A stretch of DNA of 64,000 nucleotides from a virus (taxonomy: Duplodnaviria > Caudoviricetes). The notes under the pieces are model-generated. The model did not search any database and was not told the origin of the DNA. It worked only from the letters and a program-made list of their open reading frames with translations. The position numbers and the translations under genes were made by a program. The stretch covers positions 32,001 through 96,000 of the IMG/VR virus record IMGVR_UViG_3300031993_000027; one strand, given 5' to 3'. Positions 1 through 64,000 of this stretch are shown here, piece after piece. Within the stretch, counting starts at the first letter, position 1. Every line of letters begins with the position of its first letter.

Positions 1-1
1 G

Positions 2-1210
2 GATTGTCGTTCTGAAGTCTGCATCAGTTACGCTCTGCTCAAAAGCCTCGGTCTTAGTCACATATATCTTAACATCATTAGCATGGAACTCTGTACCGTT
101 TCCATCAAAGTCGTCAGGGTTCGGGTCTGTGGTCAAGTCCGTTACCATGCAATTAGCGACACCCTCAATCCTTCTAGTTGCTTTCTCAAAGTCACTAGCC
201 GTTATTAAGGTGTCATAAGTGTTGATATAGTTGACTACATTATCTCTTGCTTCTTCAGGCGTTTCCGCATTAAATCCATAAGTGCTGTTATCGTTTACGA
301 TATTGATATCTGAAGATACATCTACCTGATTTCCGTTAACGGTCTTGATAATTCTCGAAGTAGCCTTAACGATAGAGTTCTGCTCTACCTGTCCGTTGAT
401 ACCTGCGGATACAAGATAGAACAACTTGAACTTCGTTGCTCCAAAGTTCTGCCAATAGGATACGAGTTCAATATACGGTCTGTCATCACTGTCTGTCTTT
501 AACTCGAAGTATCTTCCTGTATAGGTAAGAGCATCTACGTTGTCAACCTGCTTCCATTCCTGACCCTCTCCAAGTCCTGAATCGTCAATAAGGATTATTG
601 AGGTTTCGTCTACGGTTATATCATCAAGGTAAATCTTGTTACCTGCAATGATATCTTCGCTTGCAACATTGTAATTAAAGACAGTATGCCAAGCCTTATT
701 AGGGTCAGCAGGTACAACTTCCGCACCAACATAACTAGGAGTTTTCGGAATGCCCTGTACTAATTCTACTTCGATTGCCGTGTTACCATTAGCAGGGATA
801 TTCGTTTGATTTCCGATATATGTGTATGTTGTATCTCCGTTCTGTGTTGCGAACGATGTGAACTTTGGAAGCGTAGCATCTGAAGTTCCAATATTGGTAA
901 GAGAAGCATTACATCTAGCAGATTGATACCAATGAAGTTTATAGCCTACGAGACCGAAGACCTGTACTGCGTTCTTCCTCTGTGACACCGTAGCAGGATA
1001 AACTTCCAAGACAGCCTTATCATGGTTATATGACAGCATATCTCCGTACATACTAATCAACTTGATAAGCAATACGCCCACGTCAGATTCGTCCGACGTG
1101 TTCCAAGTTTGAGACATATTCTGTACGCTGTCTACAAGGTCTGCATAGATAGAAGCAAAGTCCCTAGAATCAACTTTAATCTCGTTTATGTTGTTTGTGT
1201 CGATAGCCAT
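2..1210 (-). CDS. Baseplate wedge subunit (T4 gp6/baseplate J-like), truncated by the window edge
   Basis: Not in the ORF track. Hand translation from ATG 1210 gives MAIDTNNINEIKVDSRDFASIYADL...ESDVGVLLIKLISMYGDMLSYNHDKAVLEVYPATVSQRKN, a typical gp6 N-terminus. TAATG-coupled to the gp25-like gene. Confidence 0.85.
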   Translation of the reverse strand, partial: MAIDTNNINEIKVDSRDFASIYADLVDSVQNMSQTWNTSDESDVGVLLIKLISMYGDMLSYNHDKAVLEVYPATVSQRKNAVQVFGLVGYKLHWYQSARCNASLTNIGTSDATLPKFTSFATQNGDTTYTYIGNQTNIPANGNTAIEVELVQGIPKTPSYVGAEVVPADPNKAWHTVFNYNVASEDIIAGNKIYLDDITVDETSIILIDDSGLGEGQEWKQVDNVDALTYTGRYFELKTDSDDRPYIELVSYWQNFGATKFKLFYLVSAGINGQVEQNSIVKATSRIIKTVNGNQVDVSSDINIVNDNSTYGFNAETPEEARDNVVNYINTYDTLITASDFEKATRRIEGVANCMVTDLTTDPNPDDFDGNGTEFHANDVKIYVTKTEAFEQSVTDADFRTTI

Positions 1211-1587
1211 TAATTGCGCCCTCCTGCCATTGCAAGTGAGAAATTAGAATATATACCTTCAGCCTTAATGTAGTACCTCATATTGATAATTACTGCATCC
1301 TCTTCATAGGTAAAGGTAATATCGTCCGAGTTCATTTCAATTCTCTTCTCATATAAGTTTACCGCATTTAATATCTTAGAGCGAATCATTTCTTCAAGAA
1401 GTGCTCCCTCATAATCAAATACGTGCTCCACTATATCCGAACCGAATATCGGGTCTCCGAGAAGTTCAGGAGTAGTAGAGTTAAGAAGCAGATACAGACA
1501 ACGGTCAATAGACTGTTTGCCTGATTCAAGATTGACCTTGCCTGTTGTCACATTAAATATATTAGGAAATCCAATCGTCTGATTCAT
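1210..1587 (-). CDS. Baseplate wedge protein gp25-like
   Basis: LLNSTTPELLGDPIFGS...AVNLYEKRI motif, size and position. Confidence 0.85.
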   Translation of the reverse strand: MNQTIGFPNIFNVTTGKVNLESGKQSIDRCLYLLLNSTTPELLGDPIFGSDIVEHVFDYEGALLEEMIRSKILNAVNLYEKRIEMNSDDITFTYEEDAVIINMRYYIKAEGIYSNFSLAMAGGRN

Positions 1588-1596
1588 TTTTACACC

Positions 1597-3504
1597 TTAA
1601 CCTGTATACCTAAGAACATAGTCCCAACCTTTTGAATAGATACGGTACTCACAAACAAGAACCTCTCTGCCTGTTTGGTCTCCACCTTGACCGTAGATAC
1701 CGCCTGTCTCCGAGATACTTGCCTGTACCATCATTCCGTTTCCAATGTAGCAAGCCGTGTGATGCGCCTCGTTAAGAAGTACGTCGCCACGAACTAACTC
1801 CATATTAGCATTAAATGGAATAGCCGTAAATCCGCATTGTGTAAATACGGAACGCATATTTCCTGTATATGTCGCCCCTTTATCTCTAACCCCTGTTCCT
1901 GCGTTTTGGTATCCCATGATGACAAGGCTAGAACAATCCACATCGGGGTTGAGGTAACGGTTCTTCTGACTGTATCCGTGAGAATCGTCATTAGCGATAT
2001 CTATCATCCAATTTACAGCCGTGTCGATTACTCCATTGCCCGAAGCGTTAACGTTGTTGCTTACACCTTCGAGATATGGTAAAGGGTCAACAGCGACACC
2101 GTTCATATACATTTCAAAGCCAAGGAATACCGAGTTAGCATCACCGCTTCTTCCGACATATCCAATGACTTCTCCCTGCTCTATGTCTACTGTATCCGTA
2201 GGGGCATGATTACGATGATTATTAGGGAAGTTACGCAGGTGAGTATATCTAGTTGTATACTTGCCCTGTTTAATCTCTACGAACTTACCATAGCCGTTAG
2301 CACCTCTGTCTAAGAACTTAGCCGTTCCACTATGCGAGGCTCTTACTTCTGCACCCATGATACCTTCTTCAAATATCTTGATGCCTTTATTCTTTCCACG
2401 CTCAAATCCCTCGACAATCTCTTTACAGTCTGTCGGATATTCGACAGCAAATCCAAGAGAATTAGTTCCTTGTAAATCTGAAGAGGTTGCTGTGGTCAAA
2501 GCCTTGTTGATATCAAGAACTTTGACCTCGTTATAGACCCTAGTCCTTCTGTCTCTGTTTCCATAAGCCGAACTGCCAAGCCAATAGTCACCGTTAAGGG
2601 TCTCGTTATAAAGACCGTCCAAGTCTTTCTTTCTCGACGCTTTAGCGATATTCATTGCTCCTTTTGGAGATTGGTTATACATATCGCAGAAATATATCTG
2701 TGCTCTGAAGTCCGTTACGCCCACAGATTCGCCCTGTGCTACGTAGTTAGACAGATATTCGTTAGTATATTCATCCTGTACCGTATGACCGTTAGGAGTG
2801 TCGATAATAGCCTTTATCGCATTGTAGTTGCTGTCATCTTTGATTACATAGAAATCACTCCACGATTTCTCTAAGGAGAAGTTAGCACCGTAGTTACTGT
2901 ACAGCGCATTATATTGAGAAGGGTTAGCGTCCCTTATCCTTCTCATTAACTCCCTGCCGTTGTTAGCGTGCCACTGAAGAAGTCCGATAGAGATTGCATC
3001 TACATCTTTAGGATTAATTATGTTATAGTTCTTACCGCCTGATTCATTGGCAAATATAACATCAGCCATGACACTAAGATTGGATGTGCCATTTGAAATA
3101 GACAGATTATTGTTATCGCTTCCTGTGTAAGCACCTGACACCAACTCGTTGATTTCACCCTTGGCAAGAGAACCCATATAGATAGGGGAACGCAAATCTC
3201 CACCTTCGAACATGACCCAACCTACTGTTCCGACTGAAGGTAAAATGATAGGCATATCACCTGCAAAGAGTTCCTTCATAGAATCAATAGTGAACATATC
3301 CATATCCTTAAATATGGTCGTACACATAGTTGCCCAAGGGTATTCTCCGAGTTCATCAGAATATCCTGTTTTTTGTTCTACAAACTCACCGTGACAGGTA
3401 GGTATATAGACTTGTACCCTATTCAGTTGTTGAGGGTCATCTACTCTCGTTACTCTTGCTTTAAGTGGAGAATAATAACCCTTGTAAGCATTGTTCTCGT
3501 CCAT
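1597..3504 (-). CDS. Baseplate spike/tail lysin: gp5-like OB fold + lysozyme-like + M23-like + NlpC/P60 domains
   Basis: DDPQQLNRVQVYIP/PSVGTVGWVMFEGGD (gp5/VgrG OB fold); ESGG...SIGLLQW; GYGKFVEI..YTHL; DCSSL...HHTA. Confidence 0.85.
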   Translation of the reverse strand: MDENNAYKGYYSPLKARVTRVDDPQQLNRVQVYIPTCHGEFVEQKTGYSDELGEYPWATMCTTIFKDMDMFTIDSMKELFAGDMPIILPSVGTVGWVMFEGGDLRSPIYMGSLAKGEINELVSGAYTGSDNNNLSISNGTSNLSVMADVIFANESGGKNYNIINPKDVDAISIGLLQWHANNGRELMRRIRDANPSQYNALYSNYGANFSLEKSWSDFYVIKDDSNYNAIKAIIDTPNGHTVQDEYTNEYLSNYVAQGESVGVTDFRAQIYFCDMYNQSPKGAMNIAKASRKKDLDGLYNETLNGDYWLGSSAYGNRDRRTRVYNEVKVLDINKALTTATSSDLQGTNSLGFAVEYPTDCKEIVEGFERGKNKGIKIFEEGIMGAEVRASHSGTAKFLDRGANGYGKFVEIKQGKYTTRYTHLRNFPNNHRNHAPTDTVDIEQGEVIGYVGRSGDANSVFLGFEMYMNGVAVDPLPYLEGVSNNVNASGNGVIDTAVNWMIDIANDDSHGYSQKNRYLNPDVDCSSLVIMGYQNAGTGVRDKGATYTGNMRSVFTQCGFTAIPFNANMELVRGDVLLNEAHHTACYIGNGMMVQASISETGGIYGQGGDQTGREVLVCEYRIYSKGWDYVLRYTG

Positions 3505-3508
3505 ATCA

Positions 3509-5104
3509 TCACCTGTACATATTCTTCAGATAAGTAGGGTCGTATACATCGTCTTTTTCATACGGTGTAGGAGGTTCATTGCCTGTAATCTCACGATACA
3601 CCTTCTTTGCCATAGAAGTCTTCGTGTTAGGTTGCGATTTGGTTTGAGTTTCCGTCGCAGGAGGATTATACGTAGGTGTATAAGGAATATCCTTGCCACT
3701 ATAAGTAAATGAGGTCTCAATCCTAATCTTTGAAGATTCTGCTTCCTGCTTAACCCTCTCGGTAATGAGATTGACTGCACCAGTTATAGTTTTGACAATG
3801 GCTCTCTTAATCCTAAGATACCTACTGCTCGTATCATCAACGATAATCTTGAACAAGGAGAGGTTCGTGGTGAAGCCACCACTAGTTATGTTGCTCCTTC
3901 CTCCGATTACCATATACAGACCTGCTGTATGATGTTTCTGTCCATAAAACATAGGGTTAACAGATATGATTGCTCCGATAGGGATATCGGCAGGGATACC
4001 TTCAAGTTCGATAGAGGCATTGTAAGCCCAATCCATAGGCTTAGACCATTCCCTAGTCGTTACCCTGTTATCCTGTTCCATGTAGTCACCGACTTCAAGT
4101 TCTTCCATACCTTCAATGGATACATCCTTACCCGAAGAATCTATTCCGTATCTTGTCTCCATTATGTTTTCCGAAGTGGCAATATTGAGTTCACCCTTGA
4201 ACTCCGTCTCAAACGCCTTTACGAGATTGTTCGTGGAATTGTCCTTGTGGTTTCCACCCCAATCAAAAGTAAAGATGATTGCTTTTCTGTTCAACCTGCC
4301 GTTAGAGATAACTGAAGTCCTGTGAATATTAATATTCTTCTTGCCTTTGATATCACTCACGGAATACCAGTATTGAGCCGTAGGGTCTTCCTTATCGTCA
4401 ATGTTCATAAGAAGAGTATCAAGATACTCGTACACGGTTACGTCGGATACAGCGTCCATATCCATGTTGTTTGCATAGGAATCACAGTTGTCAATCAACT
4501 CGATATCATAATCCTGAAAATAAGATATGCCTTTATTTCCAAGAGCATCATCCTTGACGAGATTTTTTACTATAAAAGTATCTTCCATGTTGAAAAGGTT
4601 TCTGACAGCAAGCAACGGATTGCCATTGACTATTGGAGGGAAGTTATATCTCTTCTCTCTCAAAGTCATAGCCGTGGATACTCCGTTTATCGTGTAATAG
4701 ATGATGCTGTCTCTAAGGGAAATCGAATATCCGAGGATGATACATTCATATTCCTGTGATACGAGATTAAATCCGTCCACTCCACCGTAGCCGAATCTCA
4801 ATCTGCAAGGTTGCTTTGTCGCTGTTACTCCGTCAAGTGCTCTGTCAATAGCATTAGGGTCTTGATTAGGTTGTGGAACATACGCAATGCTGATAGTAAA
4901 TTTGTTAGCCGAACCAACACCTGTTCCTGCATACTCCATGTCCATCTGCATGAAGTAGTCAACATTGCGCTTGTTATATGTAGACATTTTTAAATCCCCT
5001 ACATAAAAGTCTATGAAGGGGGTACACTTGCTACCTGTCATTGCTTTGGTGACATTAGTGATAGCGTTTTTGAATTGTGTCATCCTATCTACATATTGTG
5101 CCAT
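3509..5104 (-). CDS. Baseplate hub protein (gp27/gpD-like)
   Basis: Lies between the gp53-like and gp5-like genes; RLRFGY and AGLYMV..GGFTTNLSL motifs. Confidence 0.6.
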   Translation of the reverse strand: MAQYVDRMTQFKNAITNVTKAMTGSKCTPFIDFYVGDLKMSTYNKRNVDYFMQMDMEYAGTGVGSANKFTISIAYVPQPNQDPNAIDRALDGVTATKQPCRLRFGYGGVDGFNLVSQEYECIILGYSISLRDSIIYYTINGVSTAMTLREKRYNFPPIVNGNPLLAVRNLFNMEDTFIVKNLVKDDALGNKGISYFQDYDIELIDNCDSYANNMDMDAVSDVTVYEYLDTLLMNIDDKEDPTAQYWYSVSDIKGKKNINIHRTSVISNGRLNRKAIIFTFDWGGNHKDNSTNNLVKAFETEFKGELNIATSENIMETRYGIDSSGKDVSIEGMEELEVGDYMEQDNRVTTREWSKPMDWAYNASIELEGIPADIPIGAIISVNPMFYGQKHHTAGLYMVIGGRSNITSGGFTTNLSLFKIIVDDTSSRYLRIKRAIVKTITGAVNLITERVKQEAESSKIRIETSFTYSGKDIPYTPTYNPPATETQTKSQPNTKTSMAKKVYREITGNEPPTPYEKDDVYDPTYLKNMYR

Positions 5105-5496
5105 TAACTCAATACACTTCCATCAGAATATAAAGATACTAAAGGTGGACACCTAAGAACTGTTCCACATGGAACATCAAAAGGGTCTATGATATCATTT
5201 GCCATTGCTATTATCCACCAGTAAGGAGCAAAGCCGTAAACGATATTGGCAATAACATCCAATCTGTTTTCCGTCTGTCTGTTGACCGTTATATACGTAT
5301 CATTCTCGGTAACAGGGATTTCCTTCTTATCAACAGTGGAATGATAGTAAACTCCGATATGAGAATCAAACAATCTGTCGGTTGTCTGATACCTAGACAG
5401 AGTAGGATAAATCCTCGGAGAATAATACTCCAAGGGTTCATATATTTTTCTAGTCTCGGCTATCGAACCGAGTTCTACTTTTACATAATCACTCAT
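5104..5496 (-). CDS. Baseplate wedge gp53/LysM-like (tail X) protein
   Basis: RLDVIANIVYG...WWIIAMANDIIDPF motif. Confidence 0.8.
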   Translation of the reverse strand: MSDYVKVELGSIAETRKIYEPLEYYSPRIYPTLSRYQTTDRLFDSHIGVYYHSTVDKKEIPVTENDTYITVNRQTENRLDVIANIVYGFAPYWWIIAMANDIIDPFDVPCGTVLRCPPLVSLYSDGSVLS

Positions 5497-5498
5497 TC

Positions 5499-6152
5499 TT
5501 AGCCTCCCTTAATTGGCGGTCTGTTATAAGGGTTAGTCGGAACAGAATTAAGGTCAGAAGCCGAGAAGACACTATCAGGCACGTCAACGAAATTAAGTGA
5601 CACATCACAGCACTGATAGTATCCGTCAATGATTGGTTTCTGCCAATTAAAAGATACGCTCTCTACATAACCTTTGCATCTGAATTGTCCGAACTGAAAT
5701 GTAGTTACAGGCGGTTGAAGACCCTTCTCAACATAAAAAGGAAATACTGACCTTCTTAATTCAACAAGAATCCTGTCAATATATTCTTCATCACCGTTGA
5801 CCATTTCACGGTGAAGTCTGAAATTAAGTCCAAACGTCCTGTATCCTGTTCCTGTAAAGGTGGATATTGGAGAACTTCTTCCCAACGGTTGAGACTGTGA
5901 CCAATTAGCCGACTGTGATTCACTGATTTGGTCAGGATAGCAAGGAAGAGTGAACACTATGTCTGTGCCCTTATTAAAGGCTAATTCTGCATATCTGTCT
6001 CCTATACGAGAATATCCGTTATGATGTACTATCATAAAACACTCGGAAGAAAGATTGCGTATTTCCGTGTTAACAGTAGGATTGATATATTCCTTCAGAT
6101 TGTCTGTCGCATTCAACTGAACAGGATAAACTAGAAATTCTCTTCTAGGCAT
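5499..6152 (-). CDS. Tail tube initiator/baseplate junction protein
   Basis: YPDQISESQSANW..LGRSSP and PPVTTFQFG..KGYVESVS motifs, typical of contractile-system tube initiators. Confidence 0.65.
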   Translation of the reverse strand: MPRREFLVYPVQLNATDNLKEYINPTVNTEIRNLSSECFMIVHHNGYSRIGDRYAELAFNKGTDIVFTLPCYPDQISESQSANWSQSQPLGRSSPISTFTGTGYRTFGLNFRLHREMVNGDEEYIDRILVELRRSVFPFYVEKGLQPPVTTFQFGQFRCKGYVESVSFNWQKPIIDGYYQCCDVSLNFVDVPDSVFSASDLNSVPTNPYNRPPIKGG

Positions 6153-6171
6153 ACTTTATCTCCTTCCTGAC

Positions 6172-7395
6172 TTAATAATATAATTGTACACCATTTTCGG
6201 TGTCTTTGAGTATCTGACCTTCAGTTTGAACATCAACATATCCCAAAGAATAAAACATCTTCGGTCTCCTGTCTAAGTAACGAGGGGTCTTGTATAACTC
6301 CTGATACTCCTTCACTATCTGTCTAAATTCTTCGGTGTACATTCCACTAGGCTCAATGCCCCTCTTAGGAAGGATATTAGCCAACAGTTTTTGAATGTAG
6401 TATATGTCCGATTCATCGGACAGTTCGCACAATGAAGACCCGAAGAGATAATCAAAGAACTTGGAATGAATAAGCCAATAAGAATCTATAAAACCATCAG
6501 TGTCTATGTCACTTCCCGACAGGTTGTTTTTCTTCAGGATAAGGAACGAGTTGTTGTATGTATACTCGTTATACTCATAGGACAAAAGGATATTGTTTGC
6601 TCTCGAACTCGTTTTGTATGTGACACAAGTTCCACGAACAACGCTCTTCTCTTCTATCTCGGAAACAGAGTTATTTACCTGACTAGGGAATGTTTGGCTA
6701 GTAGACCCTACATAGAACGTAACAGGAAGTTGGTCTCCGTTTCCGTCCTCGTTGTCAAACCTGTGGCAGATAAGGTATTCTGTATCAGGCTTGCAAGGAA
6801 CAATCATCGTACAATAGGAATTGTTAAGTGATATGACGTTCCCCTCTATCTTAGAATCAAACATGAAATCTTCAGTAGACAGGTTGACCAATGAACTTGC
6901 GTCCAACGGTATAAGGTTTTTCCTCTTGCTCTGTGTAAGAACAATCCTGTACTCGTCAGTCGAGTTAGTGTCAACATAACTGATAAACGTGGTCAAGTCC
7001 CAACCGTACTCCTTGGCAAATTCAAGAAGACTAGGTTGAGTATTTGCGTCCATGATATATCTCATTGCCTGTTCAACTATATCGTCAGGTTTATTGACTG
7101 ATTTTGAAGAGCAGGTAATCGTGTTAACTGTACGGACAACCGCAAAACAATACGTGATGGATTTATACTCCGTCACTCCGTTTATCTCTATCGGTATCTG
7201 ACTATATTGAGAGGCAAGAGCATCATACATTTCTTCGCTCGAAACAACCTTCGGGAGATTGATATACTCGATAAGGTTGTTATGAGTGTATGTATCATAA
7301 ATACCACTTACTCTCAAAGTGTTGTTGTATTCTTCCTGCAAGAATGCTTCCAAGTATCTTACAGTTAAATTCGAATCACCGTACTTGATATTCAT
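6172..7395 (-). CDS. Virion structural protein with possible peptidoglycan-binding-like helical repeats
   Basis: N- and C-terminal YLQ..L...SG.Y-type segments; sits in the tail module. Confidence 0.4.
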   Translation of the reverse strand: MNIKYGDSNLTVRYLEAFLQEEYNNTLRVSGIYDTYTHNNLIEYINLPKVVSSEEMYDALASQYSQIPIEINGVTEYKSITYCFAVVRTVNTITCSSKSVNKPDDIVEQAMRYIMDANTQPSLLEFAKEYGWDLTTFISYVDTNSTDEYRIVLTQSKRKNLIPLDASSLVNLSTEDFMFDSKIEGNVISLNNSYCTMIVPCKPDTEYLICHRFDNEDGNGDQLPVTFYVGSTSQTFPSQVNNSVSEIEEKSVVRGTCVTYKTSSRANNILLSYEYNEYTYNNSFLILKKNNLSGSDIDTDGFIDSYWLIHSKFFDYLFGSSLCELSDESDIYYIQKLLANILPKRGIEPSGMYTEEFRQIVKEYQELYKTPRYLDRRPKMFYSLGYVDVQTEGQILKDTENGVQLYY

Positions 7396-9929
7396 TAATG
7401 ACCGCCCTTCCCACTCATAACAGGTTTAAGACTTGTAGATATATTACCTGACATAAGACCTGAAGATGAATCAATATAGATTGAACCACCGTTTTCTGCT
7501 ATTGCTTTTACGATTGCTAATCCTACTTCTCTGATAACCGCCTCAACATCAGTTGTGTCAGGCTTGTTGTTCTTGTTAGCAAGGTTAACTCCACGCATTA
7601 CCGCACTACTTAATTGTGGGATAGGCGATATGATTTCTCCGTAAGGGTTATCGCCTACTACGGCAAGTTCAGGGGTTTTAACATAACCACCTGTTCCGTA
7701 TTTCTTGACCCAATTACCGTTTTCGTCTTGTACATATCCTGACTGTACAAGTTGTGCTACTGACATTCCTGTTGTTCCAACACCTGCATCGTAACCGCCC
7801 AAATCAACGTGTGCTATCTCTTTGGCTTTTTTCTTGTACTTATGCAGATTCCAAAGGTCTCCCATCATCGTTGAATCAAAATCGCCAAAGGCTAATTTTA
7901 CGGCATCTGATGAAAGAGCACCTATTGGGATATACTCGTACCATTCTTTGTCTTTTAATTGACCTATTGCGTAACTTCCTACTGCTTGGTCTATGTACTT
8001 TTGCTTTTCCTTTTCGGTCTCGGCTACCATTGCCTTGTTAAGCATTTCCTCCTGATATGCCTCGTCACCGCCTAATACACGAGCCTTGTCGAAAACATCC
8101 GCAAGAAGTTCTGCGATAAAGGCTACATCAGTAGCAATAAGTTGAAGTGCTCCGTTGATATCGTTTGCTACTGTGCTGTTAGAAGCAATGTTCTCCAACA
8201 TTTCTTCAGCAGTTGTAAACAGGTCATCGTTTGCAAATGCCTGTACCAAATCCTCGTATGCACTTTCAGGCGAATAGTCTTTTTTGAGTTCTTCTTCTAA
8301 GTTCTTCTTGAAGTCTGCATCTATCTTCTGATAGTTAGCCCAATCACTTAACCACGAAGCCCCCAAAGCGGAATTGACAGCACCTTGCGTAAGGGCATTG
8401 CTCGTTCCACTAGTGAACATTCCTGCAAGTCCTATCTGCTGTCCTATAAGTGCTTCCCACGAAGAAGGAACACCACCTGATTGAGCAAGGGCAATCCTCT
8501 GAAGAGTGTTACCACCTGTCAGTCCCTTATAAGGCGAGTAAAACGCTTCGATAGAATCGTTAACAAGGTTGATAGCATCAGCCGTGGACATTCCACTCTT
8601 TTCAAGAGCCGAAAGATATGCTCTTGCTTCATTGGTCATCAACTCTCTCTTCGTATAGAGTTCAACAGGAACGAGTTTGTCTATGATAGTAGACATAGAA
8701 CCCATCGTTACCCTCGAACTACCTGCTGTATCTCTTACTGCTTCTACGATACCGCCAAGAGACCTAGACATATTGAAAAGACCCTGCTGTTGCAGGTCAA
8801 GGAAATACTGATTGTTCGTATCAAGAGTGGGCGCAATCTTAGTCAACAAAACATTCTCTAAGGATGCCTGTTCCGATTGACTAGCAGAGAAACCTTTTTC
8901 AAGAAGTCCTGCCTGTGTCTTCCACCACTCTGTTGCCTTTACATTGTTTCTAAGGTTGTTGTTAGCGATAGAATTAATCCTATCTTCCATCATGTTATGG
9001 TACAACGCACCCTGTTCATTGGCATCGTCGGCACGTTCAAGATACAATCCAAACGTCTTGTACGTCTCTTGCTGTGTATGATAGATATCTGTTAGTCCGT
9101 CTCCAAGCCAACCGAGGAGGTAATTAACGGCAATCATTATCAGGGAGACAACAGAATCAGCCATGGATTCCTGCTTTTGGAAGACCTTGACAACATCGAG
9201 AATATCATCAACAAGGCGGTTCATGTACTTGCCCTGTACCAAGTTCCTCTGCGTCGTGTTAAGCACATCCATGACACTTGCATTGACTTCTTTCATAGAG
9301 GACACTTGTTTCTTTCTGTCTTTTTCCTCTTCTTTATCTCTTGAAGTAGGGGTCTTTGAATCCTTGATTCCTTTTTCAATAGAATCTTTGAGTTCCCTAG
9401 CGTACTTGCTGTTATCCTTATCGGTCTTTTCAAGATACCTGCCGATAGCATAAGTGTTGTTAGCACCTGTTTGAGCATTGGAAGATATAGTGGCAAGTTG
9501 ACTAGTCAGGTCTTTATACAGACTTTCATTTGCCAAGGAGGATGTATTGTTATCGACAGTTCCACTTACTGCGTCTCCTACACCAACATTACCGCCTATC
9601 TTTTTAAGATATTCGGTATGTCTCTTTTCAAGTCGGTCATACAGGTCATCATACTTCTCATAAATTAAACCCTTCTGCCCTTGACCGCCTGTAAGTTTAC
9701 TGTAATGACTTAATTCTGCTGTCTTGATATGACCAAGATAAGTTGTGTGCAGTGTTTCAAGTTTTCCATACAACTGCGTATAAAAACTAAGAGTAGTGTC
9801 TGACACACTCTTTAAGTTTCCCTTAGTCTGCTTATCAGGTCTTATATCATTAAATACAGAGTTAGCATTTGCTCCTGTATTGCCGATTTTAAACTTACCG
9901 TTGTATAAGTTGTTAAAATTATCAGGCAT
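7395..9929 (-). CDS. Tape measure protein
   Basis: Long helical Ala/Gly-rich ORF after the tail chaperone; C-terminal YGTGGYV..PELAVVGD..GEIISP motif. Confidence 0.7.
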   Translation of the reverse strand: MPDNFNNLYNGKFKIGNTGANANSVFNDIRPDKQTKGNLKSVSDTTLSFYTQLYGKLETLHTTYLGHIKTAELSHYSKLTGGQGQKGLIYEKYDDLYDRLEKRHTEYLKKIGGNVGVGDAVSGTVDNNTSSLANESLYKDLTSQLATISSNAQTGANNTYAIGRYLEKTDKDNSKYARELKDSIEKGIKDSKTPTSRDKEEEKDRKKQVSSMKEVNASVMDVLNTTQRNLVQGKYMNRLVDDILDVVKVFQKQESMADSVVSLIMIAVNYLLGWLGDGLTDIYHTQQETYKTFGLYLERADDANEQGALYHNMMEDRINSIANNNLRNNVKATEWWKTQAGLLEKGFSASQSEQASLENVLLTKIAPTLDTNNQYFLDLQQQGLFNMSRSLGGIVEAVRDTAGSSRVTMGSMSTIIDKLVPVELYTKRELMTNEARAYLSALEKSGMSTADAINLVNDSIEAFYSPYKGLTGGNTLQRIALAQSGGVPSSWEALIGQQIGLAGMFTSGTSNALTQGAVNSALGASWLSDWANYQKIDADFKKNLEEELKKDYSPESAYEDLVQAFANDDLFTTAEEMLENIASNSTVANDINGALQLIATDVAFIAELLADVFDKARVLGGDEAYQEEMLNKAMVAETEKEKQKYIDQAVGSYAIGQLKDKEWYEYIPIGALSSDAVKLAFGDFDSTMMGDLWNLHKYKKKAKEIAHVDLGGYDAGVGTTGMSVAQLVQSGYVQDENGNWVKKYGTGGYVKTPELAVVGDNPYGEIISPIPQLSSAVMRGVNLANKNNKPDTTDVEAVIREVGLAIVKAIAENGGSIYIDSSSGLMSGNISTSLKPVMSGKGGH

Positions 9930-10051
9930 ACTCTATTCTCCGTGTCATATCTCGTTATATTTACAGCCTAGCACTGTTCCTGTTGCGTTCCAAGAACAAA
10001 TTAAGGAAATTATACTCAAATTAGCCAAAAGGCTCTAAAGGGCAATTAAGG

Positions 10052-10207
10052 CTATCCTTTTCTTGCTTCTTTAAGAGCCTCCGCTTCTTCTTCTTTTATC
10101 TTCTTCAGTTCCTTGAAGATGAACGTCCTGTCGTAATATGACATTTTATCCGTGTCTCCAAAGGTTATACCGTTGCAAATCATACTTATCATAATTTGCT
10201 GTCTCAT
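10052..10207 (-). CDS. 51-aa ORF, probable frameshift-accessed C-terminal extension of the tail assembly chaperone (gp51-like)
   Basis: MRQQIMISMICNGITFGDTDKMSYYDRTFIFKELKKIKEEEAEALKEARKG. The frame is open back to the TTTTTTC site at 10268-10274, and there is no RBS at its ATG. Confidence 0.7.
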   Translation of the reverse strand: MRQQIMISMICNGITFGDTDKMSYYDRTFIFKELKKIKEEEAEALKEARKG

Positions 10208-10219
10208 TATGTCGTCACG

Positions 10220-10274
10220 CTGAAGATAAGTTGTTAACCCTCCATCTTCAGTTGGGGAGGGAAGGTCGAAAAAA
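10220..10274 (-). promoter_or_regulatory. Putative programmed frameshift site (UUU UUU CGA) plus H-type pseudoknot
   Basis: Stem 1 CCCUCC/GGAGGG and stem 2 CUGAAGAU/AUCUUCAG start 7 nt downstream of the U6 run. Confidence 0.6.
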
Positions 10275-11009
10275 TTCTTCAGTCATTGGAAGAACGAACT
10301 TAATCTTCCTTTTACATTCAGGACACTCTGCCTCGACCCTCTTATCAATTCCGTAAGAACCTACAAGTTCATCGTACTTCTGTTCAAAGTATTGGAAGTC
10401 TCTTGCGTGCATCGTCTCGACGTACTTTTCGAGTTTGAATGTAGGCAGGAGTTGTCCGTTTACCGTACATACTCTTCTTGATTGTTCAAGAATCCAAGAA
10501 GGGTCTCCCTCATAGTCAGGGAACTTCTCTAACTTAGCCTGACCATCTTCGATAATCTTCATGTAGTCTTCAGTGGTATATAACTTGCATTGCAAGGTAT
10601 CACCACTTACAGGAAGAGCACCGATTTCGAACGGTTCTTTGAACGTATCAGGAAGGACACGTACATCAAGTTCGTCAAGGTCAAACGTAAGGTCAACGGT
10701 TCTTCCACAATGAGGACACTTAGTTGTAATCTTATAGTCCTTGCCATAAGTCTCAATCCTAAGTTTGTACATCAGGAATTGAAGGTCAACTAACTTCAAT
10801 TTTGTTACATCAACATTCTCATTAGAGGTCAAGCACCTCTGAATGAGTTTTGCTGTTGTATCGAATGTACTTGAAGACAGTCTTAACTTTTCTTCCATTG
10901 TGGTCATCGGTCTGAAAGTAAAAGTCCTGCCAACCTTCTCTTTGTTGTAAAGCGGATAGCAAGGAACACTATCGCAATCTTTCAACTTAATGGTCTTTGC
11001 TTCATTCAT
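10248..11009 (-). CDS. Tail assembly chaperone/baseplate hub assembly protein (T4 gp26-like)
   Basis: RPMTTMEEK, two CPxC motifs and C-terminal FFRP; located between tube and tape measure. Confidence 0.75.
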   Translation of the reverse strand: MNEAKTIKLKDCDSVPCYPLYNKEKVGRTFTFRPMTTMEEKLRLSSSTFDTTAKLIQRCLTSNENVDVTKLKLVDLQFLMYKLRIETYGKDYKITTKCPHCGRTVDLTFDLDELDVRVLPDTFKEPFEIGALPVSGDTLQCKLYTTEDYMKIIEDGQAKLEKFPDYEGDPSWILEQSRRVCTVNGQLLPTFKLEKYVETMHARDFQYFEQKYDELVGSYGIDKRVEAECPECKRKIKFVLPMTEEFFRPSLPN

Positions 11010-11043
11010 ATTTGCACCTCCGAATGAATCTTTAAAACAGGTT

Positions 11044-11070
11044 AGGTAGCACCCTGTTTGAGTGCTACCT
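11044..11070 (-). terminator. Stem-loop after the tail tube gene
   Basis: AGGTAGCAC...GTGCTACCT inverted repeat. Confidence 0.5.
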
Positions 11071-11091
11071 GCCTAGCGTTACCTTTATATT

Positions 11092-11697
11092 TTACCCGAA
11101 CTTTTGGTCATTATCCAGTGGGAAACAATGGTCGTATTGGAAGGTACAAGCAATCTTCCTTACATCGTTTGTTCCCTGTGCAAATGAGCCGAGGTCGAGC
11201 GAAGATATCCAACATCCGTTGAGTTGCCATACACGGCTATACTCACCTGAAGGGTCATACTCGATAAGGTATGCTGTCTTCTTATAACGGCTTGCTCTAC
11301 CGACCTTCTGATTTCTCGGATTGTAAACTTCCTTGAACCATGCCATAAGAAGTCTCTCTGTGTTCATTCCGAGGAAGTCGTTGAACTGAATAGAACCGCC
11401 CTCGTAGTTAGGTACACCCGCATACTTAACCTTGTTGTTTGCGTATGGAACTTCAAGAGCACTTACGTTGAAGTTCGGTGCGGAGAACGAATCAATAGAA
11501 AGTGTAAGTTGGTCACTAATATTGCTAGGAACATTACTTTCACTAATGCCTGATTCATCGTCATCGAACATCTTCAATCCTGCAAGTCCTGTAATCTGAA
11601 GTTCGAAGTTATTGGTACGCTGTGGCTCGTACTCGTCACGTCCGACCATATGGTACGTACCACGCTTATAGTTCTTTGTATTCAAACCATCTGCCAT
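11092..11697 (-). CDS. Tail tube protein (gp19-like)
   Basis: YEPQRTNNFEL, KYAG, WQLNGCWIS, TFQYD motifs; follows the sheath gene. Confidence 0.85.
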   Translation of the reverse strand: MADGLNTKNYKRGTYHMVGRDEYEPQRTNNFELQITGLAGLKMFDDDESGISESNVPSNISDQLTLSIDSFSAPNFNVSALEVPYANNKVKYAGVPNYEGGSIQFNDFLGMNTERLLMAWFKEVYNPRNQKVGRASRYKKTAYLIEYDPSGEYSRVWQLNGCWISSLDLGSFAQGTNDVRKIACTFQYDHCFPLDNDQKFG

Positions 11698-11716
11698 AGT
11701 GATTTACTCCTTCCTA

Positions 11717-13396
11717 TCAAGATTCAGAAAACAGAGCCGAATCGTTTGTTACGATGAAGTCGATGTTAAAGTCTTCGGCTGTTCTCGCTATTCTTACGAT
11801 AACCTGACCACGAACTGTGTTGTTGTTGATATCGTCTTCAGTAGTTGTCGTCTCGTCCATGATAATCTTATAGTTATCAAGTGCTCCATCTGCTGATATC
11901 TGTGAGAGGAATGGGTCGAGTTGTCCCCTAAACTCATTCCACGTCTTCAGGTTATTTCCTTCAAATGTGAGAGAGATAGAAATGTCTCTTATCTTTCTCT
12001 TAATCTCGTTAGCAGTGATACGAACATTGAGGTCTTGGAATGCACTTCTTATTGAACCTGTTGTATCTCCGCTTACGACATACAATGTCTTCTGACCGAA
12101 GATAGCGTAGCCGTAGTTGAGAATCTTACGGATAGGGTTAACATACGGAAGTGTGCTCTGCATCTTATCTGCGAGAACAGAACCGATTTCAAATACAGCC
12201 TTGCTTGCTTCAGGTACAAGACCACGCCTTACGCCAGCAGGTGAAAGCCATATCGGATTACCGTTCTTGATGCTCTTAGCCAACTCGTAAAGGAATACGA
12301 ATGACGGAGGCATTATCTTTACTTCTGCTGTTCTAGGAAGTTGGAAATAAATCCAAGATTCAAATGTCGTAGCATAAGAAGAAGCAACATAGTTGAAGTG
12401 ACCATTGATATTTTCAACATCATTATCCTTCGGTTCGATGGAAGAGGGAATGTCAAGCACAACGAGACAGTCTTTTCTCTCTTCCGCTACATCAACAAGA
12501 GCCGTAACTGCCTTTTTGGTGTATGTTGTTCCATCAGTGTTCAAGAGGTCTGTCATACCACCAAGAGTAAGGAACTTAACAGCAAACAGGTCTTGGTCTT
12601 TGAGAACATCGAAGAAACTTTGGTCTACTTCCAAAGCGTAAGCAATCGTGTTAGTGTTTGTGATAACGTCTGTTTCAAGAGGGTCTGTACCATTAGCAAG
12701 AGTAAATTGAACTGTTGTTGTTGCTGTTGCCTGATTGAGCCAACCCTCATTAAGAACAAAGTCTGCAAGTTCTTCAAGAAGCACAAACTTTACAAGGGAT
12801 GAATCAACAAGTTGGATACCTGCATAGAACAGTTTTGTTACCGTTACATCTGCACTTCCCGAAACAGGTGTATCAGCAGGGACAGAACATACTGTGAAGG
12901 ATTCTTTCTTTGTTCCCTTGGTAATCGTTACAGTGATATCACCTACTGCCATTGTGTCAGGCGTTCCTGAAGTAATAGTAGGACAATCAAACTGAACCGT
13001 AATGCCGTTTGCTCCTGTACCTGCGATTTTCGCAAGAATCTTCATTTCGTCTGTCGGTGTTTCTTCCCCATCATCGAGAACAACTTCAGCAGTATCAGAA
13101 ATGGAAACTGTCTGCTGTAAGTCAGCATCATAATAGGAAACAACTCTTTGGAAGAGTACAGGGAAACCTGCAAGCAAAAGGTTTGTTGCATAGTCCCAAG
13201 CACAACCGTATGTACCAACATTTACAGACGGAGGTGTAGAACCAAACTCGGCAATGAACTCATTGTAGTTCCTGCAAAGTTTCGGCTCGGTTGTACCTGT
13301 TGTTGCTGAACCTATTACGTATACTATGTTGTCAGAGGAATTTTGAGATACGTTATACAACGTATTGTCTTTTTCGTTAATAGTAATACTAGGCAT
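11717..13396 (-). CDS. Tail sheath protein (gp18-like)
   Basis: MPSITINEKD, WLSPAG.RRG, FGQKTL, LNVR, FEGN motifs. Confidence 0.92.
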   Translation of the reverse strand: MPSITINEKDNTLYNVSQNSSDNIVYVIGSATTGTTEPKLCRNYNEFIAEFGSTPPSVNVGTYGCAWDYATNLLLAGFPVLFQRVVSYYDADLQQTVSISDTAEVVLDDGEETPTDEMKILAKIAGTGANGITVQFDCPTITSGTPDTMAVGDITVTITKGTKKESFTVCSVPADTPVSGSADVTVTKLFYAGIQLVDSSLVKFVLLEELADFVLNEGWLNQATATTTVQFTLANGTDPLETDVITNTNTIAYALEVDQSFFDVLKDQDLFAVKFLTLGGMTDLLNTDGTTYTKKAVTALVDVAEERKDCLVVLDIPSSIEPKDNDVENINGHFNYVASSYATTFESWIYFQLPRTAEVKIMPPSFVFLYELAKSIKNGNPIWLSPAGVRRGLVPEASKAVFEIGSVLADKMQSTLPYVNPIRKILNYGYAIFGQKTLYVVSGDTTGSIRSAFQDLNVRITANEIKRKIRDISISLTFEGNNLKTWNEFRGQLDPFLSQISADGALDNYKIIMDETTTTEDDINNNTVRGQVIVRIARTAEDFNIDFIVTNDSALFSES

Positions 13397-13653
13397 TAAC
13401 TTTTTTCTCCTTTTTTAGATTTCTTTCTTCCCCTTTTTGTAGTTGTTTCCGAAGCAAGGGAAGTCGCTTCTTGGTTAACTGATTTCTTTTCTTCTATGCT
13501 TACACTAGAGATTATACCGCTATTCTCTAATTTTTTAATAGTAGAAGATAAAATCTGCCCTTCATAGTCAGAAATAGTAACCGTATCATAAATGCCGATT
13601 GCTACGCTTCCTATGAAGACAGGTCTGTTAGTTCTGTTAGTTATCCTTAACAT
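13396..13653 (-). CDS. Small hypothetical virion-module protein
   Basis: Translationally coupled between the terminator-protein and sheath genes. Confidence 0.55.
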   Translation of the reverse strand: MLRITNRTNRPVFIGSVAIGIYDTVTISDYEGQILSSTIKKLENSGIISSVSIEEKKSVNQEATSLASETTTKRGRKKSKKGEKS

Positions 13654-14236
13654 ATTTGTCTCCGTCCTTTACATACAAATCCACACCACCAAAGATGTGC
13701 GGTTTTTCTGTTGTGCTCTTCCACAGATAAGCATCAGGTATATATGCCGATAAGGTAGTCCTGAAATACTCACCGTGTTCTAACTGACCCATTATGTCAG
13801 AGTTGTCTTCGATATTTTGGTCGAAGAAGAGATTGAACGTGTGTTTTAGATTTGTTCCATATGGAATTTTTACTTCCAAAGTAGGATGTGTCATATAATA
13901 AAACAACAGTTCCCTTACTATATTATCATTCTCTTCACGGTGTTTTGTCCATACGTCAAACAAATAATTCATCTGTATCGGTATAACCTGTATCCTCGAC
14001 GTTATTTGTTCGTCTTCAGATATGTTGGAAAGACCACCAGTGAATCTCATTGGATGCGAAGAATCACGAAGAGAAGGATTCAGCCTTGCCACACTTATAA
14101 GCGGTAACTTAATATCATCCTCTTCGAGCCTTGCTATCGTGTTGAAGACTTTCTCGGCAGGTTCAATGTATATTCTGTCATCATCGAAGACACTTCTAAA
14201 GTCTTCTATGATTGCGTTGTCATAAAGATAGAACAT
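13637..14236 (-). CDS. Tail terminator/completion protein (gp15-like)
   Basis: LPLISVAR...IPIQMNYLFDVWTK motif; upstream of the sheath gene. Confidence 0.65.
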   Translation of the reverse strand: MFYLYDNAIIEDFRSVFDDDRIYIEPAEKVFNTIARLEEDDIKLPLISVARLNPSLRDSSHPMRFTGGLSNISEDEQITSRIQVIPIQMNYLFDVWTKHREENDNIVRELLFYYMTHPTLEVKIPYGTNLKHTFNLFFDQNIEDNSDIMGQLEHGEYFRTTLSAYIPDAYLWKSTTEKPHIFGGVDLYVKDGDKYVKDN

Positions 14237-14238
14237 CT

Positions 14239-14703
14239 TTAAACCTCCCTGCCATCGAGCGCATAGCCCAATTTTTTATAGGCTTCCCAATGCTTGTCTA
14301 TGTTTTTCTGATAGTTGTTAAACACCCGACTAAGCATTGTGGTCGCCTTTGTTACTTCGTTACCCTTGTCGATATATCTAGCAACCTGCTCTAAGGTTGT
14401 GTTGACTGTATTCGGCATCTTTATATCACGACGGATATAAACCTCATACGAGTATTTTCTTTTCCTCCAAGTGATACATTTAAGTATCGAATTTATCAGC
14501 CTGTTTATGTTTATATGTTTAGGTGGCTTTATCCACCTTATCCAAGTAGCGTTGATTAGAGATTGCTCCAACAAAGGGAACTTTGCAGGGATAAGTCCCT
14601 GTTTAATCTCCGTTCTTACACTATCGACCAAGGCATCACAAAACTTGTCTGCGAGGTCTTGGTCGTACACTTCTTTACTGTTAAGTTCAAAGTCAATTTC
14701 CAT
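14239..14703 (-). CDS. Hypothetical virion morphogenesis protein
   Basis: Coupled ORF in the neck/tail module. Confidence 0.5.
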   Translation of the reverse strand: MEIDFELNSKEVYDQDLADKFCDALVDSVRTEIKQGLIPAKFPLLEQSLINATWIRWIKPPKHININRLINSILKCITWRKRKYSYEVYIRRDIKMPNTVNTTLEQVARYIDKGNEVTKATTMLSRVFNNYQKNIDKHWEAYKKLGYALDGREV

Positions 14704-15265
14704 TATTCTCTTTTACCCTGTTTTGGTCTTTTACCTTGATGTAAGAATATCCTTCTTCGTAGTTGTCAGAATACTCTCCACTTGTTGTCTTGTCTCCGTC
14801 TATGTAATTGTAATTACTGTTCGAGTAATCGTTCTTAGGCGTACCATCTTTAGTCTCAAAGATAGGTGCTAATGTACAAGTCCAACTTTCAGGAAATTCA
14901 AGCAACGTATTGATTGACGTAATCTTAAAATCTCTGTATTGGTCGTTAAGAGAATCTATCGGTCTGATACGAATGACACACTCCGTACAAAGGTTAGGTG
15001 CATCAAACGGAAGAATAGCGATATACGGTTTATCGTTAGGTAACTCACTCGCCCAATGAATCTTCTTTAAAGTAGAAGTCTTCGGGTTAGTTTCGAAGAT
15101 AATATCCATCGGCATTTCTTCAGACAATTCTGATATCATTTCCGAATGGATTGTCGGGTCAACTTTAACAGGGTAACGATACAGAACAGGAATGCCACGC
15201 AAACGGCAACACTCCTTGAACCAATTTCTATATAACGTTACGTCTCTTTCAGTTAAATAACCCAT
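14693..15265 (-). CDS. Neck/head-closure protein (gp14-like)
   Basis: FKECCRLRGIPVLYRYP motif and position. Confidence 0.5.
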   Translation of the reverse strand: MGYLTERDVTLYRNWFKECCRLRGIPVLYRYPVKVDPTIHSEMISELSEEMPMDIIFETNPKTSTLKKIHWASELPNDKPYIAILPFDAPNLCTECVIRIRPIDSLNDQYRDFKITSINTLLEFPESWTCTLAPIFETKDGTPKNDYSNSNYNYIDGDKTTSGEYSDNYEEGYSYIKVKDQNRVKENNGN

Positions 15266-15268
15266 ATG

Positions 15269-15703
15269 TTATTTCTTGTACTCCCATCTATCAGAACCAT
15301 ATCTAAGCAGGTATTTTTTATTTTCTCCCATTCTGCTGTATCCCTGATGGCATCTTACAATAGCGGAATAATAAGGATTAACGTCGGCAACGGCTGTTAT
15401 TGAACCGCTAATCTGAACATAGTCGTCATCAGCCAAGAAACAACTTAATACGCCCAATTCTGACATTTCTACTTCATAACTTTCAAATCCAATTTCTGAA
15501 CGATAATTAGAAGTGGATGGTATTTCTACTTCTTTAAGGTCTACTTTAAAACCCTGACACGCTGTATCAAGAAGAGCCTGTATCTGCTCGTTGGTTATAG
15601 CCTGATACATTTCGTCTTTTGTTACCTTCTTGATATCGAGTTGAGAGAAGTCTTTCCTGAAATCAAATTTCCTCGGCATCGTGTTCCCCTCCCAATTCTT
15701 CAA
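15269..15703 (-). CDS. Hypothetical protein (probable start near 15679, MPRKF)
   Basis: ORF with a GGAG RBS before MPRKF. Confidence 0.6.
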   Translation of the reverse strand: MKNWEGNTMPRKFDFRKDFSQLDIKKVTKDEMYQAITNEQIQALLDTACQGFKVDLKEVEIPSTSNYRSEIGFESYEVEMSELGVLSCFLADDDYVQISGSITAVADVNPYYSAIVRCHQGYSRMGENKKYLLRYGSDRWEYKK

Positions 15704-16523
15704 TTCTTATTGTCAGGTCTTTTTCATCTTGTATTAGACTTTCTAAGTCTCTAATAAATGACCTTGTTTTATATCCACTTTCTGTCCAATTATTTGAATC
15801 ATAACTAGTTGCTTTAGTTTGAAGTTCATTTTCTAGTCTTGAAACTAGGCTAAGATATTGTCTTTTACATATTTCCATAGTCCTATACAAACCATTAGCA
15901 TCATCTTCTGAAACAGAACTAAGAAGGGAAATACCCTTGTCAAACAAATCTGTCAGATTGTCGTACTCAACATCAAGTTTTTTGAAAAGTTTGTTAAGAT
16001 TAGCGTCTCTTTTTAATCCTGCCTGATAATCCTTGACATAGTATTCAGGGTCTCTAAGATGCTTCAAGGTATTAGCCATTGACCTTCTGTCTTGTCTCTT
16101 AGTTTTAAGTTTGTCTCTCTCTTTGTCACCCTTATAGATAACACCATATTCGAGAACGTAAGGCTTAATCTCTTTCCAATCGTTGTTCCAAAAATCAAAA
16201 GAATCTTTCCAAGCACTATTAAACCTGCCTGTATCGGATGTTGCCTTTGAGTATTTATCAGGTTCGATGATATAAACAACAGGTTCTTTGTTTGGCATCT
16301 GTAATTGGATTACAGGAGTGTTACCATCAAGAAAATCCCTCTCGATTTCTTTCCTAGTCGAAGGAATACCCTTGTTTTTAAAGAGCATCTTATCAAGAGG
16401 GTAGTGACCCACTCTATCCTTAGTTTTCCAAGAGTTCCCAAAACCCTGTTTGTTATTATCTAAAGCCTGTCTAAGCCAATCAGGAATTGAGGAAGATAGT
16501 CTCTCAATTAGATATACAGCCAT
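15663..16523 (-). CDS. Hypothetical protein with leader-like N-terminus MAVYLIE
   Basis: Strong RBS; 286 aa. Confidence 0.65.
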   Translation of the reverse strand: MAVYLIERLSSSIPDWLRQALDNNKQGFGNSWKTKDRVGHYPLDKMLFKNKGIPSTRKEIERDFLDGNTPVIQLQMPNKEPVVYIIEPDKYSKATSDTGRFNSAWKDSFDFWNNDWKEIKPYVLEYGVIYKGDKERDKLKTKRQDRRSMANTLKHLRDPEYYVKDYQAGLKRDANLNKLFKKLDVEYDNLTDLFDKGISLLSSVSEDDANGLYRTMEICKRQYLSLVSRLENELQTKATSYDSNNWTESGYKTRSFIRDLESLIQDEKDLTIRIEELGGEHDAEEI

Positions 16524-16534
16524 ATAGTTCTCCT

Positions 16535-17314
16535 TTACTGTGAATACAACTCGTTACGCTCTTCTTCATCCATATCAACATCATTGTTCCTGTTCTTCGT
16601 AGTCCTGTCAATATACGGCAAGTCTTTATGAATCTTAGAACGCATATCCTGTGGACGGATACCGATATATTTCGGATTGTGTTGACCACTCTTGTTGATA
16701 AAGAAGTGTGTTTTATCGAGGTCGTAATACTTAATGATTTCGTCGTAATATTCTTTAATGAGGTAATTGATAACGTTAGTTAATTTCCTGACCCAAGTTT
16801 TATTCTTCAATATCATCGTCAGATGCTTACAAAACGAGCCGATGTTATCGTGAGGATTTCTGATAGGAGCAGGAATAAGTTGTCTCTTACCGTTCTTATA
16901 TCCATTCTTAGTAGCAACGTAAGAATAGCGATAGTAGAAGTCAGGACACGTACAATTTACCTTCAGGAATTTCTCTTGGTCGATTGCTTTGTTCAATGCC
17001 TTTTCTACTGAATCGAAATTCACGTTACCTCTATGCTGTCTGTCAACAACATAAATGATTGTCTGAAGAGCCTTACGAAGTTCAATCGTACAGGTGTACT
17101 GATTGACAGGAATGGAGATAACCAATAAGTCATCCTCGATAAACTTGGATACGTCGATTTCCATCTGTCCAGTTATCTTGTATCCCTTACTTCTCTGTAC
17201 TCTTTCAGGTGATTGACGAGTTGTTTTTAAGACCAACTCACGTCTGTTTACTTCGTTAAGATAAGATAAAGAGTGGCTACCTAAACCACCGTTATATCTT
17301 CTTATAACTGTCAT
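16535..17314 (-). CDS. SWIM-type zinc finger protein
   Basis: CTCPDF.Y...CKH motif. Confidence 0.7.
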   Translation of the reverse strand: MTVIRRYNGGLGSHSLSYLNEVNRRELVLKTTRQSPERVQRSKGYKITGQMEIDVSKFIEDDLLVISIPVNQYTCTIELRKALQTIIYVVDRQHRGNVNFDSVEKALNKAIDQEKFLKVNCTCPDFYYRYSYVATKNGYKNGKRQLIPAPIRNPHDNIGSFCKHLTMILKNKTWVRKLTNVINYLIKEYYDEIIKYYDLDKTHFFINKSGQHNPKYIGIRPQDMRSKIHKDLPYIDRTTKNRNNDVDMDEEERNELYSQ

Positions 17315-17341
17315 AGATAGCCACTCCTTTAACTCAATTTC

Positions 17342-18847
17342 TTATCTTTCTGTGTTCCTTGTGGAAGGTCTGCGAACAGAACGTCTTGTTGCTGATTCAG
17401 CGATTCTGCTTGCTGTACTTCTACGGATAGGTCTCCTTGATTCAGAAACCCTGCGAGCAGGTCTTACAGATTTCTTCTCGTTGAGGTATTTACCTACAAC
17501 CTGATATGACTTGCTCTCATTCTTTGTGTTACGCTTTGTGATGAAGTTGCACTTCATACCCTCACAACGGATGATGTTCTTGACAGTGGAAATCTTGAAC
17601 ATAAAAGGTGCTCTCTTGGATTCAACCTTGAATGTACCGTTATCCCTTGCTGTCATAATGGAAGACTTAGGATTGAAGTTACAGTTGAGAACTGTCTTTC
17701 TCTCCTTGCCTGATACCATCGTAATCTTACATTCAAGTCTAAGGTTAGAGCCGTTCTTCTTTGCTCCAACTACCTCAAAAGACTTTGCACCGTTGTAATT
17801 TTCACGGATGAACTTTGTGAGGATAGGATTGAATGTCTTCTCGTCGAGATTGTAACCTTCACGCTTCATAGCAGGTCTGCATACAAGCCCCTTGGATTCA
17901 GTACGAACTGACGGTCTTACAGAAGGTCTGCGAAGCATTGGTCTTGCGTTCTCACTGCGTACAGACTGTCTTGCTGACGGTCTACGTGCAAGTCTGTTCT
18001 CTCCACGAACGGAACGCCTAGCAGAAGGTCTGCGAGCGAGTTCATTCTCACCACGTACTACTGACGGTCTACGAGCAATAGTCCTCTCGCCACGAACTGC
18101 ACGAGCAGGTCTGCGAAGAGCACTTCTCTCTCCTACAACTCTGTTCCTGCGAGCAACCTTGTTCTCGTCACGTACTGTACGTGTAACAGGTCTGCGTGCT
18201 CTGTTCTCGTCTTTAACAGACTTCTCGTCCTTTACAGGATTCTTGCTCTCGTCAAGGTCTTTCTCGTCTTCGTCGAAGTCAACCTTAACCTCTTCACCAT
18301 CGAAGTCAAAGTCCTCTTCTCCGTCAACCTTTTTCTCTTCACCCTCGTCGTCGTTCTTAGCAACGTCTTCGTCAGGATTCTCGGAGTTCTCTACCTCACC
18401 AACCTTAACAAATCCATCAGGGGATTCTTGGTTACACATAAGGCAAATGTCTCCTGCGCCCATAGGCAGTTCAGAGAAGAATGTCTGTCCACAGATAGGA
18501 CAACCGTAGATGTTGTCACCTACGTACTCGTCAGTTGTCGGTGTTACATCAGCAGGTGCATCATCAATCAACTGTTGGAAGCCGAGAGCAACGGAAGTCA
18601 TTTCGTCTGCATCGAGGTCAGGGTCAACAACGGCAATGATATCGTCGGCTGTCTCCATTTCGAGGTCGTCCTTCTCTATCTCTTCGTCGTCTTCCTTCTC
18701 GTCTGCTTCCTTCTTGAATCTCTTCTTGTCAACCTTCTCAACAAGTTTTGTATCCTTCTTGGATTCAACGATTGTCTTCTTGGAAGGTTTCTTCTTGGAT
18801 TCAAGGCAAGCGTTCATCAACTTTGTAAAATTGTCAATGTTAGCCAT
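17342..18847 (-). CDS. Putative prohead core protein with acidic region, Zn ribbon and Arg-rich repeats
   Basis: CPICG..CLMC, tandem RRPS.R.SVR(G/S/T)E units and many xxE-S sites; in the head module. Confidence 0.55.
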   Translation of the reverse strand: MANIDNFTKLMNACLESKKKPSKKTIVESKKDTKLVEKVDKKRFKKEADEKEDDEEIEKDDLEMETADDIIAVVDPDLDADEMTSVALGFQQLIDDAPADVTPTTDEYVGDNIYGCPICGQTFFSELPMGAGDICLMCNQESPDGFVKVGEVENSENPDEDVAKNDDEGEEKKVDGEEDFDFDGEEVKVDFDEDEKDLDESKNPVKDEKSVKDENRARRPVTRTVRDENKVARRNRVVGERSALRRPARAVRGERTIARRPSVVRGENELARRPSARRSVRGENRLARRPSARQSVRSENARPMLRRPSVRPSVRTESKGLVCRPAMKREGYNLDEKTFNPILTKFIRENYNGAKSFEVVGAKKNGSNLRLECKITMVSGKERKTVLNCNFNPKSSIMTARDNGTFKVESKRAPFMFKISTVKNIIRCEGMKCNFITKRNTKNESKSYQVVGKYLNEKKSVRPARRVSESRRPIRRSTASRIAESATRRSVRRPSTRNTER

Positions 18848-18909
18848 TTAGTTTTTCTCCTTTACTTTGTTTTGCTTATATATTTATTTTATATCACTTG
18901 TGCGGAATA

Positions 18910-19611
18910 TCAATCCATTGGTAAGAGTAAATCCTTATTGGAATTGAGGAACGTTCTAATCTCTGTTAACTCCGCTTGTGCTTCACTAAGAAGTTGGTCG
19001 GCATCGAGATTGTAAGTTGCACTACCGAGAGTGTACTTACCTCTTACTCTTCCCAACGCTTCCTTGGTCATTGCCAAGGAAAGTCTCTTTAGCAGGTTAA
19101 TCCAAAACTCTTCGTAGATTTCGGATACGTCTTCATATTCAGGTGTGTATACCAGTGTTACCGTGTTAGATACCACTTTCTGTTCATACAAGTATAACTT
19201 CTCGTTCTTCCTGTCATACATAAAATCCAAGTCGGTTGACAGGGCATTCTTATTCTGTTGTACCATTAAGGCTCTTGCGTAGTCGCTTAAAGTAAAGGAA
19301 TTGGTTACACCACTCGTTCTGTTTCTTGATGTATAAATGTACATCATATCCTGCAATCCTGATACGGATATGTTCGGTGAACCTCTCATAACGTAAGATA
19401 TACTTGCTATCTTCTTACCTGCTAAATCTATCACATTAGCATAAGGCACTGTCATGGTCTCACAGTCAGTGATATAGCCCTTCAATTCCTGAAAAGCCAT
19501 ATCAATGATATCATCAAGAAAGTCTTCGAGTTCAATCCATATGATAGGTGCTCCAAGTTGAAGTTTGATGTACCTCATATACTGTTCTTTTGTAAGACCT
19601 GTCTTTGCCAT
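18910..19611 (-). CDS. Neck/head-tail adaptor (gp13-like)
   Basis: YIKLQLGAP.I.IEL and KEALGRVRGKY motifs. Confidence 0.8.
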   Translation of the reverse strand: MAKTGLTKEQYMRYIKLQLGAPIIWIELEDFLDDIIDMAFQELKGYITDCETMTVPYANVIDLAGKKIASISYVMRGSPNISVSGLQDMMYIYTSRNRTSGVTNSFTLSDYARALMVQQNKNALSTDLDFMYDRKNEKLYLYEQKVVSNTVTLVYTPEYEDVSEIYEEFWINLLKRLSLAMTKEALGRVRGKYTLGSATYNLDADQLLSEAQAELTEIRTFLNSNKDLLLPMD

Positions 19612-19627
19612 ATCCTAACTCCGCTTC

Positions 19628-19909
19628 TTATTCAGCCTTTTTCTTGGATGTTTTCTTCTTAGGCTTCGCTTCTGTCTTTGCCTCTTCTGTCTTCTCTACA
19701 ACAGGTTCTTCAACCTTGGTCTCTACGACAGGTTCTTCAACCTTTGCTTCTTCAACAGATTCGACAAGAATCTTCTTACCTTCCTTTACAGGTGTCGGCT
19801 CTTCAAGAACCTTCTTCTCGGTTTCTTTTACAGTAGCCTTGGCAACTGTCTTAGGCGTGGCAAGAATGATTCTCCTCTTTTCATAGCCTTTTGCGTGAAA
19901 CATTCTCAT
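19628..19909 (-). CDS. Small Glu/Lys-rich protein with VEEPVVE repeats
   Basis: RBS and low-complexity repeat. Confidence 0.55.
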   Translation of the reverse strand: MRMFHAKGYEKRRIILATPKTVAKATVKETEKKVLEEPTPVKEGKKILVESVEEAKVEEPVVETKVEEPVVEKTEEAKTEAKPKKKTSKKKAE

Positions 19910-20154
19910 TACCTCTTTCTATATTATGTTATTTTCGCCCCTAGCGTTTATCCTAATCGTTTCTATCTGTTTCTATGAGTAATTCTACTCTGTGACCAGT
20001 AAACGGCTTAGAAACGAAAATAGACGGTGTTTAGAAGATATGTAGAGCAGGTCAGGAGGGGAGGTTAATAGAACAAGTAAAACAAATTGCGATACACACC
20101 ATGACAAGATGTTTTTAACCTGACCTGCCTACAAACCACACTATCCATAAAGCA

Positions 20155-20183
20155 ACTGTCTAAGGGGATTCCCCCTAGACAGT
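20155..20183 (-). terminator. Intrinsic terminator-like hairpin
   Basis: ACTGTCTA.GGGG/CCCC.TAGACAGT. Confidence 0.6.
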
Positions 20184-20201
20184 AGGAACTTTATTTCTTA
20201 A

Positions 20202-20453
20202 TTACTCTTCAGAGGAAATAGCATCGAGGGTGATTGTAACGCCTGTCGGCTTTTCCAGTGAATCGTAGTAGATTGCTTCCTCGGAAGATGTTGCTGTGAG
20301 TTCAAGACCCTGACCTTCAGAGTGGTCGTCGTCTACACCACCGACTGTCTTCCAAAGATTTGCACGATACAACTGAAAAGTAAAAGGCTTATCAGATACA
20401 TTCTGAATTGTAACCTTCATAGGCTCTTTGTAATCAACGTTAGTAATAGCCAT
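20202..20453 (-). CDS. Small protein downstream of the MCP (possible head decoration)
   Basis: Strong RBS and position. Confidence 0.5.
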   Translation of the reverse strand: MAITNVDYKEPMKVTIQNVSDKPFTFQLYRANLWKTVGGVDDDHSEGQGLELTATSSEEAIYYDSLEKPTGVTITLDAISSEE

Positions 20454-20489
20454 ATTCTTTACTCCTTTTAAGTTTGTTTTTAGAAATCC

Positions 20490-20515
20490 CTCTAGGTGAG
20501 TTGCCCCACCTAGAG
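20490..20515 (-). terminator. Hairpin after the major capsid gene
   Basis: CTCTAGGTG...CACCTAGAG. Confidence 0.6.
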
Positions 20516-20554
20516 TTCATCCGAAAGATAAATGAGGGTATATGATGAAACTGC

Positions 20555-21979
20555 TTATGCTGTTACCTGTCCTGCAATGTAGAGGTTAGGGTTAACCATC
20601 TTCTTGCCGTACATCGTAGCCCATGCTCTCTGACCACGGAAGTCTGCATCCATGATAAGGTCAGTAGCCGTGATAGGCATATAAGGACAATAGAAGTAAC
20701 CTGCGTCAAACATATTGTTACCCTTGTAGCCCATTACATACTTATCCTGTGGGAAAGCAGGGTTTACATAAACCTTGATGTTACCAATCATACCGCAGTA
20801 GTAAGAACCGTTTGCAACGTTACCACTCGGTTTGAAGTTCCTCATGGATTCGAGAACTGTCTTTACACCAAGACCGCAAATCATAAAGTTTGCGGATACC
20901 TTACGTGTAGCACCTGCGATAGCGTTAGAACTATCGTTGATTCTCTCGATGAATCCGTCGTAGTGGTCTGCAAGACTTACGCCACCAGGCAGTGACTTAG
21001 ACCATGTACGAGGTGTGAGAAGAGGATTTGTGTTACCAACAGCACTCTTCAGGAGGTCAAACGTAATCTCGTTGTCGATTTCGTAAGCCATTTCGCCCGA
21101 AGCCTGTGTAGCAAGCAACTCTTCGATGTTCTGACCATATTCCTTCTGAAGTTCATAAGAAGCATCAAAAGCCCAATATGCTCTAAGTGTACGAGCCGTT
21201 GCAATAACAGGGAGGCTCTGCATTTCGAGACCGATTTCAGGAACGTTTGTGAATCCTGCGCCACCGATAGCACCGTCACCCTCTGTACCACTTGCTGTCT
21301 CACCTGCTGTACCGAATGTATCGAAGCCGTTAGAACGTACTTCCTCATTCATAAAGTAGTAAGATACGAATACCTTCTTACCGTTTGTAGGTGCTGTTGT
21401 AAGCGTTACAGATGTTGCTGTAAGACCGTTTGTGTCGATAGCATAAGTTGTGCCATCTTCGTCAACGATAACAGCCTTGTAGTCACCGTTAGCATCCTTA
21501 GATGTGTCAACAGGTGTCCAATCGAGGCTGAACTGCTTGTTAGAACCATCACCTGTTCCTACCATTTCTCTGTTAACGAATGCGGATGTGTAATCCATGT
21601 CAGAGAACGAACCGTGGATGGAACTATTGAATGTAGTACCTGCCTTTGTCTCACCCTTGTTAGACTGATACTGATAGTTGAGGTAGTTAATCATACCAAC
21701 TCTGTTATCCATTGGCTGAACAGCAACTACGTCAAATGCGATAAGGTTAGGTACGGAAGCGGTAAGGATATCAAGAGCATATCTCTTGTACTGACCGATT
21801 TGAGCAGGGTTTGTTGCTTCCATAGCCTTAATACGAGACTGTGTGTTCTCCAAGCAATGAGCAAGAGCGACCTTCTTCTCGAAAGTCATAGGCTTACCCT
21901 GTACCTTCTCTACCATTGCAATTCTCTTAGCGAACTTACTGATAAGGTAAGCACTTCTTTGGTTAATCAAATTAGCCAT
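20555..21979 (-). CDS. Major capsid protein (T4 gp23-like)
   Basis: PNLIAFDVVAVQPM, ARTLRAYW, EMAYEIDNEI, DAGYFYCPY motifs. Confidence 0.95.
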   Translation of the reverse strand: MANLINQRSAYLISKFAKRIAMVEKVQGKPMTFEKKVALAHCLENTQSRIKAMEATNPAQIGQYKRYALDILTASVPNLIAFDVVAVQPMDNRVGMINYLNYQYQSNKGETKAGTTFNSSIHGSFSDMDYTSAFVNREMVGTGDGSNKQFSLDWTPVDTSKDANGDYKAVIVDEDGTTYAIDTNGLTATSVTLTTAPTNGKKVFVSYYFMNEEVRSNGFDTFGTAGETASGTEGDGAIGGAGFTNVPEIGLEMQSLPVIATARTLRAYWAFDASYELQKEYGQNIEELLATQASGEMAYEIDNEITFDLLKSAVGNTNPLLTPRTWSKSLPGGVSLADHYDGFIERINDSSNAIAGATRKVSANFMICGLGVKTVLESMRNFKPSGNVANGSYYCGMIGNIKVYVNPAFPQDKYVMGYKGNNMFDAGYFYCPYMPITATDLIMDADFRGQRAWATMYGKKMVNPNLYIAGQVTA

Positions 21980-21997
21980 AGTAAAAAATCTCCTTTA

Positions 21998-23596
21998 TTA
22001 GTCTACTTTGTGTCCGAAGTTCTGTAAGAAATTCATTGTCTGTCTATCTTCATCATTGAGACCAATACTGCTTTCAAATCCGACAGGCTTAATAGCGATA
22101 GGAAGTTTACTAAGTCTTCTCTTCTCGTCTGACAACTGCTCAACTATCATATCAACGTCTTGAATACCATAGTTAGCAGGAAGCATCTGTCTGACCTTGT
22201 TTTGGTCTATTCCTTCGGATAAACACTTTGTTCCAATGTATCTTTCGAGCACTTCAGACATTTGTGTTTTTTGTTCTGTAAGTCTGTTAGATACATTTTG
22301 CATCTTGTTCTCGGTCAACATCTGACTGTTGTTAACCTTTTCCAAGTCAGAGTTAAGAGCGTTGTTCTCTTCGTAGAGAGAATCCAACTCGTTAGCCTTG
22401 TTAGACAACTCGTTCTCCAACTCAATTATCCTGCCCTCGTTTTCCTTATTGGCTTCGGTAAGGCTTTCTAACTGATTGTCCTTAGATTCGAGTTCCTTTG
22501 TCAAAGTAGAAGTTTCCCTCTTTGCCTCCGACAATTCTCTTCTAAGAGAATGAATCTGTCTCTTTGCTTCTTCGAGTTGTGCCTTTAAAGTTTCTGTTTC
22601 TTCGGAATAGGATTCTTCAAGTCTCCTGACCCTAGAACTTGCCTTATTCAACTTTTCCATAACGTCACGGTTTACTCTTTCAAGTCTCTCGTTCTTTACT
22701 TCAAGTCTCCTAAGAACTCTCTTGCTAGAAATGGATTCGGCTTTGTAGTCCTCTTTGAGTTCGTTCATCTTCTTATCACTAATATTATTAGCCTCTTTAA
22801 GAGATTCTAACTCGGACTTCAAGTTCTCGTTCTCTTCTGCAAGATTTCCCAAATCTTCTTCCAACTTGCTAGACAGATTCGCTCCGTCTACGTTGGACAA
22901 TCTATTGTCGATTGATTCTCTGATAGAATCAAGATTCGGCATATTTACGGATTCTGCTAATCTCTTTAACCCGATTAGTTCATCCTTAGTCGTGGCATTC
23001 TCTATCTCCTTTGTGAAGATATCAGTTACCTTTGCCCTTGCAACTGATTCAACCTTGTCAGGTCTTGCTGACTTAACAGCAGGTTGTACTACCATATCGT
23101 GACCGTAATACGAATATGTGTCAGGGTCGATTATCGTCTCTCCGTTTCTTTCGATTTCATCACCGAGACCTCTTGATGAAACACCTATCTTACATCCATA
23201 ATCAATGAGAGACTTCAGGATACGTCCCTGCGGTGTGTCGAGGATATCGAACTCTACCCAAAGGATACTTTCATTCTCTCTGATTTCCATATTGGTAAGA
23301 ACAACTGCAACCTCTTTTAGTGAAGAATCTATGCGTTCTGTCGGATGGTCAAGTTCCCCAAAACAAGTGTGAGTTTCCATCATTTCCTTGTAATCGTCAG
23401 AGTTCATTACATTACGCCACAACTGAATGTCATATCTACGACCATTTCTTGTTGGTGCGTTGAACTCTGCTCCGATACCTGCAAGGTGTCCTAAACAATT
23501 CGGATTAGTTACAGGTGCTTCACTGTATTCGAGTACAGTCTGAAGTCTCTCTGTCAAAACTTTCTTAGCCATTATCTCGCCCTTCTCTTTTGACAT
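21998..23596 (-). CDS. Prohead protease (gp21-like) fused to a coiled-coil scaffold (probable start 23572)
   Basis: TRNGRRY, GELDHP (His), ILDTPQG, GVSSRGLG (Ser), then a long coiled coil. Confidence 0.9.
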   Translation of the reverse strand: MSKEKGEIMAKKVLTERLQTVLEYSEAPVTNPNCLGHLAGIGAEFNAPTRNGRRYDIQLWRNVMNSDDYKEMMETHTCFGELDHPTERIDSSLKEVAVVLTNMEIRENESILWVEFDILDTPQGRILKSLIDYGCKIGVSSRGLGDEIERNGETIIDPDTYSYYGHDMVVQPAVKSARPDKVESVARAKVTDIFTKEIENATTKDELIGLKRLAESVNMPNLDSIRESIDNRLSNVDGANLSSKLEEDLGNLAEENENLKSELESLKEANNISDKKMNELKEDYKAESISSKRVLRRLEVKNERLERVNRDVMEKLNKASSRVRRLEESYSEETETLKAQLEEAKRQIHSLRRELSEAKRETSTLTKELESKDNQLESLTEANKENEGRIIELENELSNKANELDSLYEENNALNSDLEKVNNSQMLTENKMQNVSNRLTEQKTQMSEVLERYIGTKCLSEGIDQNKVRQMLPANYGIQDVDMIVEQLSDEKRRLSKLPIAIKPVGFESSIGLNDEDRQTMNFLQNFGHKVD

Positions 23597-23759
23597 ATGA
23601 TAAGCGTCAGAATCGCTCCAACGCTAGTTTCCGTCTCCAAAATTTACAGTACAGGTGATAGGGTAGTTTTGTTCTGTTTTTTAGGCTACCGTAACATAAC
23701 CTGTACTATTATTGTACCACTTCCCTTTAATTTTAACTTTTCTTCTTTTATTTTGCAAT

Positions 23760-23863
23760 AAGGAAAACCCCTTACCACGTTTGCAATGGTAAGGGGTTCA
23801 AGGAGAATAGTATGAGATATAAGAGTTGGATAGTGACTTATTCAAGTGACCTTTTTATCGGTC
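23760..23863 (-). ncRNA. Candidate small RNA
   Basis: TGGTATAAT extended -10 at 23870-23878, 5' hairpin, strong terminator at 23766-23798, no minus-strand ORF. Confidence 0.4.
23766..23798 (-). terminator. Intrinsic terminator
   Basis: AACCCCTTACCA...TGGTAAGGGGTT followed by T-run. Confidence 0.7.
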
Positions 23864-23987
23864 AGGTACATTATACCATAAGTTTAACTGTTCTGCTACC
23901 TGCCTAGAGTAAAGTTTTCTCGATGAAAGGGGGGTTGTCCTTTCTATGTGTTTTTGTCATCTAGGCAAGTAACACAGCCTTTAACTG

Positions 23988-24215
23988 TCAGTCAGGATTA
24001 AATCTAACCTCGAATCTATCCTGCGGAGGATAACCGCAATTCCCACAATCGTCTACAAGGATAAGATAACCCTCGGAGGAAATATACCAATCGTCGATAT
24101 CACAGTAGATAAGGTTGGACTGTTTAAACCACTTCTCTTTGAAGATGTGATTATGGTCGAAGATAGGTTCTTTGCCTGTCCTCTTGTCTATAACGATGAA
24201 TGATAACTTAGCCAT
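23988..24215 (-). CDS. Hypothetical protein
   Basis: Coupled small ORF with RBS. Confidence 0.6.
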   Translation of the reverse strand: MAKLSFIVIDKRTGKEPIFDHNHIFKEKWFKQSNLIYCDIDDWYISSEGYLILVDDCGNCGYPPQDRFEVRFNPD

Positions 24216-24408
24216 AGATAATCTCCCTGATTTTCTCTAATGCTTTCTCGCTGTCTATGTCGGGGTCGAGCCAACGTTCTACTTCGTTTACCTTGCGGAT
24301 ACATTCGATTGCCTTGCGTATTGCATCTATCTGCTCTTCAAAAGTATAATTAAGAAATGCAGATATAGACAGATTATCAAGTATCTTGATTGTTTCTTCA
24401 CTATTCAC
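24208..24408 (-). CDS. Hypothetical protein
   Basis: Coupled small ORF. Confidence 0.55.
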   Translation of the reverse strand: MNSEETIKILDNLSISAFLNYTFEEQIDAIRKAIECIRKVNEVERWLDPDIDSEKALEKIREIIYG

Positions 24409-24565
24409 GATTGTTTCTCCCTGTATCTCTTTAAAGTCTCCAAGGCTGTCTCGATATCATTACGTTCCTTGCTTGTCAGATACAGTTCAAGAACGATATC
24501 GTCTTTGTGCCTTATGAGAATGTCCATTGCTTCTTCCAAGGTCATCTTAGTCATCCCCTTCCTTG

Positions 24566-24850
24566 TTAAAGCCTACTTAATTCTTTCAGAATAGTGTTGA
24601 GCAGGTTTTTCTTAAATCTGTCAATCCTGCCGTTGGTGTCATCGTTATAACCTCTAAGCCACTTTTCCTTAAAGTTCTTGACAGTTTCCCTGTATTTGCT
24701 CTCACTTATGTCTAAACTTTGCCACCACTCTAGGTCGTGAAGGACTTCTGCTAAGTCGTGGATAAGTTCTTCAAGTTCACTGTCGCTCATTTCACCCGAA
24801 TAAGTGCTTTCGAATGTATTGTACATATAGTTAAAACTTCCACCTGACAT
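24566..24850 (-). CDS. Hypothetical phage protein (MSGGSFNY family)
   Basis: MSGGSFNY...LHDLEWWQS motif. Confidence 0.65.
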   Translation of the reverse strand: MSGGSFNYMYNTFESTYSGEMSDSELEELIHDLAEVLHDLEWWQSLDISESKYRETVKNFKEKWLRGYNDDTNGRIDRFKKNLLNTILKELSRL

Positions 24851-24890
24851 GGTTAACTCTTCTCTCTTTCTTTATTGTCTTTCATAGTAT

Positions 24891-24915
24891 CTTAACGAAT
24901 GTTTAGGATTGAATC
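24891..24915 (-). promoter_or_regulatory. Class B promoter-like motif GATTCAA-N10-TCGTTAAG
   Basis: One of 5 copies with identical spacing. Confidence 0.6.
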
Positions 24916-25712
24916 TCCTCTTTAGGAGCGAGTATTACCTTTTCAGGTTCATCAGGAACGGTATAAGGGAATGTTACCTCTACACGGCTTTGTCCACTCT
25001 GAAACCATGACTTGCCACCATCATCAGAAAATACCTTGCCCTCTATGTCATAGGCTTTGCCATCCTTGTCTTTGAACACAGAAGAATATCTCTTGTTCTG
25101 ATAATGTCCGTTTGTTATCTCTCCCCATTCGTCATCCTCTCCTGTAAGTGGAGATAATGGCTTGAACCTTGCAAGTCTGTTGAAGTAGTCACAGTTAATG
25201 CTGAATCCTGAATGTCCCTGACTGCTGATAACCTTGATAAGAGCGAGAACATCCTTGTTCAGTCTTTCCTGATACTCGTCTCCTATGCGAGTAATCCTAC
25301 GCAACTCACTCTTGGCGTACTTAACAAGATGGTCTTCTTCGTCATAGTAGTCGGTTTCTTCGTCACAATAAGTTCTTTCTTCTTCGTCTTCTTCTTCATC
25401 AAAGTCTTCGTCATCTTCATATTCAACTTTGCGCACTCTCATTAGTTCTTTACCGTTTTTCGCTTTTTCCTCTTCTTCGGTATCAACTAATCTTCTGCAA
25501 AGGTCTTGAAGTTCAGAAAATGTTTCCCTTTTGTCTGTCCTAAAATCGACATGATACCATCCGCAATCATAAGTTATTGAAAAAGACGAATACTTTTCCT
25601 TGAAAACCTCTTTGCAGAATTTTTCTACCGTTTCTAAAGAATCTTCACATTCGGTATGAAACTCAATACAATACCTGTTGGTTGATTCATATGATGTTCT
25701 AAAAAATGACAT
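24903..25712 (-). CDS. Hypothetical protein (QGHSGFS/PLTGEDDEW family)
   Basis: Recognisable phage motif; RBS. Confidence 0.7.
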   Translation of the reverse strand: MSFFRTSYESTNRYCIEFHTECEDSLETVEKFCKEVFKEKYSSFSITYDCGWYHVDFRTDKRETFSELQDLCRRLVDTEEEEKAKNGKELMRVRKVEYEDDEDFDEEEDEEERTYCDEETDYYDEEDHLVKYAKSELRRITRIGDEYQERLNKDVLALIKVISSQGHSGFSINCDYFNRLARFKPLSPLTGEDDEWGEITNGHYQNKRYSSVFKDKDGKAYDIEGKVFSDDGGKSWFQSGQSRVEVTFPYTVPDEPEKVILAPKEEIQS

Positions 25713-25726
25713 TATCTTGTTCCTCC

Positions 25727-26038
25727 TTACTTTTTTGCCTTTAACCTCTGTCCGTCGTGTTCACAGTATTCACCGTCTATTCCATATCTGCTCCCACATT
25801 CAGGACAAAACTTAGAATGACCTTCCTCAATCCAATACCCTGCAATCATACCTGCAAAAAAACTTAGTACCAATACAAGTCCAATCACTGTTACAAGCAC
25901 ATCAAATGAAATGCTAATCTTGTCTTTCAAGTTCATAGGACACACTTCGCAATTATGGAAGCAGTGATGTTCAAACGTATATTTTATTTTCTCTGAATCA
26001 ACAAGTGACATATTACCTCCTACAATAATAGTGTTCAC
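25727..26038 (-). CDS. Membrane protein with zinc ribbon
   Basis: One TM helix; CPECG..YCEHDG. Confidence 0.55.
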   Translation of the reverse strand: MNTIIVGGNMSLVDSEKIKYTFEHHCFHNCEVCPMNLKDKISISFDVLVTVIGLVLVLSFFAGMIAGYWIEEGHSKFCPECGSRYGIDGEYCEHDGQRLKAKK

Positions 26039-26408
26039 ACTTCGTTGCGTCTAAGGGTACTATTGTTCTCATACAGGCACATCCGAATCCGTGGTCATCA
26101 AGCCATTCCCACTCTGTACAGGTCTCACAGGAAGGGAATACAAGTTGTATTTCAAGAACAGGACGACCCCAAGCATCTACCGAGAGAGTGTATTTCTTTA
26201 CATAAGCCTCATAATAGTTCTTAGGAACGTCGTTTATTACACCGTCGAAAAAGAAGTTTCTCCCTCTTCCAATATCAACGGTTATCGACACAACAGTATA
26301 TTCATCAAAGGGTTTAAAGATTTGTTCTAACGTCATATTAGTATTCCTCGTACTGTATAGAATAATTCCATGACATAGGATAACTCCATGATAAACCGCC
26401 TCTTTCAA
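26013..26408 (-). CDS. Hypothetical protein (probable start near 26336)
   Basis: GAGG RBS before MTLEQIF. Confidence 0.55.
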   Translation of the reverse strand: MKEAVYHGVILCHGIILYSTRNTNMTLEQIFKPFDEYTVVSITVDIGRGRNFFFDGVINDVPKNYYEAYVKKYTLSVDAWGRPVLEIQLVFPSCETCTEWEWLDDHGFGCACMRTIVPLDATKCEHYYCRR

Positions 26409-26766
26409 GTTCGAAGCGTTCTATCAGGTATTCCCTGACCACATTTTCTTCCTCATAATCAAGAAGAATATCTATGTGACGAATCCCTCCAATCATCCCT
26501 CTAAAATTCATTAGACGAACTAATCTACTTAAAGAGATAGAAAGTTCTGATTCTTTTAAGTCCTTTAAGTTTGTTATCCACTCTGCCACTTGTTCATATA
26601 AATCGGCTTTATCACGGTATTCTTTTACTATGGGATTATATGGAGATAGAGGACTTGCTATTCTTTCTCCCATGGGTCTGTATCTTTCCGCATCTTCTCT
26701 AAGTTTTTCAGCCTTTTTTATAAAGTATTTGACCGCAAAGTATTTGATTGTTTCTTCGTTATCCAT
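26338..26766 (-). CDS. Hypothetical protein
   Basis: RBS; coupled ORF. Confidence 0.6.
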   Translation of the reverse strand: MDNEETIKYFAVKYFIKKAEKLREDAERYRPMGERIASPLSPYNPIVKEYRDKADLYEQVAEWITNLKDLKESELSISLSRLVRLMNFRGMIGGIRHIDILLDYEEENVVREYLIERFELERGGLSWSYPMSWNYSIQYEEY

Positions 26767-27358
26767 TGCTTTCTCCCTTCAAGGCTTCGATTGCCATATC
26801 TATCGCCTCGTTCACTTCTATGTCTTTAGGATATTCGGGAAACGGATATTTAAGAGATTCCAGTGTCTTGATTGCATCTTCTTTTGTCGGTAACAAATCT
26901 TCCTGTTCGAATCCTTCTCCATAACCGTAATCGTATTCACACTTCCATACAGTACCATCAGGTTCAATCATTTCTGCAATATAAGGATTATTAGTGTTGT
27001 ATCCTGAAGTAAATCTGAACTTGTAGTCATTGTACTCAAACTCAACTTCACCATAATCCCACCAATCCATTTCGTCGGTCTTATACGAAATCTCTTTAAT
27101 TCCGTCTTCGGTGAGTTTGTAGATTTCAGGAAGACCTTGTTTGTGGCAAAGAACACGAATGTTTCCATCACCCAAAATTCCATGATGGATATGGTCTATC
27201 CAATCTATAAGAATTTCGTTACTTACCTTAAAAGTCCCTTCATTGGGTTTAAACAATGGAACGTCCTCTTTATCTTTGCGACGTTCACCGTTCTTGTAAA
27301 CAAAAGCACCATAATCGCAATAAGCCATATTATTCCTCCTCTTCTTGCCTTGCGTCAA
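26759..27358 (-). CDS. Hypothetical protein (MAYCDYGAFV family)
   Basis: RBS before MAYCDY. Confidence 0.6.
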   Translation of the reverse strand: MTQGKKRRNNMAYCDYGAFVYKNGERRKDKEDVPLFKPNEGTFKVSNEILIDWIDHIHHGILGDGNIRVLCHKQGLPEIYKLTEDGIKEISYKTDEMDWWDYGEVEFEYNDYKFRFTSGYNTNNPYIAEMIEPDGTVWKCEYDYGYGEGFEQEDLLPTKEDAIKTLESLKYPFPEYPKDIEVNEAIDMAIEALKGESNG

Positions 27359-27367
27359 TTAGTCGTG

Positions 27368-27646
27368 TCATTCTTTATCACCTCTCATATCTGTACCACA
27401 GTGCCAACAATAAGGAACTTCTATTGAACCCGAATGTATATCACTATGATGACATTTATTGCATTCGTAAAGGTTGTTACCCCCATCGTCGTAATCGGTT
27501 TCTTTTAAAATCCACTCACCTTTTGGTCTTTCATTATAAGGTGTTCCGTTTGCAATAATATTTTGGTCTACTGTGTCCGTTCTGTTAAACACACACTCTC
27601 TGCAAAATTCATAATACCTTTCGGGTATATCAATTATCAGTTTCAT
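27368..27646 (-). CDS. Zn-ribbon hypothetical protein (MKLIIDIPE...KGEW...CxxC)
   Basis: Modular Firmicutes-phage motif set. Confidence 0.65.
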   Translation of the reverse strand: MKLIIDIPERYYEFCRECVFNRTDTVDQNIIANGTPYNERPKGEWILKETDYDDGGNNLYECNKCHHSDIHSGSIEVPYCWHCGTDMRGDKE

Positions 27647-27830
27647 TGTCTGCCTCCTGTTTTGGGTATACCTGTTCGCCTCCTATCAGAACCTTAACTT
27701 GCTTCTTCTGTTCGGCTTCGAGCAATCCGTATTTGTATCCACGTTCCCATGCTTGCGCTACTATCTGTTCGATTGCCCCCTTCATTCCCTCAAGATTTTT
27801 CAGTTTTGTTTCTGTCTTTGTCTTACTCAT
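27630..27830 (-). CDS. Hypothetical protein
   Basis: GGAGGCAGACAATG junction. Confidence 0.6.
   Translation of the reverse strand: MSKTKTETKLKNLEGMKGAIEQIVAQAWERGYKYGLLEAEQKKQVKVLIGGEQVYPKQEADNETDN
27644..27657 (-). repeat. 14-bp gene-junction repeat GGAGGCAGACAATG (also at 27828, 28102, 40651, 41036)
   Basis: Five identical copies at gene starts. Confidence 0.85.
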
Positions 27831-28104
27831 TGTCTGCCTCCTTTAACCTCTTATTTGTATCACCGTAATCATAACCAACAGGCACTCTCTTTTCTATCCA
27901 ATCGCCTTGCGGTCTTTTTTGACCATCTTCTAAGCCTTGAACATATCCAATATCGAAGTTATCTCTGATTTCAACTGTCGGGGCATTGTCAATCATACCT
28001 AAAACTTCATCTTTCATTATCCAAGTGTTTACACCATCATAAGAATAAGCACATTCTTTAAGCACTTCTTTCAAAGCACTACGGCTTATTAAATCATTGT
28101 TCAT
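27823..28104 (-). CDS. Hypothetical protein (LISRSALKE...IDNAPTVE module)
   Basis: Shares a 92-bp block with 41035..41499. Confidence 0.65.
   Translation of the reverse strand: MNNDLISRSALKEVLKECAYSYDGVNTWIMKDEVLGMIDNAPTVEIRDNFDIGYVQGLEDGQKRPQGDWIEKRVPVGYDYGDTNKRLKEADNE
27995..28086. repeat. 92-bp exact direct repeat, copy 1 (copy 2 at 41183-41274)
   Basis: Base-by-base comparison. Confidence 0.9.
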
Positions 28105-28288
28105 TGTCTGCCTCCTTCATATCATCAACCAAAGTGTCAATATACAATCTTGTAGTCTTTTTAGTGTGAATATCAGTACAAGCCACATATCCGTTAGTAT
28201 TTTCTATAAGGTGTCCTATTTTGTACTGTCTACCATTAAATTCAAATATTTCGCCTGTGTGCATAAATCCTATGGTTGTTTTACTCAT
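28094..28288 (-). CDS. Hypothetical protein
   Basis: Coupled ORF. Confidence 0.6.
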   Translation of the reverse strand: MSKTTIGFMHTGEIFEFNGRQYKIGHLIENTNGYVACTDIHTKKTTRLYIDTLVDDMKEADNEQ

Positions 28289-28671
28289 TCTTCTTTCTCC
28301 TTATATGGTCTTGGTAATTCTTGCCAAGCAACAACTTTTGAATATGAATGGAACTCACTTCCCAAACTACCTAATGTTCGGCTGTCAAATTGTTCTTGCC
28401 AAATACCGAATTGTTCACACCCTTCATCATAACTTCCTATAAATGAATATTCATCTTCTTCGCTTTCATCTATTTTGCCCCATAGTAAGTAATCACCCTC
28501 TTCTTCGGGCAATCTCTCGCTAACAGGAATCCACTCGCCCTTTGTTCTTTCATCATAAGGTTTACCTTTCCTCAGAATATCCCTCATATCAGCACAAAGC
28601 AGAGCAGACCATTGGTTTTCTTCATCAAAACTCTTTTTCATTCCTTCAGGAAGTTCAATTACTAGTTTCAT
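28285..28671 (-). CDS. DUF551-like protein
   Basis: WIPVSERLPE...VVAWQELP. Confidence 0.75.
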   Translation of the reverse strand: MKLVIELPEGMKKSFDEENQWSALLCADMRDILRKGKPYDERTKGEWIPVSERLPEEEGDYLLWGKIDESEEDEYSFIGSYDEGCEQFGIWQEQFDSRTLGSLGSEFHSYSKVVAWQELPRPYKEKEE

Positions 28672-29110
28672 TTTCTTTGCCTCTCATATTCCTTTATCCT
28701 ATCTTCTTCAAGTTCAAGATAGAAACCACATTTTTTGCAATTATGAAACGGATTCCTACAACAACAATAGTCGTGTCCGTAAATATTTGAAAAGAAGTGA
28801 TACAGTTTGAGTTTTATCTTAAAAAACAACGGTTCTTTCATTCTTTATCACCTCTCATACTCTTTTAAAGAAAAATTCATAGTTCCATATTTTTTATATT
28901 TAATATACTGATAAGCATATTCAACCAAAGCACCTATCAATGTTGAATGTTGATAATAATTTGGTTCACCTTGACAACATACTATCACATTGAATTTAGG
29001 GAAATTGCATTTTCTTCGTATCATTCCTTCTCACCCCTTCTTCTTTTAATACCTTCATAAATCATACAAGCAAGCCAACCTGCGAAAAACGATAAGAAAA
29101 TCATCATTAT

Positions 29111-29392
29111 TTACCACCCCAACTTCTCAACAGCCTTATGTCTTATCTCGTCAACATCACTGAACCTGTCTAGGTTTTCAATGATAAACTCTCTGTAACT
29201 GGCAAACCCAACACATCCGTCCTTTGCCATCATATATTCAAAGATACTGTCTTTGTCTATGCCGTAAAGGATATTGTCATTTAACAACGCACAGGCTATG
29301 TCTAATGCTCTATCGAGTTTATCGGCTCTTGACATTTCGTATTCTCTTTCATATGAAGGATTGTACACAGTACCTAATATCTTTTCGTTCAT
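29111..29392 (-). CDS. Hypothetical protein
   Basis: ORF with RBS. Confidence 0.6.
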   Translation of the reverse strand: MNEKILGTVYNPSYEREYEMSRADKLDRALDIACALLNDNILYGIDKDSIFEYMMAKDGCVGFASYREFIIENLDRFSDVDEIRHKAVEKLGW

Positions 29393-29570
29393 TTATCCTG
29401 TTCCTCTCTCTCGTTGTTCAGTTCCTTTAACAACTTGACTACAAAACCAAGTTCTTTAGCAACTAGGGAATAATGCGGATGTTTTCTTGCCTGACTGTTA
29501 TAGAACAGCAACTTGGCTTCATAAAGTCTTATCTCTTTGTCTAAATCAATCATCATAGTCTCCTACTTTT

Positions 29571-29595
29571 CTTAACGGATTTCGAGAATTAAATC
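29571..29595 (-). promoter_or_regulatory. Class B promoter-like motif GATTTAA-N10-CCGTTAAG
   Basis: Intergenic; same spacing as the other copies. Confidence 0.6.
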
Positions 29596-29596
29596 T

Positions 29597-30457
29597 TCAA
29601 TATTTTATTCTCTCCATCATTTCGTAGACTACTCTTTCGTGCATATTGTTCGCCTCGATATCAGGGCGAGGATATTTCTCCAATAACTCGTCGTGGTCTT
29701 TGGCACAAAGTCCCCTCTTTTCAATCGTAATATCCTTCGTTGTGTTTGCATCAAGATATGGAGATTCAGGGTCAACTTCAAATACTCTTGTCTCATAGTA
29801 AGTATCAAGAGCCACCGTTTCCATTTTGCCATCTGTTATATAATCCCCTATTGTAGATACAACCCAAGCCTTGTCCTCATATTCAAGAAGAGTATTTCTT
29901 CTGAATTGGCACTTTTCATAGCCTATGAAGTGTCCTGCCCACCCTCTTTCTGTTCTTTTCACTTCGTTGGATTTTGCTACTTCCACAAGAAGAATCTCTC
30001 CTTCCCTTTGTGGATGCACCATGTACTTGTGGTTTTTCAAATATACCGTTTCTTTAACATCTGTAAGATGGGCATAAGGAAGAAGCATTTGAGGAGAATA
30101 CTCGATTTCTTTACCATCAGTATTCTTTATATAAACAGAAGTACAAGAATAAGGGTTTATGTTCGATATCTTGCGTTTCTCTGTAAACTTCTTGTCCTCA
30201 CTAAGATAGACATTATTATAGAAATTCCCTGCTTTACACAAGGGATTTATTACTACCTCTTCCCCACAACTAAAAATATATTGGTGAGATTTAACAAGAA
30301 TAAGATTCTCTCTTCTCTCAAACTCTACCAAGCCATTCTTGTTGATAAGTTCTACTGTTACTTCTAATGGCGAAAATGAATTAATAAATTCTCCTTTAAC
30401 TTCATAAAAACCAAGGTCTCTCTTGTGCTGAACGATATCTCCTTTGTTAAATTCCAT
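29597..30457 (-). CDS. Hypothetical multidomain protein (ERGWAGHFI family); start corrected to MEFNKGD
   Basis: AAGGAGG upstream of ATG 30457. Confidence 0.65.
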   Translation of the reverse strand: MEFNKGDIVQHKRDLGFYEVKGEFINSFSPLEVTVELINKNGLVEFERRENLILVKSHQYIFSCGEEVVINPLCKAGNFYNNVYLSEDKKFTEKRKISNINPYSCTSVYIKNTDGKEIEYSPQMLLPYAHLTDVKETVYLKNHKYMVHPQREGEILLVEVAKSNEVKRTERGWAGHFIGYEKCQFRRNTLLEYEDKAWVVSTIGDYITDGKMETVALDTYYETRVFEVDPESPYLDANTTKDITIEKRGLCAKDHDELLEKYPRPDIEANNMHERVVYEMMERIKY

Positions 30458-30633
30458 CTTTATTATAAGCCTCCTTCCAGTTGTCGTCTCCTTCAAACTC
30501 CCAAAAAGTAGGGAAGTCCCCACAGGCGCAAGGGTATGCCATAGGACACCCCCTTGTTTTTGATTCCTTGAAATTCTCACAATCCTTGCAGAACTCTCTT
30601 ACGGTCTCAAACGCCTTTCTTATTTCTTCTTTG
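30447..30633 (-). pseudogene. 5'-truncated Cys-rich small gene remnant
   Basis: Open frame KEEIRKAFETVREFCKDC...GCPMAYPCACGDFPTFW; an in-frame TAG lies just upstream and there is no start for the N-terminal part. Confidence 0.4.
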
Positions 30634-30939
30634 TTATACTAATAGTCCATATTTCTCGACCAACTTCAAAAACTTCGGGTCATAAGCCCCGACCTGAAAT
30701 ACTTCGATGTATTCGTCAAAAGGGTCATCAAGATTGATTCTCTTTGCCACATTACCGCCTATCTTTCCTTTAGGATTGTTAGACAGATAGGTGAACTGCT
30801 TATCCTTAGTGAACTTCAACTGAAGCGGATAAGTATAGTCTCCATCCATAATGTATGAGAACGGTCTGTTATATCCAATCTCGTCAATAACATCTTTGAC
30901 CGTCTTACCTTCGAAACGAATCTTCACACTGTTAATCAT
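30634..30939 (-). CDS. Hypothetical protein
   Basis: ATGA-coupled, GGAGG RBS. Confidence 0.6.
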   Translation of the reverse strand: MINSVKIRFEGKTVKDVIDEIGYNRPFSYIMDGDYTYPLQLKFTKDKQFTYLSNNPKGKIGGNVAKRINLDDPFDEYIEVFQVGAYDPKFLKLVEKYGLLV

Positions 30940-31364
30940 ACCGCCTCCTGAATACTGCGTATGTCTTTACCATAGAAGGAGCAAGGTTCATTGGTATCCC
31001 TGTCTACGATGTTAAGATACCTGCTGTCAGCCGACAGGAAGCCTGTGAGAGTTCTGCCATCTTTGAGAGTGACCGTACACTGCTTGCCAACAAAGTCGTC
31101 CACGCATACCGATACGACCAGTTCCTTCTTCATACGCTCCGTGTTGAGTTCGAGAAGAGCCTCTTCAACGTCTCTGAAGTATTCGAGTTCTTCCGTTACC
31201 TCAACTCCACAGTCGTCCTCTTCCTTCTTCAATCCCTTGTACTTGGAAGTCAGGGTAATCAACTGATAGAGCCTCTTGTTGTCTAGTGCCATAAAATCCC
31301 CCTTAGTATCCGTACTTAGTAAGGTACTCGTCGTCGGAGATAATCTCTTCATTGTCTCCGTCAC
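30936..31364 (-). CDS. Hypothetical protein with Sm/LSm-like C-terminal domain (probable start MALDNK)
   Basis: VGKQCTVTLKDGRTLTGFL motif. Confidence 0.5.
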   Translation of the reverse strand: MTETMKRLSPTTSTLLSTDTKGDFMALDNKRLYQLITLTSKYKGLKKEEDDCGVEVTEELEYFRDVEEALLELNTERMKKELVVSVCVDDFVGKQCTVTLKDGRTLTGFLSADSRYLNIVDRDTNEPCSFYGKDIRSIQEAV

Positions 31365-31689
31365 TTCTTACATCAGTGATAATACCCATCTGCTCCGCTA
31401 CCTTCAAGACCTCCCTTACGGTGTAGTCGTAAGGCTTGCGTGCTGTCTTACAGAAGTTGAAACCCTTCTCGTCTTCGTTGCTGAAGTAACAGGTCTCGTG
31501 GTCGAGGTCTTTGGAAGCATCACCATTGAATGCTACGGTGTCGAGAGTGATGATAGGCTCGCCCTCTCCCCATCCGTTACCGATGAAAATGCCCTTTGCC
31601 TTGCTGTCCTCGATAATCTTCCTTACCGCCTCACAGAAGTCCTCTGTGATTGGCTGACTTGTTCTGTTCCAATAACGTGTGTAACCCAT
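31303..31689 (-). CDS. Conserved phage protein (MGYTRYW...FCKTARKPYD)
   Basis: Recognisable motif. Confidence 0.7.
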   Translation of the reverse strand: MGYTRYWNRTSQPITEDFCEAVRKIIEDSKAKGIFIGNGWGEGEPIITLDTVAFNGDASKDLDHETCYFSNEDEKGFNFCKTARKPYDYTVREVLKVAEQMGIITDVRSDGDNEEIISDDEYLTKYGY

Positions 31690-31700
31690 ATTGTGCCTCC

Positions 31701-32495
31701 TTATTTCATTCTGTTGATAAGAGTACGGAAGTGGAATCTCTGTCCTCTTCTTCCACTGTCGAGGATAACGTGTTCGTTGTATCCACCTGCTCCGATAGTC
31801 TCTACCTTCGCTTTTCCTGTTGTTCCTACGATGTAACCGTTGAGGTCGCCCTTCTCTCCGATACAGAGATTAGAAGCATCGGTTATCTCGGTTACGATAG
31901 CCTGTGTACGCTCGATGATGAAATCGTACTTGCGGTCTGCTTCGGCATTGAGGTCTTTGAGAAGTTTCTCTTCGTTCAGATGGTCAGACTGTGAATAGTC
32001 GAATAACCACTGCCATGCGCCATAGAACTTAGCCCTCTGCTTGTCGTACTCCTTACGGAGTTCTTCTCTCTTAGCAATGCGCTCCTCTTTGTCCTCGATG
32101 TTCCAAAGACCGTCTTCCCTCTCTCTGTGTCCACGACACCAAGCGTACCATTCAGCACGCTCTTCCAAGTACCTAGGATACATTGCCCTGTAAAAATCAA
32201 GGGTCTTCTGCTTCCAGTCTGCAAGAAAGTCCAAGATGACCTGAATGTTACGAGACTTAGCCTTGTGGTCGAAGACCTCCAAATCCTTCTTGTATCCTTC
32301 GAGACCTGTCTTGGCGTTCTCTAGGTCTCTCAACGCCCACTTCAGGTCGGATTCGTGATAGTAATAAGGATTCTTCTCCCAATTACTAGCCTTTGCCTCT
32401 TCGATTCGGGAAATCTTCTTCTCTAACTTCTCGATTTCCTTCTCTTTACCTTCGATTCTCTTTAAGATAAATTCCCTAGTAGCCATGATTAGCAC
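31701..32495 (-). CDS. Conserved early phage protein (ETIGAGGYN..Q.FHFR family)
   Basis: Motif; first gene after a class A promoter. Confidence 0.7.
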   Translation of the reverse strand: MLIMATREFILKRIEGKEKEIEKLEKKISRIEEAKASNWEKNPYYYHESDLKWALRDLENAKTGLEGYKKDLEVFDHKAKSRNIQVILDFLADWKQKTLDFYRAMYPRYLEERAEWYAWCRGHREREDGLWNIEDKEERIAKREELRKEYDKQRAKFYGAWQWLFDYSQSDHLNEEKLLKDLNAEADRKYDFIIERTQAIVTEITDASNLCIGEKGDLNGYIVGTTGKAKVETIGAGGYNEHVILDSGRRGQRFHFRTLINRMK

Positions 32496-32520
32496 CTCCT
32501 GTATATCTTAGTGTACCCTA

Positions 32521-32549
32521 AGTATAAACGATAGGGTATCCTAAGTCAA
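32521..32549 (-). promoter_or_regulatory. Class A sigmaA-type promoter TTGACT-17-TATACT with TAGGGTA/TACCCTA boxes
   Basis: Near-consensus elements; motif shared by 6 sites. Confidence 0.75.
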
Positions 32550-32566
32550 GGGGTTATTTAAAATTT

Positions 32567-32845
32567 CTATACGGCTTTATCGGAATCAGGGCTTTTGACA
32601 TAGAAAGAATCTGACTTGGTGTATTGCTCTTTGTATTTTTCTATTGCTTTGTCGTAGACACGCTTTCTCTCTTTATTAAGCGCATCAAAGAACTCTTCTA
32701 TGCTTGTATAAGAAGTTCCTACAACCTTGCCTGAACTCATATGGAAGTCAAGGTGTCCGTTGGTGCACCTGATATAATCTATTCTTTCAAGGTGGATAGC
32801 AGTGTTGTCATCCACCATGAAAAAACCATCATTAATCATTTCCAT
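32567..32845 (-). CDS. Hypothetical protein
   Basis: Coupled ORF. Confidence 0.55.
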   Translation of the reverse strand: MEMINDGFFMVDDNTAIHLERIDYIRCTNGHLDFHMSSGKVVGTSYTSIEEFFDALNKERKRVYDKAIEKYKEQYTKSDSFYVKSPDSDKAV

Positions 32846-33051
32846 TACTTGTTCTCTCCTTCGTCTTCTGTCCCAACAAGGTTCTTAACAAAGTCATTAA
32901 AGTCTACACCCTTGATTTCTATCACTCTTCCTGACAGGAATGTGATTCTTACGCACTCATTCCTAGTAAGACTTGTCTCCATCGGCTGAATTGATTCAAC
33001 CGTATCCAAGTCGATGATAGCCTTGCCCTTTACACTGATAAGATTTGACAT
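32845..33051 (-). CDS. Hypothetical protein
   Basis: RBS. Confidence 0.55.
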   Translation of the reverse strand: MSNLISVKGKAIIDLDTVESIQPMETSLTRNECVRITFLSGRVIEIKGVDFNDFVKNLVGTEDEGENK

Positions 33052-33213
33052 TATTCTTTTTCCTCTCTTTCTTCAAATCTGATGTAATCGTTGTTTCTAC
33101 ATTTTAACCACTCGGTATTGTCCAGTTGACACAGAGGAACATCAAAGTCCATACGTCCCACTTGGACAATCTCGGAGTATTTACATTGCTTACAATCTCT
33201 CATTTCCTGCTCC

Positions 33214-33633
33214 TTATATCTTTATTACACGGTTAAGCATCTTAGGATACTTGTACCTTACTATTGCGGTCTTACCTGATTCACGCTCCTGTTCTATCGT
33301 AACCTCGTCAGGCTTAACTTCTATTACCGTTCCGTAACACACCTGATATTTCCTTCTCTTTTTACTCATACACTCTACCTTGTCTCCTACCTTGAATACA
33401 GGAAGGAAACTAGGGTTGATACGGAGGGTAGGCTTTTTATCTGATAAATCCTCAACGTTGACTTCCTTTTCTTTGTAGGCATAACAATGAGAACTCCCTA
33501 TACACGTCATACATAAGTGTTTACAATAACCGCTTTCTCCGTGATAGATACATCTTCTCTTGTGTCTCCTGTCGTCAGTAGCACGAAGAAATTCTTTATG
33601 CCAAGGAACGCCTGTCATTTCGCTTGCACCCAT
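33214..33633 (-). CDS. Cys-rich/KOW-like hypothetical protein
   Basis: RRHKRRC..C..CIGSSHC; FKVGDKV. Confidence 0.55.
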   Translation of the reverse strand: MGASEMTGVPWHKEFLRATDDRRHKRRCIYHGESGYCKHLCMTCIGSSHCYAYKEKEVNVEDLSDKKPTLRINPSFLPVFKVGDKVECMSKKRRKYQVCYGTVIEVKPDEVTIEQERESGKTAIVRYKYPKMLNRVIKI

Positions 33634-33645
33634 CAGATATCTCCT

Positions 33646-33969
33646 TTATACAATAGAGTTCCAAATCCTAACTGCATCCGCTATACTCTCGATTAAAGTA
33701 CCCCCTGTCATGCTGAAGAAGGGTTCTCTAGCGGTGCACTTCTTGTTAGTGCCCTCGTGCCAAAAATTGTATTCCTTCCCTAAAGAGTTATAGGTGATAC
33801 TCATTTTGCTTCCACAGAAGGGACATGGTTTAAGAAACGGTACTTCTCTCTTATTCTGTTTTGTCATTCCTTTTCTCCATTTCCAATCTTTCTCTGTTCT
33901 GCCAGTATGTGAAGACTGTCTTTCCTTCAACACAGTGTTCTGTCGGAAGACATATCTGCCAACGTTCAA
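33646..33969 (-). CDS. Lar-like (restriction alleviation) zinc-ribbon protein (probable start MTKQNK)
   Basis: LKPCPFCG...A..IWN motif. Confidence 0.65.
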   Translation of the reverse strand: MNVGRYVFRQNTVLKERQSSHTGRTEKDWKWRKGMTKQNKREVPFLKPCPFCGSKMSITYNSLGKEYNFWHEGTNKKCTAREPFFSMTGGTLIESIADAVRIWNSIV

Positions 33970-34273
33970 CAGGGAAACGACAATTTTCTGTACTGCCTGA
34001 ATAATCTAAGTGACTATATAGGTCAATCCCAAGATATCCCATAAGATTTCCTGTTATATCATACACAGGCTGTCCTATTGAAAAGGTGTCCTCTGCTCCT
34101 AGTTGCTGATATCCGATATAGAAGTGATGTTCTTCTTGATAAACTCTCCCTGCATTAAACACAGTGTTGTGTTCTGCTTCGAAGTCATCTATGAATTTCT
34201 TTATTTCCATTTTCATCAAAACCTCCTTGACGTTTATCCTTGTCAGAATCTTCACATAACTTAACAACAGCAT
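33851..34273 (-). CDS. Hypothetical protein (probable start MKMEIK)
   Basis: GGAGG RBS. Confidence 0.55.
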   Translation of the reverse strand: MLLLSYVKILTRINVKEVLMKMEIKKFIDDFEAEHNTVFNAGRVYQEEHHFYIGYQQLGAEDTFSIGQPVYDITGNLMGYLGIDLYSHLDYSGSTENCRFPVERWQICLPTEHCVEGKTVFTYWQNRERLEMEKRNDKTE

Positions 34274-34520
34274 TGCTCAAATTCCTCTGCATTACATAGC
34301 GGTATTGAGCAAAGTCTATCTCGGAAGCCATCGGTTCTATCCTGACCAAATCCTTTACCATTGCTTCATGGATAGCCTCTTCTAAGTTTTTTGCTTCAGT
34401 TAACCAGTTAACGAGATTGCGTTCATTCTGCATCATTATCTCTTCGCCTGTCTCCTTGTAGAACTCGGCATTGCCTTTGTGAAGAGCGATAGCCTCGTCT
34501 ATGTTTAATACTTTTGCCAT
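34185..34520 (-). CDS. Hypothetical protein
   Basis: RBS. Confidence 0.6.
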   Translation of the reverse strand: MAKVLNIDEAIALHKGNAEFYKETGEEIMMQNERNLVNWLTEAKNLEEAIHEAMVKDLVRIEPMASEIDFAQYRYVMQRNLSNAVVKLCEDSDKDKRQGGFDENGNKEIHR

Positions 34521-34529
34521 AATGTCTCC

Positions 34530-34847
34530 TTATATATGAGTTTTGTAAAACTTGCATCCAAAAGGACTTGGTAGTGGAACAGTGTCTAATGTGCATCCAT
34601 TATACCCATCATTATGAACACATTCCCACGCAGAACAGAAGGTTTCAGGTATGTCGTCTCTTAGTTCTGTTCCGTCTTCCTCGTCTTCAGGATTCGGGTC
34701 TTCATCCGTCCAAGATTGCCAAGACATATCGTGATAGTCTAAACAAGCAGGTGGCATTCCCACTCCACCGTAATCTATCTCTATCTCTTCGAGAGTACAA
34801 TAACCGTCTTTGACAAACTTACAATCAGCATTGCATTTAATCTTCAT
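34530..34847 (-). CDS. Cys-rich protein (two DUF1540-like C-x3-C units)
   Basis: IKCNADCKF...CTL; FCSAWECVHN...CTL. Confidence 0.5.
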   Translation of the reverse strand: MKIKCNADCKFVKDGYCTLEEIEIDYGGVGMPPACLDYHDMSWQSWTDEDPNPEDEEDGTELRDDIPETFCSAWECVHNDGYNGCTLDTVPLPSPFGCKFYKTHI

Positions 34848-35443
34848 CCTTTAAACCTCCAACGGTCTTCGTGTTCTCTTCTTACAAACTCATAGATGTA
34901 AGAATCCCTGAATTTACCCTGCCTGTCTCTGAATGTATCCTTCAGGACAAACTTGTTCACGTCCCACATAAAACTCTCTGCGTACTTAGTACGGATTTTG
35001 TCATAAGCCTTGACAGCAGGATTGCCCTCTATTGCTCTGAACTCAACTCTATGTGGATTGTAGGATTCTATCATTGTTATCATTTCCTTAACCGCATTGG
35101 TAATCACCCAACTAGGTTTATCTTTGAACGATATAAGACCTACTCCCCATACTCCGCTTGCATAGAAGTCAACATAGAATCCGAGATAACCTATGAGTTC
35201 TGTGGTCTTCTTTATCTCTTTATCTTCCTTCTTTTCTTCTTCAATGTCTTCGTTTTTGTCTTCATCTTCTATGATTTTCTCTTCAACGATAGCAAATTGA
35301 AATCGTCCCTCACTCGCTTCGTCGCTGATATTAAGTCTGCCAAACTCAATACATCCGTTGAAGTACATTGCCTTTTCAGAGTATCTCAAAAGGTCGAACT
35401 GCTTTATCAGTTCATCTTTGTATACGATTGCAGGTACTAACAT
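34844..35443 (-). CDS. GNAT/RimJ-like acetyltransferase-fold protein
   Basis: LIGYLGF...HRVEF...NPA...RDRQGKFRDSYIYE. Confidence 0.55.
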   Translation of the reverse strand: MLVPAIVYKDELIKQFDLLRYSEKAMYFNGCIEFGRLNISDEASEGRFQFAIVEEKIIEDEDKNEDIEEEKKEDKEIKKTTELIGYLGFYVDFYASGVWGVGLISFKDKPSWVITNAVKEMITMIESYNPHRVEFRAIEGNPAVKAYDKIRTKYAESFMWDVNKFVLKDTFRDRQGKFRDSYIYEFVRREHEDRWRFKG

Positions 35444-36147
35444 TATTCCTTAAACCTCTCTGACTTCAATTTGCTTGAATCTATAATAAACTCACGGTAA
35501 TCCTCATAGTCTTTGAATGTACGGAACTCTCCCCTGATTACATCAAGACAGTTCATGTTCCTAGCAAACTCATAAGAGTTAGTAGATACGACAATGTAGA
35601 GTTCAAGACCCATCTGCTTTGCGTCTTCAATCATCATATTAAACACGCCTTTAACTTCATCCATGTTATCAATGCTAAATCCCGAATCAACAGCATCTAA
35701 CAAGATAAATCTTTTCTTAGGAAGAGGCTTCTTTTCTTCTTCGTTTCCGAATGCTGAACAAAAAACATCAGAGAATCTATCTCTGCTGTATTCCCCTGCT
35801 TTTAGGAACGTGTATATCTTCCTGCACAACTCACCGATTTTAAAACCTATCTGTTCCCCTTCTGAAGAAAGAAACATAGTAGCCATCTTAGACATTTGGT
35901 TCGAATACATAAATTCCTCATAATATTTATGTTCGTTCTCTTCTTTATTATCGAACAAAATAGTAGGAATGTCCTTTTTCCTTGTTTGTTCTTTGATGGT
36001 TTGTAGCATTGTCGTTTTCCCTGCTCCGTTACATCCTACAAGGATTGTTACTCCTTCAGGAAGAGAAACGGTATCTGCTAATGTAACACGGAAACCTTCT
36101 CCGTAAGGGTCATCATTAATCTTTATCTTGAACATAAATTCCTCCAA
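35443..36147 (-). CDS. ABC/AAA-type ATPase
   Basis: Walker A GCNGAGKT, SEGE signature, Walker B ILLDAVDSG. Confidence 0.8.
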   Translation of the reverse strand: MEEFMFKIKINDDPYGEGFRVTLADTVSLPEGVTILVGCNGAGKTTMLQTIKEQTRKKDIPTILFDNKEENEHKYYEEFMYSNQMSKMATMFLSSEGEQIGFKIGELCRKIYTFLKAGEYSRDRFSDVFCSAFGNEEEKKPLPKKRFILLDAVDSGFSIDNMDEVKGVFNMMIEDAKQMGLELYIVVSTNSYEFARNMNCLDVIRGEFRTFKDYEDYREFIIDSSKLKSERFKE

Positions 36148-36166
36148 TAAAAAACTTCCTAATTCT

Positions 36167-36191
36167 CTTAACGAAAAAGGAAGTTTAAATC
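36167..36191 (-). promoter_or_regulatory. Class B promoter-like motif GATTTAA-N10-TCGTTAAG, overlapping a terminator-like hairpin
   Basis: Same spacing as the other copies. Confidence 0.6.
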
Positions 36192-36192
36192 T

Positions 36193-36489
36193 TCACTCTT
36201 GTATCGAAATCGCCTTTTTTATTTCTAAGGCAAGGCGTTTAGCCTGTTCCATCTGTTTGTCGGATAAAGGGATACCTCTCTGTACCCTTTGAGCGAACGA
36301 GTAAATGTAATCATATCCTTTGAACGTGTTGGAAGGAGGAGTACGGTTGCTAGGAACGTCGATACGTTCCAAGTCGGCAATCAGGTCGTCCTCGTTGTCA
36401 TAGATATCAGTCCAAGGAACTCTCCTGAAATGAGCCTTGTACTCATAATCTAGTTCCGTACATATCTTCTGTGGATTTCTTTTGTACAT
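36193..36489 (-). CDS. Hypothetical protein
   Basis: RBS. Confidence 0.6.
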   Translation of the reverse strand: MYKRNPQKICTELDYEYKAHFRRVPWTDIYDNEDDLIADLERIDVPSNRTPPSNTFKGYDYIYSFAQRVQRGIPLSDKQMEQAKRLALEIKKAISIQE

Positions 36490-36490
36490 A

Positions 36491-36775
36491 TCATTTCCTC
36501 CAATCTATCTCTGTCCATCCGTCATCATCGGCATCCATGAAGTCTTCAAAGTATATCGCATGGTTTCTGAACATGATATGCAGTCCATCAACACGATTGT
36601 ACATCACCTTGCGCCTACATGACCTTACAGGCTGACCCTCGAACTGATATTCAAGAGTAATTACCTGACCTTCACTGAAGTATCCGTCACATCTGATACG
36701 AAGTTTCGTCCAGTTGTTGTCATCAAGTTCAGGTGACATATAGGAATATTGAGCGTCGTCTTTGATGTGGAACAT
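36491..36775 (-). CDS. Hypothetical protein
   Basis: RBS. Confidence 0.6.
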   Translation of the reverse strand: MFHIKDDAQYSYMSPELDDNNWTKLRIRCDGYFSEGQVITLEYQFEGQPVRSCRRKVMYNRVDGLHIMFRNHAIYFEDFMDADDDGWTEIDWRK

Positions 36776-36776
36776 C

Positions 36777-37025
36777 TTAAATCTCCTTAAACTTATCCCT
36801 GAAGTCGAACTTCTCGAATCCGTGTCTCTTGTTCTTACTGTCCCTTACAAAAATGCAAGGAAGACCGTCGATGGAGACTTCCTTCTCAAATGTGAACTGT
36901 TCTCCGTTCGGGTCGTTCCTGCGTACATAGACCTTCTTTTCATTCTCTGTTACTCTCAACATAAGTGTCTCCTTTACTGATAGGAATAGTACCATAGGTC
37001 GTTGATGATATCCTGTATCTTCCAA
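36777..37025 (-). CDS. Hypothetical protein (probable start MLRVTE near 36962)
   Basis: AAGGAG RBS before MLRVTE. Confidence 0.55.
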   Translation of the reverse strand: MEDTGYHQRPMVLFLSVKETLMLRVTENEKKVYVRRNDPNGEQFTFEKEVSIDGLPCIFVRDSKNKRHGFEKFDFRDKFKEI

Positions 37026-37133
37026 CCTAGTTTCTTGCTAATGTTCTTCCTTATAAACTTAGCACACTTTGAAAGAGTATGAAAGAACTTGTCTTTACGA
37101 TTTCTCTCTTTGATTGTCATAGCCGTATCCTCC

Positions 37134-37568
37134 TTATAAAACCTCGTACTCGATACCTTCTTCGTCAAAGGTAGAAGTATAGATATGAAGTTCGTCAGTA
37201 GGAACTTGGATAGTTCCCCACTTACCCTTCATTGCTCCTTGTGACTTGCTGTGTACTCTAAGAGTAGTCTTAGGCTTTGCAACCCATCTAAGGTGGCTCT
37301 CTACGGCTCTGTTGAACTGTTCGATAAAGAAGTTAACGAATGTGAGTACGTGTACTCTGCTGTCTCTTGTACACTCGTCAAGGTCTGATACATCAGATTC
37401 AAGGTGAGCAATCTGCTCGGAGAATTTGCACTGAACCCTGTCCCAACAATCGTAAGGATGGTCGCCCAACTCATACTTCTCGCAAGCATCCTTGACTTCC
37501 TGCATCTTCAGCATAGCCTGTTCCTGTGTAGTTGTTCGTTTGTCTAAAAGAGTAATAGGCGTAAACAT
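37134..37568 (-). CDS. Hypothetical early protein
   Basis: GGAGG RBS; first gene after a class A promoter. Confidence 0.65.
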   Translation of the reverse strand: MFTPITLLDKRTTTQEQAMLKMQEVKDACEKYELGDHPYDCWDRVQCKFSEQIAHLESDVSDLDECTRDSRVHVLTFVNFFIEQFNRAVESHLRWVAKPKTTLRVHSKSQGAMKGKWGTIQVPTDELHIYTSTFDEEGIEYEVL

Positions 37569-37603
37569 ACTTAGTACCTCCGTGTATTTGTAGTAGTGTC
37601 CTA

Positions 37604-37632
37604 AGTATAAACTATATGCTACCCTACGTCAA
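37604..37632 (-). promoter_or_regulatory. Class A promoter TTGACG-17-TATACT with TAGGGTAG box
   Basis: Consensus elements and shared box. Confidence 0.75.
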
Positions 37633-38359
37633 TACCCTGTTTGCAGATTATCAAAATCAAATCCCATTTGTCCGTCAAGTTCGTATTCCTTCTTAGCAGG
37701 AAGTTCCCCTGTCGTCATATGGATTCTCTTATTGGCTATATCGAACCATTCCTTGTTAAGTTCACAACCTAGCCATTGTCTATGGAGTTGCTTCGCAACA
37801 AGTAAGTGACTTCCTGAACCACAACAAGGGTCAAATACCACATCATTCTCGTTGCTGTTGTCGAGAATAAGTTCCTGAAGAAGTCCGTGTGGTTTTTCCG
37901 TTGGATGAATCTTACTTGCCCCAACAGGATAATTGAACACTGTTCCTTTACAGAATGCGTTAAACACTCCCCCACGCTTTTTAAACCACACAGCATTCTC
38001 TATGCTTGACAAATAGATGGTCTGACCATTCATAGGGGAAGGATTGGTTTTGTTGTAAATCAGTTGTCTAACTGTTCCTTTTCCTTGCTTTTGTTTGTTA
38101 TCAAAGTATTCGTGTATTTCTGAAAACTGATTCTTCCCACAGAATATAATTATCGTACTCGAAGTTATCCTGTAAAGTTCATCTAAAAAAGAGATAAGGT
38201 CGAAGGTCATAATATCTGCCTTACCCTTATCTAGTTCTCTTAGTCCGTTGCTAGACCTGTTTACTTCTCCATAGGGAATATCTGTGAGAGTAAGTGTTAC
38301 CCCCCCTCAACTATATTTGACATATATTCCATACAGTCAACATTCACTAGTTCATTCAT
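37629..38359 (-). CDS. Beta-class N4/N6 DNA methyltransferase split by a G7 tract at 38300-38306
   Basis: ATG 38359 with RBS gives MNELVNVDCMEYM..EGG*. The -1 frame continues VTLTLTDIPY...HPTEKP...VFDPCCGSGS. Confidence 0.85.
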
Positions 38360-38362
38360 TTT

Positions 38363-38890
38363 TTATTTCTCCAAATCTTCAAAAGTGACCTGACCTTCTA
38401 TCGGACACTCTGCATTACTATCAGGTTTGAAGTCCTCGTACTCTTCCAAGTCTTCGAGCAGGACATATCTCTTACAGTTGTTTTTGAAGAAGACAACAGC
38501 GACTTTCGGTTTGTCAGTTATCTCTTTAAAGACTGTTTTACTCTCTACGCCTCTGAAATCCCACGCTGTATCCGTTCCTATTAAACCTTTGATATTGATA
38601 CGAGTATAGCCAACAAGAAAACCGTTAAAGGATTTCTCGACCCTCTCACGGTATTCCTTCTCTACGGATTCACCACACCAATCTGACAGGTCGGCAAGTT
38701 TTTCTTTCCCTTTGAACGCTTCGGCTGTATCCCACTCTCTACGACTTTGAGCAAATCCACCATCTTTGTTGTATATCTGAATATAAACACCATCACTGAT
38801 TTTTTTCATATAAGCCTTACAGTGAACCTTGGTAAAGATTTTCATATCGGTCTCCTTTACTGTCCATATGGTTTCGGGAACGGTTTCCAA
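38363..38890 (-). CDS. Hypothetical protein (probable start MKIFTK)
   Basis: RBS; C-terminal IEGQVTF. Confidence 0.6.
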   Translation of the reverse strand: METVPETIWTVKETDMKIFTKVHCKAYMKKISDGVYIQIYNKDGGFAQSRREWDTAEAFKGKEKLADLSDWCGESVEKEYRERVEKSFNGFLVGYTRINIKGLIGTDTAWDFRGVESKTVFKEITDKPKVAVVFFKNNCKRYVLLEDLEEYEDFKPDSNAECPIEGQVTFEDLEK

Positions 38891-39276
38891 GCGATAATCT
38901 CTATCGCTGAATCAATCAAGTCCCAATCCTGTGCTCTTCCGTATTCCTTCAGGAAGTCAACTATCGTAGCGTGCCACCAATACCAATCCCCTTTACATAG
39001 AACGGCAATAGCGACCTTCGGTACATCCTTTATTTTATCATAATAAGGCGGTGGATTGTGGTTAACGTAGGTTACTATGACAGGCTCGCAATCTTCAGGA
39101 AGAACCTGCGAAGCAACCGTCCAATCCACTTCAGGCTTGGGTGTTCCCTTAGAGACACCTTCCTTATATCCTTCCTGATAAGCCTGAAGAATAAGTCCCT
39201 GTATCTCCATCTTCTTTTCTTCAACTTGCTTGTAGATATTGTCATGTTTTTTCATTTTTATCTTCTCCATCGTCAT
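38857..39276 (-). CDS. DUF551-like protein
   Basis: WTVASQVLPE...IIAWKPFPKPY. Confidence 0.65.
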   Translation of the reverse strand: MTMEKIKMKKHDNIYKQVEEKKMEIQGLILQAYQEGYKEGVSKGTPKPEVDWTVASQVLPEDCEPVIVTYVNHNPPPYYDKIKDVPKVAIAVLCKGDWYWWHATIVDFLKEYGRAQDWDLIDSAIEIIAWKPFPKPYGQ

Positions 39277-39592
39277 TCACAAGATAGTTCACATAATGGT
39301 CTCTTTCTTTTTCAAGTCTGACATAATGTTTATAAACCCAATCAGCACCTTCAAACCAACCCTTTGTTTCTTCTTCGGTCATACCATCAAAGCATTTCAC
39401 AATCTGACGACATTCTTCGTCAAAGAACCTAAAAGGACAACAGTAAGGTCTATACTCGTGTGTTTTACCGTCCTTGTCTTTTGTGTTAACTCTATTGTCA
39501 GCAACACAGGTCTCTTCTTTTGTTAGAAAGCGACAAGTCTTACAACTGTGTGCAACATCTTTATCTTTCGACAGAAAAATCAGATAACTCAT
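39242..39592 (-). CDS. Hypothetical protein
   Basis: C..C...RP.CCP motif. Confidence 0.55.
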   Translation of the reverse strand: MSYLIFLSKDKDVAHSCKTCRFLTKEETCVADNRVNTKDKDGKTHEYRPYCCPFRFFDEECRQIVKCFDGMTEEETKGWFEGADWVYKHYVRLEKERDHYVNYLVNDDGEDKNEKT

Positions 39593-39638
39593 TCCTAACT
39601 ACCTCGTCCCTGTTTCTGATTGCCATTTTAATCACCTC

Positions 39639-39902
39639 TTATTCTATCTTATGGTCTCCACATAAGGAACAATGGTAAGAGTGCTCATTGTGTCCTTCTG
39701 CGTACTGACCATCGTCTATCCAGTTGTGCTCACATAATTCAGGACATATCTTGCCCTGAACTTCTAAACATCTTTTGCCGTACTTTTTACAGTATCCATA
39801 AGCGTGTGTCACTCCAATCCTGTGAAAGTTAGCAGGTACATATGAAGTAACCCACGTCCTTCTCTGATAATAGTTACACTTCTCGCAAGCAGACACCTTC
39901 AT
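39639..39902 (-). CDS. Cys-rich hypothetical protein
   Basis: RBS. Confidence 0.55.
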   Translation of the reverse strand: MKVSACEKCNYYQRRTWVTSYVPANFHRIGVTHAYGYCKKYGKRCLEVQGKICPELCEHNWIDDGQYAEGHNEHSYHCSLCGDHKIE

Positions 39903-39903
39903 C

Positions 39904-40179
39904 TTACTTTACCTCCAAATCAGGGTCATAGACCAGTGTACAGCCGAACAAATGAACACAGTATTTCTTTCCGTCCATGCTGATAACGAGCCTGTTGTAT
40001 TCCTTATCTATCGACCAAGAATCAATCTTACCTTCAACACACTCTCCATTCTGTAATCTTATATAGGCATAGTCTACTATATATCCTTCTCTTTCAAGCA
40101 ATTCGAACAATTCGACTGCATCATCCCCGAAGAAATGGGTTACTTTAATTTCCGCTACTTTCCTGAACATTATTGTCAA
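39904..40179 (-). CDS. Hypothetical protein
   Basis: Coupled ORF. Confidence 0.55.
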   Translation of the reverse strand: MTIMFRKVAEIKVTHFFGDDAVELFELLEREGYIVDYAYIRLQNGECVEGKIDSWSIDKEYNRLVISMDGKKYCVHLFGCTLVYDPDLEVK

Positions 40180-40445
40180 CCTTCCTTCGGTTTCATCCCG
40201 AAAACTACATATTCTTCATTCACTCCCCATCCGCTTAAAACGTAGGTGATTTTGAATGTCATATGTTCAAGCATATCGTAAATAGGTAGCCTATCATATA
40301 CAGGCAAACCGTGTCTGTTCACAACGTTAAATCTCACGGTGTCGCCTTTTTGGAATCCCCTGTCGTTTTGTCTTACTTCAAAATTTTTATCCCCCGATAC
40401 GATAGGTTCTACAAATTGAGATTGAATTTTAAGAACGTGTTCCAT
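40176..40445 (-). CDS. ASCH/DUF3850-like protein
   Basis: HVLKI...GDKNFEVRQNDRGFQKGD...ITYV. Confidence 0.8.
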   Translation of the reverse strand: MEHVLKIQSQFVEPIVSGDKNFEVRQNDRGFQKGDTVRFNVVNRHGLPVYDRLPIYDMLEHMTFKITYVLSGWGVNEEYVVFGMKPKEG

Positions 40446-40653
40446 TGTTTTCCTCCTTCATCTTCTTACCGCAGAACGAACAAAAATTGCCATCTTCTTT
40501 GGTTATCCACTCACCCTCTTGCCTTGCCTCAACTGTCGGGGCATTGTCGATTTCTGTTAATGGTGCATCATAAGTGTCTATTCCTGCCATAATGCCCATA
40601 CAGATAAATTCCATATTTTTTCTCAATAAATCTGCATCAATCGGTCTTGTCAT
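40429..40653 (-). CDS. Hypothetical protein (RPIDAD...IDNAPTVE module)
   Basis: Modular motif. Confidence 0.65.
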   Translation of the reverse strand: MTRPIDADLLRKNMEFICMGIMAGIDTYDAPLTEIDNAPTVEARQEGEWITKEDGNFCSFCGKKMKEENNGTRS

Positions 40654-41038
40654 TGTCTGCCTCCCTTAGTTCTTTCAGTATCTTGACTATTTCTGAATTT
40701 TTCTTCCCTGTTGTCTGTATATCCTGAAGTTTGGCGTCCCCCATATGATAGCCATACCATACTAAAACCAAAATCAAAGGGTCATCAAGATTTCCGATTT
40801 GATAAGGTTCACGAACTATGATTCCTTTGCATCCGTCAACAATTACCTCGTCACCAACCGCAACATTTGGCAACTCTCTTTCTTCGAATCTTGAGCAATA
40901 GTCACTATCGGGTTCTATCTGTGAATAATCAGAAATTCCGAATCTGTTATCACAAACGTATTTTATGTAAGGCTTTTCTCCTTCTTTTTCATAATGATTC
41001 TCTTTACAATATTTACAGTATTTGCATTTTTTAGTCAT
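40637..41038 (-). CDS. Hypothetical protein
   Basis: Junction repeat at both ends. Confidence 0.6.
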   Translation of the reverse strand: MTKKCKYCKYCKENHYEKEGEKPYIKYVCDNRFGISDYSQIEPDSDYCSRFEERELPNVAVGDEVIVDGCKGIIVREPYQIGNLDDPLILVLVWYGYHMGDAKLQDIQTTGKKNSEIVKILKELREADNDKTD

Positions 41039-41499
41039 TGTCTGCCTCCCATTGCCTTGCGTATTTTTTCTTTTATCTCACAATCTGAACAACCTGTTTT
41101 GTTATATGAACATTCACCAAACATTGTTAATACACAGTTTACCGCATTTTCAGGTACTTCAACTGTTGGAGCATTGTCGATGATACCTAAAACTTCATCT
41201 TTCATTATCCAAGTGTTTACACCATCATAAGAATAAGCACATTCTTTAAGCACTTCTTTCAAAGCACTACGGCTAATCAAATCAGTATCTCTACCATAGA
41301 TTCTCCACCCTTCTTCCTGAAGTTTCTTGACAAATTCTGCCTGTTGTTCTTTTACAAGTTTCATCATAGAATCTCCGAAAGTAAACCTCGCTGATAACTT
41401 CTTCAAATCAGAAGTTATTTTAGATAGCAGTCTTGTAACTTCTTTATTGTATGCTTCATCTGCTAATTCATATCCTTTTATCTCTTGTTTATTTTTCAT
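41035..41499 (-). CDS. Hypothetical mosaic protein
   Basis: Contains the 92-bp duplicated block. Confidence 0.6.
   Translation of the reverse strand: MKNKQEIKGYELADEAYNKEVTRLLSKITSDLKKLSARFTFGDSMMKLVKEQQAEFVKKLQEEGWRIYGRDTDLISRSALKEVLKECAYSYDGVNTWIMKDEVLGIIDNAPTVEVPENAVNCVLTMFGECSYNKTGCSDCEIKEKIRKAMGGRQ
41183..41274. repeat. 92-bp exact direct repeat, copy 2
   Basis: Identical to 27995-28086. Confidence 0.9.
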
Positions 41500-41953
41500 C
41501 TTGATTTCTCCCTATAACAAACTCATACAACGGAAGTCCGTGAAATTGCTTTGAAGAAAGTTTAATCTTCCCCTCTTTAAGAAGTCTATTAAAGGTTGAC
41601 TTTGCCACCACAGGAATCATTTCAGCCCAACCTTCACGATAGGTTTGAGTTACCAACTGATAGATTGCCCCATTGTCAAGTATTTTGTCTTTTTCAGTAA
41701 CTTCAAATTCTCTTCTGCCACACTTAATCTTCATTTTGCTCACCTCCATTTTATTTAATCTCGCTCCACAGTAGTCAGGCACACCCTCACTAACAGGTGT
41801 CCACTTTTGCTCCTGCTCTGTCTTATCCTCTTCGTAAGGTACAGAACTTTGGATTAGATTAAGTGCCACCCTGCTTGCTACACTTCCGTTTTGCACTTTG
41901 TTATTAAGTATTGCTTCATAAAGTGCGTCAGAAATATCAATAATTCGTTTCAT
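41489..41953 (-). CDS. Hypothetical protein (apparent fusion of two small genes)
   Basis: Internal GGAGG + ATG (MKIKCG). Confidence 0.55.
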   Translation of the reverse strand: MKRIIDISDALYEAILNNKVQNGSVASRVALNLIQSSVPYEEDKTEQEQKWTPVSEGVPDYCGARLNKMEVSKMKIKCGRREFEVTEKDKILDNGAIYQLVTQTYREGWAEMIPVVAKSTFNRLLKEGKIKLSSKQFHGLPLYEFVIGRNQDEK

Positions 41954-41988
41954 CGTCTTTTACCTCATGTACATCTTAGTGTACCCTA

Positions 41989-42017
41989 AGTATAAATGAT
42001 AGGGTAGCATATGTCAA
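41989..42017 (-). promoter_or_regulatory. Class A promoter TTGACA-17-TATACT with TACCCTA/TAGGGTA boxes
   Basis: Near-identical to the 32521 promoter region. Confidence 0.8.
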
Positions 42018-42322
42018 CACATATTTTCATCATCAAGTAGAGACATGGTTTTTATGTATGTTTTATATCCTTTGTACGGACTGTTCTTTGCGAATATCCT
42101 GCCGTTCCATTTCTCTTCGGCAATTTCTCTCTGCTTGCGAGCCACCTCTATATTAGCGCAAACAGCGTCAAGATGGTCTGACCCATTAAAGGTGTGAGTT
42201 ATAACCGCAAACGCAACTTTAGGTGATTCTTCATCCATCAACAAATTGCGTCTCATACTGAATCCTCGCTTGTTAACTTTAGATGTATATCGTTCATTTC
42301 TTCTGAAAAGCGAATCAAGCAT
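42014..42322 (-). CDS. Hypothetical protein (probable start MRRNLL)
   Basis: Coupled ORF. Confidence 0.5.
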   Translation of the reverse strand: MLDSLFRRNERYTSKVNKRGFSMRRNLLMDEESPKVAFAVITHTFNGSDHLDAVCANIEVARKQREIAEEKWNGRIFAKNSPYKGYKTYIKTMSLLDDENMC

Positions 42323-42465
42323 TCCTTACACATTACTAAGTGATGGCTAAACGCCACATTATCAATAGGTATCTTGATATCGTACATTTTGGCTAAAGAA
42401 TGGCAATACATACAGGTTGAAGTAGAGAAGGGCATCTTCTTTACTTCTATTTTTCCGTATTTCAT
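42253..42465 (-). CDS. Zn-binding hypothetical protein
   Basis: CMYC...CKEC; strong RBS. Confidence 0.6.
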   Translation of the reverse strand: MKYGKIEVKKMPFSTSTCMYCHSLAKMYDIKIPIDNVAFSHHLVMCKECLIRFSEEMNDIHLKLTSEDSV

Positions 42466-42496
42466 TAGTATTCCTCCTTAAATGGTCTTCACCCTT

Positions 42497-42521
42497 CTTA
42501 ACGAATTTTTTCGATTGAAAC
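42497..42521 (-). promoter_or_regulatory. Class B promoter-like motif GTTTCAA-N10-TCGTTAAG
   Basis: Directly after a terminator, before an RBS. Confidence 0.6.
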
Positions 42522-42523
42522 TA

Positions 42524-42555
42524 CAAAGGACAGAGAAATTAATCTCTGTCCCTTG
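42524..42555 (-). terminator. Intrinsic terminator
   Basis: CAA.GGACAGAGA/TCTCTGTCC.TTG stem. Confidence 0.65.
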
Positions 42556-42601
42556 CGAGGAATATATGGATACCCTGTGGGGAGGGTAGGCTTGATATTA
42601 G

Positions 42602-43534
42602 TTATTCCCATTGTCCATAAGCATCTGCCATGATGTAGGATTCTAACCAGTCTGATTCTCCATCACTAGATTTACCTGCACTTACATTGATTTGATACAG
42701 GGTCTTTTTTACAATATCATACCAGTCAAAAGTTATCGTAAAGTTTCTTTCATTCTCTTCTTCAGAAAGTACACAAGTGCTGATAGATACTCTTTTTGTT
42801 ACTGTTTGTGAAGGGTTTGTTTCATCATAAGTCAAATTAAAATAGACCGCTTGGTAATTGCTTATTGCTTCCCAAATCTCTTCAAAGTCTTTATTTATCG
42901 TCAATTCTTCATACGTGGTCAGTGCGTCTATTGTAGCCGAAATAACAAGAGGCGCATTGATACCAAGGTCTTCGTTGGTCAAGTTTCCTTCCAGTTTTAC
43001 ACCGTTGATTTGCGGTTTGCCCTGAAGGTCGTTGTAGTTCATAGGCGCAAGGTTTGTTACTGTATCAAACTCTGCATCTATCACTAGAGGTTCTTCTATC
43101 GGTTCTGTCACATTCAGGTTAGCACCGTACATAATACCTTCTCTAATCGACTGAAGGATTGTAATAGAAACCTTTTTGGAAATGGTTCTTACACCGTTGT
43201 CAAGCAGGACGCTAAGTTCCATATCTGTTGTAAGGTTATTCTGATACCCAACAGACTTGACCGTAGGAATAAGTCTAAGGGTCTCCTGCTGTGTAAGAAG
43301 TACCCATACCCTGTTATTCTCCACGTCTACATTGATAGTATCTGTTTCTCTCTTGATGATAGGTTCTGATGTAGCACCGCATTGAGAGATTGAGAACCAA
43401 AGATTTCTTGCTTGGCTTATATCTACCTGTTCTTTTGGAACGTTAACGATAATAGTCGGGGTCGTTCCACGTTTTATCTGCAAAACCTTGTCTCCCATAT
43501 TTTTCTCCTTCCTGTCAGATAAGTAATTCGTCAT
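42602..43534 (-). CDS. BppU-like/fibre-associated structural protein (probable start MGDKVL)
   Basis: RGTTPT...LTQQETL and YNDLQGKPQINGVKLEGN motifs. Confidence 0.5.
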   Translation of the reverse strand: MTNYLSDRKEKNMGDKVLQIKRGTTPTIIVNVPKEQVDISQARNLWFSISQCGATSEPIIKRETDTINVDVENNRVWVLLTQQETLRLIPTVKSVGYQNNLTTDMELSVLLDNGVRTISKKVSITILQSIREGIMYGANLNVTEPIEEPLVIDAEFDTVTNLAPMNYNDLQGKPQINGVKLEGNLTNEDLGINAPLVISATIDALTTYEELTINKDFEEIWEAISNYQAVYFNLTYDETNPSQTVTKRVSISTCVLSEEENERNFTITFDWYDIVKKTLYQINVSAGKSSDGESDWLESYIMADAYGQWE

Positions 43535-44357
43535 CTAAGTCTATGTCACCTAAGAGCATATCTATGTTGTCTATATTTGACGTTACTCTATCGTAAAGGT
43601 CTTCCTCGTCTTCTTCATCATTGATACCGCTAAAGTAATCAGACAAAGTTCCTTCAAACACTACCTGATAATCGTCAGGCACAGGCAGTCCTTGTATATT
43701 GGTCACATACACCTTTATTGTATCAGATTCCACGTCTTCTTCGATATCGGTTATAACATCATATCCTTCTTTTTTACAACCCTCTTTAAACGCATCTAAG
43801 ATAGCCCCTAGGCAAGAATCCGTAAGTTCATAGTTATGTTCTTTTGCTACATCCCAAATAATATCCTCTACGTCACAATCAGAATTAAACTGTTCCATCC
43901 AGTATTTAAGGTCTTTTATGTTACTGATAGCATTGTATCTATCTTCCTTTTCTTGGTCGTATGCTCTGACTATAAGGACAGGAAACTTCTTGTCCCAACC
44001 GTACAGATTGCCCACAACTAACATACGGTGTAGTCCTTCTTGTCCTTTGTCAGCAAAATTGATAAAAGGAAGGTTGAGTTGTCTTCCGCTTTGTAGTTCG
44101 TTAGTCATCCATTCTATCGTATCAGTATCACGTTCTCTCTGTCTCTTCAAGTCTTCTACGCTTGATTTAGGATGAATATATTTCGAATCAAGTTCAAAGT
44201 ATTCTTTTGGAGACATATAAACGATTTCCCCTGTCCTGTTCTTGGCTTTCTGCTTGTAAGCCAATTCTTCAGGGTCGAGGAAATCATCGTAATAGGACAT
44301 ACCTACTTTGTCTGTCCTAAAAGGTTGTTTAGTTAGTTCTTCATAAACACGTAACAT
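43515..44357 (-). CDS. ParB/Srx-like domain protein with leader MLRVYE
   Basis: MSPKEY...P.I......QEGLHR...PVLI. Confidence 0.55.
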   Translation of the reverse strand: MLRVYEELTKQPFRTDKVGMSYYDDFLDPEELAYKQKAKNRTGEIVYMSPKEYFELDSKYIHPKSSVEDLKRQRERDTDTIEWMTNELQSGRQLNLPFINFADKGQEGLHRMLVVGNLYGWDKKFPVLIVRAYDQEKEDRYNAISNIKDLKYWMEQFNSDCDVEDIIWDVAKEHNYELTDSCLGAILDAFKEGCKKEGYDVITDIEEDVESDTIKVYVTNIQGLPVPDDYQVVFEGTLSDYFSGINDEEDEEDLYDRVTSNIDNIDMLLGDIDLDDELLI

Positions 44358-44364
44358 ATCAATC

Positions 44365-44622
44365 TCACAAGTTTAGTTTATTGACACTGTATTTAATTAC
44401 AGGCTTTCTTCGCCACTCGTCCATATCATTGTCCCACGCTTCTTGATTAAACCTGAAACTACATACATAACTGTACCCATCTTCAACAAGTTCTTCTACA
44501 CTGTCTGTATTGCAAACAGAATACTGATTATCCAATTTTATAACAGACACATCCTGTTGATTCATAGCGTGTTTCTTTGCATTGTTCACCGCACCTTGAT
44601 AAGTCATATTATCCACGTCCAA
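44365..44622 (-). CDS. Hypothetical protein
   Basis: Coupled ORF. Confidence 0.55.
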   Translation of the reverse strand: MDVDNMTYQGAVNNAKKHAMNQQDVSVIKLDNQYSVCNTDSVEELVEDGYSYVCSFRFNQEAWDNDMDEWRRKPVIKYSVNKLNL

Positions 44623-45472
44623 TAGCCTTAATCAAAGCAGGTGTGTATCCACCCTTGCCTCCATTAGCCTTGTAGTATGCCATACAGAGGTCTTCAATAT
44701 ATCTGTACCAATCAGCCATTTCATAATCCGACGTAATGCAAGAATATCCTGTATATTTGAACTCTCCATTCTTGACAATCCAATCAATATATATGTATTC
44801 TGCATCGAATATCTTAGACCTACTTGTTCTTATGTAAGCCTTACCGCCTACGTATTCAGCCATAGCCTTTGCTGTCTCTACATAGCCTACGTCCTTACGA
44901 ACGTCATACATACGAACTAACTCGTCATATACGTCTCTTACATCAGGAAGAAGAGGGTCGCCTGTAAAGTCACTCTCGGTCAACCTAGATTCATAAGCAA
45001 AACGATAGGACAATCCACCACGCTTTCCACGTCCGTAATAGTCCATTGTATCGAGGTCATAAGGCATCGGGTCTTTACCCTTTACCTGCTCGTAGGAAAC
45101 GTCCTCAATAGCATCCTCGTTATCTGCGTTCATAGGAAATGCCTTGTACTTAGGTCTGCCTCCACCAAGGCTGTTTTTCTGATAGCAATACCAACCTCCC
45201 TGACTTCCGACATAAGTATAACCATCCTGCTTTAACTTGTCGTGAAGGGGAGCGTTGTAGAACTCTGTAAGACAGGATTCGTCATAGATATCCATATCAT
45301 ATTCTTCATCCTGCCAAGCGAAGTTAATCCTGTCTTTCAGGTCATAATATGTCTCATAGTCATAATCAGACCACTCGTTCTCGTTAGGATGCTTCTTTAA
45401 AAAGTCCTGAAGTTGTCTTTCTAACGCTCTAGGGTCTTCATAATCCCTATACGTCTCAACTACTCTAATCAT
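44609..45472 (-). CDS. Acidic multidomain protein with leader MIRVVE and internal LTE sites
   Basis: DESCLTEF and YESRLTES linkers. Confidence 0.7.
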   Translation of the reverse strand: MIRVVETYRDYEDPRALERQLQDFLKKHPNENEWSDYDYETYYDLKDRINFAWQDEEYDMDIYDESCLTEFYNAPLHDKLKQDGYTYVGSQGGWYCYQKNSLGGGRPKYKAFPMNADNEDAIEDVSYEQVKGKDPMPYDLDTMDYYGRGKRGGLSYRFAYESRLTESDFTGDPLLPDVRDVYDELVRMYDVRKDVGYVETAKAMAEYVGGKAYIRTSRSKIFDAEYIYIDWIVKNGEFKYTGYSCITSDYEMADWYRYIEDLCMAYYKANGGKGGYTPALIKAIGRG

Positions 45473-45482
45473 ACTTAATTCT

Positions 45483-45634
45483 CCAATATAGAAAACTTAT
45501 AAGAAGAAAACTTCTATGTTTCTTTCCTACTTCAACGAGTGTGCTTTCTTAATTGTTACCAATCAATACTCACAAGTTCTCGCACTCTCCATAGGCGTTA
45601 ATTTCCGACTATTGTATCGGTATCTGTTTTGAAA
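45483..45634 (-). ncRNA. TnpB omega-RNA/right end (IS607-like)
   Basis: Structured non-coding tract after tnpB: ACCGATACAATAGTCGGAAATTAACGCCTATGGAGAGTG...CACTCGTTGAAGTAGG...AAGTTTTC. Confidence 0.6.
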
Positions 45635-46792
45635 TTATATCAGGGCATAATTTCTTAGATTTACACTTGCCTGATAATCTCTATCTATTATATTCCCACA
45701 AACATCACATCTATAAATCCTATTACTTAGTTTTAAGTTATGTTTTATGTTTCCACACTTACAACACTTCTTAGAACTAGGATAGAACCTGTCAGCAATA
45801 ACAAGTCTTATGTTGTTCCATTCACATTTGTATTCTAACTGTCTGTGAATCTCACGGAAACATTGTACCTGTATTGCCTTAGATAAGTGTTTGTTCTTCA
45901 TCATTCCTTTTACATTCAGGTCTTCTATAACAATGAAACTTGGTTCTCGTCTTATTATTTCAGAAGTCATTTGATGTATAAAATTATGACGAATATTAGA
46001 TACCTTATGATTTAGTCGAAGAAATTTAATCTGTTTCTTCTTAATATTCTTAGTTTTTCTATACTTACCTCCTTCTTTATTATTTTCATAACTACGAGAT
46101 ATACTTCTTTGTATTCTCTTTGTCTTTTTATCTAATTGTATCAGTTTCTTGGCTTTATTGATATTAGAATATACAATTTCATCAGAACAAATTGCTAAAT
46201 CTTTAATTCCTAAGTCAATTCCTATTCCTTCATTAGAAGGATTCTTTTCTTCTAATTCTTCCTCAACGCCAACTGTTACCCACCAATTTATACCATCAAA
46301 AGTGAATCTTGGATTATAGTATTTAACTCCTGTTGGTATTCTATTTCTTTCTGCTAGTCTAATCCAATTTATCTTTTGTTTATTGGATTTCTTACTTTGA
46401 GTGAACCCTTCAACTTTAATCTGCGTTTCTGTCACTTTGATTTTACAAGAATCTTGAAAGAAACTAGGCTTACTTTTTCTTTTACTTTTGAATCTTGGAT
46501 ACTCGGATTTTCCTTTGAAGAATTTAATATAAGAAGAACAAGCATCTTTTATCGCTTGTTTTGTTACTTCATTAGAAACCCTATAAAGCCATTCATTCTC
46601 TTTTTGTTTCTTGTATTGAGTGAACAGTTTCCTAAGTTCTCCGTCTTGAACAAAGGTTTTGTTTTCTTGATAAGACTTATTTTCTTGTTCTATAACCCAA
46701 TTATAAGCATAACGAGAAACATTTGCATAGGCAAACATCTTTGTCATTTGCTTATTATTAGGTAAGAGCATTACTTTATAAGTCTTTATCAA
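45635..46792 (-). CDS. tnpB: TnpB RNA-guided endonuclease (IS200/IS605/IS607 family), no transposase nearby
   Basis: N-terminal HTH, GIDLG (D), IEDL (E), CCKC..CDVC Zn finger, DRDYQASVN (D); visibly more AT-rich than its neighbours. Confidence 0.95.
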   Translation of the reverse strand: MIKTYKVMLLPNNKQMTKMFAYANVSRYAYNWVIEQENKSYQENKTFVQDGELRKLFTQYKKQKENEWLYRVSNEVTKQAIKDACSSYIKFFKGKSEYPRFKSKRKSKPSFFQDSCKIKVTETQIKVEGFTQSKKSNKQKINWIRLAERNRIPTGVKYYNPRFTFDGINWWVTVGVEEELEEKNPSNEGIGIDLGIKDLAICSDEIVYSNINKAKKLIQLDKKTKRIQRSISRSYENNKEGGKYRKTKNIKKKQIKFLRLNHKVSNIRHNFIHQMTSEIIRREPSFIVIEDLNVKGMMKNKHLSKAIQVQCFREIHRQLEYKCEWNNIRLVIADRFYPSSKKCCKCGNIKHNLKLSNRIYRCDVCGNIIDRDYQASVNLRNYALI

Positions 46793-47259
46793 GTTTCTGT
46801 ACCTCCATCATAATCTTCAAGGGTAATCTTTTTTCCTGTGACAGCAAACTTCCTTGTATCGTACAATTCTCTCTTCAATTCAGGTCTTTGCTGAAGAACG
46901 GATTCTTTTATCATTTCGTACTCTTCGTCATCCATATTATCAAGCAAAGAAGTAACCGTTGAATTTCTCTCGCTCTCCATCCAATCCTTAATGACCGCAC
47001 AAATAATCTCTTTGTTGTCATTGATAATCTCGTACAGGTCTTCTCTCTTGGCGAACGCTTCATCAGGTTCGATAGTATGACCTTCAGGACAGAGTTCGGT
47101 CAACTCGTTCTCGTATACATCAAGGTTGTTTGCGAACAGGTTGATAATCTCTTCGAAAGCAAGGTCAAAACCTTGAACGAAAGAATCGTCTCCCTCGTTC
47201 AAGAACTTCTCATTGTAATCACTGTCATTTCTTACATCAGGAAATAAGGACATATGCAC
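46789..47259 (-). CDS. Acidic hypothetical protein
   Basis: RBS; its stop codon overlaps the tnpB start. Confidence 0.65.
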   Translation of the reverse strand: MHMSLFPDVRNDSDYNEKFLNEGDDSFVQGFDLAFEEIINLFANNLDVYENELTELCPEGHTIEPDEAFAKREDLYEIINDNKEIICAVIKDWMESERNSTVTSLLDNMDDEEYEMIKESVLQQRPELKRELYDTRKFAVTGKKITLEDYDGGTET

Positions 47260-47260
47260 C

Positions 47261-47578
47261 TCACAACATTGTAAATAGTTTAGAATTACGGTTTGTTATA
47301 GCGTACAGGTCTCCTGTATTTTTATCTCTAAAGAGAATTGCATTGTAGCCATAACCGTTTCTACTTTTGCCTAAAACCTCTTTCTTGATAGACTGAAGAA
47401 ACTTTTTAAATTCCTCGTAGGAATAGTTAGATACATCTTCTGCCATACCGTTTTCTACGTACCAAAGTATGTCCTCTTTAGTACAGGATGTACCTCTTGT
47501 ATTGAGAAGGTCTTTGTATTGATGATTCGACTTAGACCTTCCCCACGTTCTTGCCTCTACCTTGATTTCTCTTATCAT
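47261..47578 (-). CDS. Hypothetical protein with leader MIREIKVE
   Basis: YGYNAIL...G.LYAIT.R motif. Confidence 0.65.
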   Translation of the reverse strand: MIREIKVEARTWGRSKSNHQYKDLLNTRGTSCTKEDILWYVENGMAEDVSNYSYEEFKKFLQSIKKEVLGKSRNGYGYNAILFRDKNTGDLYAITNRNSKLFTML

Positions 47579-48561
47579 AACTCAATAGTCTCTGCATCCC
47601 ACTCGTAACCGTCGTCAGAAACGCCCTTGGATACAAACAGATAAGCAGGTTCGTCATCGTCGTTAAAGAATCCTACTTCGCAAGGCTTGTCATATTCACC
47701 TTCGTCGATATATCCTGCGAGCGTGTAGTCAACGAGACCGTTGTTTACCTTCTTAGGAGAAGCATTGTCGTCAATCCAATATGTGACACCGCCACCTGTT
47801 CTCGGTGCATCTTCACCGCAAACCTTTTTCTGATTGAGAACCTTCTTCTTTTTCTTCTTAGAGCCACAACCTTCGTAAAGGTCTGAATCCTCGTCGTCGA
47901 AGTCGTCCCAATCATCATCGTCAGCAGGGAGGTTAGCGTTGAACTCGTCGATAAACTTATATCCTTCATCGAGAATCCATCCGAAGTCTGAAGAATCTGC
48001 TGAATAGATTGACATATCGGTATCCAATGTGTCACCGTATTCGTTTACAGGATAAGGCATAAGCCAATCCCACTCGTACTCGTTCATCATAGAGTTTCTA
48101 GGACAGTAAGCGAACTTTGCCTGTACAAAGTCTGATTCTCCGTCATAGCCGTAACTCTCTGCACTATCTTCGTCCATATAGCACATAACAACAGCGAAGT
48201 CGTTCTCGTCGTTGTAACCGATATCTACCCAATAAGTAGCGGATGGGTCTTTATCACTCATTGCTCTATTGAACTGTTCCTCGCACTCTTTAAGAGCCTG
48301 TTCCATTTTCTTAGTAACAGTGATTTCAGTATCACCTGCGGAATTTCCAAATCTTTCACTCATATTCGTTTTATTCTCCTTTACATAGTGAGAATTGCCA
48401 CCGTTATAATAGTTTTGAAGCAGGTACAACGCTTCTGTGTCAAGACTAATAGCCTTACTGTTAGCACTCTTCAACATAGCGTGTGCGTATTCGTCATTTG
48501 CTAAATCATTTAACATAACGCTTATTTGTTTAACTTTGTAATCGTCAAAAGGCATATTCAT
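47575..48561 (-). CDS. Very acidic multidomain protein
   Basis: Internal in-frame AAGGAG + ATG at 48363. Confidence 0.7.
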   Translation of the reverse strand: MNMPFDDYKVKQISVMLNDLANDEYAHAMLKSANSKAISLDTEALYLLQNYYNGGNSHYVKENKTNMSERFGNSAGDTEITVTKKMEQALKECEEQFNRAMSDKDPSATYWVDIGYNDENDFAVVMCYMDEDSAESYGYDGESDFVQAKFAYCPRNSMMNEYEWDWLMPYPVNEYGDTLDTDMSIYSADSSDFGWILDEGYKFIDEFNANLPADDDDWDDFDDEDSDLYEGCGSKKKKKKVLNQKKVCGEDAPRTGGGVTYWIDDNASPKKVNNGLVDYTLAGYIDEGEYDKPCEVGFFNDDDEPAYLFVSKGVSDDGYEWDAETIEL

Positions 48562-48567
48562 TCTCCT

Positions 48568-49572
48568 TTACTCTTCTTCGTCAAAATCTTCGTCTTCTTC
48601 GTCCTCGTCCCAATCAGGTTCGAGTTCGTCTTTGTGTTCTTCCCACTTTTCTTTCGCCCAACGTTCGAAGTTCTTATAAAAATCTTGTTCGAATCTTTCA
48701 AGTTCTTCCCTTGTTAGGTTATCTATTTCAAAACCATCGTATTGATTATATACATCAATATAACCATTATCACGAACATAATCTCCATAATCAATGAAGT
48801 CTTCTATTACATCTGAAGCATCAATAATACCTGCTTCGTGGAGTTCATCAAAATAAGAGTTCATTCCAAGGTTTGCATCGTAACTATGACAGTGACCTTT
48901 TTCTTCCCAATACTCAACGTGACTATTGTCTATTTCTTCATCATAAGAACGACAATCTGCTGTTGCAGGTTCAGCAAATAATTCAAGGTTTGCTTCAAGA
49001 TAATCTACGATTGCTCCTGCAAGAGTTTCTTCGATAAACTTAGTATAAGCATCGTCGTTTATTTGATAATATTCTATATGTTTATAAGCATAATCTTTAA
49101 GAAGTCTTGCGATAGTATCATCTGTTTCTTCAATAAGGAATGAGGCATCACCGCCACACGTTTCAAGACCATAACCTTCGTAGTATAAATCGCCATCATT
49201 ATAGTTACGGTAAGCAATCCTGTTGTACGCTCTTACAATCTCACCGCCTTGCGTATCGGAAGTGCCTGACTGTTTAACAAAAGGCTTAAACAAATCTTCC
49301 AACTTCTCGTCTGCGGTCTTATCGCTTTCAAGGATATCTCTAGCAACAGAAATCTCGGCTTCGTGCTCCTTGATGAAAGCCTGTTTTTGTCTCTCGGCTT
49401 CCTCACGCTCTTTAGCCAATCTCTCTGCTTCCTTCTCGTCATCGTACTTCTGCTGTGTCTTACGAGTAACCGTGTCGTAAGAATCGTATCCGTACTGACT
49501 TGCATCTTTAGGAAGCATTATATTACCAACACGGATATAATCATCTTCCGCTTCAAACAGATTAAGTCTCAT
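48568..49572 (-). CDS. Acidic protein with leader MRLNLFE
   Basis: GEIVRAYNRIAYRNYNDGD motif. Confidence 0.7.
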   Translation of the reverse strand: MRLNLFEAEDDYIRVGNIMLPKDASQYGYDSYDTVTRKTQQKYDDEKEAERLAKEREEAERQKQAFIKEHEAEISVARDILESDKTADEKLEDLFKPFVKQSGTSDTQGGEIVRAYNRIAYRNYNDGDLYYEGYGLETCGGDASFLIEETDDTIARLLKDYAYKHIEYYQINDDAYTKFIEETLAGAIVDYLEANLELFAEPATADCRSYDEEIDNSHVEYWEEKGHCHSYDANLGMNSYFDELHEAGIIDASDVIEDFIDYGDYVRDNGYIDVYNQYDGFEIDNLTREELERFEQDFYKNFERWAKEKWEEHKDELEPDWDEDEEDEDFDEEE

Positions 49573-49629
49573 AATTATTCTCCTTTAGATTTTTACATAA
49601 AAATACCTACTGTTTCCATTATTAAATAA

Positions 49630-49660
49630 AAAGCCCCTAAATGCAAGACTTAGGGACTTT
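49630..49660 (-). terminator. Intrinsic terminator
   Basis: AAAG.CCCTAA/TTAGGG.CTTT plus T-run. Confidence 0.6.
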
Positions 49661-49675
49661 AAACATCAAACATTA

Positions 49676-50488
49676 TTAGAAATAAAAGTCTACGTAGACC
49701 ATCTTATCGCCCTTGAAATCACGCCAAGAGTTCATATCGGAATACTTCGTACAACCGAACGTTCTTGTTGCCCTGTCATACTCACCCTTGATATAAACCT
49801 GCGAATCCTTTGGAGAAGGAATATCCTTCAGCGTAAAGAGGTCTCCCTGCTTCAAGGACTTCAACGGAACAGGTGTTTGAGCACTCCAATTAGTCGTATC
49901 AACAGCATCTTCGTCGTACTTCTCTGTGAACCTGATAGGAACTCTGAAACTTACCAACTGATTGTTCTTGTACTTTCCTGTCGGTATGTATCCTTCAAAT
50001 TGGAAGCCAAACCTATTAATTTTGTCTTTAGGAAGTTTAGTTCCGAACTTGTCGTCATCGTCAGTAGCGTTATTAGGTCTAGTGAAGTTCAACGTTCTCT
50101 TGTCGAACGTTACCATCGTAGAACCGTCGGATACATAGATAATGCCGAAGAAATCTTCATCCTTCCAAATGATAGATTCCTGATTGAGAAGTCTACCGAT
50201 TTCAAGAGCCGTTTCCTTCTCAATGTTGTAGAGAATAAAACTCTTCTCAAAGCCTACCGTTCCACTATCATAGGTATAAGTTCCGTTGACAAAGTTGAAG
50301 CCACGAACCTTGCCCTTGTCCGAATACTTGCGGATAAGGTCTCTAAGTTCGTCATACCTGCTCTCGTAGGTATCCTTGTCCTGACTTCCTATAATAGCAA
50401 AAGTAACACTATCGGTAAGATGTTGATAGATTCTACCATAACTTGCTTCTAACAGATTGTCTCTGCTTTCAAGTTCTATAACTGCCAT
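49676..50488 (-). CDS. Conserved large-phage protein (LLEASYGRIYQH...EKSF...QESI) with leader
   Basis: Motif pattern; MAVIELE leader. Confidence 0.65.
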   Translation of the reverse strand: MAVIELESRDNLLEASYGRIYQHLTDSVTFAIIGSQDKDTYESRYDELRDLIRKYSDKGKVRGFNFVNGTYTYDSGTVGFEKSFILYNIEKETALEIGRLLNQESIIWKDEDFFGIIYVSDGSTMVTFDKRTLNFTRPNNATDDDDKFGTKLPKDKINRFGFQFEGYIPTGKYKNNQLVSFRVPIRFTEKYDEDAVDTTNWSAQTPVPLKSLKQGDLFTLKDIPSPKDSQVYIKGEYDRATRTFGCTKYSDMNSWRDFKGDKMVYVDFYF

Positions 50489-50535
50489 TTGTCTTTCCTC
50501 CTTCTTCTTAGATTACAGGGCATCCCTGCATCTTT

Positions 50536-50560
50536 CTTAACGAGACAGCGAGATTGAATC
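50536..50560 (-). promoter_or_regulatory. Class B promoter-like motif GATTCAA-N10-TCGTTAAG
   Basis: Same spacing as the other copies. Confidence 0.6.
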
Positions 50561-52253
50561 ACCACCCACGTTTAATATACTTCCAAAAACGATTGATTGC
50601 TTCTTCATCCGAATTTGCTCTTAGGGACATTTTTGCATCGTCGTCCTTCAGGATGATATACTCGTCGGTGTCACCAAATGTGGAATCCTTGATAAGTTCC
50701 CACTCGCCTCTCTTGATGATAGATACTTCATCAGTAGTCTTGGTGTTAAGAGCCTCTACCTCATAGGATGTTGTGTTATCGTCAATCATCTTGTCAAGAG
50801 CCTTTGTATTAGCAAAGTAAGCAGAACCGTTATCATCTGTTACAACAAGGTTTCCGTTTGCATCTGAACCAAGAACCAAGTTGTACTTAGCAATAGTCTT
50901 TACTGTTTCCCAATTAGTAAAGTTGTCGTTAATAAGTTCTTCCAACTGATATGTGTCACAAACTACAACTTCACTTCTCTTTGATTTTAATAACTTACAG
51001 ATATTGTCATCGGCTCTTACCCAGTAATCCATGTCCTTATCGTCCATGTTGTTAATCATACCTTCTTCGATATCATCGAGAAATCTATAATCTACCTTAT
51101 CGCTTGCACTCTCTAACTTCCTTCTCATAGTCCTGTTTCCCTTTCTGCTTTCAAGTGTTGTTTTATTTAATGGAATAAGTTTGAGTTCACTATAATCAGG
51201 GTGATGTATAAGTTGAGCCTCAAAGTTCTTATCACAGTCATTGCAAAATACTTCTGTGTAGTCTCCGATAGAATCTATATGGATGGAGTTCTTAGCACCG
51301 CATTCAGGGCAATCTACGTCTTTATCAATATATGTCATAGACCACTCGTTTTTTCTCTGTCTGTTTTCAAGTGAAAGTTCCTGCGACCTTAACTTCATAT
51401 AACTGTCCTTTAAATCGGACAGCAGACCAAGGTTGCGAATCTCCTTGAAGGTCTGATTTCCTTTGCCGTATTCTCCTTCAGCAAGGAGACCGTTCTTACG
51501 AAGCAGGTACAGGTCATCGACCATCTTGTTTATCTTATCAGGGTCTTTGCTGTCAAGAGCCTCATTTATCTTATTCTTCCATTCGTCGATATCTGCTTCG
51601 ATATCAATTTCAGGAACTTCGATAGGTTCGGGTTTCTTTATCCACTCTTCCGTCATTACGGAGTAAATGCCGTTACTCATAGTGGATGCGTTTACATCTT
51701 CAACATAGAGTTCAACGTCTATGCCGTGAATAGAAATATCATAGGATTCGTTGAAGTCTGCCTTGGAGAAGTTCATAAGGGTCTGCACTAATCCTGTATT
51801 GTCATCTATTGTCAGAAAGTTAACAACGATATGAACGTCAATATCGGAATGACTTGTATAGTTATAAGAAGCATTAGAACCCAACAGATATATATCTATC
51901 GGGTTGATATCTATTTCGGTCATGCCTTTAATTGTCTCTCTGAACTCTTCCACGATTTCGAGAATCTTTTCTCTTACGTCAGGAAGCAGGTTCATATTGG
52001 TATCCCACAACTTAGGATTGAGTTCTTTGTGTACCTCTAATTTCTCCGTTATTAGGCTTTCAGTAGCGAACGGTGGATTATATGGTTTGAGTTCTTTGCT
52101 AGAGAACACAGGAGCACTGTCACCGTTCCAAAGGCTAACAGAGTATTCGTCGTCTTCCTCATTAGCATCAACGACCTTACCCCACTCGCCACCGTACCAT
52201 TCACTGTTTTTCTTTATCTCTACGTAGTCGCCTACTTTAAACTTCTTCGCCAT
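50559..52253 (-). CDS. Polyprotein: KOW/SH3-like + pol-beta nucleotidyltransferase + Zn ribbon + acidic domains
   Basis: LLGSNASYNYTSHSDIDVH...VELYVED; CPECG..CNDC; LxE linkers. Confidence 0.8.
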   Translation of the reverse strand: MAKKFKVGDYVEIKKNSEWYGGEWGKVVDANEEDDEYSVSLWNGDSAPVFSSKELKPYNPPFATESLITEKLEVHKELNPKLWDTNMNLLPDVREKILEIVEEFRETIKGMTEIDINPIDIYLLGSNASYNYTSHSDIDVHIVVNFLTIDDNTGLVQTLMNFSKADFNESYDISIHGIDVELYVEDVNASTMSNGIYSVMTEEWIKKPEPIEVPEIDIEADIDEWKNKINEALDSKDPDKINKMVDDLYLLRKNGLLAEGEYGKGNQTFKEIRNLGLLSDLKDSYMKLRSQELSLENRQRKNEWSMTYIDKDVDCPECGAKNSIHIDSIGDYTEVFCNDCDKNFEAQLIHHPDYSELKLIPLNKTTLESRKGNRTMRRKLESASDKVDYRFLDDIEEGMINNMDDKDMDYWVRADDNICKLLKSKRSEVVVCDTYQLEELINDNFTNWETVKTIAKYNLVLGSDANGNLVVTDDNGSAYFANTKALDKMIDDNTTSYEVEALNTKTTDEVSIIKRGEWELIKDSTFGDTDEYIILKDDDAKMSLRANSDEEAINRFWKYIKRGW

Positions 52254-52264
52254 AGTCTTAATCC

Positions 52265-52606
52265 TTATTCTTCAAATTTATCAAGCAGTTCATCTTCGTA
52301 GTATATCTCGTCATATTCAATGCCGAGTTCGTTCAGATACTCTACTAACGGATACCTGCCATACTCGTCTTCTAAATTTTCCCACAGGTCTTCATAATAA
52401 TACGAGCGATAATTCTCGCCATCATCTATTTCTTCGACCAATCCTTCTTCAAAGTAGTCATTATAATTCATGTCGCTATCAACTTCTATGCCTAACGATA
52501 TGCAAGCAAATATTTCAGGGTCAACTTCAACAACATCAAACAACGTCCAATGGAGTTGAGGCATATAGGCTGTGCTTAAATCTGTTTCTGCTACAACTAT
52601 TCTCAT
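52265..52606 (-). CDS. Very acidic protein with leader MRIVVAE
   Basis: RBS and composition. Confidence 0.65.
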   Translation of the reverse strand: MRIVVAETDLSTAYMPQLHWTLFDVVEVDPEIFACISLGIEVDSDMNYNDYFEEGLVEEIDDGENYRSYYYEDLWENLEDEYGRYPLVEYLNELGIEYDEIYYEDELLDKFEE

Positions 52607-52609
52607 ATC

Positions 52610-53095
52610 TCATTTTCTCCTATGTTCATATAGTTTACCGAAGATATAGAACCTTCTTATTTTATCCACAACTTCATCAGATATCATATCAGACAATCTA
52701 TACTTCTGCACCTGTCCATCGTAGGTATAGACTTCAACGAAGTTTTGTTTCGCCCCTAACATATCAAGCCACACAAGAAGAACCTTGTACTGTTCATCGG
52801 TCAACTGTCTTTCAGGTAAGACCATATACCACTTTGTCGTATCGCATCTGATACATCCAAGGTCAAACATGGTTTGACTTCCCTGTGTTGCTTTATACTC
52901 GTTTTCGGAGTATCCGTTGTCAATCAGGAACTTCTCAACGTCCGAATGATGTGTATATCTTCTTAAATCCAAGAACTTGCCATCAGGCATTATGTAGGTA
53001 ATGCCTTTAAACGGTAAATCTTCTGTTCCAAATTCTTTTTCAATTATGGAAAGAAGTTCTTTTTCAGTTTGTTCCTGTTCTAAGAAGAGTTTCAT
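52610..53095 (-). CDS. Hypothetical protein with leader MKLFLE
   Basis: YIMPDGKFLD...H motif. Confidence 0.65.
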   Translation of the reverse strand: MKLFLEQEQTEKELLSIIEKEFGTEDLPFKGITYIMPDGKFLDLRRYTHHSDVEKFLIDNGYSENEYKATQGSQTMFDLGCIRCDTTKWYMVLPERQLTDEQYKVLLVWLDMLGAKQNFVEVYTYDGQVQKYRLSDMISDEVVDKIRRFYIFGKLYEHRRK

Positions 53096-53099
53096 TTAA

Positions 53100-54104
53100 T
53101 CACCCAAAATAAATGTCACTAGGAAGGTCATAACCCTTCATATATTCTTCAACACCCTCTGCGGTATAGAGATAGTCGCTATAATCATCAAGTCCTCTCG
53201 GAACTCCAACAGCACCGAAGTTTTCTCCACCATAATAATCTACACAGGCTCTAGCAAACCACATAGGGTCTGTGTCCTTCTTACAATCTGCATAGGATTC
53301 AACCGCATCAACGTCAATCCAAGAATCGTTGATATCAACTGTTCCATCTTCAATAAGATAAACGTATTCATCATCAGGTGTGTCATAAACATAATTGCAC
53401 CTAACGAAATCATATGTTCCGTCACCGTTATCAGAAATAATAAAGCCACCGTCAAGGAAGTTAACGTCTCCAATGTTCTCCCAATTTTGAGCGTTCCTGT
53501 TCTCGAAAAGATTAAGTTTCATAGTATTTATTCTCCTACTTTCTCCAAAATACTCGGCTACATAAGTGTCGAACTCTTCGCCTGTATATAATGCTTTTTT
53601 CTTGCCACTCTGAATGTCTTCAATCTCGTCATCAAGAGCCTCGGCAAAGAATGTTTCCGTATCGGTAACTATTCCATTATCATCATCCAACATCAGGAAC
53701 AAATCATCGTGAGAATAGAATCCGTATTCCTTGGTCTTCAGCATACATTCAAAATCAACTATACCGATATAATCCTGCGGAAATGAGATAAGAATTTGAC
53801 CCTGATATTTGCTCCTGTTCTTGATGCTGTCAAAGATGCTCCAATCGTTGTTGAACTCGAAGTCGGTTACATCGTCTCTAAAGTATGCGTTAACAACATC
53901 AGAGAAGAGTTCTTCAGCACTAAGATTGGCTGAAGTGAAGGTCGAGATACCGCCCTCGTACTTCTCGTCTTCAACATAAAAAGTGATTTCATCAAACTCG
54001 ATTTCAGAGCCAACAGTAAGACCTTCGATTTCGAATCTTCCCTGCTTGCCTGAAAACTGATTTCCACTCTTAAATTGGAATGTCAGGTTAGTTACCTTTG
54101 CCAT
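53100..54104 (-). CDS. Acidic two-part fusion protein (internal MKLNLFE at 53522)
   Basis: Internal RBS + leader. Confidence 0.7.
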   Translation of the reverse strand: MAKVTNLTFQFKSGNQFSGKQGRFEIEGLTVGSEIEFDEITFYVEDEKYEGGISTFTSANLSAEELFSDVVNAYFRDDVTDFEFNNDWSIFDSIKNRSKYQGQILISFPQDYIGIVDFECMLKTKEYGFYSHDDLFLMLDDDNGIVTDTETFFAEALDDEIEDIQSGKKKALYTGEEFDTYVAEYFGESRRINTMKLNLFENRNAQNWENIGDVNFLDGGFIISDNGDGTYDFVRCNYVYDTPDDEYVYLIEDGTVDINDSWIDVDAVESYADCKKDTDPMWFARACVDYYGGENFGAVGVPRGLDDYSDYLYTAEGVEEYMKGYDLPSDIYFG

Positions 54105-54116
54105 GTTCTTTCTCCT

Positions 54117-55097
54117 TTAATCTAACACTTCGATTTGCGGAATCCCTAACTTGTTGCAAGTATCGAAAGCGAACTGTTTTTCTTCTTCAGTAGGTCTGTA
54201 AAGTCCATCCTTCGCATACTTCTTGAAAAGGCTGTAAAACGTATCTTCACAATCCTTATATTCATCTTCGTTGGATGCGATATAAATGAAGTCATCTTCC
54301 GATGGTTCGTCAGGACATACGTAAATCCAAGAGTAATAAGCATCCTCGTTGTTCATCGAAGTCATAACGTTGTGCATCAACTTAATGTTGTTCAAGAGTT
54401 GCTCGTCGTACTTCGGGGGTTCATCTTCTTTTACTCCGTTGTTAAGGATATCCTGTACATAATCCATTATGAAGTCTAATGCCTGTTCATAGGTCTCTAT
54501 ATCGTAGATATTACTTGCATCTAACGTTTCGTTTTCCTTGCTGTATGTAACCCTTACCCAACTTGCTGTAACAATCCTTTTTCCAAAGGCATTTATACTA
54601 TATTCAAAATCCCAATTTACCTTGAATGTTTCTTCGTATTCTTCTACTCTGAAAATATCTATATACCTTGAAAATCTTTCTGTATCAAACGGAATACCTA
54701 AAGATTTAATCGCCATATCTATTCCGAATCCAACAACCTCACGGAAATAAGCAGGGTCGATTTCATCTGAAAAAGCAATGTTAACGGATGAACCATCATT
54801 CTTGAATACATCATAGAACCTGTATCTAGCATTATCGTTAATGCCGTATTTGTCCTCACAGAGATTGAGTTTCATAGAGCCGTTGTTTTTGTTCTCATAG
54901 AATACGTCATCATATTCAAGAATTTCGCTCTCTCCTGTTTCTGTATCCGTGATTTCTACTACGTGTCCGTTGCCTACAAATTCATAGGCGTTAGCATAAG
55001 CCTCGGATTTGTCATCAGTATAGAAATCATCTGCGAGACCACGAAGGTTTCCGTCGTAGTATGCTTTCACCTCATATCTGTAATCTCCGTATGCCAT
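54117..55097 (-). CDS. Acidic multidomain fusion protein (internal MKLNLCE at 54875)
   Basis: Internal leader. Confidence 0.7.
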   Translation of the reverse strand: MAYGDYRYEVKAYYDGNLRGLADDFYTDDKSEAYANAYEFVGNGHVVEITDTETGESEILEYDDVFYENKNNGSMKLNLCEDKYGINDNARYRFYDVFKNDGSSVNIAFSDEIDPAYFREVVGFGIDMAIKSLGIPFDTERFSRYIDIFRVEEYEETFKVNWDFEYSINAFGKRIVTASWVRVTYSKENETLDASNIYDIETYEQALDFIMDYVQDILNNGVKEDEPPKYDEQLLNNIKLMHNVMTSMNNEDAYYSWIYVCPDEPSEDDFIYIASNEDEYKDCEDTFYSLFKKYAKDGLYRPTEEEKQFAFDTCNKLGIPQIEVLD

Positions 55098-55301
55098 TTA
55101 TCTAATCTCCTTCTCAATCTGTTCTACTGTCATATCATCAAGGCTCTTTAAAACCGCCCTAATTTCGTCGCTGTCGCAATCGTACCTGTCCGAATAGAAA
55201 TCTATTACTTTTTCTTTCAACGCAATCTGAAGCGATTCTGTGAGGTCACAGAGCCTTTTACTCTTTAATCTGTATGGAATTTTCAGATTTGCTGTTGTCA
55301 T
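55098..55301 (-). CDS. Hypothetical protein
   Basis: AAGGAG RBS. Confidence 0.55.
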   Translation of the reverse strand: MTTANLKIPYRLKSKRLCDLTESLQIALKEKVIDFYSDRYDCDSDEIRAVLKSLDDMTVEQIEKEIR

Positions 55302-55394
55302 CGTGTATCTCCTTGTCTATCAGACGTGTCACAAACTGTTCCAATTCTTCTTCTGTCATACTGTTAACCGCCTGTCTATTTTGTGGGAATAGAA

Positions 55395-55416
55395 CCACGC
55401 CCAAAGGAGGGCGTGG
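55395..55416 (-). terminator. GC-rich hairpin
   Basis: CCACGCCC/GGGCGTGG. Confidence 0.55.
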
Positions 55417-55425
55417 GGTTAACCT

Positions 55426-56295
55426 TTACTCTTCTTCGTAATACTCTCCGTTAACATACTCGTCGTAGTCAGCGTCATCTTCTGCGTTATAGACAGTTTC
55501 GTAATAGTCATCATAGTCCCAATCTCCTTTACCGCTTGTAAGGATTTCGTACTCCATGTCTACATAGCAATCAGACCAGTCTATGTCACCAACTTTACCT
55601 TCGGCAATCTCGTTGTCGATATATTCCTTCAGGTAACTAATCGCTTCATCATCATCCTCAAAACCGTCCAGTGGCTCTCCATTAAATCTAGCCGTATAGA
55701 TACGGTTATCGCCTGTTACGGCTTTATCAATATAGTCTGTTACGAACTTCTCGACTACATGGAGATTTGCAACGCCCTCGTCATAACTATTCTCTATATC
55801 AAGGTCTTCAATATCGCCTGTGAAGGTTGAGTGCGACCAACCGCCACCGAGTTTAGCCGTTCCTGACCAATTTATATCTTTGATAAGGTCTTGGATGTAT
55901 AGAGGGTCTATATCATCAGCATCAATACTACTAGCAATCCAGTCAGGGTCAAGGTCGTCAATATCTTCTGCGACCCTAGAGTACCAATTCTCTTTTCCAC
56001 GGTATTCTTCGACCATTCTCTCGATAGCATCTTCTGTAAGAATGTCGCCATTATAGCCGTTACCAATGCCAAGAGGAATACTTATTTCAGTACAAACAAG
56101 GTCTACGTCCTTAATGTCACCTGTTCCGTAGTAATAAGATTCAGCACTAACATCTGCCTGTATCTTGATATCACACTTGATTTTTACTGTAACATCGTAG
56201 TTGTTTTTTTCTTCGATTTCGAATGACTTTACTTCGATATCTCCTTCGATTGAACCGTTACTGATTGTTACGGTATATCCTGCTCCTGCGCCCAT
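55426..56295 (-). CDS. Very acidic hypothetical protein
   Basis: Strong RBS. Confidence 0.7.
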   Translation of the reverse strand: MGAGAGYTVTISNGSIEGDIEVKSFEIEEKNNYDVTVKIKCDIKIQADVSAESYYYGTGDIKDVDLVCTEISIPLGIGNGYNGDILTEDAIERMVEEYRGKENWYSRVAEDIDDLDPDWIASSIDADDIDPLYIQDLIKDINWSGTAKLGGGWSHSTFTGDIEDLDIENSYDEGVANLHVVEKFVTDYIDKAVTGDNRIYTARFNGEPLDGFEDDDEAISYLKEYIDNEIAEGKVGDIDWSDCYVDMEYEILTSGKGDWDYDDYYETVYNAEDDADYDEYVNGEYYEEE

Positions 56296-56307
56296 ACTTT
56301 TTCCTCC

Positions 56308-56613
56308 TTAAATTTCTGCCCAAACACGAAGGGCATCACAAAGGTCATAGAAGTTATTAAGAATATAGTTTACATTATCCTCAACATCTTCGTATTCCAT
56401 ACCGTATTCTTCATAGTTTTCAAGGTTGTCTTCCTCATTCTCAATTTCATCAAGGTCATCCTGAAGGTCGTCTTCGTCATACTCTTCAGGGAACTTCCTG
56501 TGAATTTCATCATAGCAATCTTTAAGAAGTTCAAGAACTCTTCCCATATTATCACTACGAATTGCGTGTCTTAGTGCCTTACCATGTTTAAGTGTATACT
56601 TCCATTCAGCCAT
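56308..56613 (-). CDS. Acidic phage protein (W+YTL...FYDLCD..RVW family)
   Basis: Motif. Confidence 0.65.
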   Translation of the reverse strand: MAEWKYTLKHGKALRHAIRSDNMGRVLELLKDCYDEIHRKFPEEYDEDDLQDDLDEIENEEDNLENYEEYGMEYEDVEDNVNYILNNFYDLCDALRVWAEI

Positions 56614-56625
56614 AGTTTTTCTCCT

Positions 56626-56856
56626 TTATTTTACTTCCCAATCACATCTATCGGTCACATCATAATACTTGCCATTTAAATCCCAACTTAAAAGTTTCCC
56701 ACTATCGGTAACAATATATGAAGTCCACCAATTAGATTCGTCTTCAGGTGTATATTCATAACCATCACCAAATTCAGACCCTTGTCGAGTTCTTCTTATG
56801 TATTCTTTGCCATCAACATAGAGTTTATCTTCAATGCTTTCTCTTACAGGTATCAT
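56626..56856 (-). CDS. Small protein with leader MIPVRE
   Basis: RBS. Confidence 0.65.
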   Translation of the reverse strand: MIPVRESIEDKLYVDGKEYIRRTRQGSEFGDGYEYTPEDESNWWTSYIVTDSGKLLSWDLNGKYYDVTDRCDWEVK

Positions 56857-56867
56857 TCTTATTCTCC

Positions 56868-57071
56868 TTACTTATACTGACTAAGTTTTCTGACCCAGTG
56901 CATGAAAATTCCAAACGAAGGGAATGTGTTCGGGTCAAGGTCATCACTTATATTGTCGTAATACTCTCTCAACTCTTCGTTAGACAGACCTCTCAACATT
57001 TCAAGTTCCTTGCTAGAAAAGTCGTGAGTACCAAGTTTGTCCTTCTTGGCTTCCGTAACTTCGATAACCAT
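56868..57071 (-). CDS. Small protein with leader MVIEVTE
   Basis: RBS. Confidence 0.65.
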   Translation of the reverse strand: MVIEVTEAKKDKLGTHDFSSKELEMLRGLSNEELREYYDNISDDLDPNTFPSFGIFMHWVRKLSQYK

Positions 57072-57098
57072 ATTAATTCTCCTTCCAATAACATCATT

Positions 57099-57127
57099 AG
57101 TTTAGCACTATACTACCCTAATGTCAA
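57099..57127 (-). promoter_or_regulatory. Class A promoter TTGACA-17-TAAACT with TAGGGTAG box
   Basis: Shared box. Confidence 0.7.
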
Positions 57128-57185
57128 CAACTATCCTTTATTAAGTTAAATTTACACTTTTCAACATAAAAAGGCAAGAGTTGAA

Positions 57186-57470
57186 TCAACTCTTACCTTC
57201 CCAAAATTCTGATGTTAGTGCGTCCTCTTTAGCCAAGGCATACAGACTATCTATGTCATATCCTTGGTCGTCTGTCCAATAATCCTTAAAGATTGCAAAC
57301 TCGTCGTTCTCAATAGGATAGATGGAGTAGAATACATCGGGGTTCTGTCTGTCTCCAACGAACCACCACCTGCGTCTTGCATCGTCTGTACCGATTACTT
57401 TTGCCACAGACCAGTCGAAGTCACTTTCGGAATACCCTTCGTATCTATTCTCAAACAACGGAAGTTTCAT
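57186..57470 (-). CDS. Small protein with leader MKLPLFE
   Basis: RBS. Confidence 0.65.
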   Translation of the reverse strand: MKLPLFENRYEGYSESDFDWSVAKVIGTDDARRRWWFVGDRQNPDVFYSIYPIENDEFAIFKDYWTDDQGYDIDSLYALAKEDALTSEFWEGKS

Positions 57471-57482
57471 GTTTATTCTCCT

Positions 57483-57809
57483 TTACCATGTAATTGTGGC
57501 AATCAGTCTGTCTCTAAGAAACGCCTGTCTGCCCTTATATTTTGTCATAGAACGAGGATTGAACTCGCCCTTAGTTGCATATTCATAGTCACCTGTTTCA
57601 AAGGAAATGTCAAATCCGTTATCAACGAACCATTTACCGAGCATACCGTCGCTCATAAGTTCCTCTTCAGTAGTGCCTTTAGGAAAAGGAATGATTATCT
57701 TATGATTTTCGTCATCAAACGTTGCCCCTTTAAACGGTTTAACGTGATTATATGCTTGCCAAAGAATATCACCTGATATTTCTTTTTCGTCCACTCTAAT
57801 CATACTCAT
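57483..57809 (-). CDS. Small protein with leader (MS)MIRVDE
   Basis: RBS. Confidence 0.65.
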   Translation of the reverse strand: MSMIRVDEKEISGDILWQAYNHVKPFKGATFDDENHKIIIPFPKGTTEEELMSDGMLGKWFVDNGFDISFETGDYEYATKGEFNPRSMTKYKGRQAFLRDRLIATITW

Positions 57810-57821
57810 TCTCCTCCTAAC

Positions 57822-58154
57822 TTATTTATACAGTATGCTTGCAATTTCTTCTACGTCACGTAGTTCACCTTTTGCAATACTTAGAACGCACTCTATAAGT
57901 TCGTCTTCAGTACAGGTATAGTCGCATATAATAGCACCTATTATCGTTGCTGTTCTTTTGTTTCCGTCTTGGAAGCCGTGTCCAATAGTAAGAGACCTTA
58001 CAAGAGCACTTGCTCTTAATCTGTCATCATCATACCACTGTTGAGTACCCAAAGCCGACAGTAGGTTATCCTCGTTTATAACAACTGAACGTTCGTGAGC
58101 AAGATTACACACGCACTCGTTAACACCGATTAAGTAGTCAAGGTCAATTATCAT
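57822..58154 (-). CDS. doc: Fic/Doc family toxin
   Basis: HGFQDGNKRTA motif. Confidence 0.8.
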   Translation of the reverse strand: MIIDLDYLIGVNECVCNLAHERSVVINEDNLLSALGTQQWYDDDRLRASALVRSLTIGHGFQDGNKRTATIIGAIICDYTCTEDELIECVLSIAKGELRDVEEIASILYK

Positions 58155-58315
58155 CCAAGAACCCTCATAGCCTTTGCATACTTCTTCACATAGAACATAG
58201 CATCACGATAGCCTCTTTTCTGCGAAGCGGTCAACTCTCTTCCATCAAAAGATTCCTTCTTAACAGGAGTGTTATGATTCTTATTGTTATATTTATTTTC
58301 GATTACTCTAATCAT
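58151..58315 (-). CDS. 54-aa putative antitoxin with leader MIRVIE
   Basis: Hand-translated (below the ORF track cutoff); AAGGAGG RBS; ATGA overlap with doc; C-terminal helix KKYAKAMRVLG. Confidence 0.6.
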   Translation of the reverse strand: MIRVIENKYNNKNHNTPVKKESFDGRELTASQKRGYRDAMFYVKKYAKAMRVLG

Positions 58316-58327
58316 AGCCTTGCCTCC

Positions 58328-58750
58328 TTATCTATCTAAATAACACTTGTAGTGTTCAGAACCGTCAGGGTTCATTACTACTTTAGTTATACCATTGTTC
58401 TTAGTTAAATTGAACTTATCTATTAACCAATCTAACACTTCCTGTGTACAAATATTAGGATTAGCATAAATAGTTGCTTTTCCTCTATTTATTTCAATTC
58501 TTCCTCTAGGGAAATAATCAAAAGGTTTGTTGTGTGTCTCTTTAGGAGTTAGTTCTTTCCAAACTAATCTATGGTTATAGTTGTCTCCGTTCTTAGAGTT
58601 CAGGTGCATCACTTCAGGATTTATTACTATTCCATCCGAAGTAACAGGTATTTGAAAGTACAACTGATTAGCATACACGTTGTCTAAATCAGTTATCCAA
58701 AAGATACCCTTATATAAATCCCTGTCTTCTGTTAAGAGCCTTATAGCCAT
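58328..58750 (-). CDS. Conserved phage protein (FDYFPRGRIE..DGSEHY) with leader MAIRLLTE
   Basis: Motif. Confidence 0.65.
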   Translation of the reverse strand: MAIRLLTEDRDLYKGIFWITDLDNVYANQLYFQIPVTSDGIVINPEVMHLNSKNGDNYNHRLVWKELTPKETHNKPFDYFPRGRIEINRGKATIYANPNICTQEVLDWLIDKFNLTKNNGITKVVMNPDGSEHYKCYLDR

Positions 58751-58780
58751 ATTTTATCTCCTTTATGATAATCTACCCTA

Positions 58781-58809
58781 AGATTATCACTTCTACTACC
58801 CTATGTCAA
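58781..58809 (-). promoter_or_regulatory. Class A promoter TTGACA-17-TAATCT with two TAGGGTAG boxes and a palindrome over the -10
   Basis: TGATAATCT-N6-AGATTATCA. Confidence 0.7.
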
Positions 58810-58812
58810 GTC

Positions 58813-59100
58813 TTACCAATATCCTTTGTCTTTCATCATTTTAGAATACTGTTCGTAGTGTTCATCCGTCATATATTCAGTAGGAGAATGGAACTCTTTA
58901 AGAACGTTTCTCATATAGTCTAAGCCTTTAAAAGAACTGTGTTCTCCGTTTTCCCAATCCACCTCTATTGGTCTGTATTCACGATTAGTGTCATCGTCAA
59001 ATTCAATCTCGCCCTTGTAAATATCAACGACATAAGGCTTGTATTCTTTAGGAATATACTTCATAAGATAAGGGTCACGATTTTCCAATATGTTTATCAT
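58813..59100 (-). CDS. Small protein with leader MINILE
   Basis: Coupled ORF. Confidence 0.65.
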   Translation of the reverse strand: MINILENRDPYLMKYIPKEYKPYVVDIYKGEIEFDDDTNREYRPIEVDWENGEHSSFKGLDYMRNVLKEFHSPTEYMTDEHYEQYSKMMKDKGYW

Positions 59101-59579
59101 ACTCTCTTCCTGCCTCCGTACAGCGTCTTAACCACTTCTCTAGTGCTCATAAACACCTGATTCAGTTTCGTTGAATCTCCGTGTACATAATCGTTCAACG
59201 CTTCAGTGATTGCCGATACGTTCATTATATCAGCATATTCCTGCACGTCGTCCTCGTTATTCTCCTTGACCAACTGTTTCGTATGAATCAAGGTCTGTGT
59301 CAGCAACGAACTCAAAGCGATTGCTTGGTCTTCGTCGCTTGCGTTCTCGTTTACCAAGTTCTTATACAACGGAGACTTGCCCATACGTTTGTAAATCTCG
59401 TTGTAGGTAAAGAGTTGCGGTAAACCGATGTGCCTGTTGATAAAGATAAGAACCTCGTAAGGAACGGTCTCTGACACCGCTAGTTCGTGGATGTACGGTG
59501 TCACGTTTATCTTGCCGTTGGATTCGTTCTTAATCCTATTCAGGTACGCATATGCTCTTGTCTTATCTAATGTTTTCAT
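59097..59579 (-). CDS. Hypothetical protein
   Basis: RBS. Confidence 0.65.
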   Translation of the reverse strand: MKTLDKTRAYAYLNRIKNESNGKINVTPYIHELAVSETVPYEVLIFINRHIGLPQLFTYNEIYKRMGKSPLYKNLVNENASDEDQAIALSSLLTQTLIHTKQLVKENNEDDVQEYADIMNVSAITEALNDYVHGDSTKLNQVFMSTREVVKTLYGGRKRV

Positions 59580-59595
59580 CTTATCCCTCTTGGCA

Positions 59596-59892
59596 TCAGT
59601 GCCTTAAATAATAATCAATAACCTCATTAGTTTCTTTTCTATTGAACTCACCTTCACGTTTGTATGAAAGCCAATCCTTTTCAGAAAAAGTCAAGTGAAT
59701 AACCCCTGTGAAGTTATCCGTTTTACTCCACGCCCTTAGAGCCTTTTTATAAATACTATCTCCTGTTGTTCCTTCGTCATATCCTTCACATATCACACGT
59801 AGAGTATCAAGACGGTTAAGACGTTTGATAAACTCTTCCATTTTTAAATTAGTTGTGTATGACATTCCGTCAGGAAATGTGTATCTATACAT
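59596..59892 (-). CDS. Hypothetical protein
   Basis: RBS; internal VICE site. Confidence 0.6.
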   Translation of the reverse strand: MYRYTFPDGMSYTTNLKMEEFIKRLNRLDTLRVICEGYDEGTTGDSIYKKALRAWSKTDNFTGVIHLTFSEKDWLSYKREGEFNRKETNEVIDYYLRH

Positions 59893-59903
59893 TGCTCGTC
59901 TCC

Positions 59904-60194
59904 TTAATATCTAGGCGTATCGTCTGTTTCAATCCAAAAGTGGTGTCCTCTGTCCATCGAGTATTGCTTCCAATCGAACTTGTCTACTCGGACATAGGAA
60001 GAGATATGTCTTCCTCCTGCACCTGTCCAATATCCGTTCTTAACCATCTTACAGCGTTCGCCTGTATCTTCGATTGTCCCACTGATTACAGGGACGTAAT
60101 CAACGTAGTCTACACCGTAACCTTCGTTGCCTTGCCAATCTTTTCCGTCAGTGCCACCGAGTTCGTTTATATTGTCTTCCAACGCCCTAATCAT
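59904..60194 (-). CDS. Small protein with leader MIRALE
   Basis: RBS. Confidence 0.65.
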   Translation of the reverse strand: MIRALEDNINELGGTDGKDWQGNEGYGVDYVDYVPVISGTIEDTGERCKMVKNGYWTGAGGRHISSYVRVDKFDWKQYSMDRGHHFWIETDDTPRY

Positions 60195-60205
60195 AGTGAT
60201 TCTCC

Positions 60206-60535
60206 TTAGTATTTGTCTATCTTTGCCAACGCTCTATCATCAGGGAACACCGCAAAAAAGAAATCCCAAAATTCTTTTGCTAATTCCCTATCATCAATAT
60301 CTCCATATTCATACTCTTTAGCGAGTGTTTCCCCTGTACTTCCCTTAATCGGATTAGTAGGGTCAGATATTGCTTTCCAAAACTCCCTACACACTTTATA
60401 GAAAAGATTGTAAGGGTCAGAATTGATAGCATAGTTCCAATCCTTGATTTCATTCATAAAAGCCTTCATAGTGACAGCGTTTTGAACGGCTTTTATTCCA
60501 TCAGAGTCATATAACATTTCTACTACTCTAATCAT
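60206..60535 (-). CDS. Small protein with leader MIRVVE
   Basis: RBS. Confidence 0.65.
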   Translation of the reverse strand: MIRVVEMLYDSDGIKAVQNAVTMKAFMNEIKDWNYAINSDPYNLFYKVCREFWKAISDPTNPIKGSTGETLAKEYEYGDIDDRELAKEFWDFFFAVFPDDRALAKIDKY

Positions 60536-60915
60536 AGCAGGTCTCCTTTATCTACTTGTTCGTCATAAACATATACTTCATCAAGCCAATCATAGCGACT
60601 GTGACCATCACGAACGTCTCCTGCAAGAACAATTTTTACTGACAAACTTTCTTCGCCAACACTTCCGTATCCGTAATCTTTTCTGCCCTTTTTGTGATAA
60701 GGTTTCAAGTCGATAGACTTCATAAACTGTTTTGCTTCTGTCTTTGTCCTGAATCCTTCAGGTGTAGTGTAAATGTTTCTGCGGAAAGTTTGACCTGTTA
60801 CTCCTTCTGCATATTGATAAAAATACCTTGTCTCAATAACATATCTGTTTTCAGGGATGTTTAAGTTCTCCCATCTACAAGTTCTAGGCTTTTCGCTCTC
60901 TAAAATTCTAATCAT
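60532..60915 (-). CDS. Small protein with leader MIRILE (start corrected)
   Basis: GGAGG RBS before ATG 60915. Confidence 0.65.
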   Translation of the reverse strand: MIRILESEKPRTCRWENLNIPENRYVIETRYFYQYAEGVTGQTFRRNIYTTPEGFRTKTEAKQFMKSIDLKPYHKKGRKDYGYGSVGEESLSVKIVLAGDVRDGHSRYDWLDEVYVYDEQVDKGDLL

Positions 60916-60917
60916 AT

Positions 60918-61364
60918 TCAAACCTCCCAACCTATTTTTTCTGTCGTCTTCTTCAGGTTATTAAAAAACCTATTCAACGTAGAGAGACATTCCTTCTCTC
61001 CAAATGTAAGGTTAAACTTAGGACTTTTTACCCAATGATACGTCTGATTACCATAAACACCCATCTTCTTAACGTAATGCCTATAACAAAGTATTGTAGG
61101 CACATCACTATCTTTTAGCGATTTATAAACGCTAACCTCGACCTGAAATGTGTCGTTCGCTCTGTTTGCTTCTTCGAGACTAGAATAGTTTCCGTAGAAG
61201 AATTTGAACATATTAACATCGTCCTCTCCGTCATCATCATCAAAGTCGTATACTTTGCCGTGTTCATAGAAGCAAGAACCATTAGGGAAGATACTAAGAT
61301 ACAGGTCTTTTACTTGCTCGAAGAAGTCTTCGTATCTGCCGTTGTTTTCTATAAGTCTAATCAT
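60918..61364 (-). CDS. Protein with leader MIRLIE
   Basis: RBS. Confidence 0.65.
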   Translation of the reverse strand: MIRLIENNGRYEDFFEQVKDLYLSIFPNGSCFYEHGKVYDFDDDDGEDDVNMFKFFYGNYSSLEEANRANDTFQVEVSVYKSLKDSDVPTILCYRHYVKKMGVYGNQTYHWVKSPKFNLTFGEKECLSTLNRFFNNLKKTTEKIGWEV

Positions 61365-61379
61365 AATTAGTCTCCTTTA

Positions 61380-61760
61380 TCACAAAGTACCTAAAACTCG
61401 CCAAGGTGCTTCTTCATTAAACAGGTCTTCTCTTATCCACTTTGAAGCCTCTGTTGTTGTAGTAGCACCGTAGTTAAGAATAATTAGTTTACCGTCTTCT
61501 ATCTTATAACCCATCCAACCATATGAGCCACGATAACGAGAACCTTTTGGAATGTGTCTCCCAACAATTCCGTACTCAACGCCATTCTTACTTCCTAACT
61601 TTTTCATAAGTCCGAAAGCATTTTCTCCTGAATAACCACGTAAAGGGTTATCATTATGCCCTTCAGGATACTGAACCCTTCCGTTAACAATATTGAGTTT
61701 ACCGTAACCTGTTCCATTCTCCCTTCCCATTACATCTATATATTCTGCTACTCTAATCAT
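61380..61760 (-). CDS. Protein with leader MIRVAE (start corrected)
   Basis: AAGGAG RBS before ATG 61760. Confidence 0.65.
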   Translation of the reverse strand: MIRVAEYIDVMGRENGTGYGKLNIVNGRVQYPEGHNDNPLRGYSGENAFGLMKKLGSKNGVEYGIVGRHIPKGSRYRGSYGWMGYKIEDGKLIILNYGATTTTEASKWIREDLFNEEAPWRVLGTL

Positions 61761-61764
61761 TTTA

Positions 61765-62259
61765 TTATTCTCCTTTGTTATTGTGAAAGTTAACAAGGTT
61801 GTACTTTCTACAAAATTTTTCGAGTTCTCCAATGCTAGATATTTTGTTTAATATATCCTCATACTCCTTGTAAAATTCTAAACATCCAAGAAACTCTTTA
61901 AAGGATATGCTTCCTTCAAAATAATCCCTGCAATCTTCTTCGTTGACCATGCCATCCCAAGCCAAGCAGAAGATAACCAAATATTTGCGGAAGAAATTCT
62001 TCATTTCTCTTATTTCTTTATTGCTAATTTTTCTTGGCTCGTTTCCTTTAACATAGTCCCAGTTGCTATGAAGTTCAAGATTCCCTGCATCTTCGATATG
62101 AATCTTTTCAGGGTCAAACAGTACCTTAACTCTAATATCGTGGCTAGAGTTCTTTCCTGAAAAATAAAATGAAAAAGGCAATTTGTCCGTGACTTTAACT
62201 TTTGCTCCACGGACGTTAGCCATTTCGAACAAAAAATCTTCGTTTGAAACTTCAATCAC
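61765..62259 (-). CDS. DUF4160-like protein with leader MIEVSNEDFLFE
   Basis: MANVRG...LP...SH.IRVKV. Confidence 0.5.
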   Translation of the reverse strand: MIEVSNEDFLFEMANVRGAKVKVTDKLPFSFYFSGKNSSHDIRVKVLFDPEKIHIEDAGNLELHSNWDYVKGNEPRKISNKEIREMKNFFRKYLVIFCLAWDGMVNEEDCRDYFEGSISFKEFLGCLEFYKEYEDILNKISSIGELEKFCRKYNLVNFHNNKGE

Positions 62260-62273
62260 AGACTTTACCTCCT

Positions 62274-62651
62274 TTAACTAAAACATTCAATCCACATCTT
62301 ATATGTGGAATCGTTTGCATATCCTGATATCAGTGCTTCGAGGTCTGACACGAAGTTAAGGTATCCTTCGTCCTCGTCATACTCGAAGTTGCCGTTGTTG
62401 TCCTTCATCGTCTGAACGATTTTGTCATTGTACTGCTTCGCCCATCCTGAAAAGTCACAGCAAGCGCAATATCCCGACACAGAGACAATCTCTACGTTCC
62501 TTGCCAACATATCAAGGAACTTGTAGTAGTTGTCCTCCAAAGGGTCATGTATATCATAACACAGAGCGACCATCATATCGAGTTCTGTATCGCCTACATC
62601 TTGGTCAAAGTATCCATCGTCTACTTCGATTGCATAATCCCTAATCTTCAT
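62274..62651 (-). CDS. Acidic hypothetical protein
   Basis: RBS; follows a class A promoter. Confidence 0.65.
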   Translation of the reverse strand: MKIRDYAIEVDDGYFDQDVGDTELDMMVALCYDIHDPLEDNYYKFLDMLARNVEIVSVSGYCACCDFSGWAKQYNDKIVQTMKDNNGNFEYDEDEGYLNFVSDLEALISGYANDSTYKMWIECFS

Positions 62652-62696
62652 TGTCGTATTCTCCTCTCAAAATAAAATAACCTATTCGGTAATCTA

Positions 62697-62726
62697 AGAT
62701 TACCATAATAGGCTACCCTATGTCAA
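62697..62726 (-). promoter_or_regulatory. Class A promoter TTGACA-18-TAATCT with TAGGGTAG box and palindrome
   Basis: GGTAATCT-T-AGATTACC over the -10. Confidence 0.65.
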
Positions 62727-62734
62727 GAACTATT

Positions 62735-63115
62735 TTATTTTGGATATACGACAGGTATATCGTGGTGGATTAAGTTGTCTACTCTCTCCTGTTCTGTGGA
62801 ATAGTTAGCAGGGTTGATATAGGAATTATCCCAAGCCTCTTTGAGTTGTTCTGCGTAGGCTTTGTCGATATCATCGGCACTACTGGTAGGTGTCGCATAA
62901 TAATCGTTCAGGATTGCCACGATTTCTGCTTTTCTAGTAGAAGTGGCACTTGACCATTCTCCCATAAATCCGATGATTTCATCGAGCATATCATAGGAAT
63001 AGTCTTTTTCCATAACGTCTTCCGAAGAGAAGTTAGCGGATGCTTCTGCTGATACTGTGGTTATCAGGAAGTCAGAAATGTTGTCCAATCCATTTGAAGT
63101 AACATAGAGTTTCAT
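62735..63115 (-). CDS. Hypothetical protein
   Basis: RBS. Confidence 0.65.
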   Translation of the reverse strand: MKLYVTSNGLDNISDFLITTVSAEASANFSSEDVMEKDYSYDMLDEIIGFMGEWSSATSTRKAEIVAILNDYYATPTSSADDIDKAYAEQLKEAWDNSYINPANYSTEQERVDNLIHHDIPVVYPK

Positions 63116-63132
63116 TTTTTATTCTCCTTCCA

Positions 63133-63564
63133 TTATGGTTTCAAAATACAATTATCCAACCACGCATCAATCTTAGTTGGATTCCACAATTCAAAATACC
63201 ATTCACGATTATACTTTTTAAGAACTTCATTCATCTTATCTTTTAATGTAGGAGTATCATACATCATTCGATAGTATTCTTCTTTACTCATAGGAGTTTC
63301 ACCAAGTTCTCTACTGATAGACTTATATTCTCCATAATCTATAAAATCGTTTTCATCAAAATATGCTTCGGCTTCCATAGATACTTTTATATTTTCATCT
63401 TCTTTTCCAATATCTACTCTTAACATATAATCATCAGAAGGAAGTTGACCATATAATTCTTCATAGTCATAACCAAAATGCTTATTGAATGTATCAGTAA
63501 GTTCTTTCTCTAATTGTGATTTACTAATCACTATTCCTTTAGATTCATTTAATACTGTAATCAT
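63133..63564 (-). CDS. Acidic protein with leader MITVLNE
   Basis: Coupled ORF. Confidence 0.65.
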   Translation of the reverse strand: MITVLNESKGIVISKSQLEKELTDTFNKHFGYDYEELYGQLPSDDYMLRVDIGKEDENIKVSMEAEAYFDENDFIDYGEYKSISRELGETPMSKEEYYRMMYDTPTLKDKMNEVLKKYNREWYFELWNPTKIDAWLDNCILKP

Positions 63565-63884
63565 TGTTTGTCCTCCTTATTAGGTTCTGTCGGAAGAGCC
63601 AAGAACTTAACTCTAAGGTCATCTATTACTCCGTTAGCACCTAGACAGTGATATTGCTTATACATATTCTCGAAGTCGTCTCTGACCCAAATAGGGGCAT
63701 ATCCGAGGTCGGAATATTTTTCCCATAACTGAACTAATGAGTTCCTAAGTGATGCTTGTGTTCCCTTTGCTATTGCTTCAATCTTTTTTAGAACGGCTAC
63801 AAATCCTGCCCACATAGCACCACCAAGAATAGCAGGAATACCAAGGATACCTAAGACTGTCATTACATTGCTAAATGTTTCCAT
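63561..63884 (-). CDS. Holin-like membrane protein
   Basis: N-terminal TM helix followed by LR..L.....Y...G...Y..YH.LG.NG. Confidence 0.6.
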   Translation of the reverse strand: METFSNVMTVLGILGIPAILGGAMWAGFVAVLKKIEAIAKGTQASLRNSLVQLWEKYSDLGYAPIWVRDDFENMYKQYHCLGANGVIDDLRVKFLALPTEPNKEDKQ

Positions 63885-64000
63885 TTCCGATTCACCTATT
63901 TCCGTTTCGCATATTTCCTTTTAAATCAAGGTTCTCTTCAAAATTATAATATCAAAGAGAACCCTGTTGCGCCATACTGCAATAGCAAATATTTAGTTGT

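Follow-up and report, generated by a model that had tools for sequence, protein, structure and literature searches.

About 24 otherwise unrelated genes in the genome of an uncultured phage (127,491 bp) open with a common peptide of 5–9 residues, of which Glu is the last. This tag exists as a peptide under selection: it is separable from the protein behind it, is kept despite cargo turnover, varies with phage lineage and fits the cutting rule of a protease family present in this phage. Our tentative reading, held with somewhat less than even confidence and built on sequence comparison and analogy, is that the leader may be a prohead load-and-trim tag for a T4-type head protease. The window analyzed here is a stretch of 64,000 nucleotides (genome bases 32001–96000), and coordinates refer to it unless given as genome positions.

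Extent and census of the leader block

The minus strand from 43515 to 63564 does contain all 21 leaders named in the original prediction, and an AAGGAG-type ribosome-binding site (RBS) stands 6–9 nt before the start of almost every one. Two fused genes carry an internal leader.

43515–44357, minus: 280-aa gene, leader MLRVYE; no Pfam or PHROG match
44609–45472, minus: 287-aa gene, leader MIRVVE; three modules and disordered linkers (mosaic homologs, AF2)
47261–47578, minus: 105-aa gene, leader MIREIKVE
48568–49572, minus: 334-aa gene, leader MRLNLFE; no usable match in the ESM Atlas
49676–50488, minus: 270-aa gene, leader MAVIELE
52265–52606, minus: 113-aa gene, leader MRIVVAE
52610–53095, minus: 161-aa gene, leader MKLFLE; the homolog in the related phage G001, as called, is without the first 35 residues
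53100–54104, minus: 334-aa fused gene, internal leader MKLNLFE from 53522, preceded by an in-frame RBS-like GGAGAA
54117–55097, minus: 326-aa fused gene, internal leader MKLNLCE from 54875
56626–56856, minus: 76-aa gene, leader MIPVRE
56868–57071, minus: 67-aa gene, leader MVIEVTE
57186–57470, minus: 94-aa gene, leader MKLPLFE
57483–57803, minus: 106-aa gene, leader MIRVDE
58151–58315, minus: 54-aa gene, leader MIRVIE
58328–58750, minus: 140-aa gene, leader MAIRLLTE
58813–59100, minus: 95-aa gene, leader MINILE
59904–60194, minus: 96-aa gene, leader MIRALE
60206–60535, minus: 109-aa gene, leader MIRVVE
60532–60915, minus: 127-aa gene, leader MIRILE
60918–61364, minus: 148-aa gene, leader MIRLIE
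61380–61760, minus: 126-aa gene, leader MIRVAE
61765–62259, minus: 164-aa gene with GTG start, leader MIEVSNE
63133–63564, minus: 143-aa gene, leader MITVLNE, the dominant type in G001

The block was originally placed at 43515–63564. Leaders do occupy this interval, but its end at 63564 does not hold: the block extends beyond the window as far as the portal gene at genome 103 kb, its outer part including the leaders MIRVINE, MIKVE and MSEQMILVE. Two tagged proteins of ∼980 aa are BspA-type, adhesin-like leucine-rich repeat (LRR) proteins; the second of them, which lies at genome 111 kb, begins with MIRPLNE. The motif is essentially missing from the small-gene block at 24–42 kb, as had been claimed. 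The sole pointer to an anti-defense role, which it hints at, is an ArdA gene within the block that is leaderless.

The strict pattern, M-[ILV]-x-[ILVAP]-x(1-2)-E, occurs in 14 of 47 block genes and 2 of 167 genes elsewhere in the whole genome (Fisher p = 9e-9), and a broader Glu-anchored rule in 23 of 47 and 13 of 167, respectively (Fisher p = 1.5e-9). Across the whole genome, an MIR start is found in 10/41 block genes versus 2/173 others. None of 232 genes from five other phages, which include the three nearest cultured relatives, fits the strict pattern, and the array is known from no cultured phage. A related phage of 128 kb, G001, has a syntenic 21-kb block running from portal to protease, in which the strict pattern is again enriched (14/41 block genes versus 1/146 others, p ∼1e-9).

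Short hydrophobic N-terminal strands are common and the loose rule has a background of ∼5%, whether counted at internal Met or over all positions, so chance or compositional bias might be considered, as might diverged paralogs of one family. Either is hardly credible. The counts in two genomes and in the control genes contradict the former; against the latter, the leader proteins are mutually unrelated, as originally proposed (the two LRR proteins, which lie outside the window, are the only pair similar by BLASTP at E 0.01), range from 53 to 982 aa and differ in predicted fold. The shared-leader observation is thus real.

The leader as a separable peptide

AF2 predicts a disordered leader in the two proteins modeled, the 287-aa protein (pLDDT <50 at residues 1–11, and again at 56–71 and 131–164) and the C-module of the 53100–54104 gene (pLDDT <50 at residues 1–21). 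The predicted linkers of the 287-aa protein end in CLTE-70 and RLTE-166; these are its only two LxE sites, each closing one predicted linker. Repeats of a DESYLRE linker motif border an inserted module in the family of this protein. Homologs of the C-module attach three different N-modules with the joint exactly at the leader Met. Two other proteins, the homologs P0019 and P0020, begin with the residue directly after the leader. Models and alignments together support the leader as a separable, disordered appendage of folded cargo.

Among 48 leaders, P3 is Leu, Val, Ile or Phe in 39, P1′ is small or polar (S/A/D/T/N/G) in 36, and the length is 6–7 residues in 36. In a widespread PRTase-like cargo family, an invariant Gly anchors the alignment of 100 of the 117 representatives. 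Glu precedes this Gly in 66, and before it stand leaders of 1–35 residues or a fused domain with Glu at its end. The tag of this family equals those of its neighbors in at least four lineages, being MIRVINE here, MKRYIKS in L042, MxIxINE in L048 and ..NV[AF]E in L045. By sequence comparison, tag type changes with phage lineage. Each of the five records in the tag comparison has an S77 protease gene that passes the Pfam cut-off, including those with MKRYIKS-type tags, which end without Glu; this last observation runs contrary to a capsid reading.

The leaders of G001 are mostly MITVLNE, with MITVLE, MLRVIIE and similar forms, and most of its block cargo has no BLAST match in the phage studied here. 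The expectation that leaders are kept while cargo turns over is therefore borne out in G001, where the leader is of the same kind and the cargo almost all different. The pattern persists across the two phages although their DNA has diverged (GC 39% versus 32%). Identical leader peptides in G001 differ in their codons (ata/att/atc, act/aca, gtt/gta, tta/ctt), and thus selection acts on the peptide.

These codon differences bear on a common start that is a translation-initiation or mRNA element, either A/U-rich early codons or the site of a translational regulator. In its favor, the initiation region contains the conserved, A/U-rich ATGATTAGAGT. However, capsid, sheath and other structural genes do without it, the constraint reaches the Glu at codon 6–8 and the alternating hydrophobic residues, wobble positions differ in G001, and upstream of the ATG there is only a generic RBS common to all genes. 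We therefore find this explanation very unlikely.

Alternatively, cassette duplication could have left these genes with a common start that serves chiefly as a recombination joint: the RBS and first codons would be the sole homology between neighboring ORFans and mediate in-frame shuffling, fusion and replacement, the peptide itself being functionless. In this genome, DNA is indeed kept beyond what the peptide needs: ATGATTAGRNT occurs seven times in the window, each time at a gene start, where shuffles predict 0.7 matches, and the Ile codon is ATT in most MIR leaders versus 35% genome-wide. A fossil RBS and leader are still in frame at 53522 and 54875, the joints at the leader Met and the DESYLRE repeats fit such shuffling, and linker-mediated shuffling in T4-type phages gives a precedent (PMC2839356). 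Set against this are the synonymous differences among identical G001 leaders, the survival of the pattern between phages with diverged DNA, and the many leaders (MRLNLFE, MAVIELE, MAIRLLTE, MINILE) that are alike only in physicochemical pattern and end Glu. Any shared tag would also recombine as a by-product, so that a peptide function is still compatible with the joints. We regard a functionless peptide as improbable.

Head protease, promoter cassettes and a possible loading route

The gp21-like protease noted originally proves to be a true T4 gp21-family enzyme (Pfam Peptidase_S77, 40 bits; cut-off 27). It and the other features discussed here are as follows.

17342–18847, minus: 501-aa head-module protein with Arg-rich repeats, each closing in V-R-x-E (alignment with the G001 ortholog)
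20555–21979, minus: gp23-type major capsid protein; candidate propeptide sites shared with G001, xMVE, CLE-N and KA[MF]E-AT
21998–23572, minus: prohead protease (S77, T4 gp21 family) with coiled-coil scaffold-like tail; Pfam PF03420 E = 3.8e-10, PHROG 207
57072–57185, minus: sigma-70-type promoter/stem-loop cassette in the leader block, TTGACA-TAGGGTAG...TAAACT
58751–58812, minus: sigma-70-type promoter/stem-loop cassette, TTGACATAGGGTAG...TAATCT TAGGGTAG
62652–62734, minus: sigma-70-type promoter/stem-loop cassette

The leader ends, with hydrophobic P3, terminal Glu and small P1′, match the S77 cutting rule, for which the published T4 gp21 sites are ITE-6, LTE-619 and LIE-9 (PMC5694885, PMC9026906). 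The 501-aa protein is a candidate multi-site substrate of the protease. The protease itself starts with MAKKVLTE here and MSILLTE in G001. Contrary to a capsid reading are three details: a PSSM comparison of the protease N terminus with the leaders is weak (ranks 20/190, 4/164, 20/35, 16/200 and 44/154 in five lineages), the tail sheath also has a leader-like start (MPSITINE here, MPRVIINE in G001), and P3 of the candidate capsid site KAME/AT is Ala, not a hydrophobic residue.

We propose that the leader (Met, Ile/Leu, x, Val/Ile/Leu, one or two residues, Glu) could act as a portable propeptide recognized in the assembling prohead. It would bind a core made of the S77 protease-scaffold fusion protein, and any cargo behind it would thereby be enclosed. 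Cleavage by the protease behind the leader Glu (hydrophobic-x-Glu followed by a small residue) would come next and free the mature protein within the head for delivery along with the DNA; in-frame fused genes may be cut at retained internal leaders or LTE linkers. We infer core binding, cleavage, packaging and injection of the tagged proteins, and the original capsid-targeting interpretation is partly supported.

The genome holds ten sigma-70-type promoters with an inverted CTACCCTA/TAGGGTAG repeat, four in the leader block and six in other non-structural regions; none of the ten precedes structural genes. Promoter/stem-loop cassettes mark early ORFan regions in T4-type phages (PMC2839356), and their presence inside the block runs contrary to a capsid reading. 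So does protein charge: the products of leader genes have a median pI of 5.0 and those of the other block genes 4.2, in contrast to the internal proteins of T4, which have been described as highly basic (10.1101/2021.01.19.427310). The portal-protease locus is a general insertion site; in the nearest cultured relatives ribonucleotide reductase genes sit there, so that position in the head module is weak evidence.

The tag may instead be an address for some other common partner, the tagged proteins being handled alike without head packaging. Such a partner might be a protease or chaperone of phage or host, with the tag as a degron for timed degradation, or else a modifying enzyme; docking on the virion exterior is a further candidate. 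The early-type promoters, small acidic proteins like those of early host-takeover genes, adhesin-like LRR proteins and Glu-less MKRYIKS-type tags of other S77 phages would all suit this reading. Yet a radical-SAM gene is absent from both this genome and G001, the protease is the only candidate partner identified, the invariant end Glu with hydrophobic P3 and small P1′ fits S77 cutting, and the prohead protease opens with such a peptide in both phages. We consider another partner possible, if doubtful.

Comparison with known systems

The block resembles the hyperplastic regions of T4-type phages with their PeSL cassettes in being ORFan-rich and fast in turnover and in carrying four similar promoter/stem-loops (PMC2839356). 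PeSLs, however, are intergenic DNA elements of ∼100 bp, whereas the leader is translated and persists as a peptide despite synonymous change, and only 10–15 nt, with no cassette, separate most of the leader genes. Large phages also have lineage-specific N-terminal tags (MKRYI, MNWYK, MNRYDIALGKKPPP), with MKRY[IV]K[SA] arrays in L026, L027, L042 and L047. There, too, one short tag serves many unrelated accessory genes, but the peptide is another one and the terminal Glu is missing.

In the giant phages phiKZ, 201phi2-1 and SPN3US, many head proteins are substrates of homologous proteases, which cleave behind the Glu of a three-residue motif, and the paralogs gp53 and gp54 share an identical 15-residue N terminus (PMC5694885, PMC10052503). 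Their propeptides differ from the leader in having Ala, Ser or Gly at P3 and mostly 20–254 residues, with no one short tag common to unrelated proteins. T4 Alt, an injected enzyme, loses its N-terminal six residues at ITE-6 and has a C-terminal site at LTE-619, while gp21 has LIE-9 (PMC5694885, PMC9026906). This propeptide is of the same six-residue length class and Ile/Leu-x-Glu end as MIRVVE, MAIRLLTE and MITVLNE; it belongs, however, to one protein and no array, and even in T4 it may either target the protein or simply be trimmed off.

The T4 capsid targeting sequence (CTS) is common to unrelated non-essential proteins, ends in Glu, is removed by gp21 (S77) and is portable to foreign proteins (PMC9026906, PMC3012670, 10.1101/2021.01.19.427310). 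It is MKTYQEFIAE, 10–19 residues on three basic proteins, as against 5–9 residues on ∼24 mostly acidic proteins in a block with early-type promoters. The tag is without sequence similarity to the CTS beyond the hydrophobic-x-Glu end, an observation contrary to a capsid reading. What the two have in common is their design, a short N-terminal peptide with Glu at its end on otherwise unrelated proteins.

Leader enrichment in the block between portal and head protease

The 127,491-bp record is a complete genome with direct terminal repeats, and almost all genes of the window lie on its minus strand. In transcription order, the terminase large subunit gene, which contains an intein, is followed by a T4-type portal (Pfam Portal_T4, E = 2e-57), a block of ORFans, ∼45 small genes, an S77 protein and then the major capsid protein, neck, and sheath. 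The block, in which otherwise unrelated genes begin with a short leader peptide ending in Glu, comprises ∼28 kb of small ORFan genes and runs from 43.5 kb in the window to ∼71 kb, beyond the window end. The Peptidase_S77 domain (PF03420, 40 bits; cut-off 27) forms the N-terminal part of a 524–532-aa protein with a long coiled-coil tail behind it, and the major capsid protein is of the gp23 type (PF07068, E = 3e-53). The closest cultured capsid proteins, ∼42% identical, are those of Listeria phage LIS04 (filed under Thornevirus SP15), Streptococcus phage GXN1, and Bacillus phage HSE3. Cultured phages gave no megablast match to 44 kb of the window, and these three nearest ones have no leader array. 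Between portal and protease, a general site of insertion, HSE3 and LIS04 instead hold ribonucleotide reductase genes.

Mobile, anti-restriction, and duplicated genes in the same genome
window 45635-46792: TnpB/IS605 OrfB-type gene within the leader block (Cas12f1-like TNB, OrfB_IS605, and HTH domains)
genome 21173-22315: further TnpB/IS605 OrfB-type copy; the two further copies are 35–38% identical
genome 122544-123632: second further copy
L005:69-863: leaderless ArdA anti-restriction gene (Pfam 6.5e-32), in the block just beyond the window end, kept at the same place in the related phage G001
L007:1816-2568: stand-alone ORF of 250 aa, 81% identical to residues 197–430 of the downstream terminase gene (genome 105322-106809)

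All leaders named in the original prediction are found at start codons, nearly all with an AAGGAG-type ribosome-binding site, and the leader exceeds background under both a strict and a loose count. The strict pattern M[ILV]x[ILVAP]x{1,2}E begins 14 of the 47 block genes and 2 of 167 elsewhere in the genome (p = 9e-9). A looser Glu-anchored rule, which matches ∼5% of internal positions as its background rate, selects 23/47 and 13/167, respectively. Among 232 genes of five other phages, three of them the nearest cultured relatives, the strict pattern does not occur. The leader observation is thus confirmed, and it extends beyond the window end, where MIRVINE heads a 261-aa PRTase-like protein, MSEQMILVE a 973-aa BspA-type leucine-rich repeat (LRR) protein, and MIKVE a 53-aa protein directly after the portal. 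Elsewhere in the genome, another LRR protein begins MIRPLNE.

All-against-all BLASTP (E 0.01) finds no similar pair among the leader proteins of the block. Of 28 leader-bearing proteins from the block that were scanned, 26 have no family in Pfam or PHROGs; two PHROGs, neither with a known function, are matched by a fused 334-aa gene, and the remaining matches are weak (E above 0.002). Two AF2 models also differ in architecture. The similarity past the first residues that a single paralogous family would be expected to show is therefore absent, and recurrence of the leader through chance or paralogy is excluded by the counts. Foldseek against the PDB with the module headed by MKLNLFE gives no match at E 0.001, the ESM Atlas gives no usable match, and a search for related loci with a 287-aa leader protein as query found nothing. 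The recurring starts MKLIIDIPE / MKLVIELPE and MNNDLI in the small-gene block at 24–42 kb, unlike the leaders, belong to true paralogues with BLAST similarity over 50–90 residues.

Genes with MKLIIDIPE / MKLVIELPE and MNNDLI starts
window 27368-27646
window 27823-28104
window 28285-28671
L006:11077-11454
L006:11834-12370

At the DNA level, ATGATTAGRNT occurs 7 times against 0.7 expected, with every copy at a gene start, and most MIR leaders have ATT at codon 2, against 35% genome-wide. This uniformity fits a recent spread by duplication or recombination within the window's genome, on top of constraint on the peptide. The exact DNA pattern of ribosome-binding site plus ATGATTAGAGT..GAA has 17 isolated single matches in IMG/VR and no arrays, an uninformative result.

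Retention of the leader and exchange of cargo

The related IMG/VR phage G001 (128,410 bp, terminal repeats, GC 32%) has collinear structural proteins that are 40–70% identical to those of the window's phage. Its 21-kb block between portal and protease carries the strict pattern in 14 of 41 genes, compared with 1 of 146 elsewhere (p = 1e-9). The favoured form is unlike that of the window's phage: MITVLNE occurs three times and MITVLE twice, followed by MITILNE, MIDILNE, MLRVIIE, MIRVIIE, and others. For most leader genes of this block, BLAST finds no counterpart in the window's phage, which indicates that the leader persisted through replacement of its cargo, the pattern that the original prediction had proposed to check for in related phages. 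Identical leader peptides are encoded by differing codons in G001, so the peptide is conserved rather than the DNA or mRNA. This synonymous variation makes a translation or mRNA element unlikely. It is also left unexplained if the leader is purely a recombination joint, a reading that accounts for the shuffling and for the uniform leader DNA of the window's genome and that we nevertheless consider improbable.

Two further features of G001 concern its gene structure and expression. The major capsid gene is in at least four pieces (L033:5389-11062, G001 45389-51062), probably separated by introns, since the gaps hold ORFs starting MYGYIY.. that resemble GIY-YIG homing endonucleases. Some start codons are preceded, at ∼30 nt and in one case 70 nt, by a recurring element, (C/G)(A/T)TTAGAAA(C/G)G, frequently doubled. 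Three instances are at or within the leader block and one is in the head-neck module; from these few instances, the element may be a phage-specific promoter.

Instances of (C/G)(A/T)TTAGAAA(C/G)G in stretches L032 and L033 of G001
L032:9363-9479
L032:15762-15871
L033:1420-1556
L033:11754-12057

The leader is structurally and evolutionarily distinct from the proteins that carry it. AlphaFold models have pLDDT below 50 at residues 1–21 of the MKLNLFE module and at residues 1–11 of the 287-aa protein, which begins MIRVVE. Homologues of the 287-aa protein from another phage lineage begin at the first residue past the leader, and others have an extra upstream module and a decayed internal leader copy, KVRMAE. 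Two genes of the block contain an internal leader with a fossil ribosome-binding site (GGAGAA) in frame before it.

Genes with an internal leader
window 53100-54104: 334-aa gene, leader Met inside the reading frame at 53522
window 54117-55097: 326-aa gene, leader Met inside the reading frame at 54875

From their sequences, both appear to have arisen by the in-frame joining of two genes, one without a leader and one with it. In database homologues, three distinct N-terminal modules are fused to one C-terminal module with the junction exactly at the leader Met, so that leaders evidently serve recombination as joints. The 287-aa protein has just two LxE tripeptides, CLTE-70 and RLTE-166; each ends one of the two linkers predicted to be disordered, and its homologues have their mosaic junctions at both motifs. 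An ESxLxE linker motif was considered as a general feature of the block and rejected, being restricted to one protein family.

The PRTase-like cargo family (319 relatives, counted as cluster representatives) has a well-defined boundary between tag and body. An invariant Gly opens the conserved body in 100 of 117 aligned proteins; the residue preceding it is Glu in 66, Ser in 11, Ala in 9, and Asp in 5, and upstream lie 0 to 35 residues or a whole extra domain again ending in Glu. In eight phage contigs encoding the family, the PRTase-like tag resembles the tags on neighbouring unrelated genes.

PRTase-like tags and their neighbours in three phage records
L042: PRTase-like tag MKRYIKS; neighbour tags MKIYVKS and MLRYVKHS
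L048: PRTase-like tag MIIKLNE; neighbour tags MKIRINE (twice) and MKLSIRE
L045: PRTase-like tag MKLKFKNVAE; three neighbour genes ending ..NVFE

Eight M[KV]RYI[KR]S genes in the phage L047 form an array around a partial PRTase-like match, and when N-terminal 7-mers are clustered without bias, arrays of 8–10 genes emerge in three of these genomes. The likeness of tags to their neighbours, together with the fixed Gly boundary, indicates that the tag is lineage dependent and is swapped as a unit at that boundary. Arrays of unrelated genes in the IMG/VR phages L026, L027, L042, and L047 (106–253 kb) start with M[KV]RY[IV][KR][SA], a different lineage-specific tag that also heads the PRTase-like family there; tags of the MKRYIKS type have no terminal Glu. 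We consider it very probable that the leader serves as a separable tag for addressing or processing, lineage variable and selected as a peptide, on interchangeable accessory proteins.

Head protease, promoters, and possible partners of the tag

Forty-eight leaders from the window's phage and G001 were scored, with Glu at P1 fixed by the selection rule. Their length is 5–9 residues (6–7 in 36/48), P3 is L, V, I, or F in 39/48, and P1′ is small or polar (S/A/D/T/N/G) in 36/48. Known sites of T4 gp21 are ITE-6 and LTE-619 in Alt and LIE-9 in gp21 itself (PMC5694885, PMC9026906). The protease begins MAKKVLTE in the window's phage and MSILLTE in G001. A 501-aa head-module protein (window 17342-18847) combines very acidic tracts with Arg-rich repeats behind them; every repeat closes with V-R-x-E, and the G001 orthologue has fewer of them. 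This protein may be a polyprotein of protamine-like character and a substrate of the head protease. Leader ends, LTE linkers, and V-R-x-E repeats would all be compatible with cutting after Glu. Co-variation of the protease N terminus with the tag across five lineages was set aside, as a PSSM rank test was weakly suggestive, with weak ranks. The tail sheath (window 11717-13396) begins MPSITINE, and that of G001 MPRVIINE; these starts are leader-like though the sheath is not head cargo, which calls for caution in predicting cargo from sequence only.

Ten sigma-70-type promoters have an embedded inverted repeat (TTGACA-TAGGGTAG...). Four strong ones lie in the leader block, the remaining six in other non-structural regions, and none before structural genes. 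They form two subclasses, TTGACATAT.CTACCCTA..TATACT TAGGGTAC and TTGACATAGGGTAG..TAATCT, the latter confined to the leader block.

Promoter/inverted-repeat cassettes
window 32487-32566
window 41954-42013
window 57072-57185
window 58751-58812
window 62652-62734
L005:4012-4083
L007 and L008: four sites, plus strand

No such consensus promoter lies between the genes of the G001 block, and a generic promoter scan is at chance level (60 sites against 61.5 expected). Promoter/stem-loop (PeSL) cassettes mark early, fast-evolving ORFan regions in T4-type phages (PMC2839356); the cassettes here resemble these and may act as operator sites of a phage regulator.

The original prediction held that the leader loads cargo into the prohead, where the S77 protease cuts after Glu. 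Its agreement with T4 precedents and with the protease rule stands; against it are promoters that may point to early expression, the want of likeness to the T4 capsid targeting sequence, the ribonucleotide reductase genes at this position in HSE3 and LIS04, the weak ranks in the comparison of protease N termini with the tags, the missing terminal Glu in tags of the MKRYIKS type, the leader-like start of the tail sheath, and the acidic cargo, with a median leader-protein pI of 5.0 here and 4.6 in G001 (pI above 8 in 17% and 0%). Loading into the capsid is plausible and consistent with the precedents, at what we judge to be somewhat below an even chance. The S77 protease scores above the Pfam cut-off in 5/5 records tested, which may be no more than the usual gene content of large myoviruses; in the cultured relatives, the protease occurs and the array does not. 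A wider generalization, which we offer tentatively and with considerable doubt, would be that large phages with an S77 protease mark dozens of interchangeable accessory proteins for capsid loading with short N-terminal tags, different between lineages and recognizable from sequence, that cargo such as the PRTase-like protein moves between lineages by tag swap at a fixed boundary, and that the same protease resolves gene fusions.

Selection on the peptide, variation between lineages, and exchange at a boundary together require some shared partner, and none is described in the literature searched. The tag might address a common partner other than the capsid, as a degron, a target of a modifying enzyme, or a site for docking on the virion exterior, which we think possible but rather unlikely. 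A radical-SAM enzyme was rejected in this role, since the two complete genomes, of the window's phage and G001, lack such a gene. MKLNLFE and MKLPLFE resemble the beta-clamp-binding motif QL[SD]LF; the majority MIRVxE type does not fit it.

Implications and comparison with known systems

If capsid loading is correct, this phage would load ∼8 times as many proteins as the three internal proteins of T4, with a label of six or seven residues. The injected proteins of uncultured phages could then be listed from sequence alone, the leader would be a very short natural loading tag for phage capsid engineering, and the block, with its ArdA gene, would be a pool of candidate first-minute counter-defence proteins. 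Even if capsid loading fails, selection on the tag as a peptide, its variation between lineages, and its exchange before the fixed boundary of one cargo family still hold. The literature searched describes the T4 case; we found neither arrays of such size nor such a peptide, and a search with the leader strings returned nothing relevant.

As in T4, the leader is a short peptide at the extreme N terminus of otherwise unrelated proteins, in a phage equipped with a gp21-family (S77) prohead protease and a gp23-type capsid protein. The T4 internal proteins have only a targeting sequence of 10–19 residues in common (PMC5694885, PMC9026906, PMC3012670), and Alt, an injected enzyme, loses exactly six N-terminal residues (PMC5694885, PMC9026906). 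The leaders have no similarity to the T4 targeting sequence MKTYQEFIAE except for the hydrophobic-x-Glu end. The T4 internal proteins are small, highly basic, and DNA associated, whereas the leader proteins are acidic, which counts against loading of the T4 kind. The PeSL shuffling linker of T4-type phages is intergenic promoter-plus-stem-loop DNA that flanks ORFans, whereas the leader block has 4 cassettes for ∼45 genes. PeSL is a conserved DNA element; the leader, in contrast, is a coding element that varies at synonymous sites.

Follow-up and report, generated by a model that had tools for sequence, protein, structure and literature searches.

Leader copies at module joints of multi-module genes in the genome of an uncultured phage

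Gene content of the array

The window analysed here is a stretch of 64,000 nucleotides from the 127 kb genome of an uncultured phage, in which all the genes concerned lie on the minus strand. They include head genes, single genes headed by a short leader, and genes for proteins of 326, 334, 564 and 328 aa, which are real multi-module genes.

17342..18847, minus strand: head-module protein containing Arg-rich units, free of Glu except for a single terminal one
20555..21979, minus strand: major capsid protein, Gp23 family (Pfam PF07068, 3.2e-53)
21998..23596, minus strand: prohead protease, Peptidase_S77, T4 gp21 type (PF03420, 3.8e-10; phrog_207, 3.1e-33)
44609..45472, minus strand: 287-aa leader gene (MIRVVE), with internal ESCLTE (45263-45283) and ESRLTE (44975-44995)
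47575..48561, minus strand: 328-aa gene with an extra N-module (residues 1-59), module A (67-224), an invariant linker and module B (252-328)
48568..49572, minus strand: single gene with the true leader MRLNLFE behind TAAAGGAGAATAA
49676..50488, minus strand: 270-aa gene with two tandem leader-like units, MAVIELE-SRDNLLE, at its start
50559..52253, minus strand: 564-aa gene, five modules (phrog_36119, Pfam, orthologues, AF2)
52265..53095, minus strand: two single-module leader genes, MRIVVAE (52265-52606) and MKLFLEQE (52610-53095)
53100..54104, minus strand: 334-aa gene with an N-module (residues 1-186) and domain X (residues ~202-334)
54117..55097, minus strand: 326-aa gene with an N-module (residues 8-60), a linker with a leader copy and a C-module (residues 91-317)
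57186..57470, minus strand: gene with the true leader MKLPLFE behind TAAAGGAGAATAA, in frame with the stop codon of the upstream gene

The modules are cassettes, each of which in this lineage is normally a gene of its own behind a stereotyped start, composed of the Shine-Dalgarno (SD) sequence AGGAGAATAA, an ATG and a leader of 6-7 residues, M-x-x-(x)-hydrophobic-x-Glu. About 20 single-module genes are headed by such leaders. In both genomes the leader genes are found between the portal and protease genes, an interval that takes up 37% of G000 and 18% of G001 and contains 18 of 20 and 8 of 9, respectively, of the leader matches at gene starts. The G001 orthologue of the MKLFLEQE gene, 69% identical, starts with MKLTLLEE; no homologue of 44609-45472 was found in G001 or in the phage collection, and in the cultured relative Bacillus phage HSE3 the leader family was not seen among the 71 genes (of 144) that occupy the first 50 kb. 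The phage genome also carries ArdA and Tad3-type genes.

Leader copies inside genes

Leader-type sites inside genes had been recognized in an initial annotation at four internal ATGs, 53522, 54875, 51128 and 48363; all are present, each at a module boundary. The existence of these sites is confirmed, and it is extended here by three more joints in the 564-aa protein and by a Lys-rich linker that is invariant in the 328-aa family.

54855..54896, minus strand: ENKNNGS-MKLNLCE (residues 68-81 of the 326-aa protein); ATG 54875, without SD
53502..53546, minus strand: GESRRINT-MKLNLFE (residues 187-201 of the 334-aa protein, FGESRRINT-MKLNLFE with the preceding residue); in-frame AGGAGAATAA and ATG 53522, which is preceded by AGGAGAATAAATACT
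52035..52067, minus strand: ATESLITEKLE (residues 63-73 of the 564-aa protein), worn leader; AF2 low-confidence 61-94
51345..51374, minus strand: SLENRQRKNE (residues 294-303), before the Zn ribbon; AF2 low-confidence 290-305
51108..51158, minus strand: TLESRKGNRT-MRRKLES (residues 366-382), with a degenerate AGAAAGGGA 5' of ATG 51128; AF2 low-confidence 364-382
50745..50768, minus strand: SYEVEALN (residues 496-503), worn leader without Met; AF2 low-confidence 496-505
48349..48384, minus strand: VKENKTN-MSERF (residues 60-71 of the 328-aa protein), holding TAAAGGAGAATAA (48371-48383); ATG 48363, preceded by TAAAGGAGAATAAAACGAAT
47809..47889, minus strand: linker DSDLYE-GCGSKKKKKKVLNQKKVCGE-D (residues 225-251), from the 328-aa family alignment

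The linkers had been expected to coincide with domain boundaries, and the AF2 models agree, with low confidence at the joints of the 564-aa protein and in the 326-aa protein, where pLDDT is below 50 only at residues 1-3 and 63-81. The resemblance pointed out between the internal MKLNLFE and the true N-terminus of 48568-49572, MRLNLFE, is also found, as are ESCLTE (residues 64-70) and ESRLTE (residues 160-166) in 44609-45472; at 48363 the old ribosome-binding site, proposed to encode a Glu when read in frame, is AAG GAG, Lys-Glu.

Internal M[KR]LxLxE occurs twice versus 0.03 expected, a count reached in none of 200 residue shuffles. The 13-mer TAAAGGAGAATAA has three copies in 127 kb, two at true starts and one at the internal site 48383, and the eight copies of the SD sequence AGGAGAATAA are all on the coding strand and all within 48-63 kb. 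Conversely, in-frame SD plus ATG alone is not enriched (9 in the genome versus 13.6 +/- 3.7 in codon shuffles). Non-randomness lies in the leader, in where orthologues start and in the specific context of the start, not in SD plus ATG as such.

These motif statistics argue against chance similarity. Neighbouring genes could also have been joined by an assembly or frameshift artefact, since the contig is a metagenome assembly and one related sequence, P0026, resembles a chimeric or frameshifted call; however, independent assemblies contain these fusions too, at 58-86% identity (P0003, P0007, P0009, P0024, P0025, P0043, G001), and no long alternative frame ends at the TAA of TAAAGGAGAATAA at the 48363 joint, which is one base out of frame. 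Chance and artefact are both essentially excluded.

The SD-like sequences 5' of three internal ATGs could have an alternative use in internal initiation, and nested genes would then yield both the long chain and a leader-bearing C-terminal module. Indeed, AGGAG or AAGGAG lies 10-12 nt before ATG 53522, ATG 48363 and the internal ATG 37768 of G001, and the internal Met is kept in all fused orthologues of two joints. However, this spacing falls in the tail of the genome distribution (mode 7, usual range 6-10), ATG 54875 is without SD although nine fused forms retain its Met, two joints of the 564-aa protein keep the Glu without a Met, and the missing overall enrichment points the same way. Working internal starts are an unlikely explanation of the joints.

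Sequence comparison points to the peptide. MRRKLES is a worn leader, for which orthologues keep MKINLTES, MKRLSES and MKLTFES, and so is MSERF, for which they keep MKERFGES and MKRFNES. Leader codons vary synonymously; across fused and split forms the Glu never changes, L or V stands two positions ahead of it and the middle residue is C, Y, F, N, T or G; and the internal Met and Glu-Ser are kept in four orthologues whose alignment identity to the 564-aa protein is 50 to 78%. On these grounds, it is the peptide that is under constraint at the leaders.

Fusion, fission and exchange of modules

Within the fused genes, what was the start context of the downstream cassette is retained in frame and forms a flexible joint, and comparison of the sequences shows that relatives split or re-pair the modules at these leader joints. 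Split orthologues, proposed as a check, are found in relatives: the downstream module is a gene of its own, starting at or a few residues from the internal Met (P0029, P0004, P0045, P59 gp217).

Homologues of the 326-aa protein occur in fused, split or recombined forms. The stand-alone orthologues of its C-module, P0004/5/10/11 (63-91% identical; P0004 91%), start with MI(I)VNE in exact register with MKLNLCE, so that the stand-alone form has a different leader, MIIVNE. In P0016 and P0027 the N-module leads directly, at the leader, into the C-module that here belongs to the neighbouring 334-aa protein; recombined pairings are found in P0016, P0017, P0021, P0022 and P0027. The last ~100 residues of the C-module are a separate domain elsewhere, and L014 has a stand-alone protein of 111 aa related to the C-terminal half. 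In the 334-aa protein the phrog_12969 match begins at residue 202, and domain X forms a gene of its own, of 122 aa, in Bacillus phage P59 (gp217) and has other fusion partners elsewhere; the joint is kept as YFGESKRTN[ST]-MKLNLFEN in P0024 and P0025.

The 564-aa protein (phrog_36119, 2.1e-34, with weak Pol-beta NTase and Zn-ribbon Pfam matches) was compared with its G001 orthologue and P0043-P0048. Its modules are an SH3-like beta domain (1-60), a nucleotidyltransferase (~74-293), a Zn ribbon (306-363) and regions 383-495 and 506-564. Gene starts of G001, P0044, P0045 and P0046 fall at three of the joints: the G001 and P0044 orthologues begin at residues 63-73 (MEKYLVE and MNKDILTE), the stand-alone 112-aa P0045 begins about 5 residues after the 366-382 joint, and the last module is encoded separately in G001 (MIEVINE...) and P0046 (MIRIVDE...). 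P0044 is without the Zn-ribbon module. At residues 366-382 the orthologues read SLEKKGVSKG-MKINLTES in G001, with AAAGGAG upstream, TLENRKGSRT-MKRLSES in P0043 and SLENKRRTGN-MKLTFES in P0044.

The N-module of the 328-aa protein is absent from all 13 homologues with an N-terminus in that region, and P0029, 97% identical, starts at Met67. The SD-ATG spacer at 48363 is longer than at true starts.

The fused genes had been attributed to neighbours joined by stop-codon loss. Fusion at leader-bearing starts is borne out, but simple read-through does not explain most of the data: loss of a stop codon alone is insufficient because of the MIIVNE leader of the stand-alone C-module, the re-pairing in P0016 and P0027, and the frame of the TAA and the spacer at 48363. 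From the same observations, module exchange at the joint is at least as important as read-through and gives a better account of the comparative data than stop-codon loss between neighbours alone. Split orthologues with 91-97% identity, together with a retained SD with an out-of-frame stop, document very recent fusion.

The joints might also be recombination handles only, with cassettes swapped via the junction peptide or DNA and the proteins remaining uncut in the cytoplasm, for example as early anti-defence factors. At one and the same joint, a single N-module has at least four different C-module partners. The core of the linker at residues 225-251 of the 328-aa protein, 22 Lys-rich residues, is invariant in 12 of 12 aligned family members while the flanking modules are 39-97% identical or unrelated, as expected from gene conversion or recombination at a handle, and the ArdA and Tad3-type genes point to an anti-defence function for which packaging is not required. 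On the other hand, the four MKLxLxE copies in the genome differ at many synonymous positions and are not similar enough as DNA for homologous exchange here, the combination of a fixed hydrophobic residue and a fixed Glu with a free residue in between suggests a peptide signal, and the ~20 single-module genes bear leaders without needing a joint. Recombination handles alone are possible but rather doubtful, and they are compatible with, not exclusive of, the explanation that follows.

Possible role in prohead targeting and cutting

T4-type proteases cut after Glu, and T4 Alt is cut at ITE-6 and LTE-619 (PMC5694885); the internal proteins (IPs) of T-even phages are diverse defence proteins with the capsid-targeting sequence (CTS) as the only common feature (PMC3012670). 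We tentatively favour a reading of the multi-module genes as leader-jointed cassette chains, in which the leader would be the counterpart in this lineage of the T4 capsid-targeting or propeptide signal, most likely like Alt MELITE and the CTS of the IPs, and the S77 protease would cut after Glu. Leader-bearing proteins would be made together with the head proteins, enter the scaffold core and be cleaved by the head protease C-terminal to the Glu. An internal leader, often with a second Glu before it (xLE-S, GE-S), would send the chain to the prohead and permit its cutting into modules, and leaderless first modules would be carried in by the tag of the next module. With a start and a cut signal kept by every module, modules could be fused, split and exchanged at little cost, and this would account for the combinatorial architectures.

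We infer release by the head protease from the Peptidase_S77 match, the hydrophobic-x-Glu pattern, the gene position between portal and protease, and the Glu-ended basic repeats of the head-module protein, and the joints fit the cutting rule of this T4-type head protease. The protease, fused to a coiled-coil scaffold-like tail, is the candidate processing enzyme; the head-module protein has a conserved N-terminal ..ACLE-S, and its G001 orthologue has the same layout. Against this reading stand the likely capsid maturation site, KAME-A / KAFE-A, with Ala two before the Glu where leaders have V, L or I, and the 22-residue Lys-rich linker, whose invariance is not explained by a three-residue protease rule. 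Also against it stand ArdA, in the same array without a leader, and the first module of each chain, also leaderless. To our knowledge, the T4 CTS has been shown to function only at an N-terminus.

Cutting at the joints by a host or other phage protease, or by self-cleavage, in the cytoplasm and not in the capsid, would suit linkers that are disordered and conserved, and embedded peptidases are thought to release polyvalent proteins (PMC5512222). However, no peptidase domain was found in the chains among Pfam and phrog profile matches, and among the protease families identified in the genome S77 alone is Glu-directed, which makes this very unlikely.

Relation to known systems

In polymorphic toxins, junctions such as VENN of CdiA and DPxGL of Rhs mark exchangeable C-terminal cassettes. 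Like these toxins, the chains have an unchanging N-terminal part, then a short conserved junction, and beyond it C-terminal modules that vary and can be swapped; unlike the toxins, they have no secretion system, immunity gene or toxin domain, and the junction is also a gene start. This is analogy, not membership.

For the polyvalent proteins of phages and conjugative elements, delivery alongside the DNA and proteolytic release have been predicted (Iyer et al. 2017, PMC5512222). Likewise, the chains hold unrelated conflict-type domains in one polypeptide, including a Pol-beta nucleotidyltransferase, a typical component there. Differently from polyvalent proteins, they are small (326-564 aa, 2-5 modules), have no embedded peptidase but stereotyped leader-copy joints with putative cutting in trans by the head protease, and consist of modules that also occur as single genes.

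The CTS of T4 is MKTYQEFIAE, to which the leaders have no sequence similarity. As in T4, a Gp23-family capsid protein and an S77 protease are found in the head module; the very short N-terminal leader ending in hydrophobic-x-Glu resembles that of Alt, which loses 6 residues at ITE-6, and, as with the IPs, the leader is the sole common part of many unrelated, fast-evolving accessory proteins whose gene content looks anti-defence. In T4, gp21 is the protease that cleaves the capsid-targeting sequence or propeptide off IPI-III and Alt (PMC3012670; PMC5694885; Repoila et al. 1994 as cited there). Unlike T4, with a handful of such genes, ~20 leader genes are present here, leader copies are found inside genes as module joints, and both packaging and cleavage are putative. 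The lineage is also distant from that of T4: its capsid protein is ~25% identical to cyanophage gp23, and 40-43% to those of Listeria, Streptococcus and Bacillus phages. The phage lineage is related to Bacillota phages.

Genome organization and position of the fused genes

The IMG/VR virus record is complete, with 127,491 bp and direct terminal repeats, and it describes a myovirus, which encodes a tail sheath, a capsid protein of the Gp23 family and a prohead protease of the Peptidase_S77 (S77) family, fused to a coiled-coil tail. The protease matches PF03420 at 3.8e-10 (40 bits, cut-off 27) and the capsid protein PF07068 at 3.2e-53; the corresponding PHROGs matches are phrog_207 and phrog_138. 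The nearest cultured capsid proteins belong to Listeria phage LIS04, Streptococcus phage GXN1 and Bacillus phage HSE3 (40-43% identity), with cyanophage gp23 at about 25%; since the closest ones come from phages of these three genera, the host is likely a member of the Bacillota. On the minus strand, terminase and portal are followed by an accessory stretch of about 47 kb made up of small genes, then by protease, capsid protein and tail, and the four fused genes sit within the portal-to-protease block.

Features of the window (positions in window numbering)
71166-72992, minus strand, portal gene
54117-55097, minus strand, 326-aa protein; joint ATG 54875, NKNNGS-MKLNLCE, Shine-Dalgarno (SD) sequence absent
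53100-54104, minus strand, 334-aa protein; joint ATG 53522, AGGAGAATAAATACT-ATG, FGESRRINT-MKLNLFE
50559-52253, minus strand, 564-aa protein; joint ATG 51128, TLESRKGNRT-MRRKLES
47575-48561, minus strand, 328-aa protein; joint ATG 48363, TAAAGGAGAATAAAACGAAT-ATG, VKENKTN-MSERF
21998-23596, minus strand, prohead protease
20555-21979, minus strand, capsid protein

The genes of the accessory block are nearly all acidic ORFans. Megablast of the region against phage records gave no match, and neither Pfam nor PHROGs assigned a function to most modules; a precomputed PF26096 label was not recovered in the local Pfam scan. All-against-all BLAST detected no paralogy among the accessory and leader genes, so the leaders are not remnants of a single gene family. 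In tblastn against phages, the 326-aa protein and the 287-aa product of leader gene 44609-45472 found no match; a related-locus search with alignment A3 returned zero loci in metagenome, viral or genome contigs, one with the 334-aa protein zero loci in viral contigs, and one with alignment A2 only two distant loci, both with the C-terminal sub-domain.

Internal leaders at the joints

Some 20 N-termini conform to M-x-x-(x)-[VLIA..]-x-E, a short leader in which the residue two before the Glu can be V, A or F as well as L or I, and the internal copies, found in the linkers, or joints, between modules, follow the same pattern. The four internal sites of the initial annotation were all re-read in the sequence as it had given them. 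Two internal M[KR]LxLxE motifs are observed where 0.03 would be expected, and none of 200 shuffles yields as many; the internal leader pattern is not due to chance. Some copies are worn: orthologues of MSERF retain MKERFGES or MKRFNES, and those of MRRKLES retain MKINLTES, MKRLSES or MKLTFES. An additional Glu is often found upstream of the joint, as xLE-S, GE-S or TE-S. The MRLNLFE protein (window 48568-49572) contains at about residue 80 an internal ..DILE-SDKT.., placed after a charged coiled-coil-like stretch, which may be a further xLE-S joint.

The joints had been described as retaining fossil start signals. At the nucleotide level this holds for specific sites: TAAAGGAGAATAA precedes both true N-termini, MRLNLFE (49572) and MKLPLFE (57470); a 13-mer of the start context has three copies in the genome, at the two true starts and at 48383; AGGAGAATAA has eight copies, every one on the coding strand, within 48-63 kb. 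It does not hold for in-frame SD plus ATG as a general signal, which was rejected for lack of enrichment (9 sites against 13.6 in codon shuffles). SD-to-ATG spacers measure 10-12 nt at the internal sites, compared with a mode of 7 at true starts. Internal initiation, by which the downstream modules would be expressed as nested genes, is conceivable at 53522 and 48363 but not at 54875.

Fused, split and re-paired relatives

Fusion and modularity of these proteins are almost certain. Two checks proposed in the initial annotation came out in its favour: split or re-paired relatives were found for every joint and, in the 326-aa and 564-aa proteins, AF2 low-confidence stretches coincide with the joints. 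A chance or artefactual origin is excluded, as the same fusions are present in independent assemblies.

The C-module of the 326-aa protein occurs alone in six proteins of about 250 aa, with identity up to 91%, whose start, MI(I)VNE, aligns exactly with the internal MKLNLCE; three proteins of 357-363 aa are fused in the same way, with MKLNLYE or MKLNLCE at the joint. In the homologues P0016 and P0027, the N-module (94% identical in P0016) is followed by NKNNGS-MKLDLNE and domain X, which in this phage is the C-module of the adjoining 334-aa gene; P0017, P0021, P0022 and P0018 carry other combinations. At least four different C-modules follow the N-module and its NKNNGS-MKL(N/D)LxE joint. The AF2 model of the 326-aa protein, from a 15-sequence alignment, has a mean pLDDT of 81.7, and its only internal stretch below 50 is residues 63-81, namely the linker and MKLNLCE, flanked by folded domains at residues 8-60 and 91-317; Foldseek of this model against the PDB gave nothing meaningful. 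Fusion is retained in P0024 and P0025, 81-84% identical to the 334-aa protein, with the joint YFGESKRTN[ST]-MKLNLFEN. Bacillus phage P59 encodes domain X as a gene of its own (122 aa); the domain also stands alone in many Bacillus phages and is joined to another partner in Clostridium phage FA67.

A single related genome, G001, was recovered; it measures 128 kb, and its capsid protein shows about 70% identity. Its orthologue of the 564-aa protein starts MEKYLVE, aligned with ATESLITE here; the 51128 joint is still fused, its leader MKINLTES being better and preceded by AAAGGAG, and the last 65 residues form a separate gene starting MIEVINE. Among other homologues, P0043 has the entire five-module chain, P0044 starts MNKDILTE and lacks the Zn ribbon, and single modules stand alone as P0045 (112 aa) and P0046 (73 aa, MIRIVDE). 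Three joints are additional to those of the initial annotation: ATESLITE, SLENRQRKNE and SYEVEALN. The AF2 model of the 564-aa protein is weak (mean pLDDT 61.6, transferase core poorly predicted); within it four stretches of low confidence (61-94, 290-305, 364-382 and 496-505) coincide with the four joints at 63-73, 294-303, 366-382 and 496-503. The Pol-beta NTase Pfam matches of this protein are below the curated cut-offs, and phrog_36119 is matched at 2.1e-34. The Zn-ribbon module (window 51108-51374) has similar joints on either side, SLENRQRKNE and TLESRKGNRT, and is missing in P0044, which would fit insertion of a cassette between two copies of a joint.

For the 328-aa protein, the 97%-identical P0029 starts at Met67, and the 59-residue first module is absent from all 13 homologues with an N-terminus in the region. 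The best-conserved part of this family is a Lys-rich linker, EGC(H)G-K6-7-VLNQKKVCGED (residues 225-251, window 47809-47889), bracketed by L-[YT]-E and C-G-E and invariant in 12 of 12 aligned proteins, with flanking modules 39-97% identical or unrelated. Its invariance is not accounted for by a protease site alone; the linker might be a hot spot of recombination or, as a basic peptide, might serve in DNA binding or targeting.

Origin of the fusions

The fusion at 48363 is recent and derived, because the retained 13-mer (48383) contains an out-of-frame TAA and a 97%-identical orthologue is split. A simple frameshift or assembly error was rejected here, as the TAA ends no long alternative frame. 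The initial annotation had attributed the chains to leader-bearing genes fused by stop-codon loss between neighbours; the fusion of such genes is borne out, but stop-codon loss does not explain most cases. Indeed, the stand-alone C-module of the 326-aa family bears a different leader, which speaks against plain stop-codon loss, and proteins of the P0016 type resemble the product of deletion or exchange between two leader copies; the long SD-to-ATG spacers of the internal sites point the same way. Module exchange at the joint carries at least as much weight as read-through.

The leader as a possible address and cleavage signal

Every fused or split form keeps the Glu and has L or V two positions ahead of it, and the position between them is unconstrained, with C, Y, F, N, T or G. 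Because leader codons vary synonymously and the Glu is fixed, the constraint appears to act on the joint peptide rather than on DNA. The hydrophobic-x-Glu pattern agrees with the cleavage rule of T4 gp21. Proteases of the T4 type cleave on the C-terminal side of Glu; in T4 Alt, six residues are removed at ITE-6 and another cut is made at LTE-619 (PMC5694885). The T-even internal proteins are diverse defence inhibitors that have only the capsid-targeting sequence in common (PMC3012670).

Leader genes occupy the portal-to-protease interval in both genomes: 18 of 20 leader matches at gene starts fall within it in the phage under study, where it makes up 37% of the genome, and eight of nine in G001, where it makes up 18%. 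In T4 the map order is 20-67-68-21, with the prohead-core genes 67 and 68 in the portal-to-protease position. It is this gene position that makes leader proteins candidate components of proheads or virions. In the cultured relative HSE3, a check of the 71 annotated starts within the first 50 kb revealed no leader family.

A head-module protein (window 17342-18847) consists in part of Glu-free, Arg-rich units of 10-18 residues, every unit closed by a single Glu, after an N-terminus ..ACLE-S, and looks like a protease-cut, protamine-like polyprotein; its G001 orthologue (53035-54450) has the same ..ACLE-S and Glu punctuation, while the repeats themselves differ. Together these two proteins suggest that the protease of this lineage cuts after Glu. 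A head-protease cut after the leader Glu is a candidate on indirect grounds, namely the disordered joints, the invariant Glu and the Glu-ended basic units.

The reading favoured here is thus that the joints are address-and-cut sites for head cargo, although we hold it somewhat less probable than its negation. Its main rival is that they are recombination handles only and that the proteins act uncut. Against the cargo reading, the probable capsid-protein maturation site has Ala, instead of V, L or I, two before the Glu; a protease rule is not enough to explain the long and invariant linker rich in Lys; the ArdA of the array, like the first modules of chains, has no leader; and the first 50 kb of HSE3 showed no leader family. 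In a further reading, which is rather unlikely, a single peptide would have three roles, as gene start, as address to the head core and as cut mark for the head protease. Fusion, splitting and re-pairing of accessory modules, probably with anti-defence functions, would then be free to occur with delivery not lost, leaderless modules would be carried in by a neighbour's tag and freed inside the capsid, and a combinatorial, injectable cargo library would arise.

Were the joints head-protease sites, the T4 internal-protein idea would reach beyond a few injected defence inhibitors with a common leader to a general, evolvable loading of many unrelated proteins into the capsid, in a lineage far from T4, and the joints would provide a sequence rule by which injected proteins could be predicted from genome sequence. 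Whether or not cleavage occurs, the split and fused orthologues of near-identical sequence document fusion, splitting and exchange at retained gene-start signals, of relevance for gene calling, domain annotation and the search for new anti-defence modules. Leader, joints and protease are short, defined parts that are directly testable.

Comparison with known systems

The leaders of T4 IP and Alt are among the closest published concepts; an S77 prohead protease and a gp23-type capsid protein are likewise encoded here, as are short N-terminal leaders ending (L/I)-x-Glu. The T4 capsid-targeting sequence (CTS) is MKTYQEFIAE. By eye, MIRVxE and MKLNLFE of this phage do not resemble it, and the leaders would be at best functional analogues of the T4 CTS. 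Polyvalent proteins (Iyer et al., PMC5512222) are also among the closest concepts and similarly contain at least two unrelated domains per polypeptide, as seen here in the module maps from homologues and AF2; of their hallmark domains (MPTase, ART, Pol-beta NTase, methylase, helicase and others) a Pol-beta NTase may be present, given the sub-cut-off matches of the 564-aa protein, the other modules matching nothing, and Pfam and PHROGs detected no peptidase family in the four fused proteins that could represent the embedded releasing peptidase. Polymorphic-toxin cassettes share with the 326-aa family a conserved junction followed by variable C-terminal cassettes, but no secretion/trafficking domain, toxin domain or immunity gene was found by Pfam, PHROGs or Foldseek.

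Other features of the region

Two strong terminator-like hairpins on the minus strand (window 49630-49660 and 55395-55416), the only two good ones in 44-64 kb, split the region into transcription units, from 55301 down to 49676 and from 49572 downwards; a sigma-70 promoter scan of 44-64 kb gave matches at shuffle level. An IS605 OrfB/TnpB gene with a Cas12f-like TNB domain (window 45635-46792) lies within the leader array and has two paralogues elsewhere in the genome (35-38% identity). The portal-to-protease block also encodes, both without leader, an ArdA antirestriction protein (L015:69-869, window 64069-64869; PF07275, 6.8e-32) and a protein with a Tad3 Thoeris-inhibitor domain (window 24903-25712; PF25185, 4.2e-37). 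BspA-type leucine-rich repeats occur in two paralogues of about 980 aa (L015:15462-18410 and L015:4084-7005, window 79462-82410 and 68084-71005); one N-terminus is the leader MIRPLNE, the other MSEQMILVE.

A 154-aa gene (window 41035-41499) is a mosaic with respect to 27823-28104 and genome -30470..-30231: residues 71-118 share 87% identity with another gene's N-terminus (MNNDLISRSALKE...), and a third gene is matched by residues 121-150. Module mixing thus extends beyond the Glu-leader family. Finally, the capsid-protein gene of G001 (L008-L009, about 45395-51056) is recovered as four tblastn pieces across 5.6 kb and probably contains introns or inteins with homing genes, unlike that of the phage under study, which is uninterrupted.
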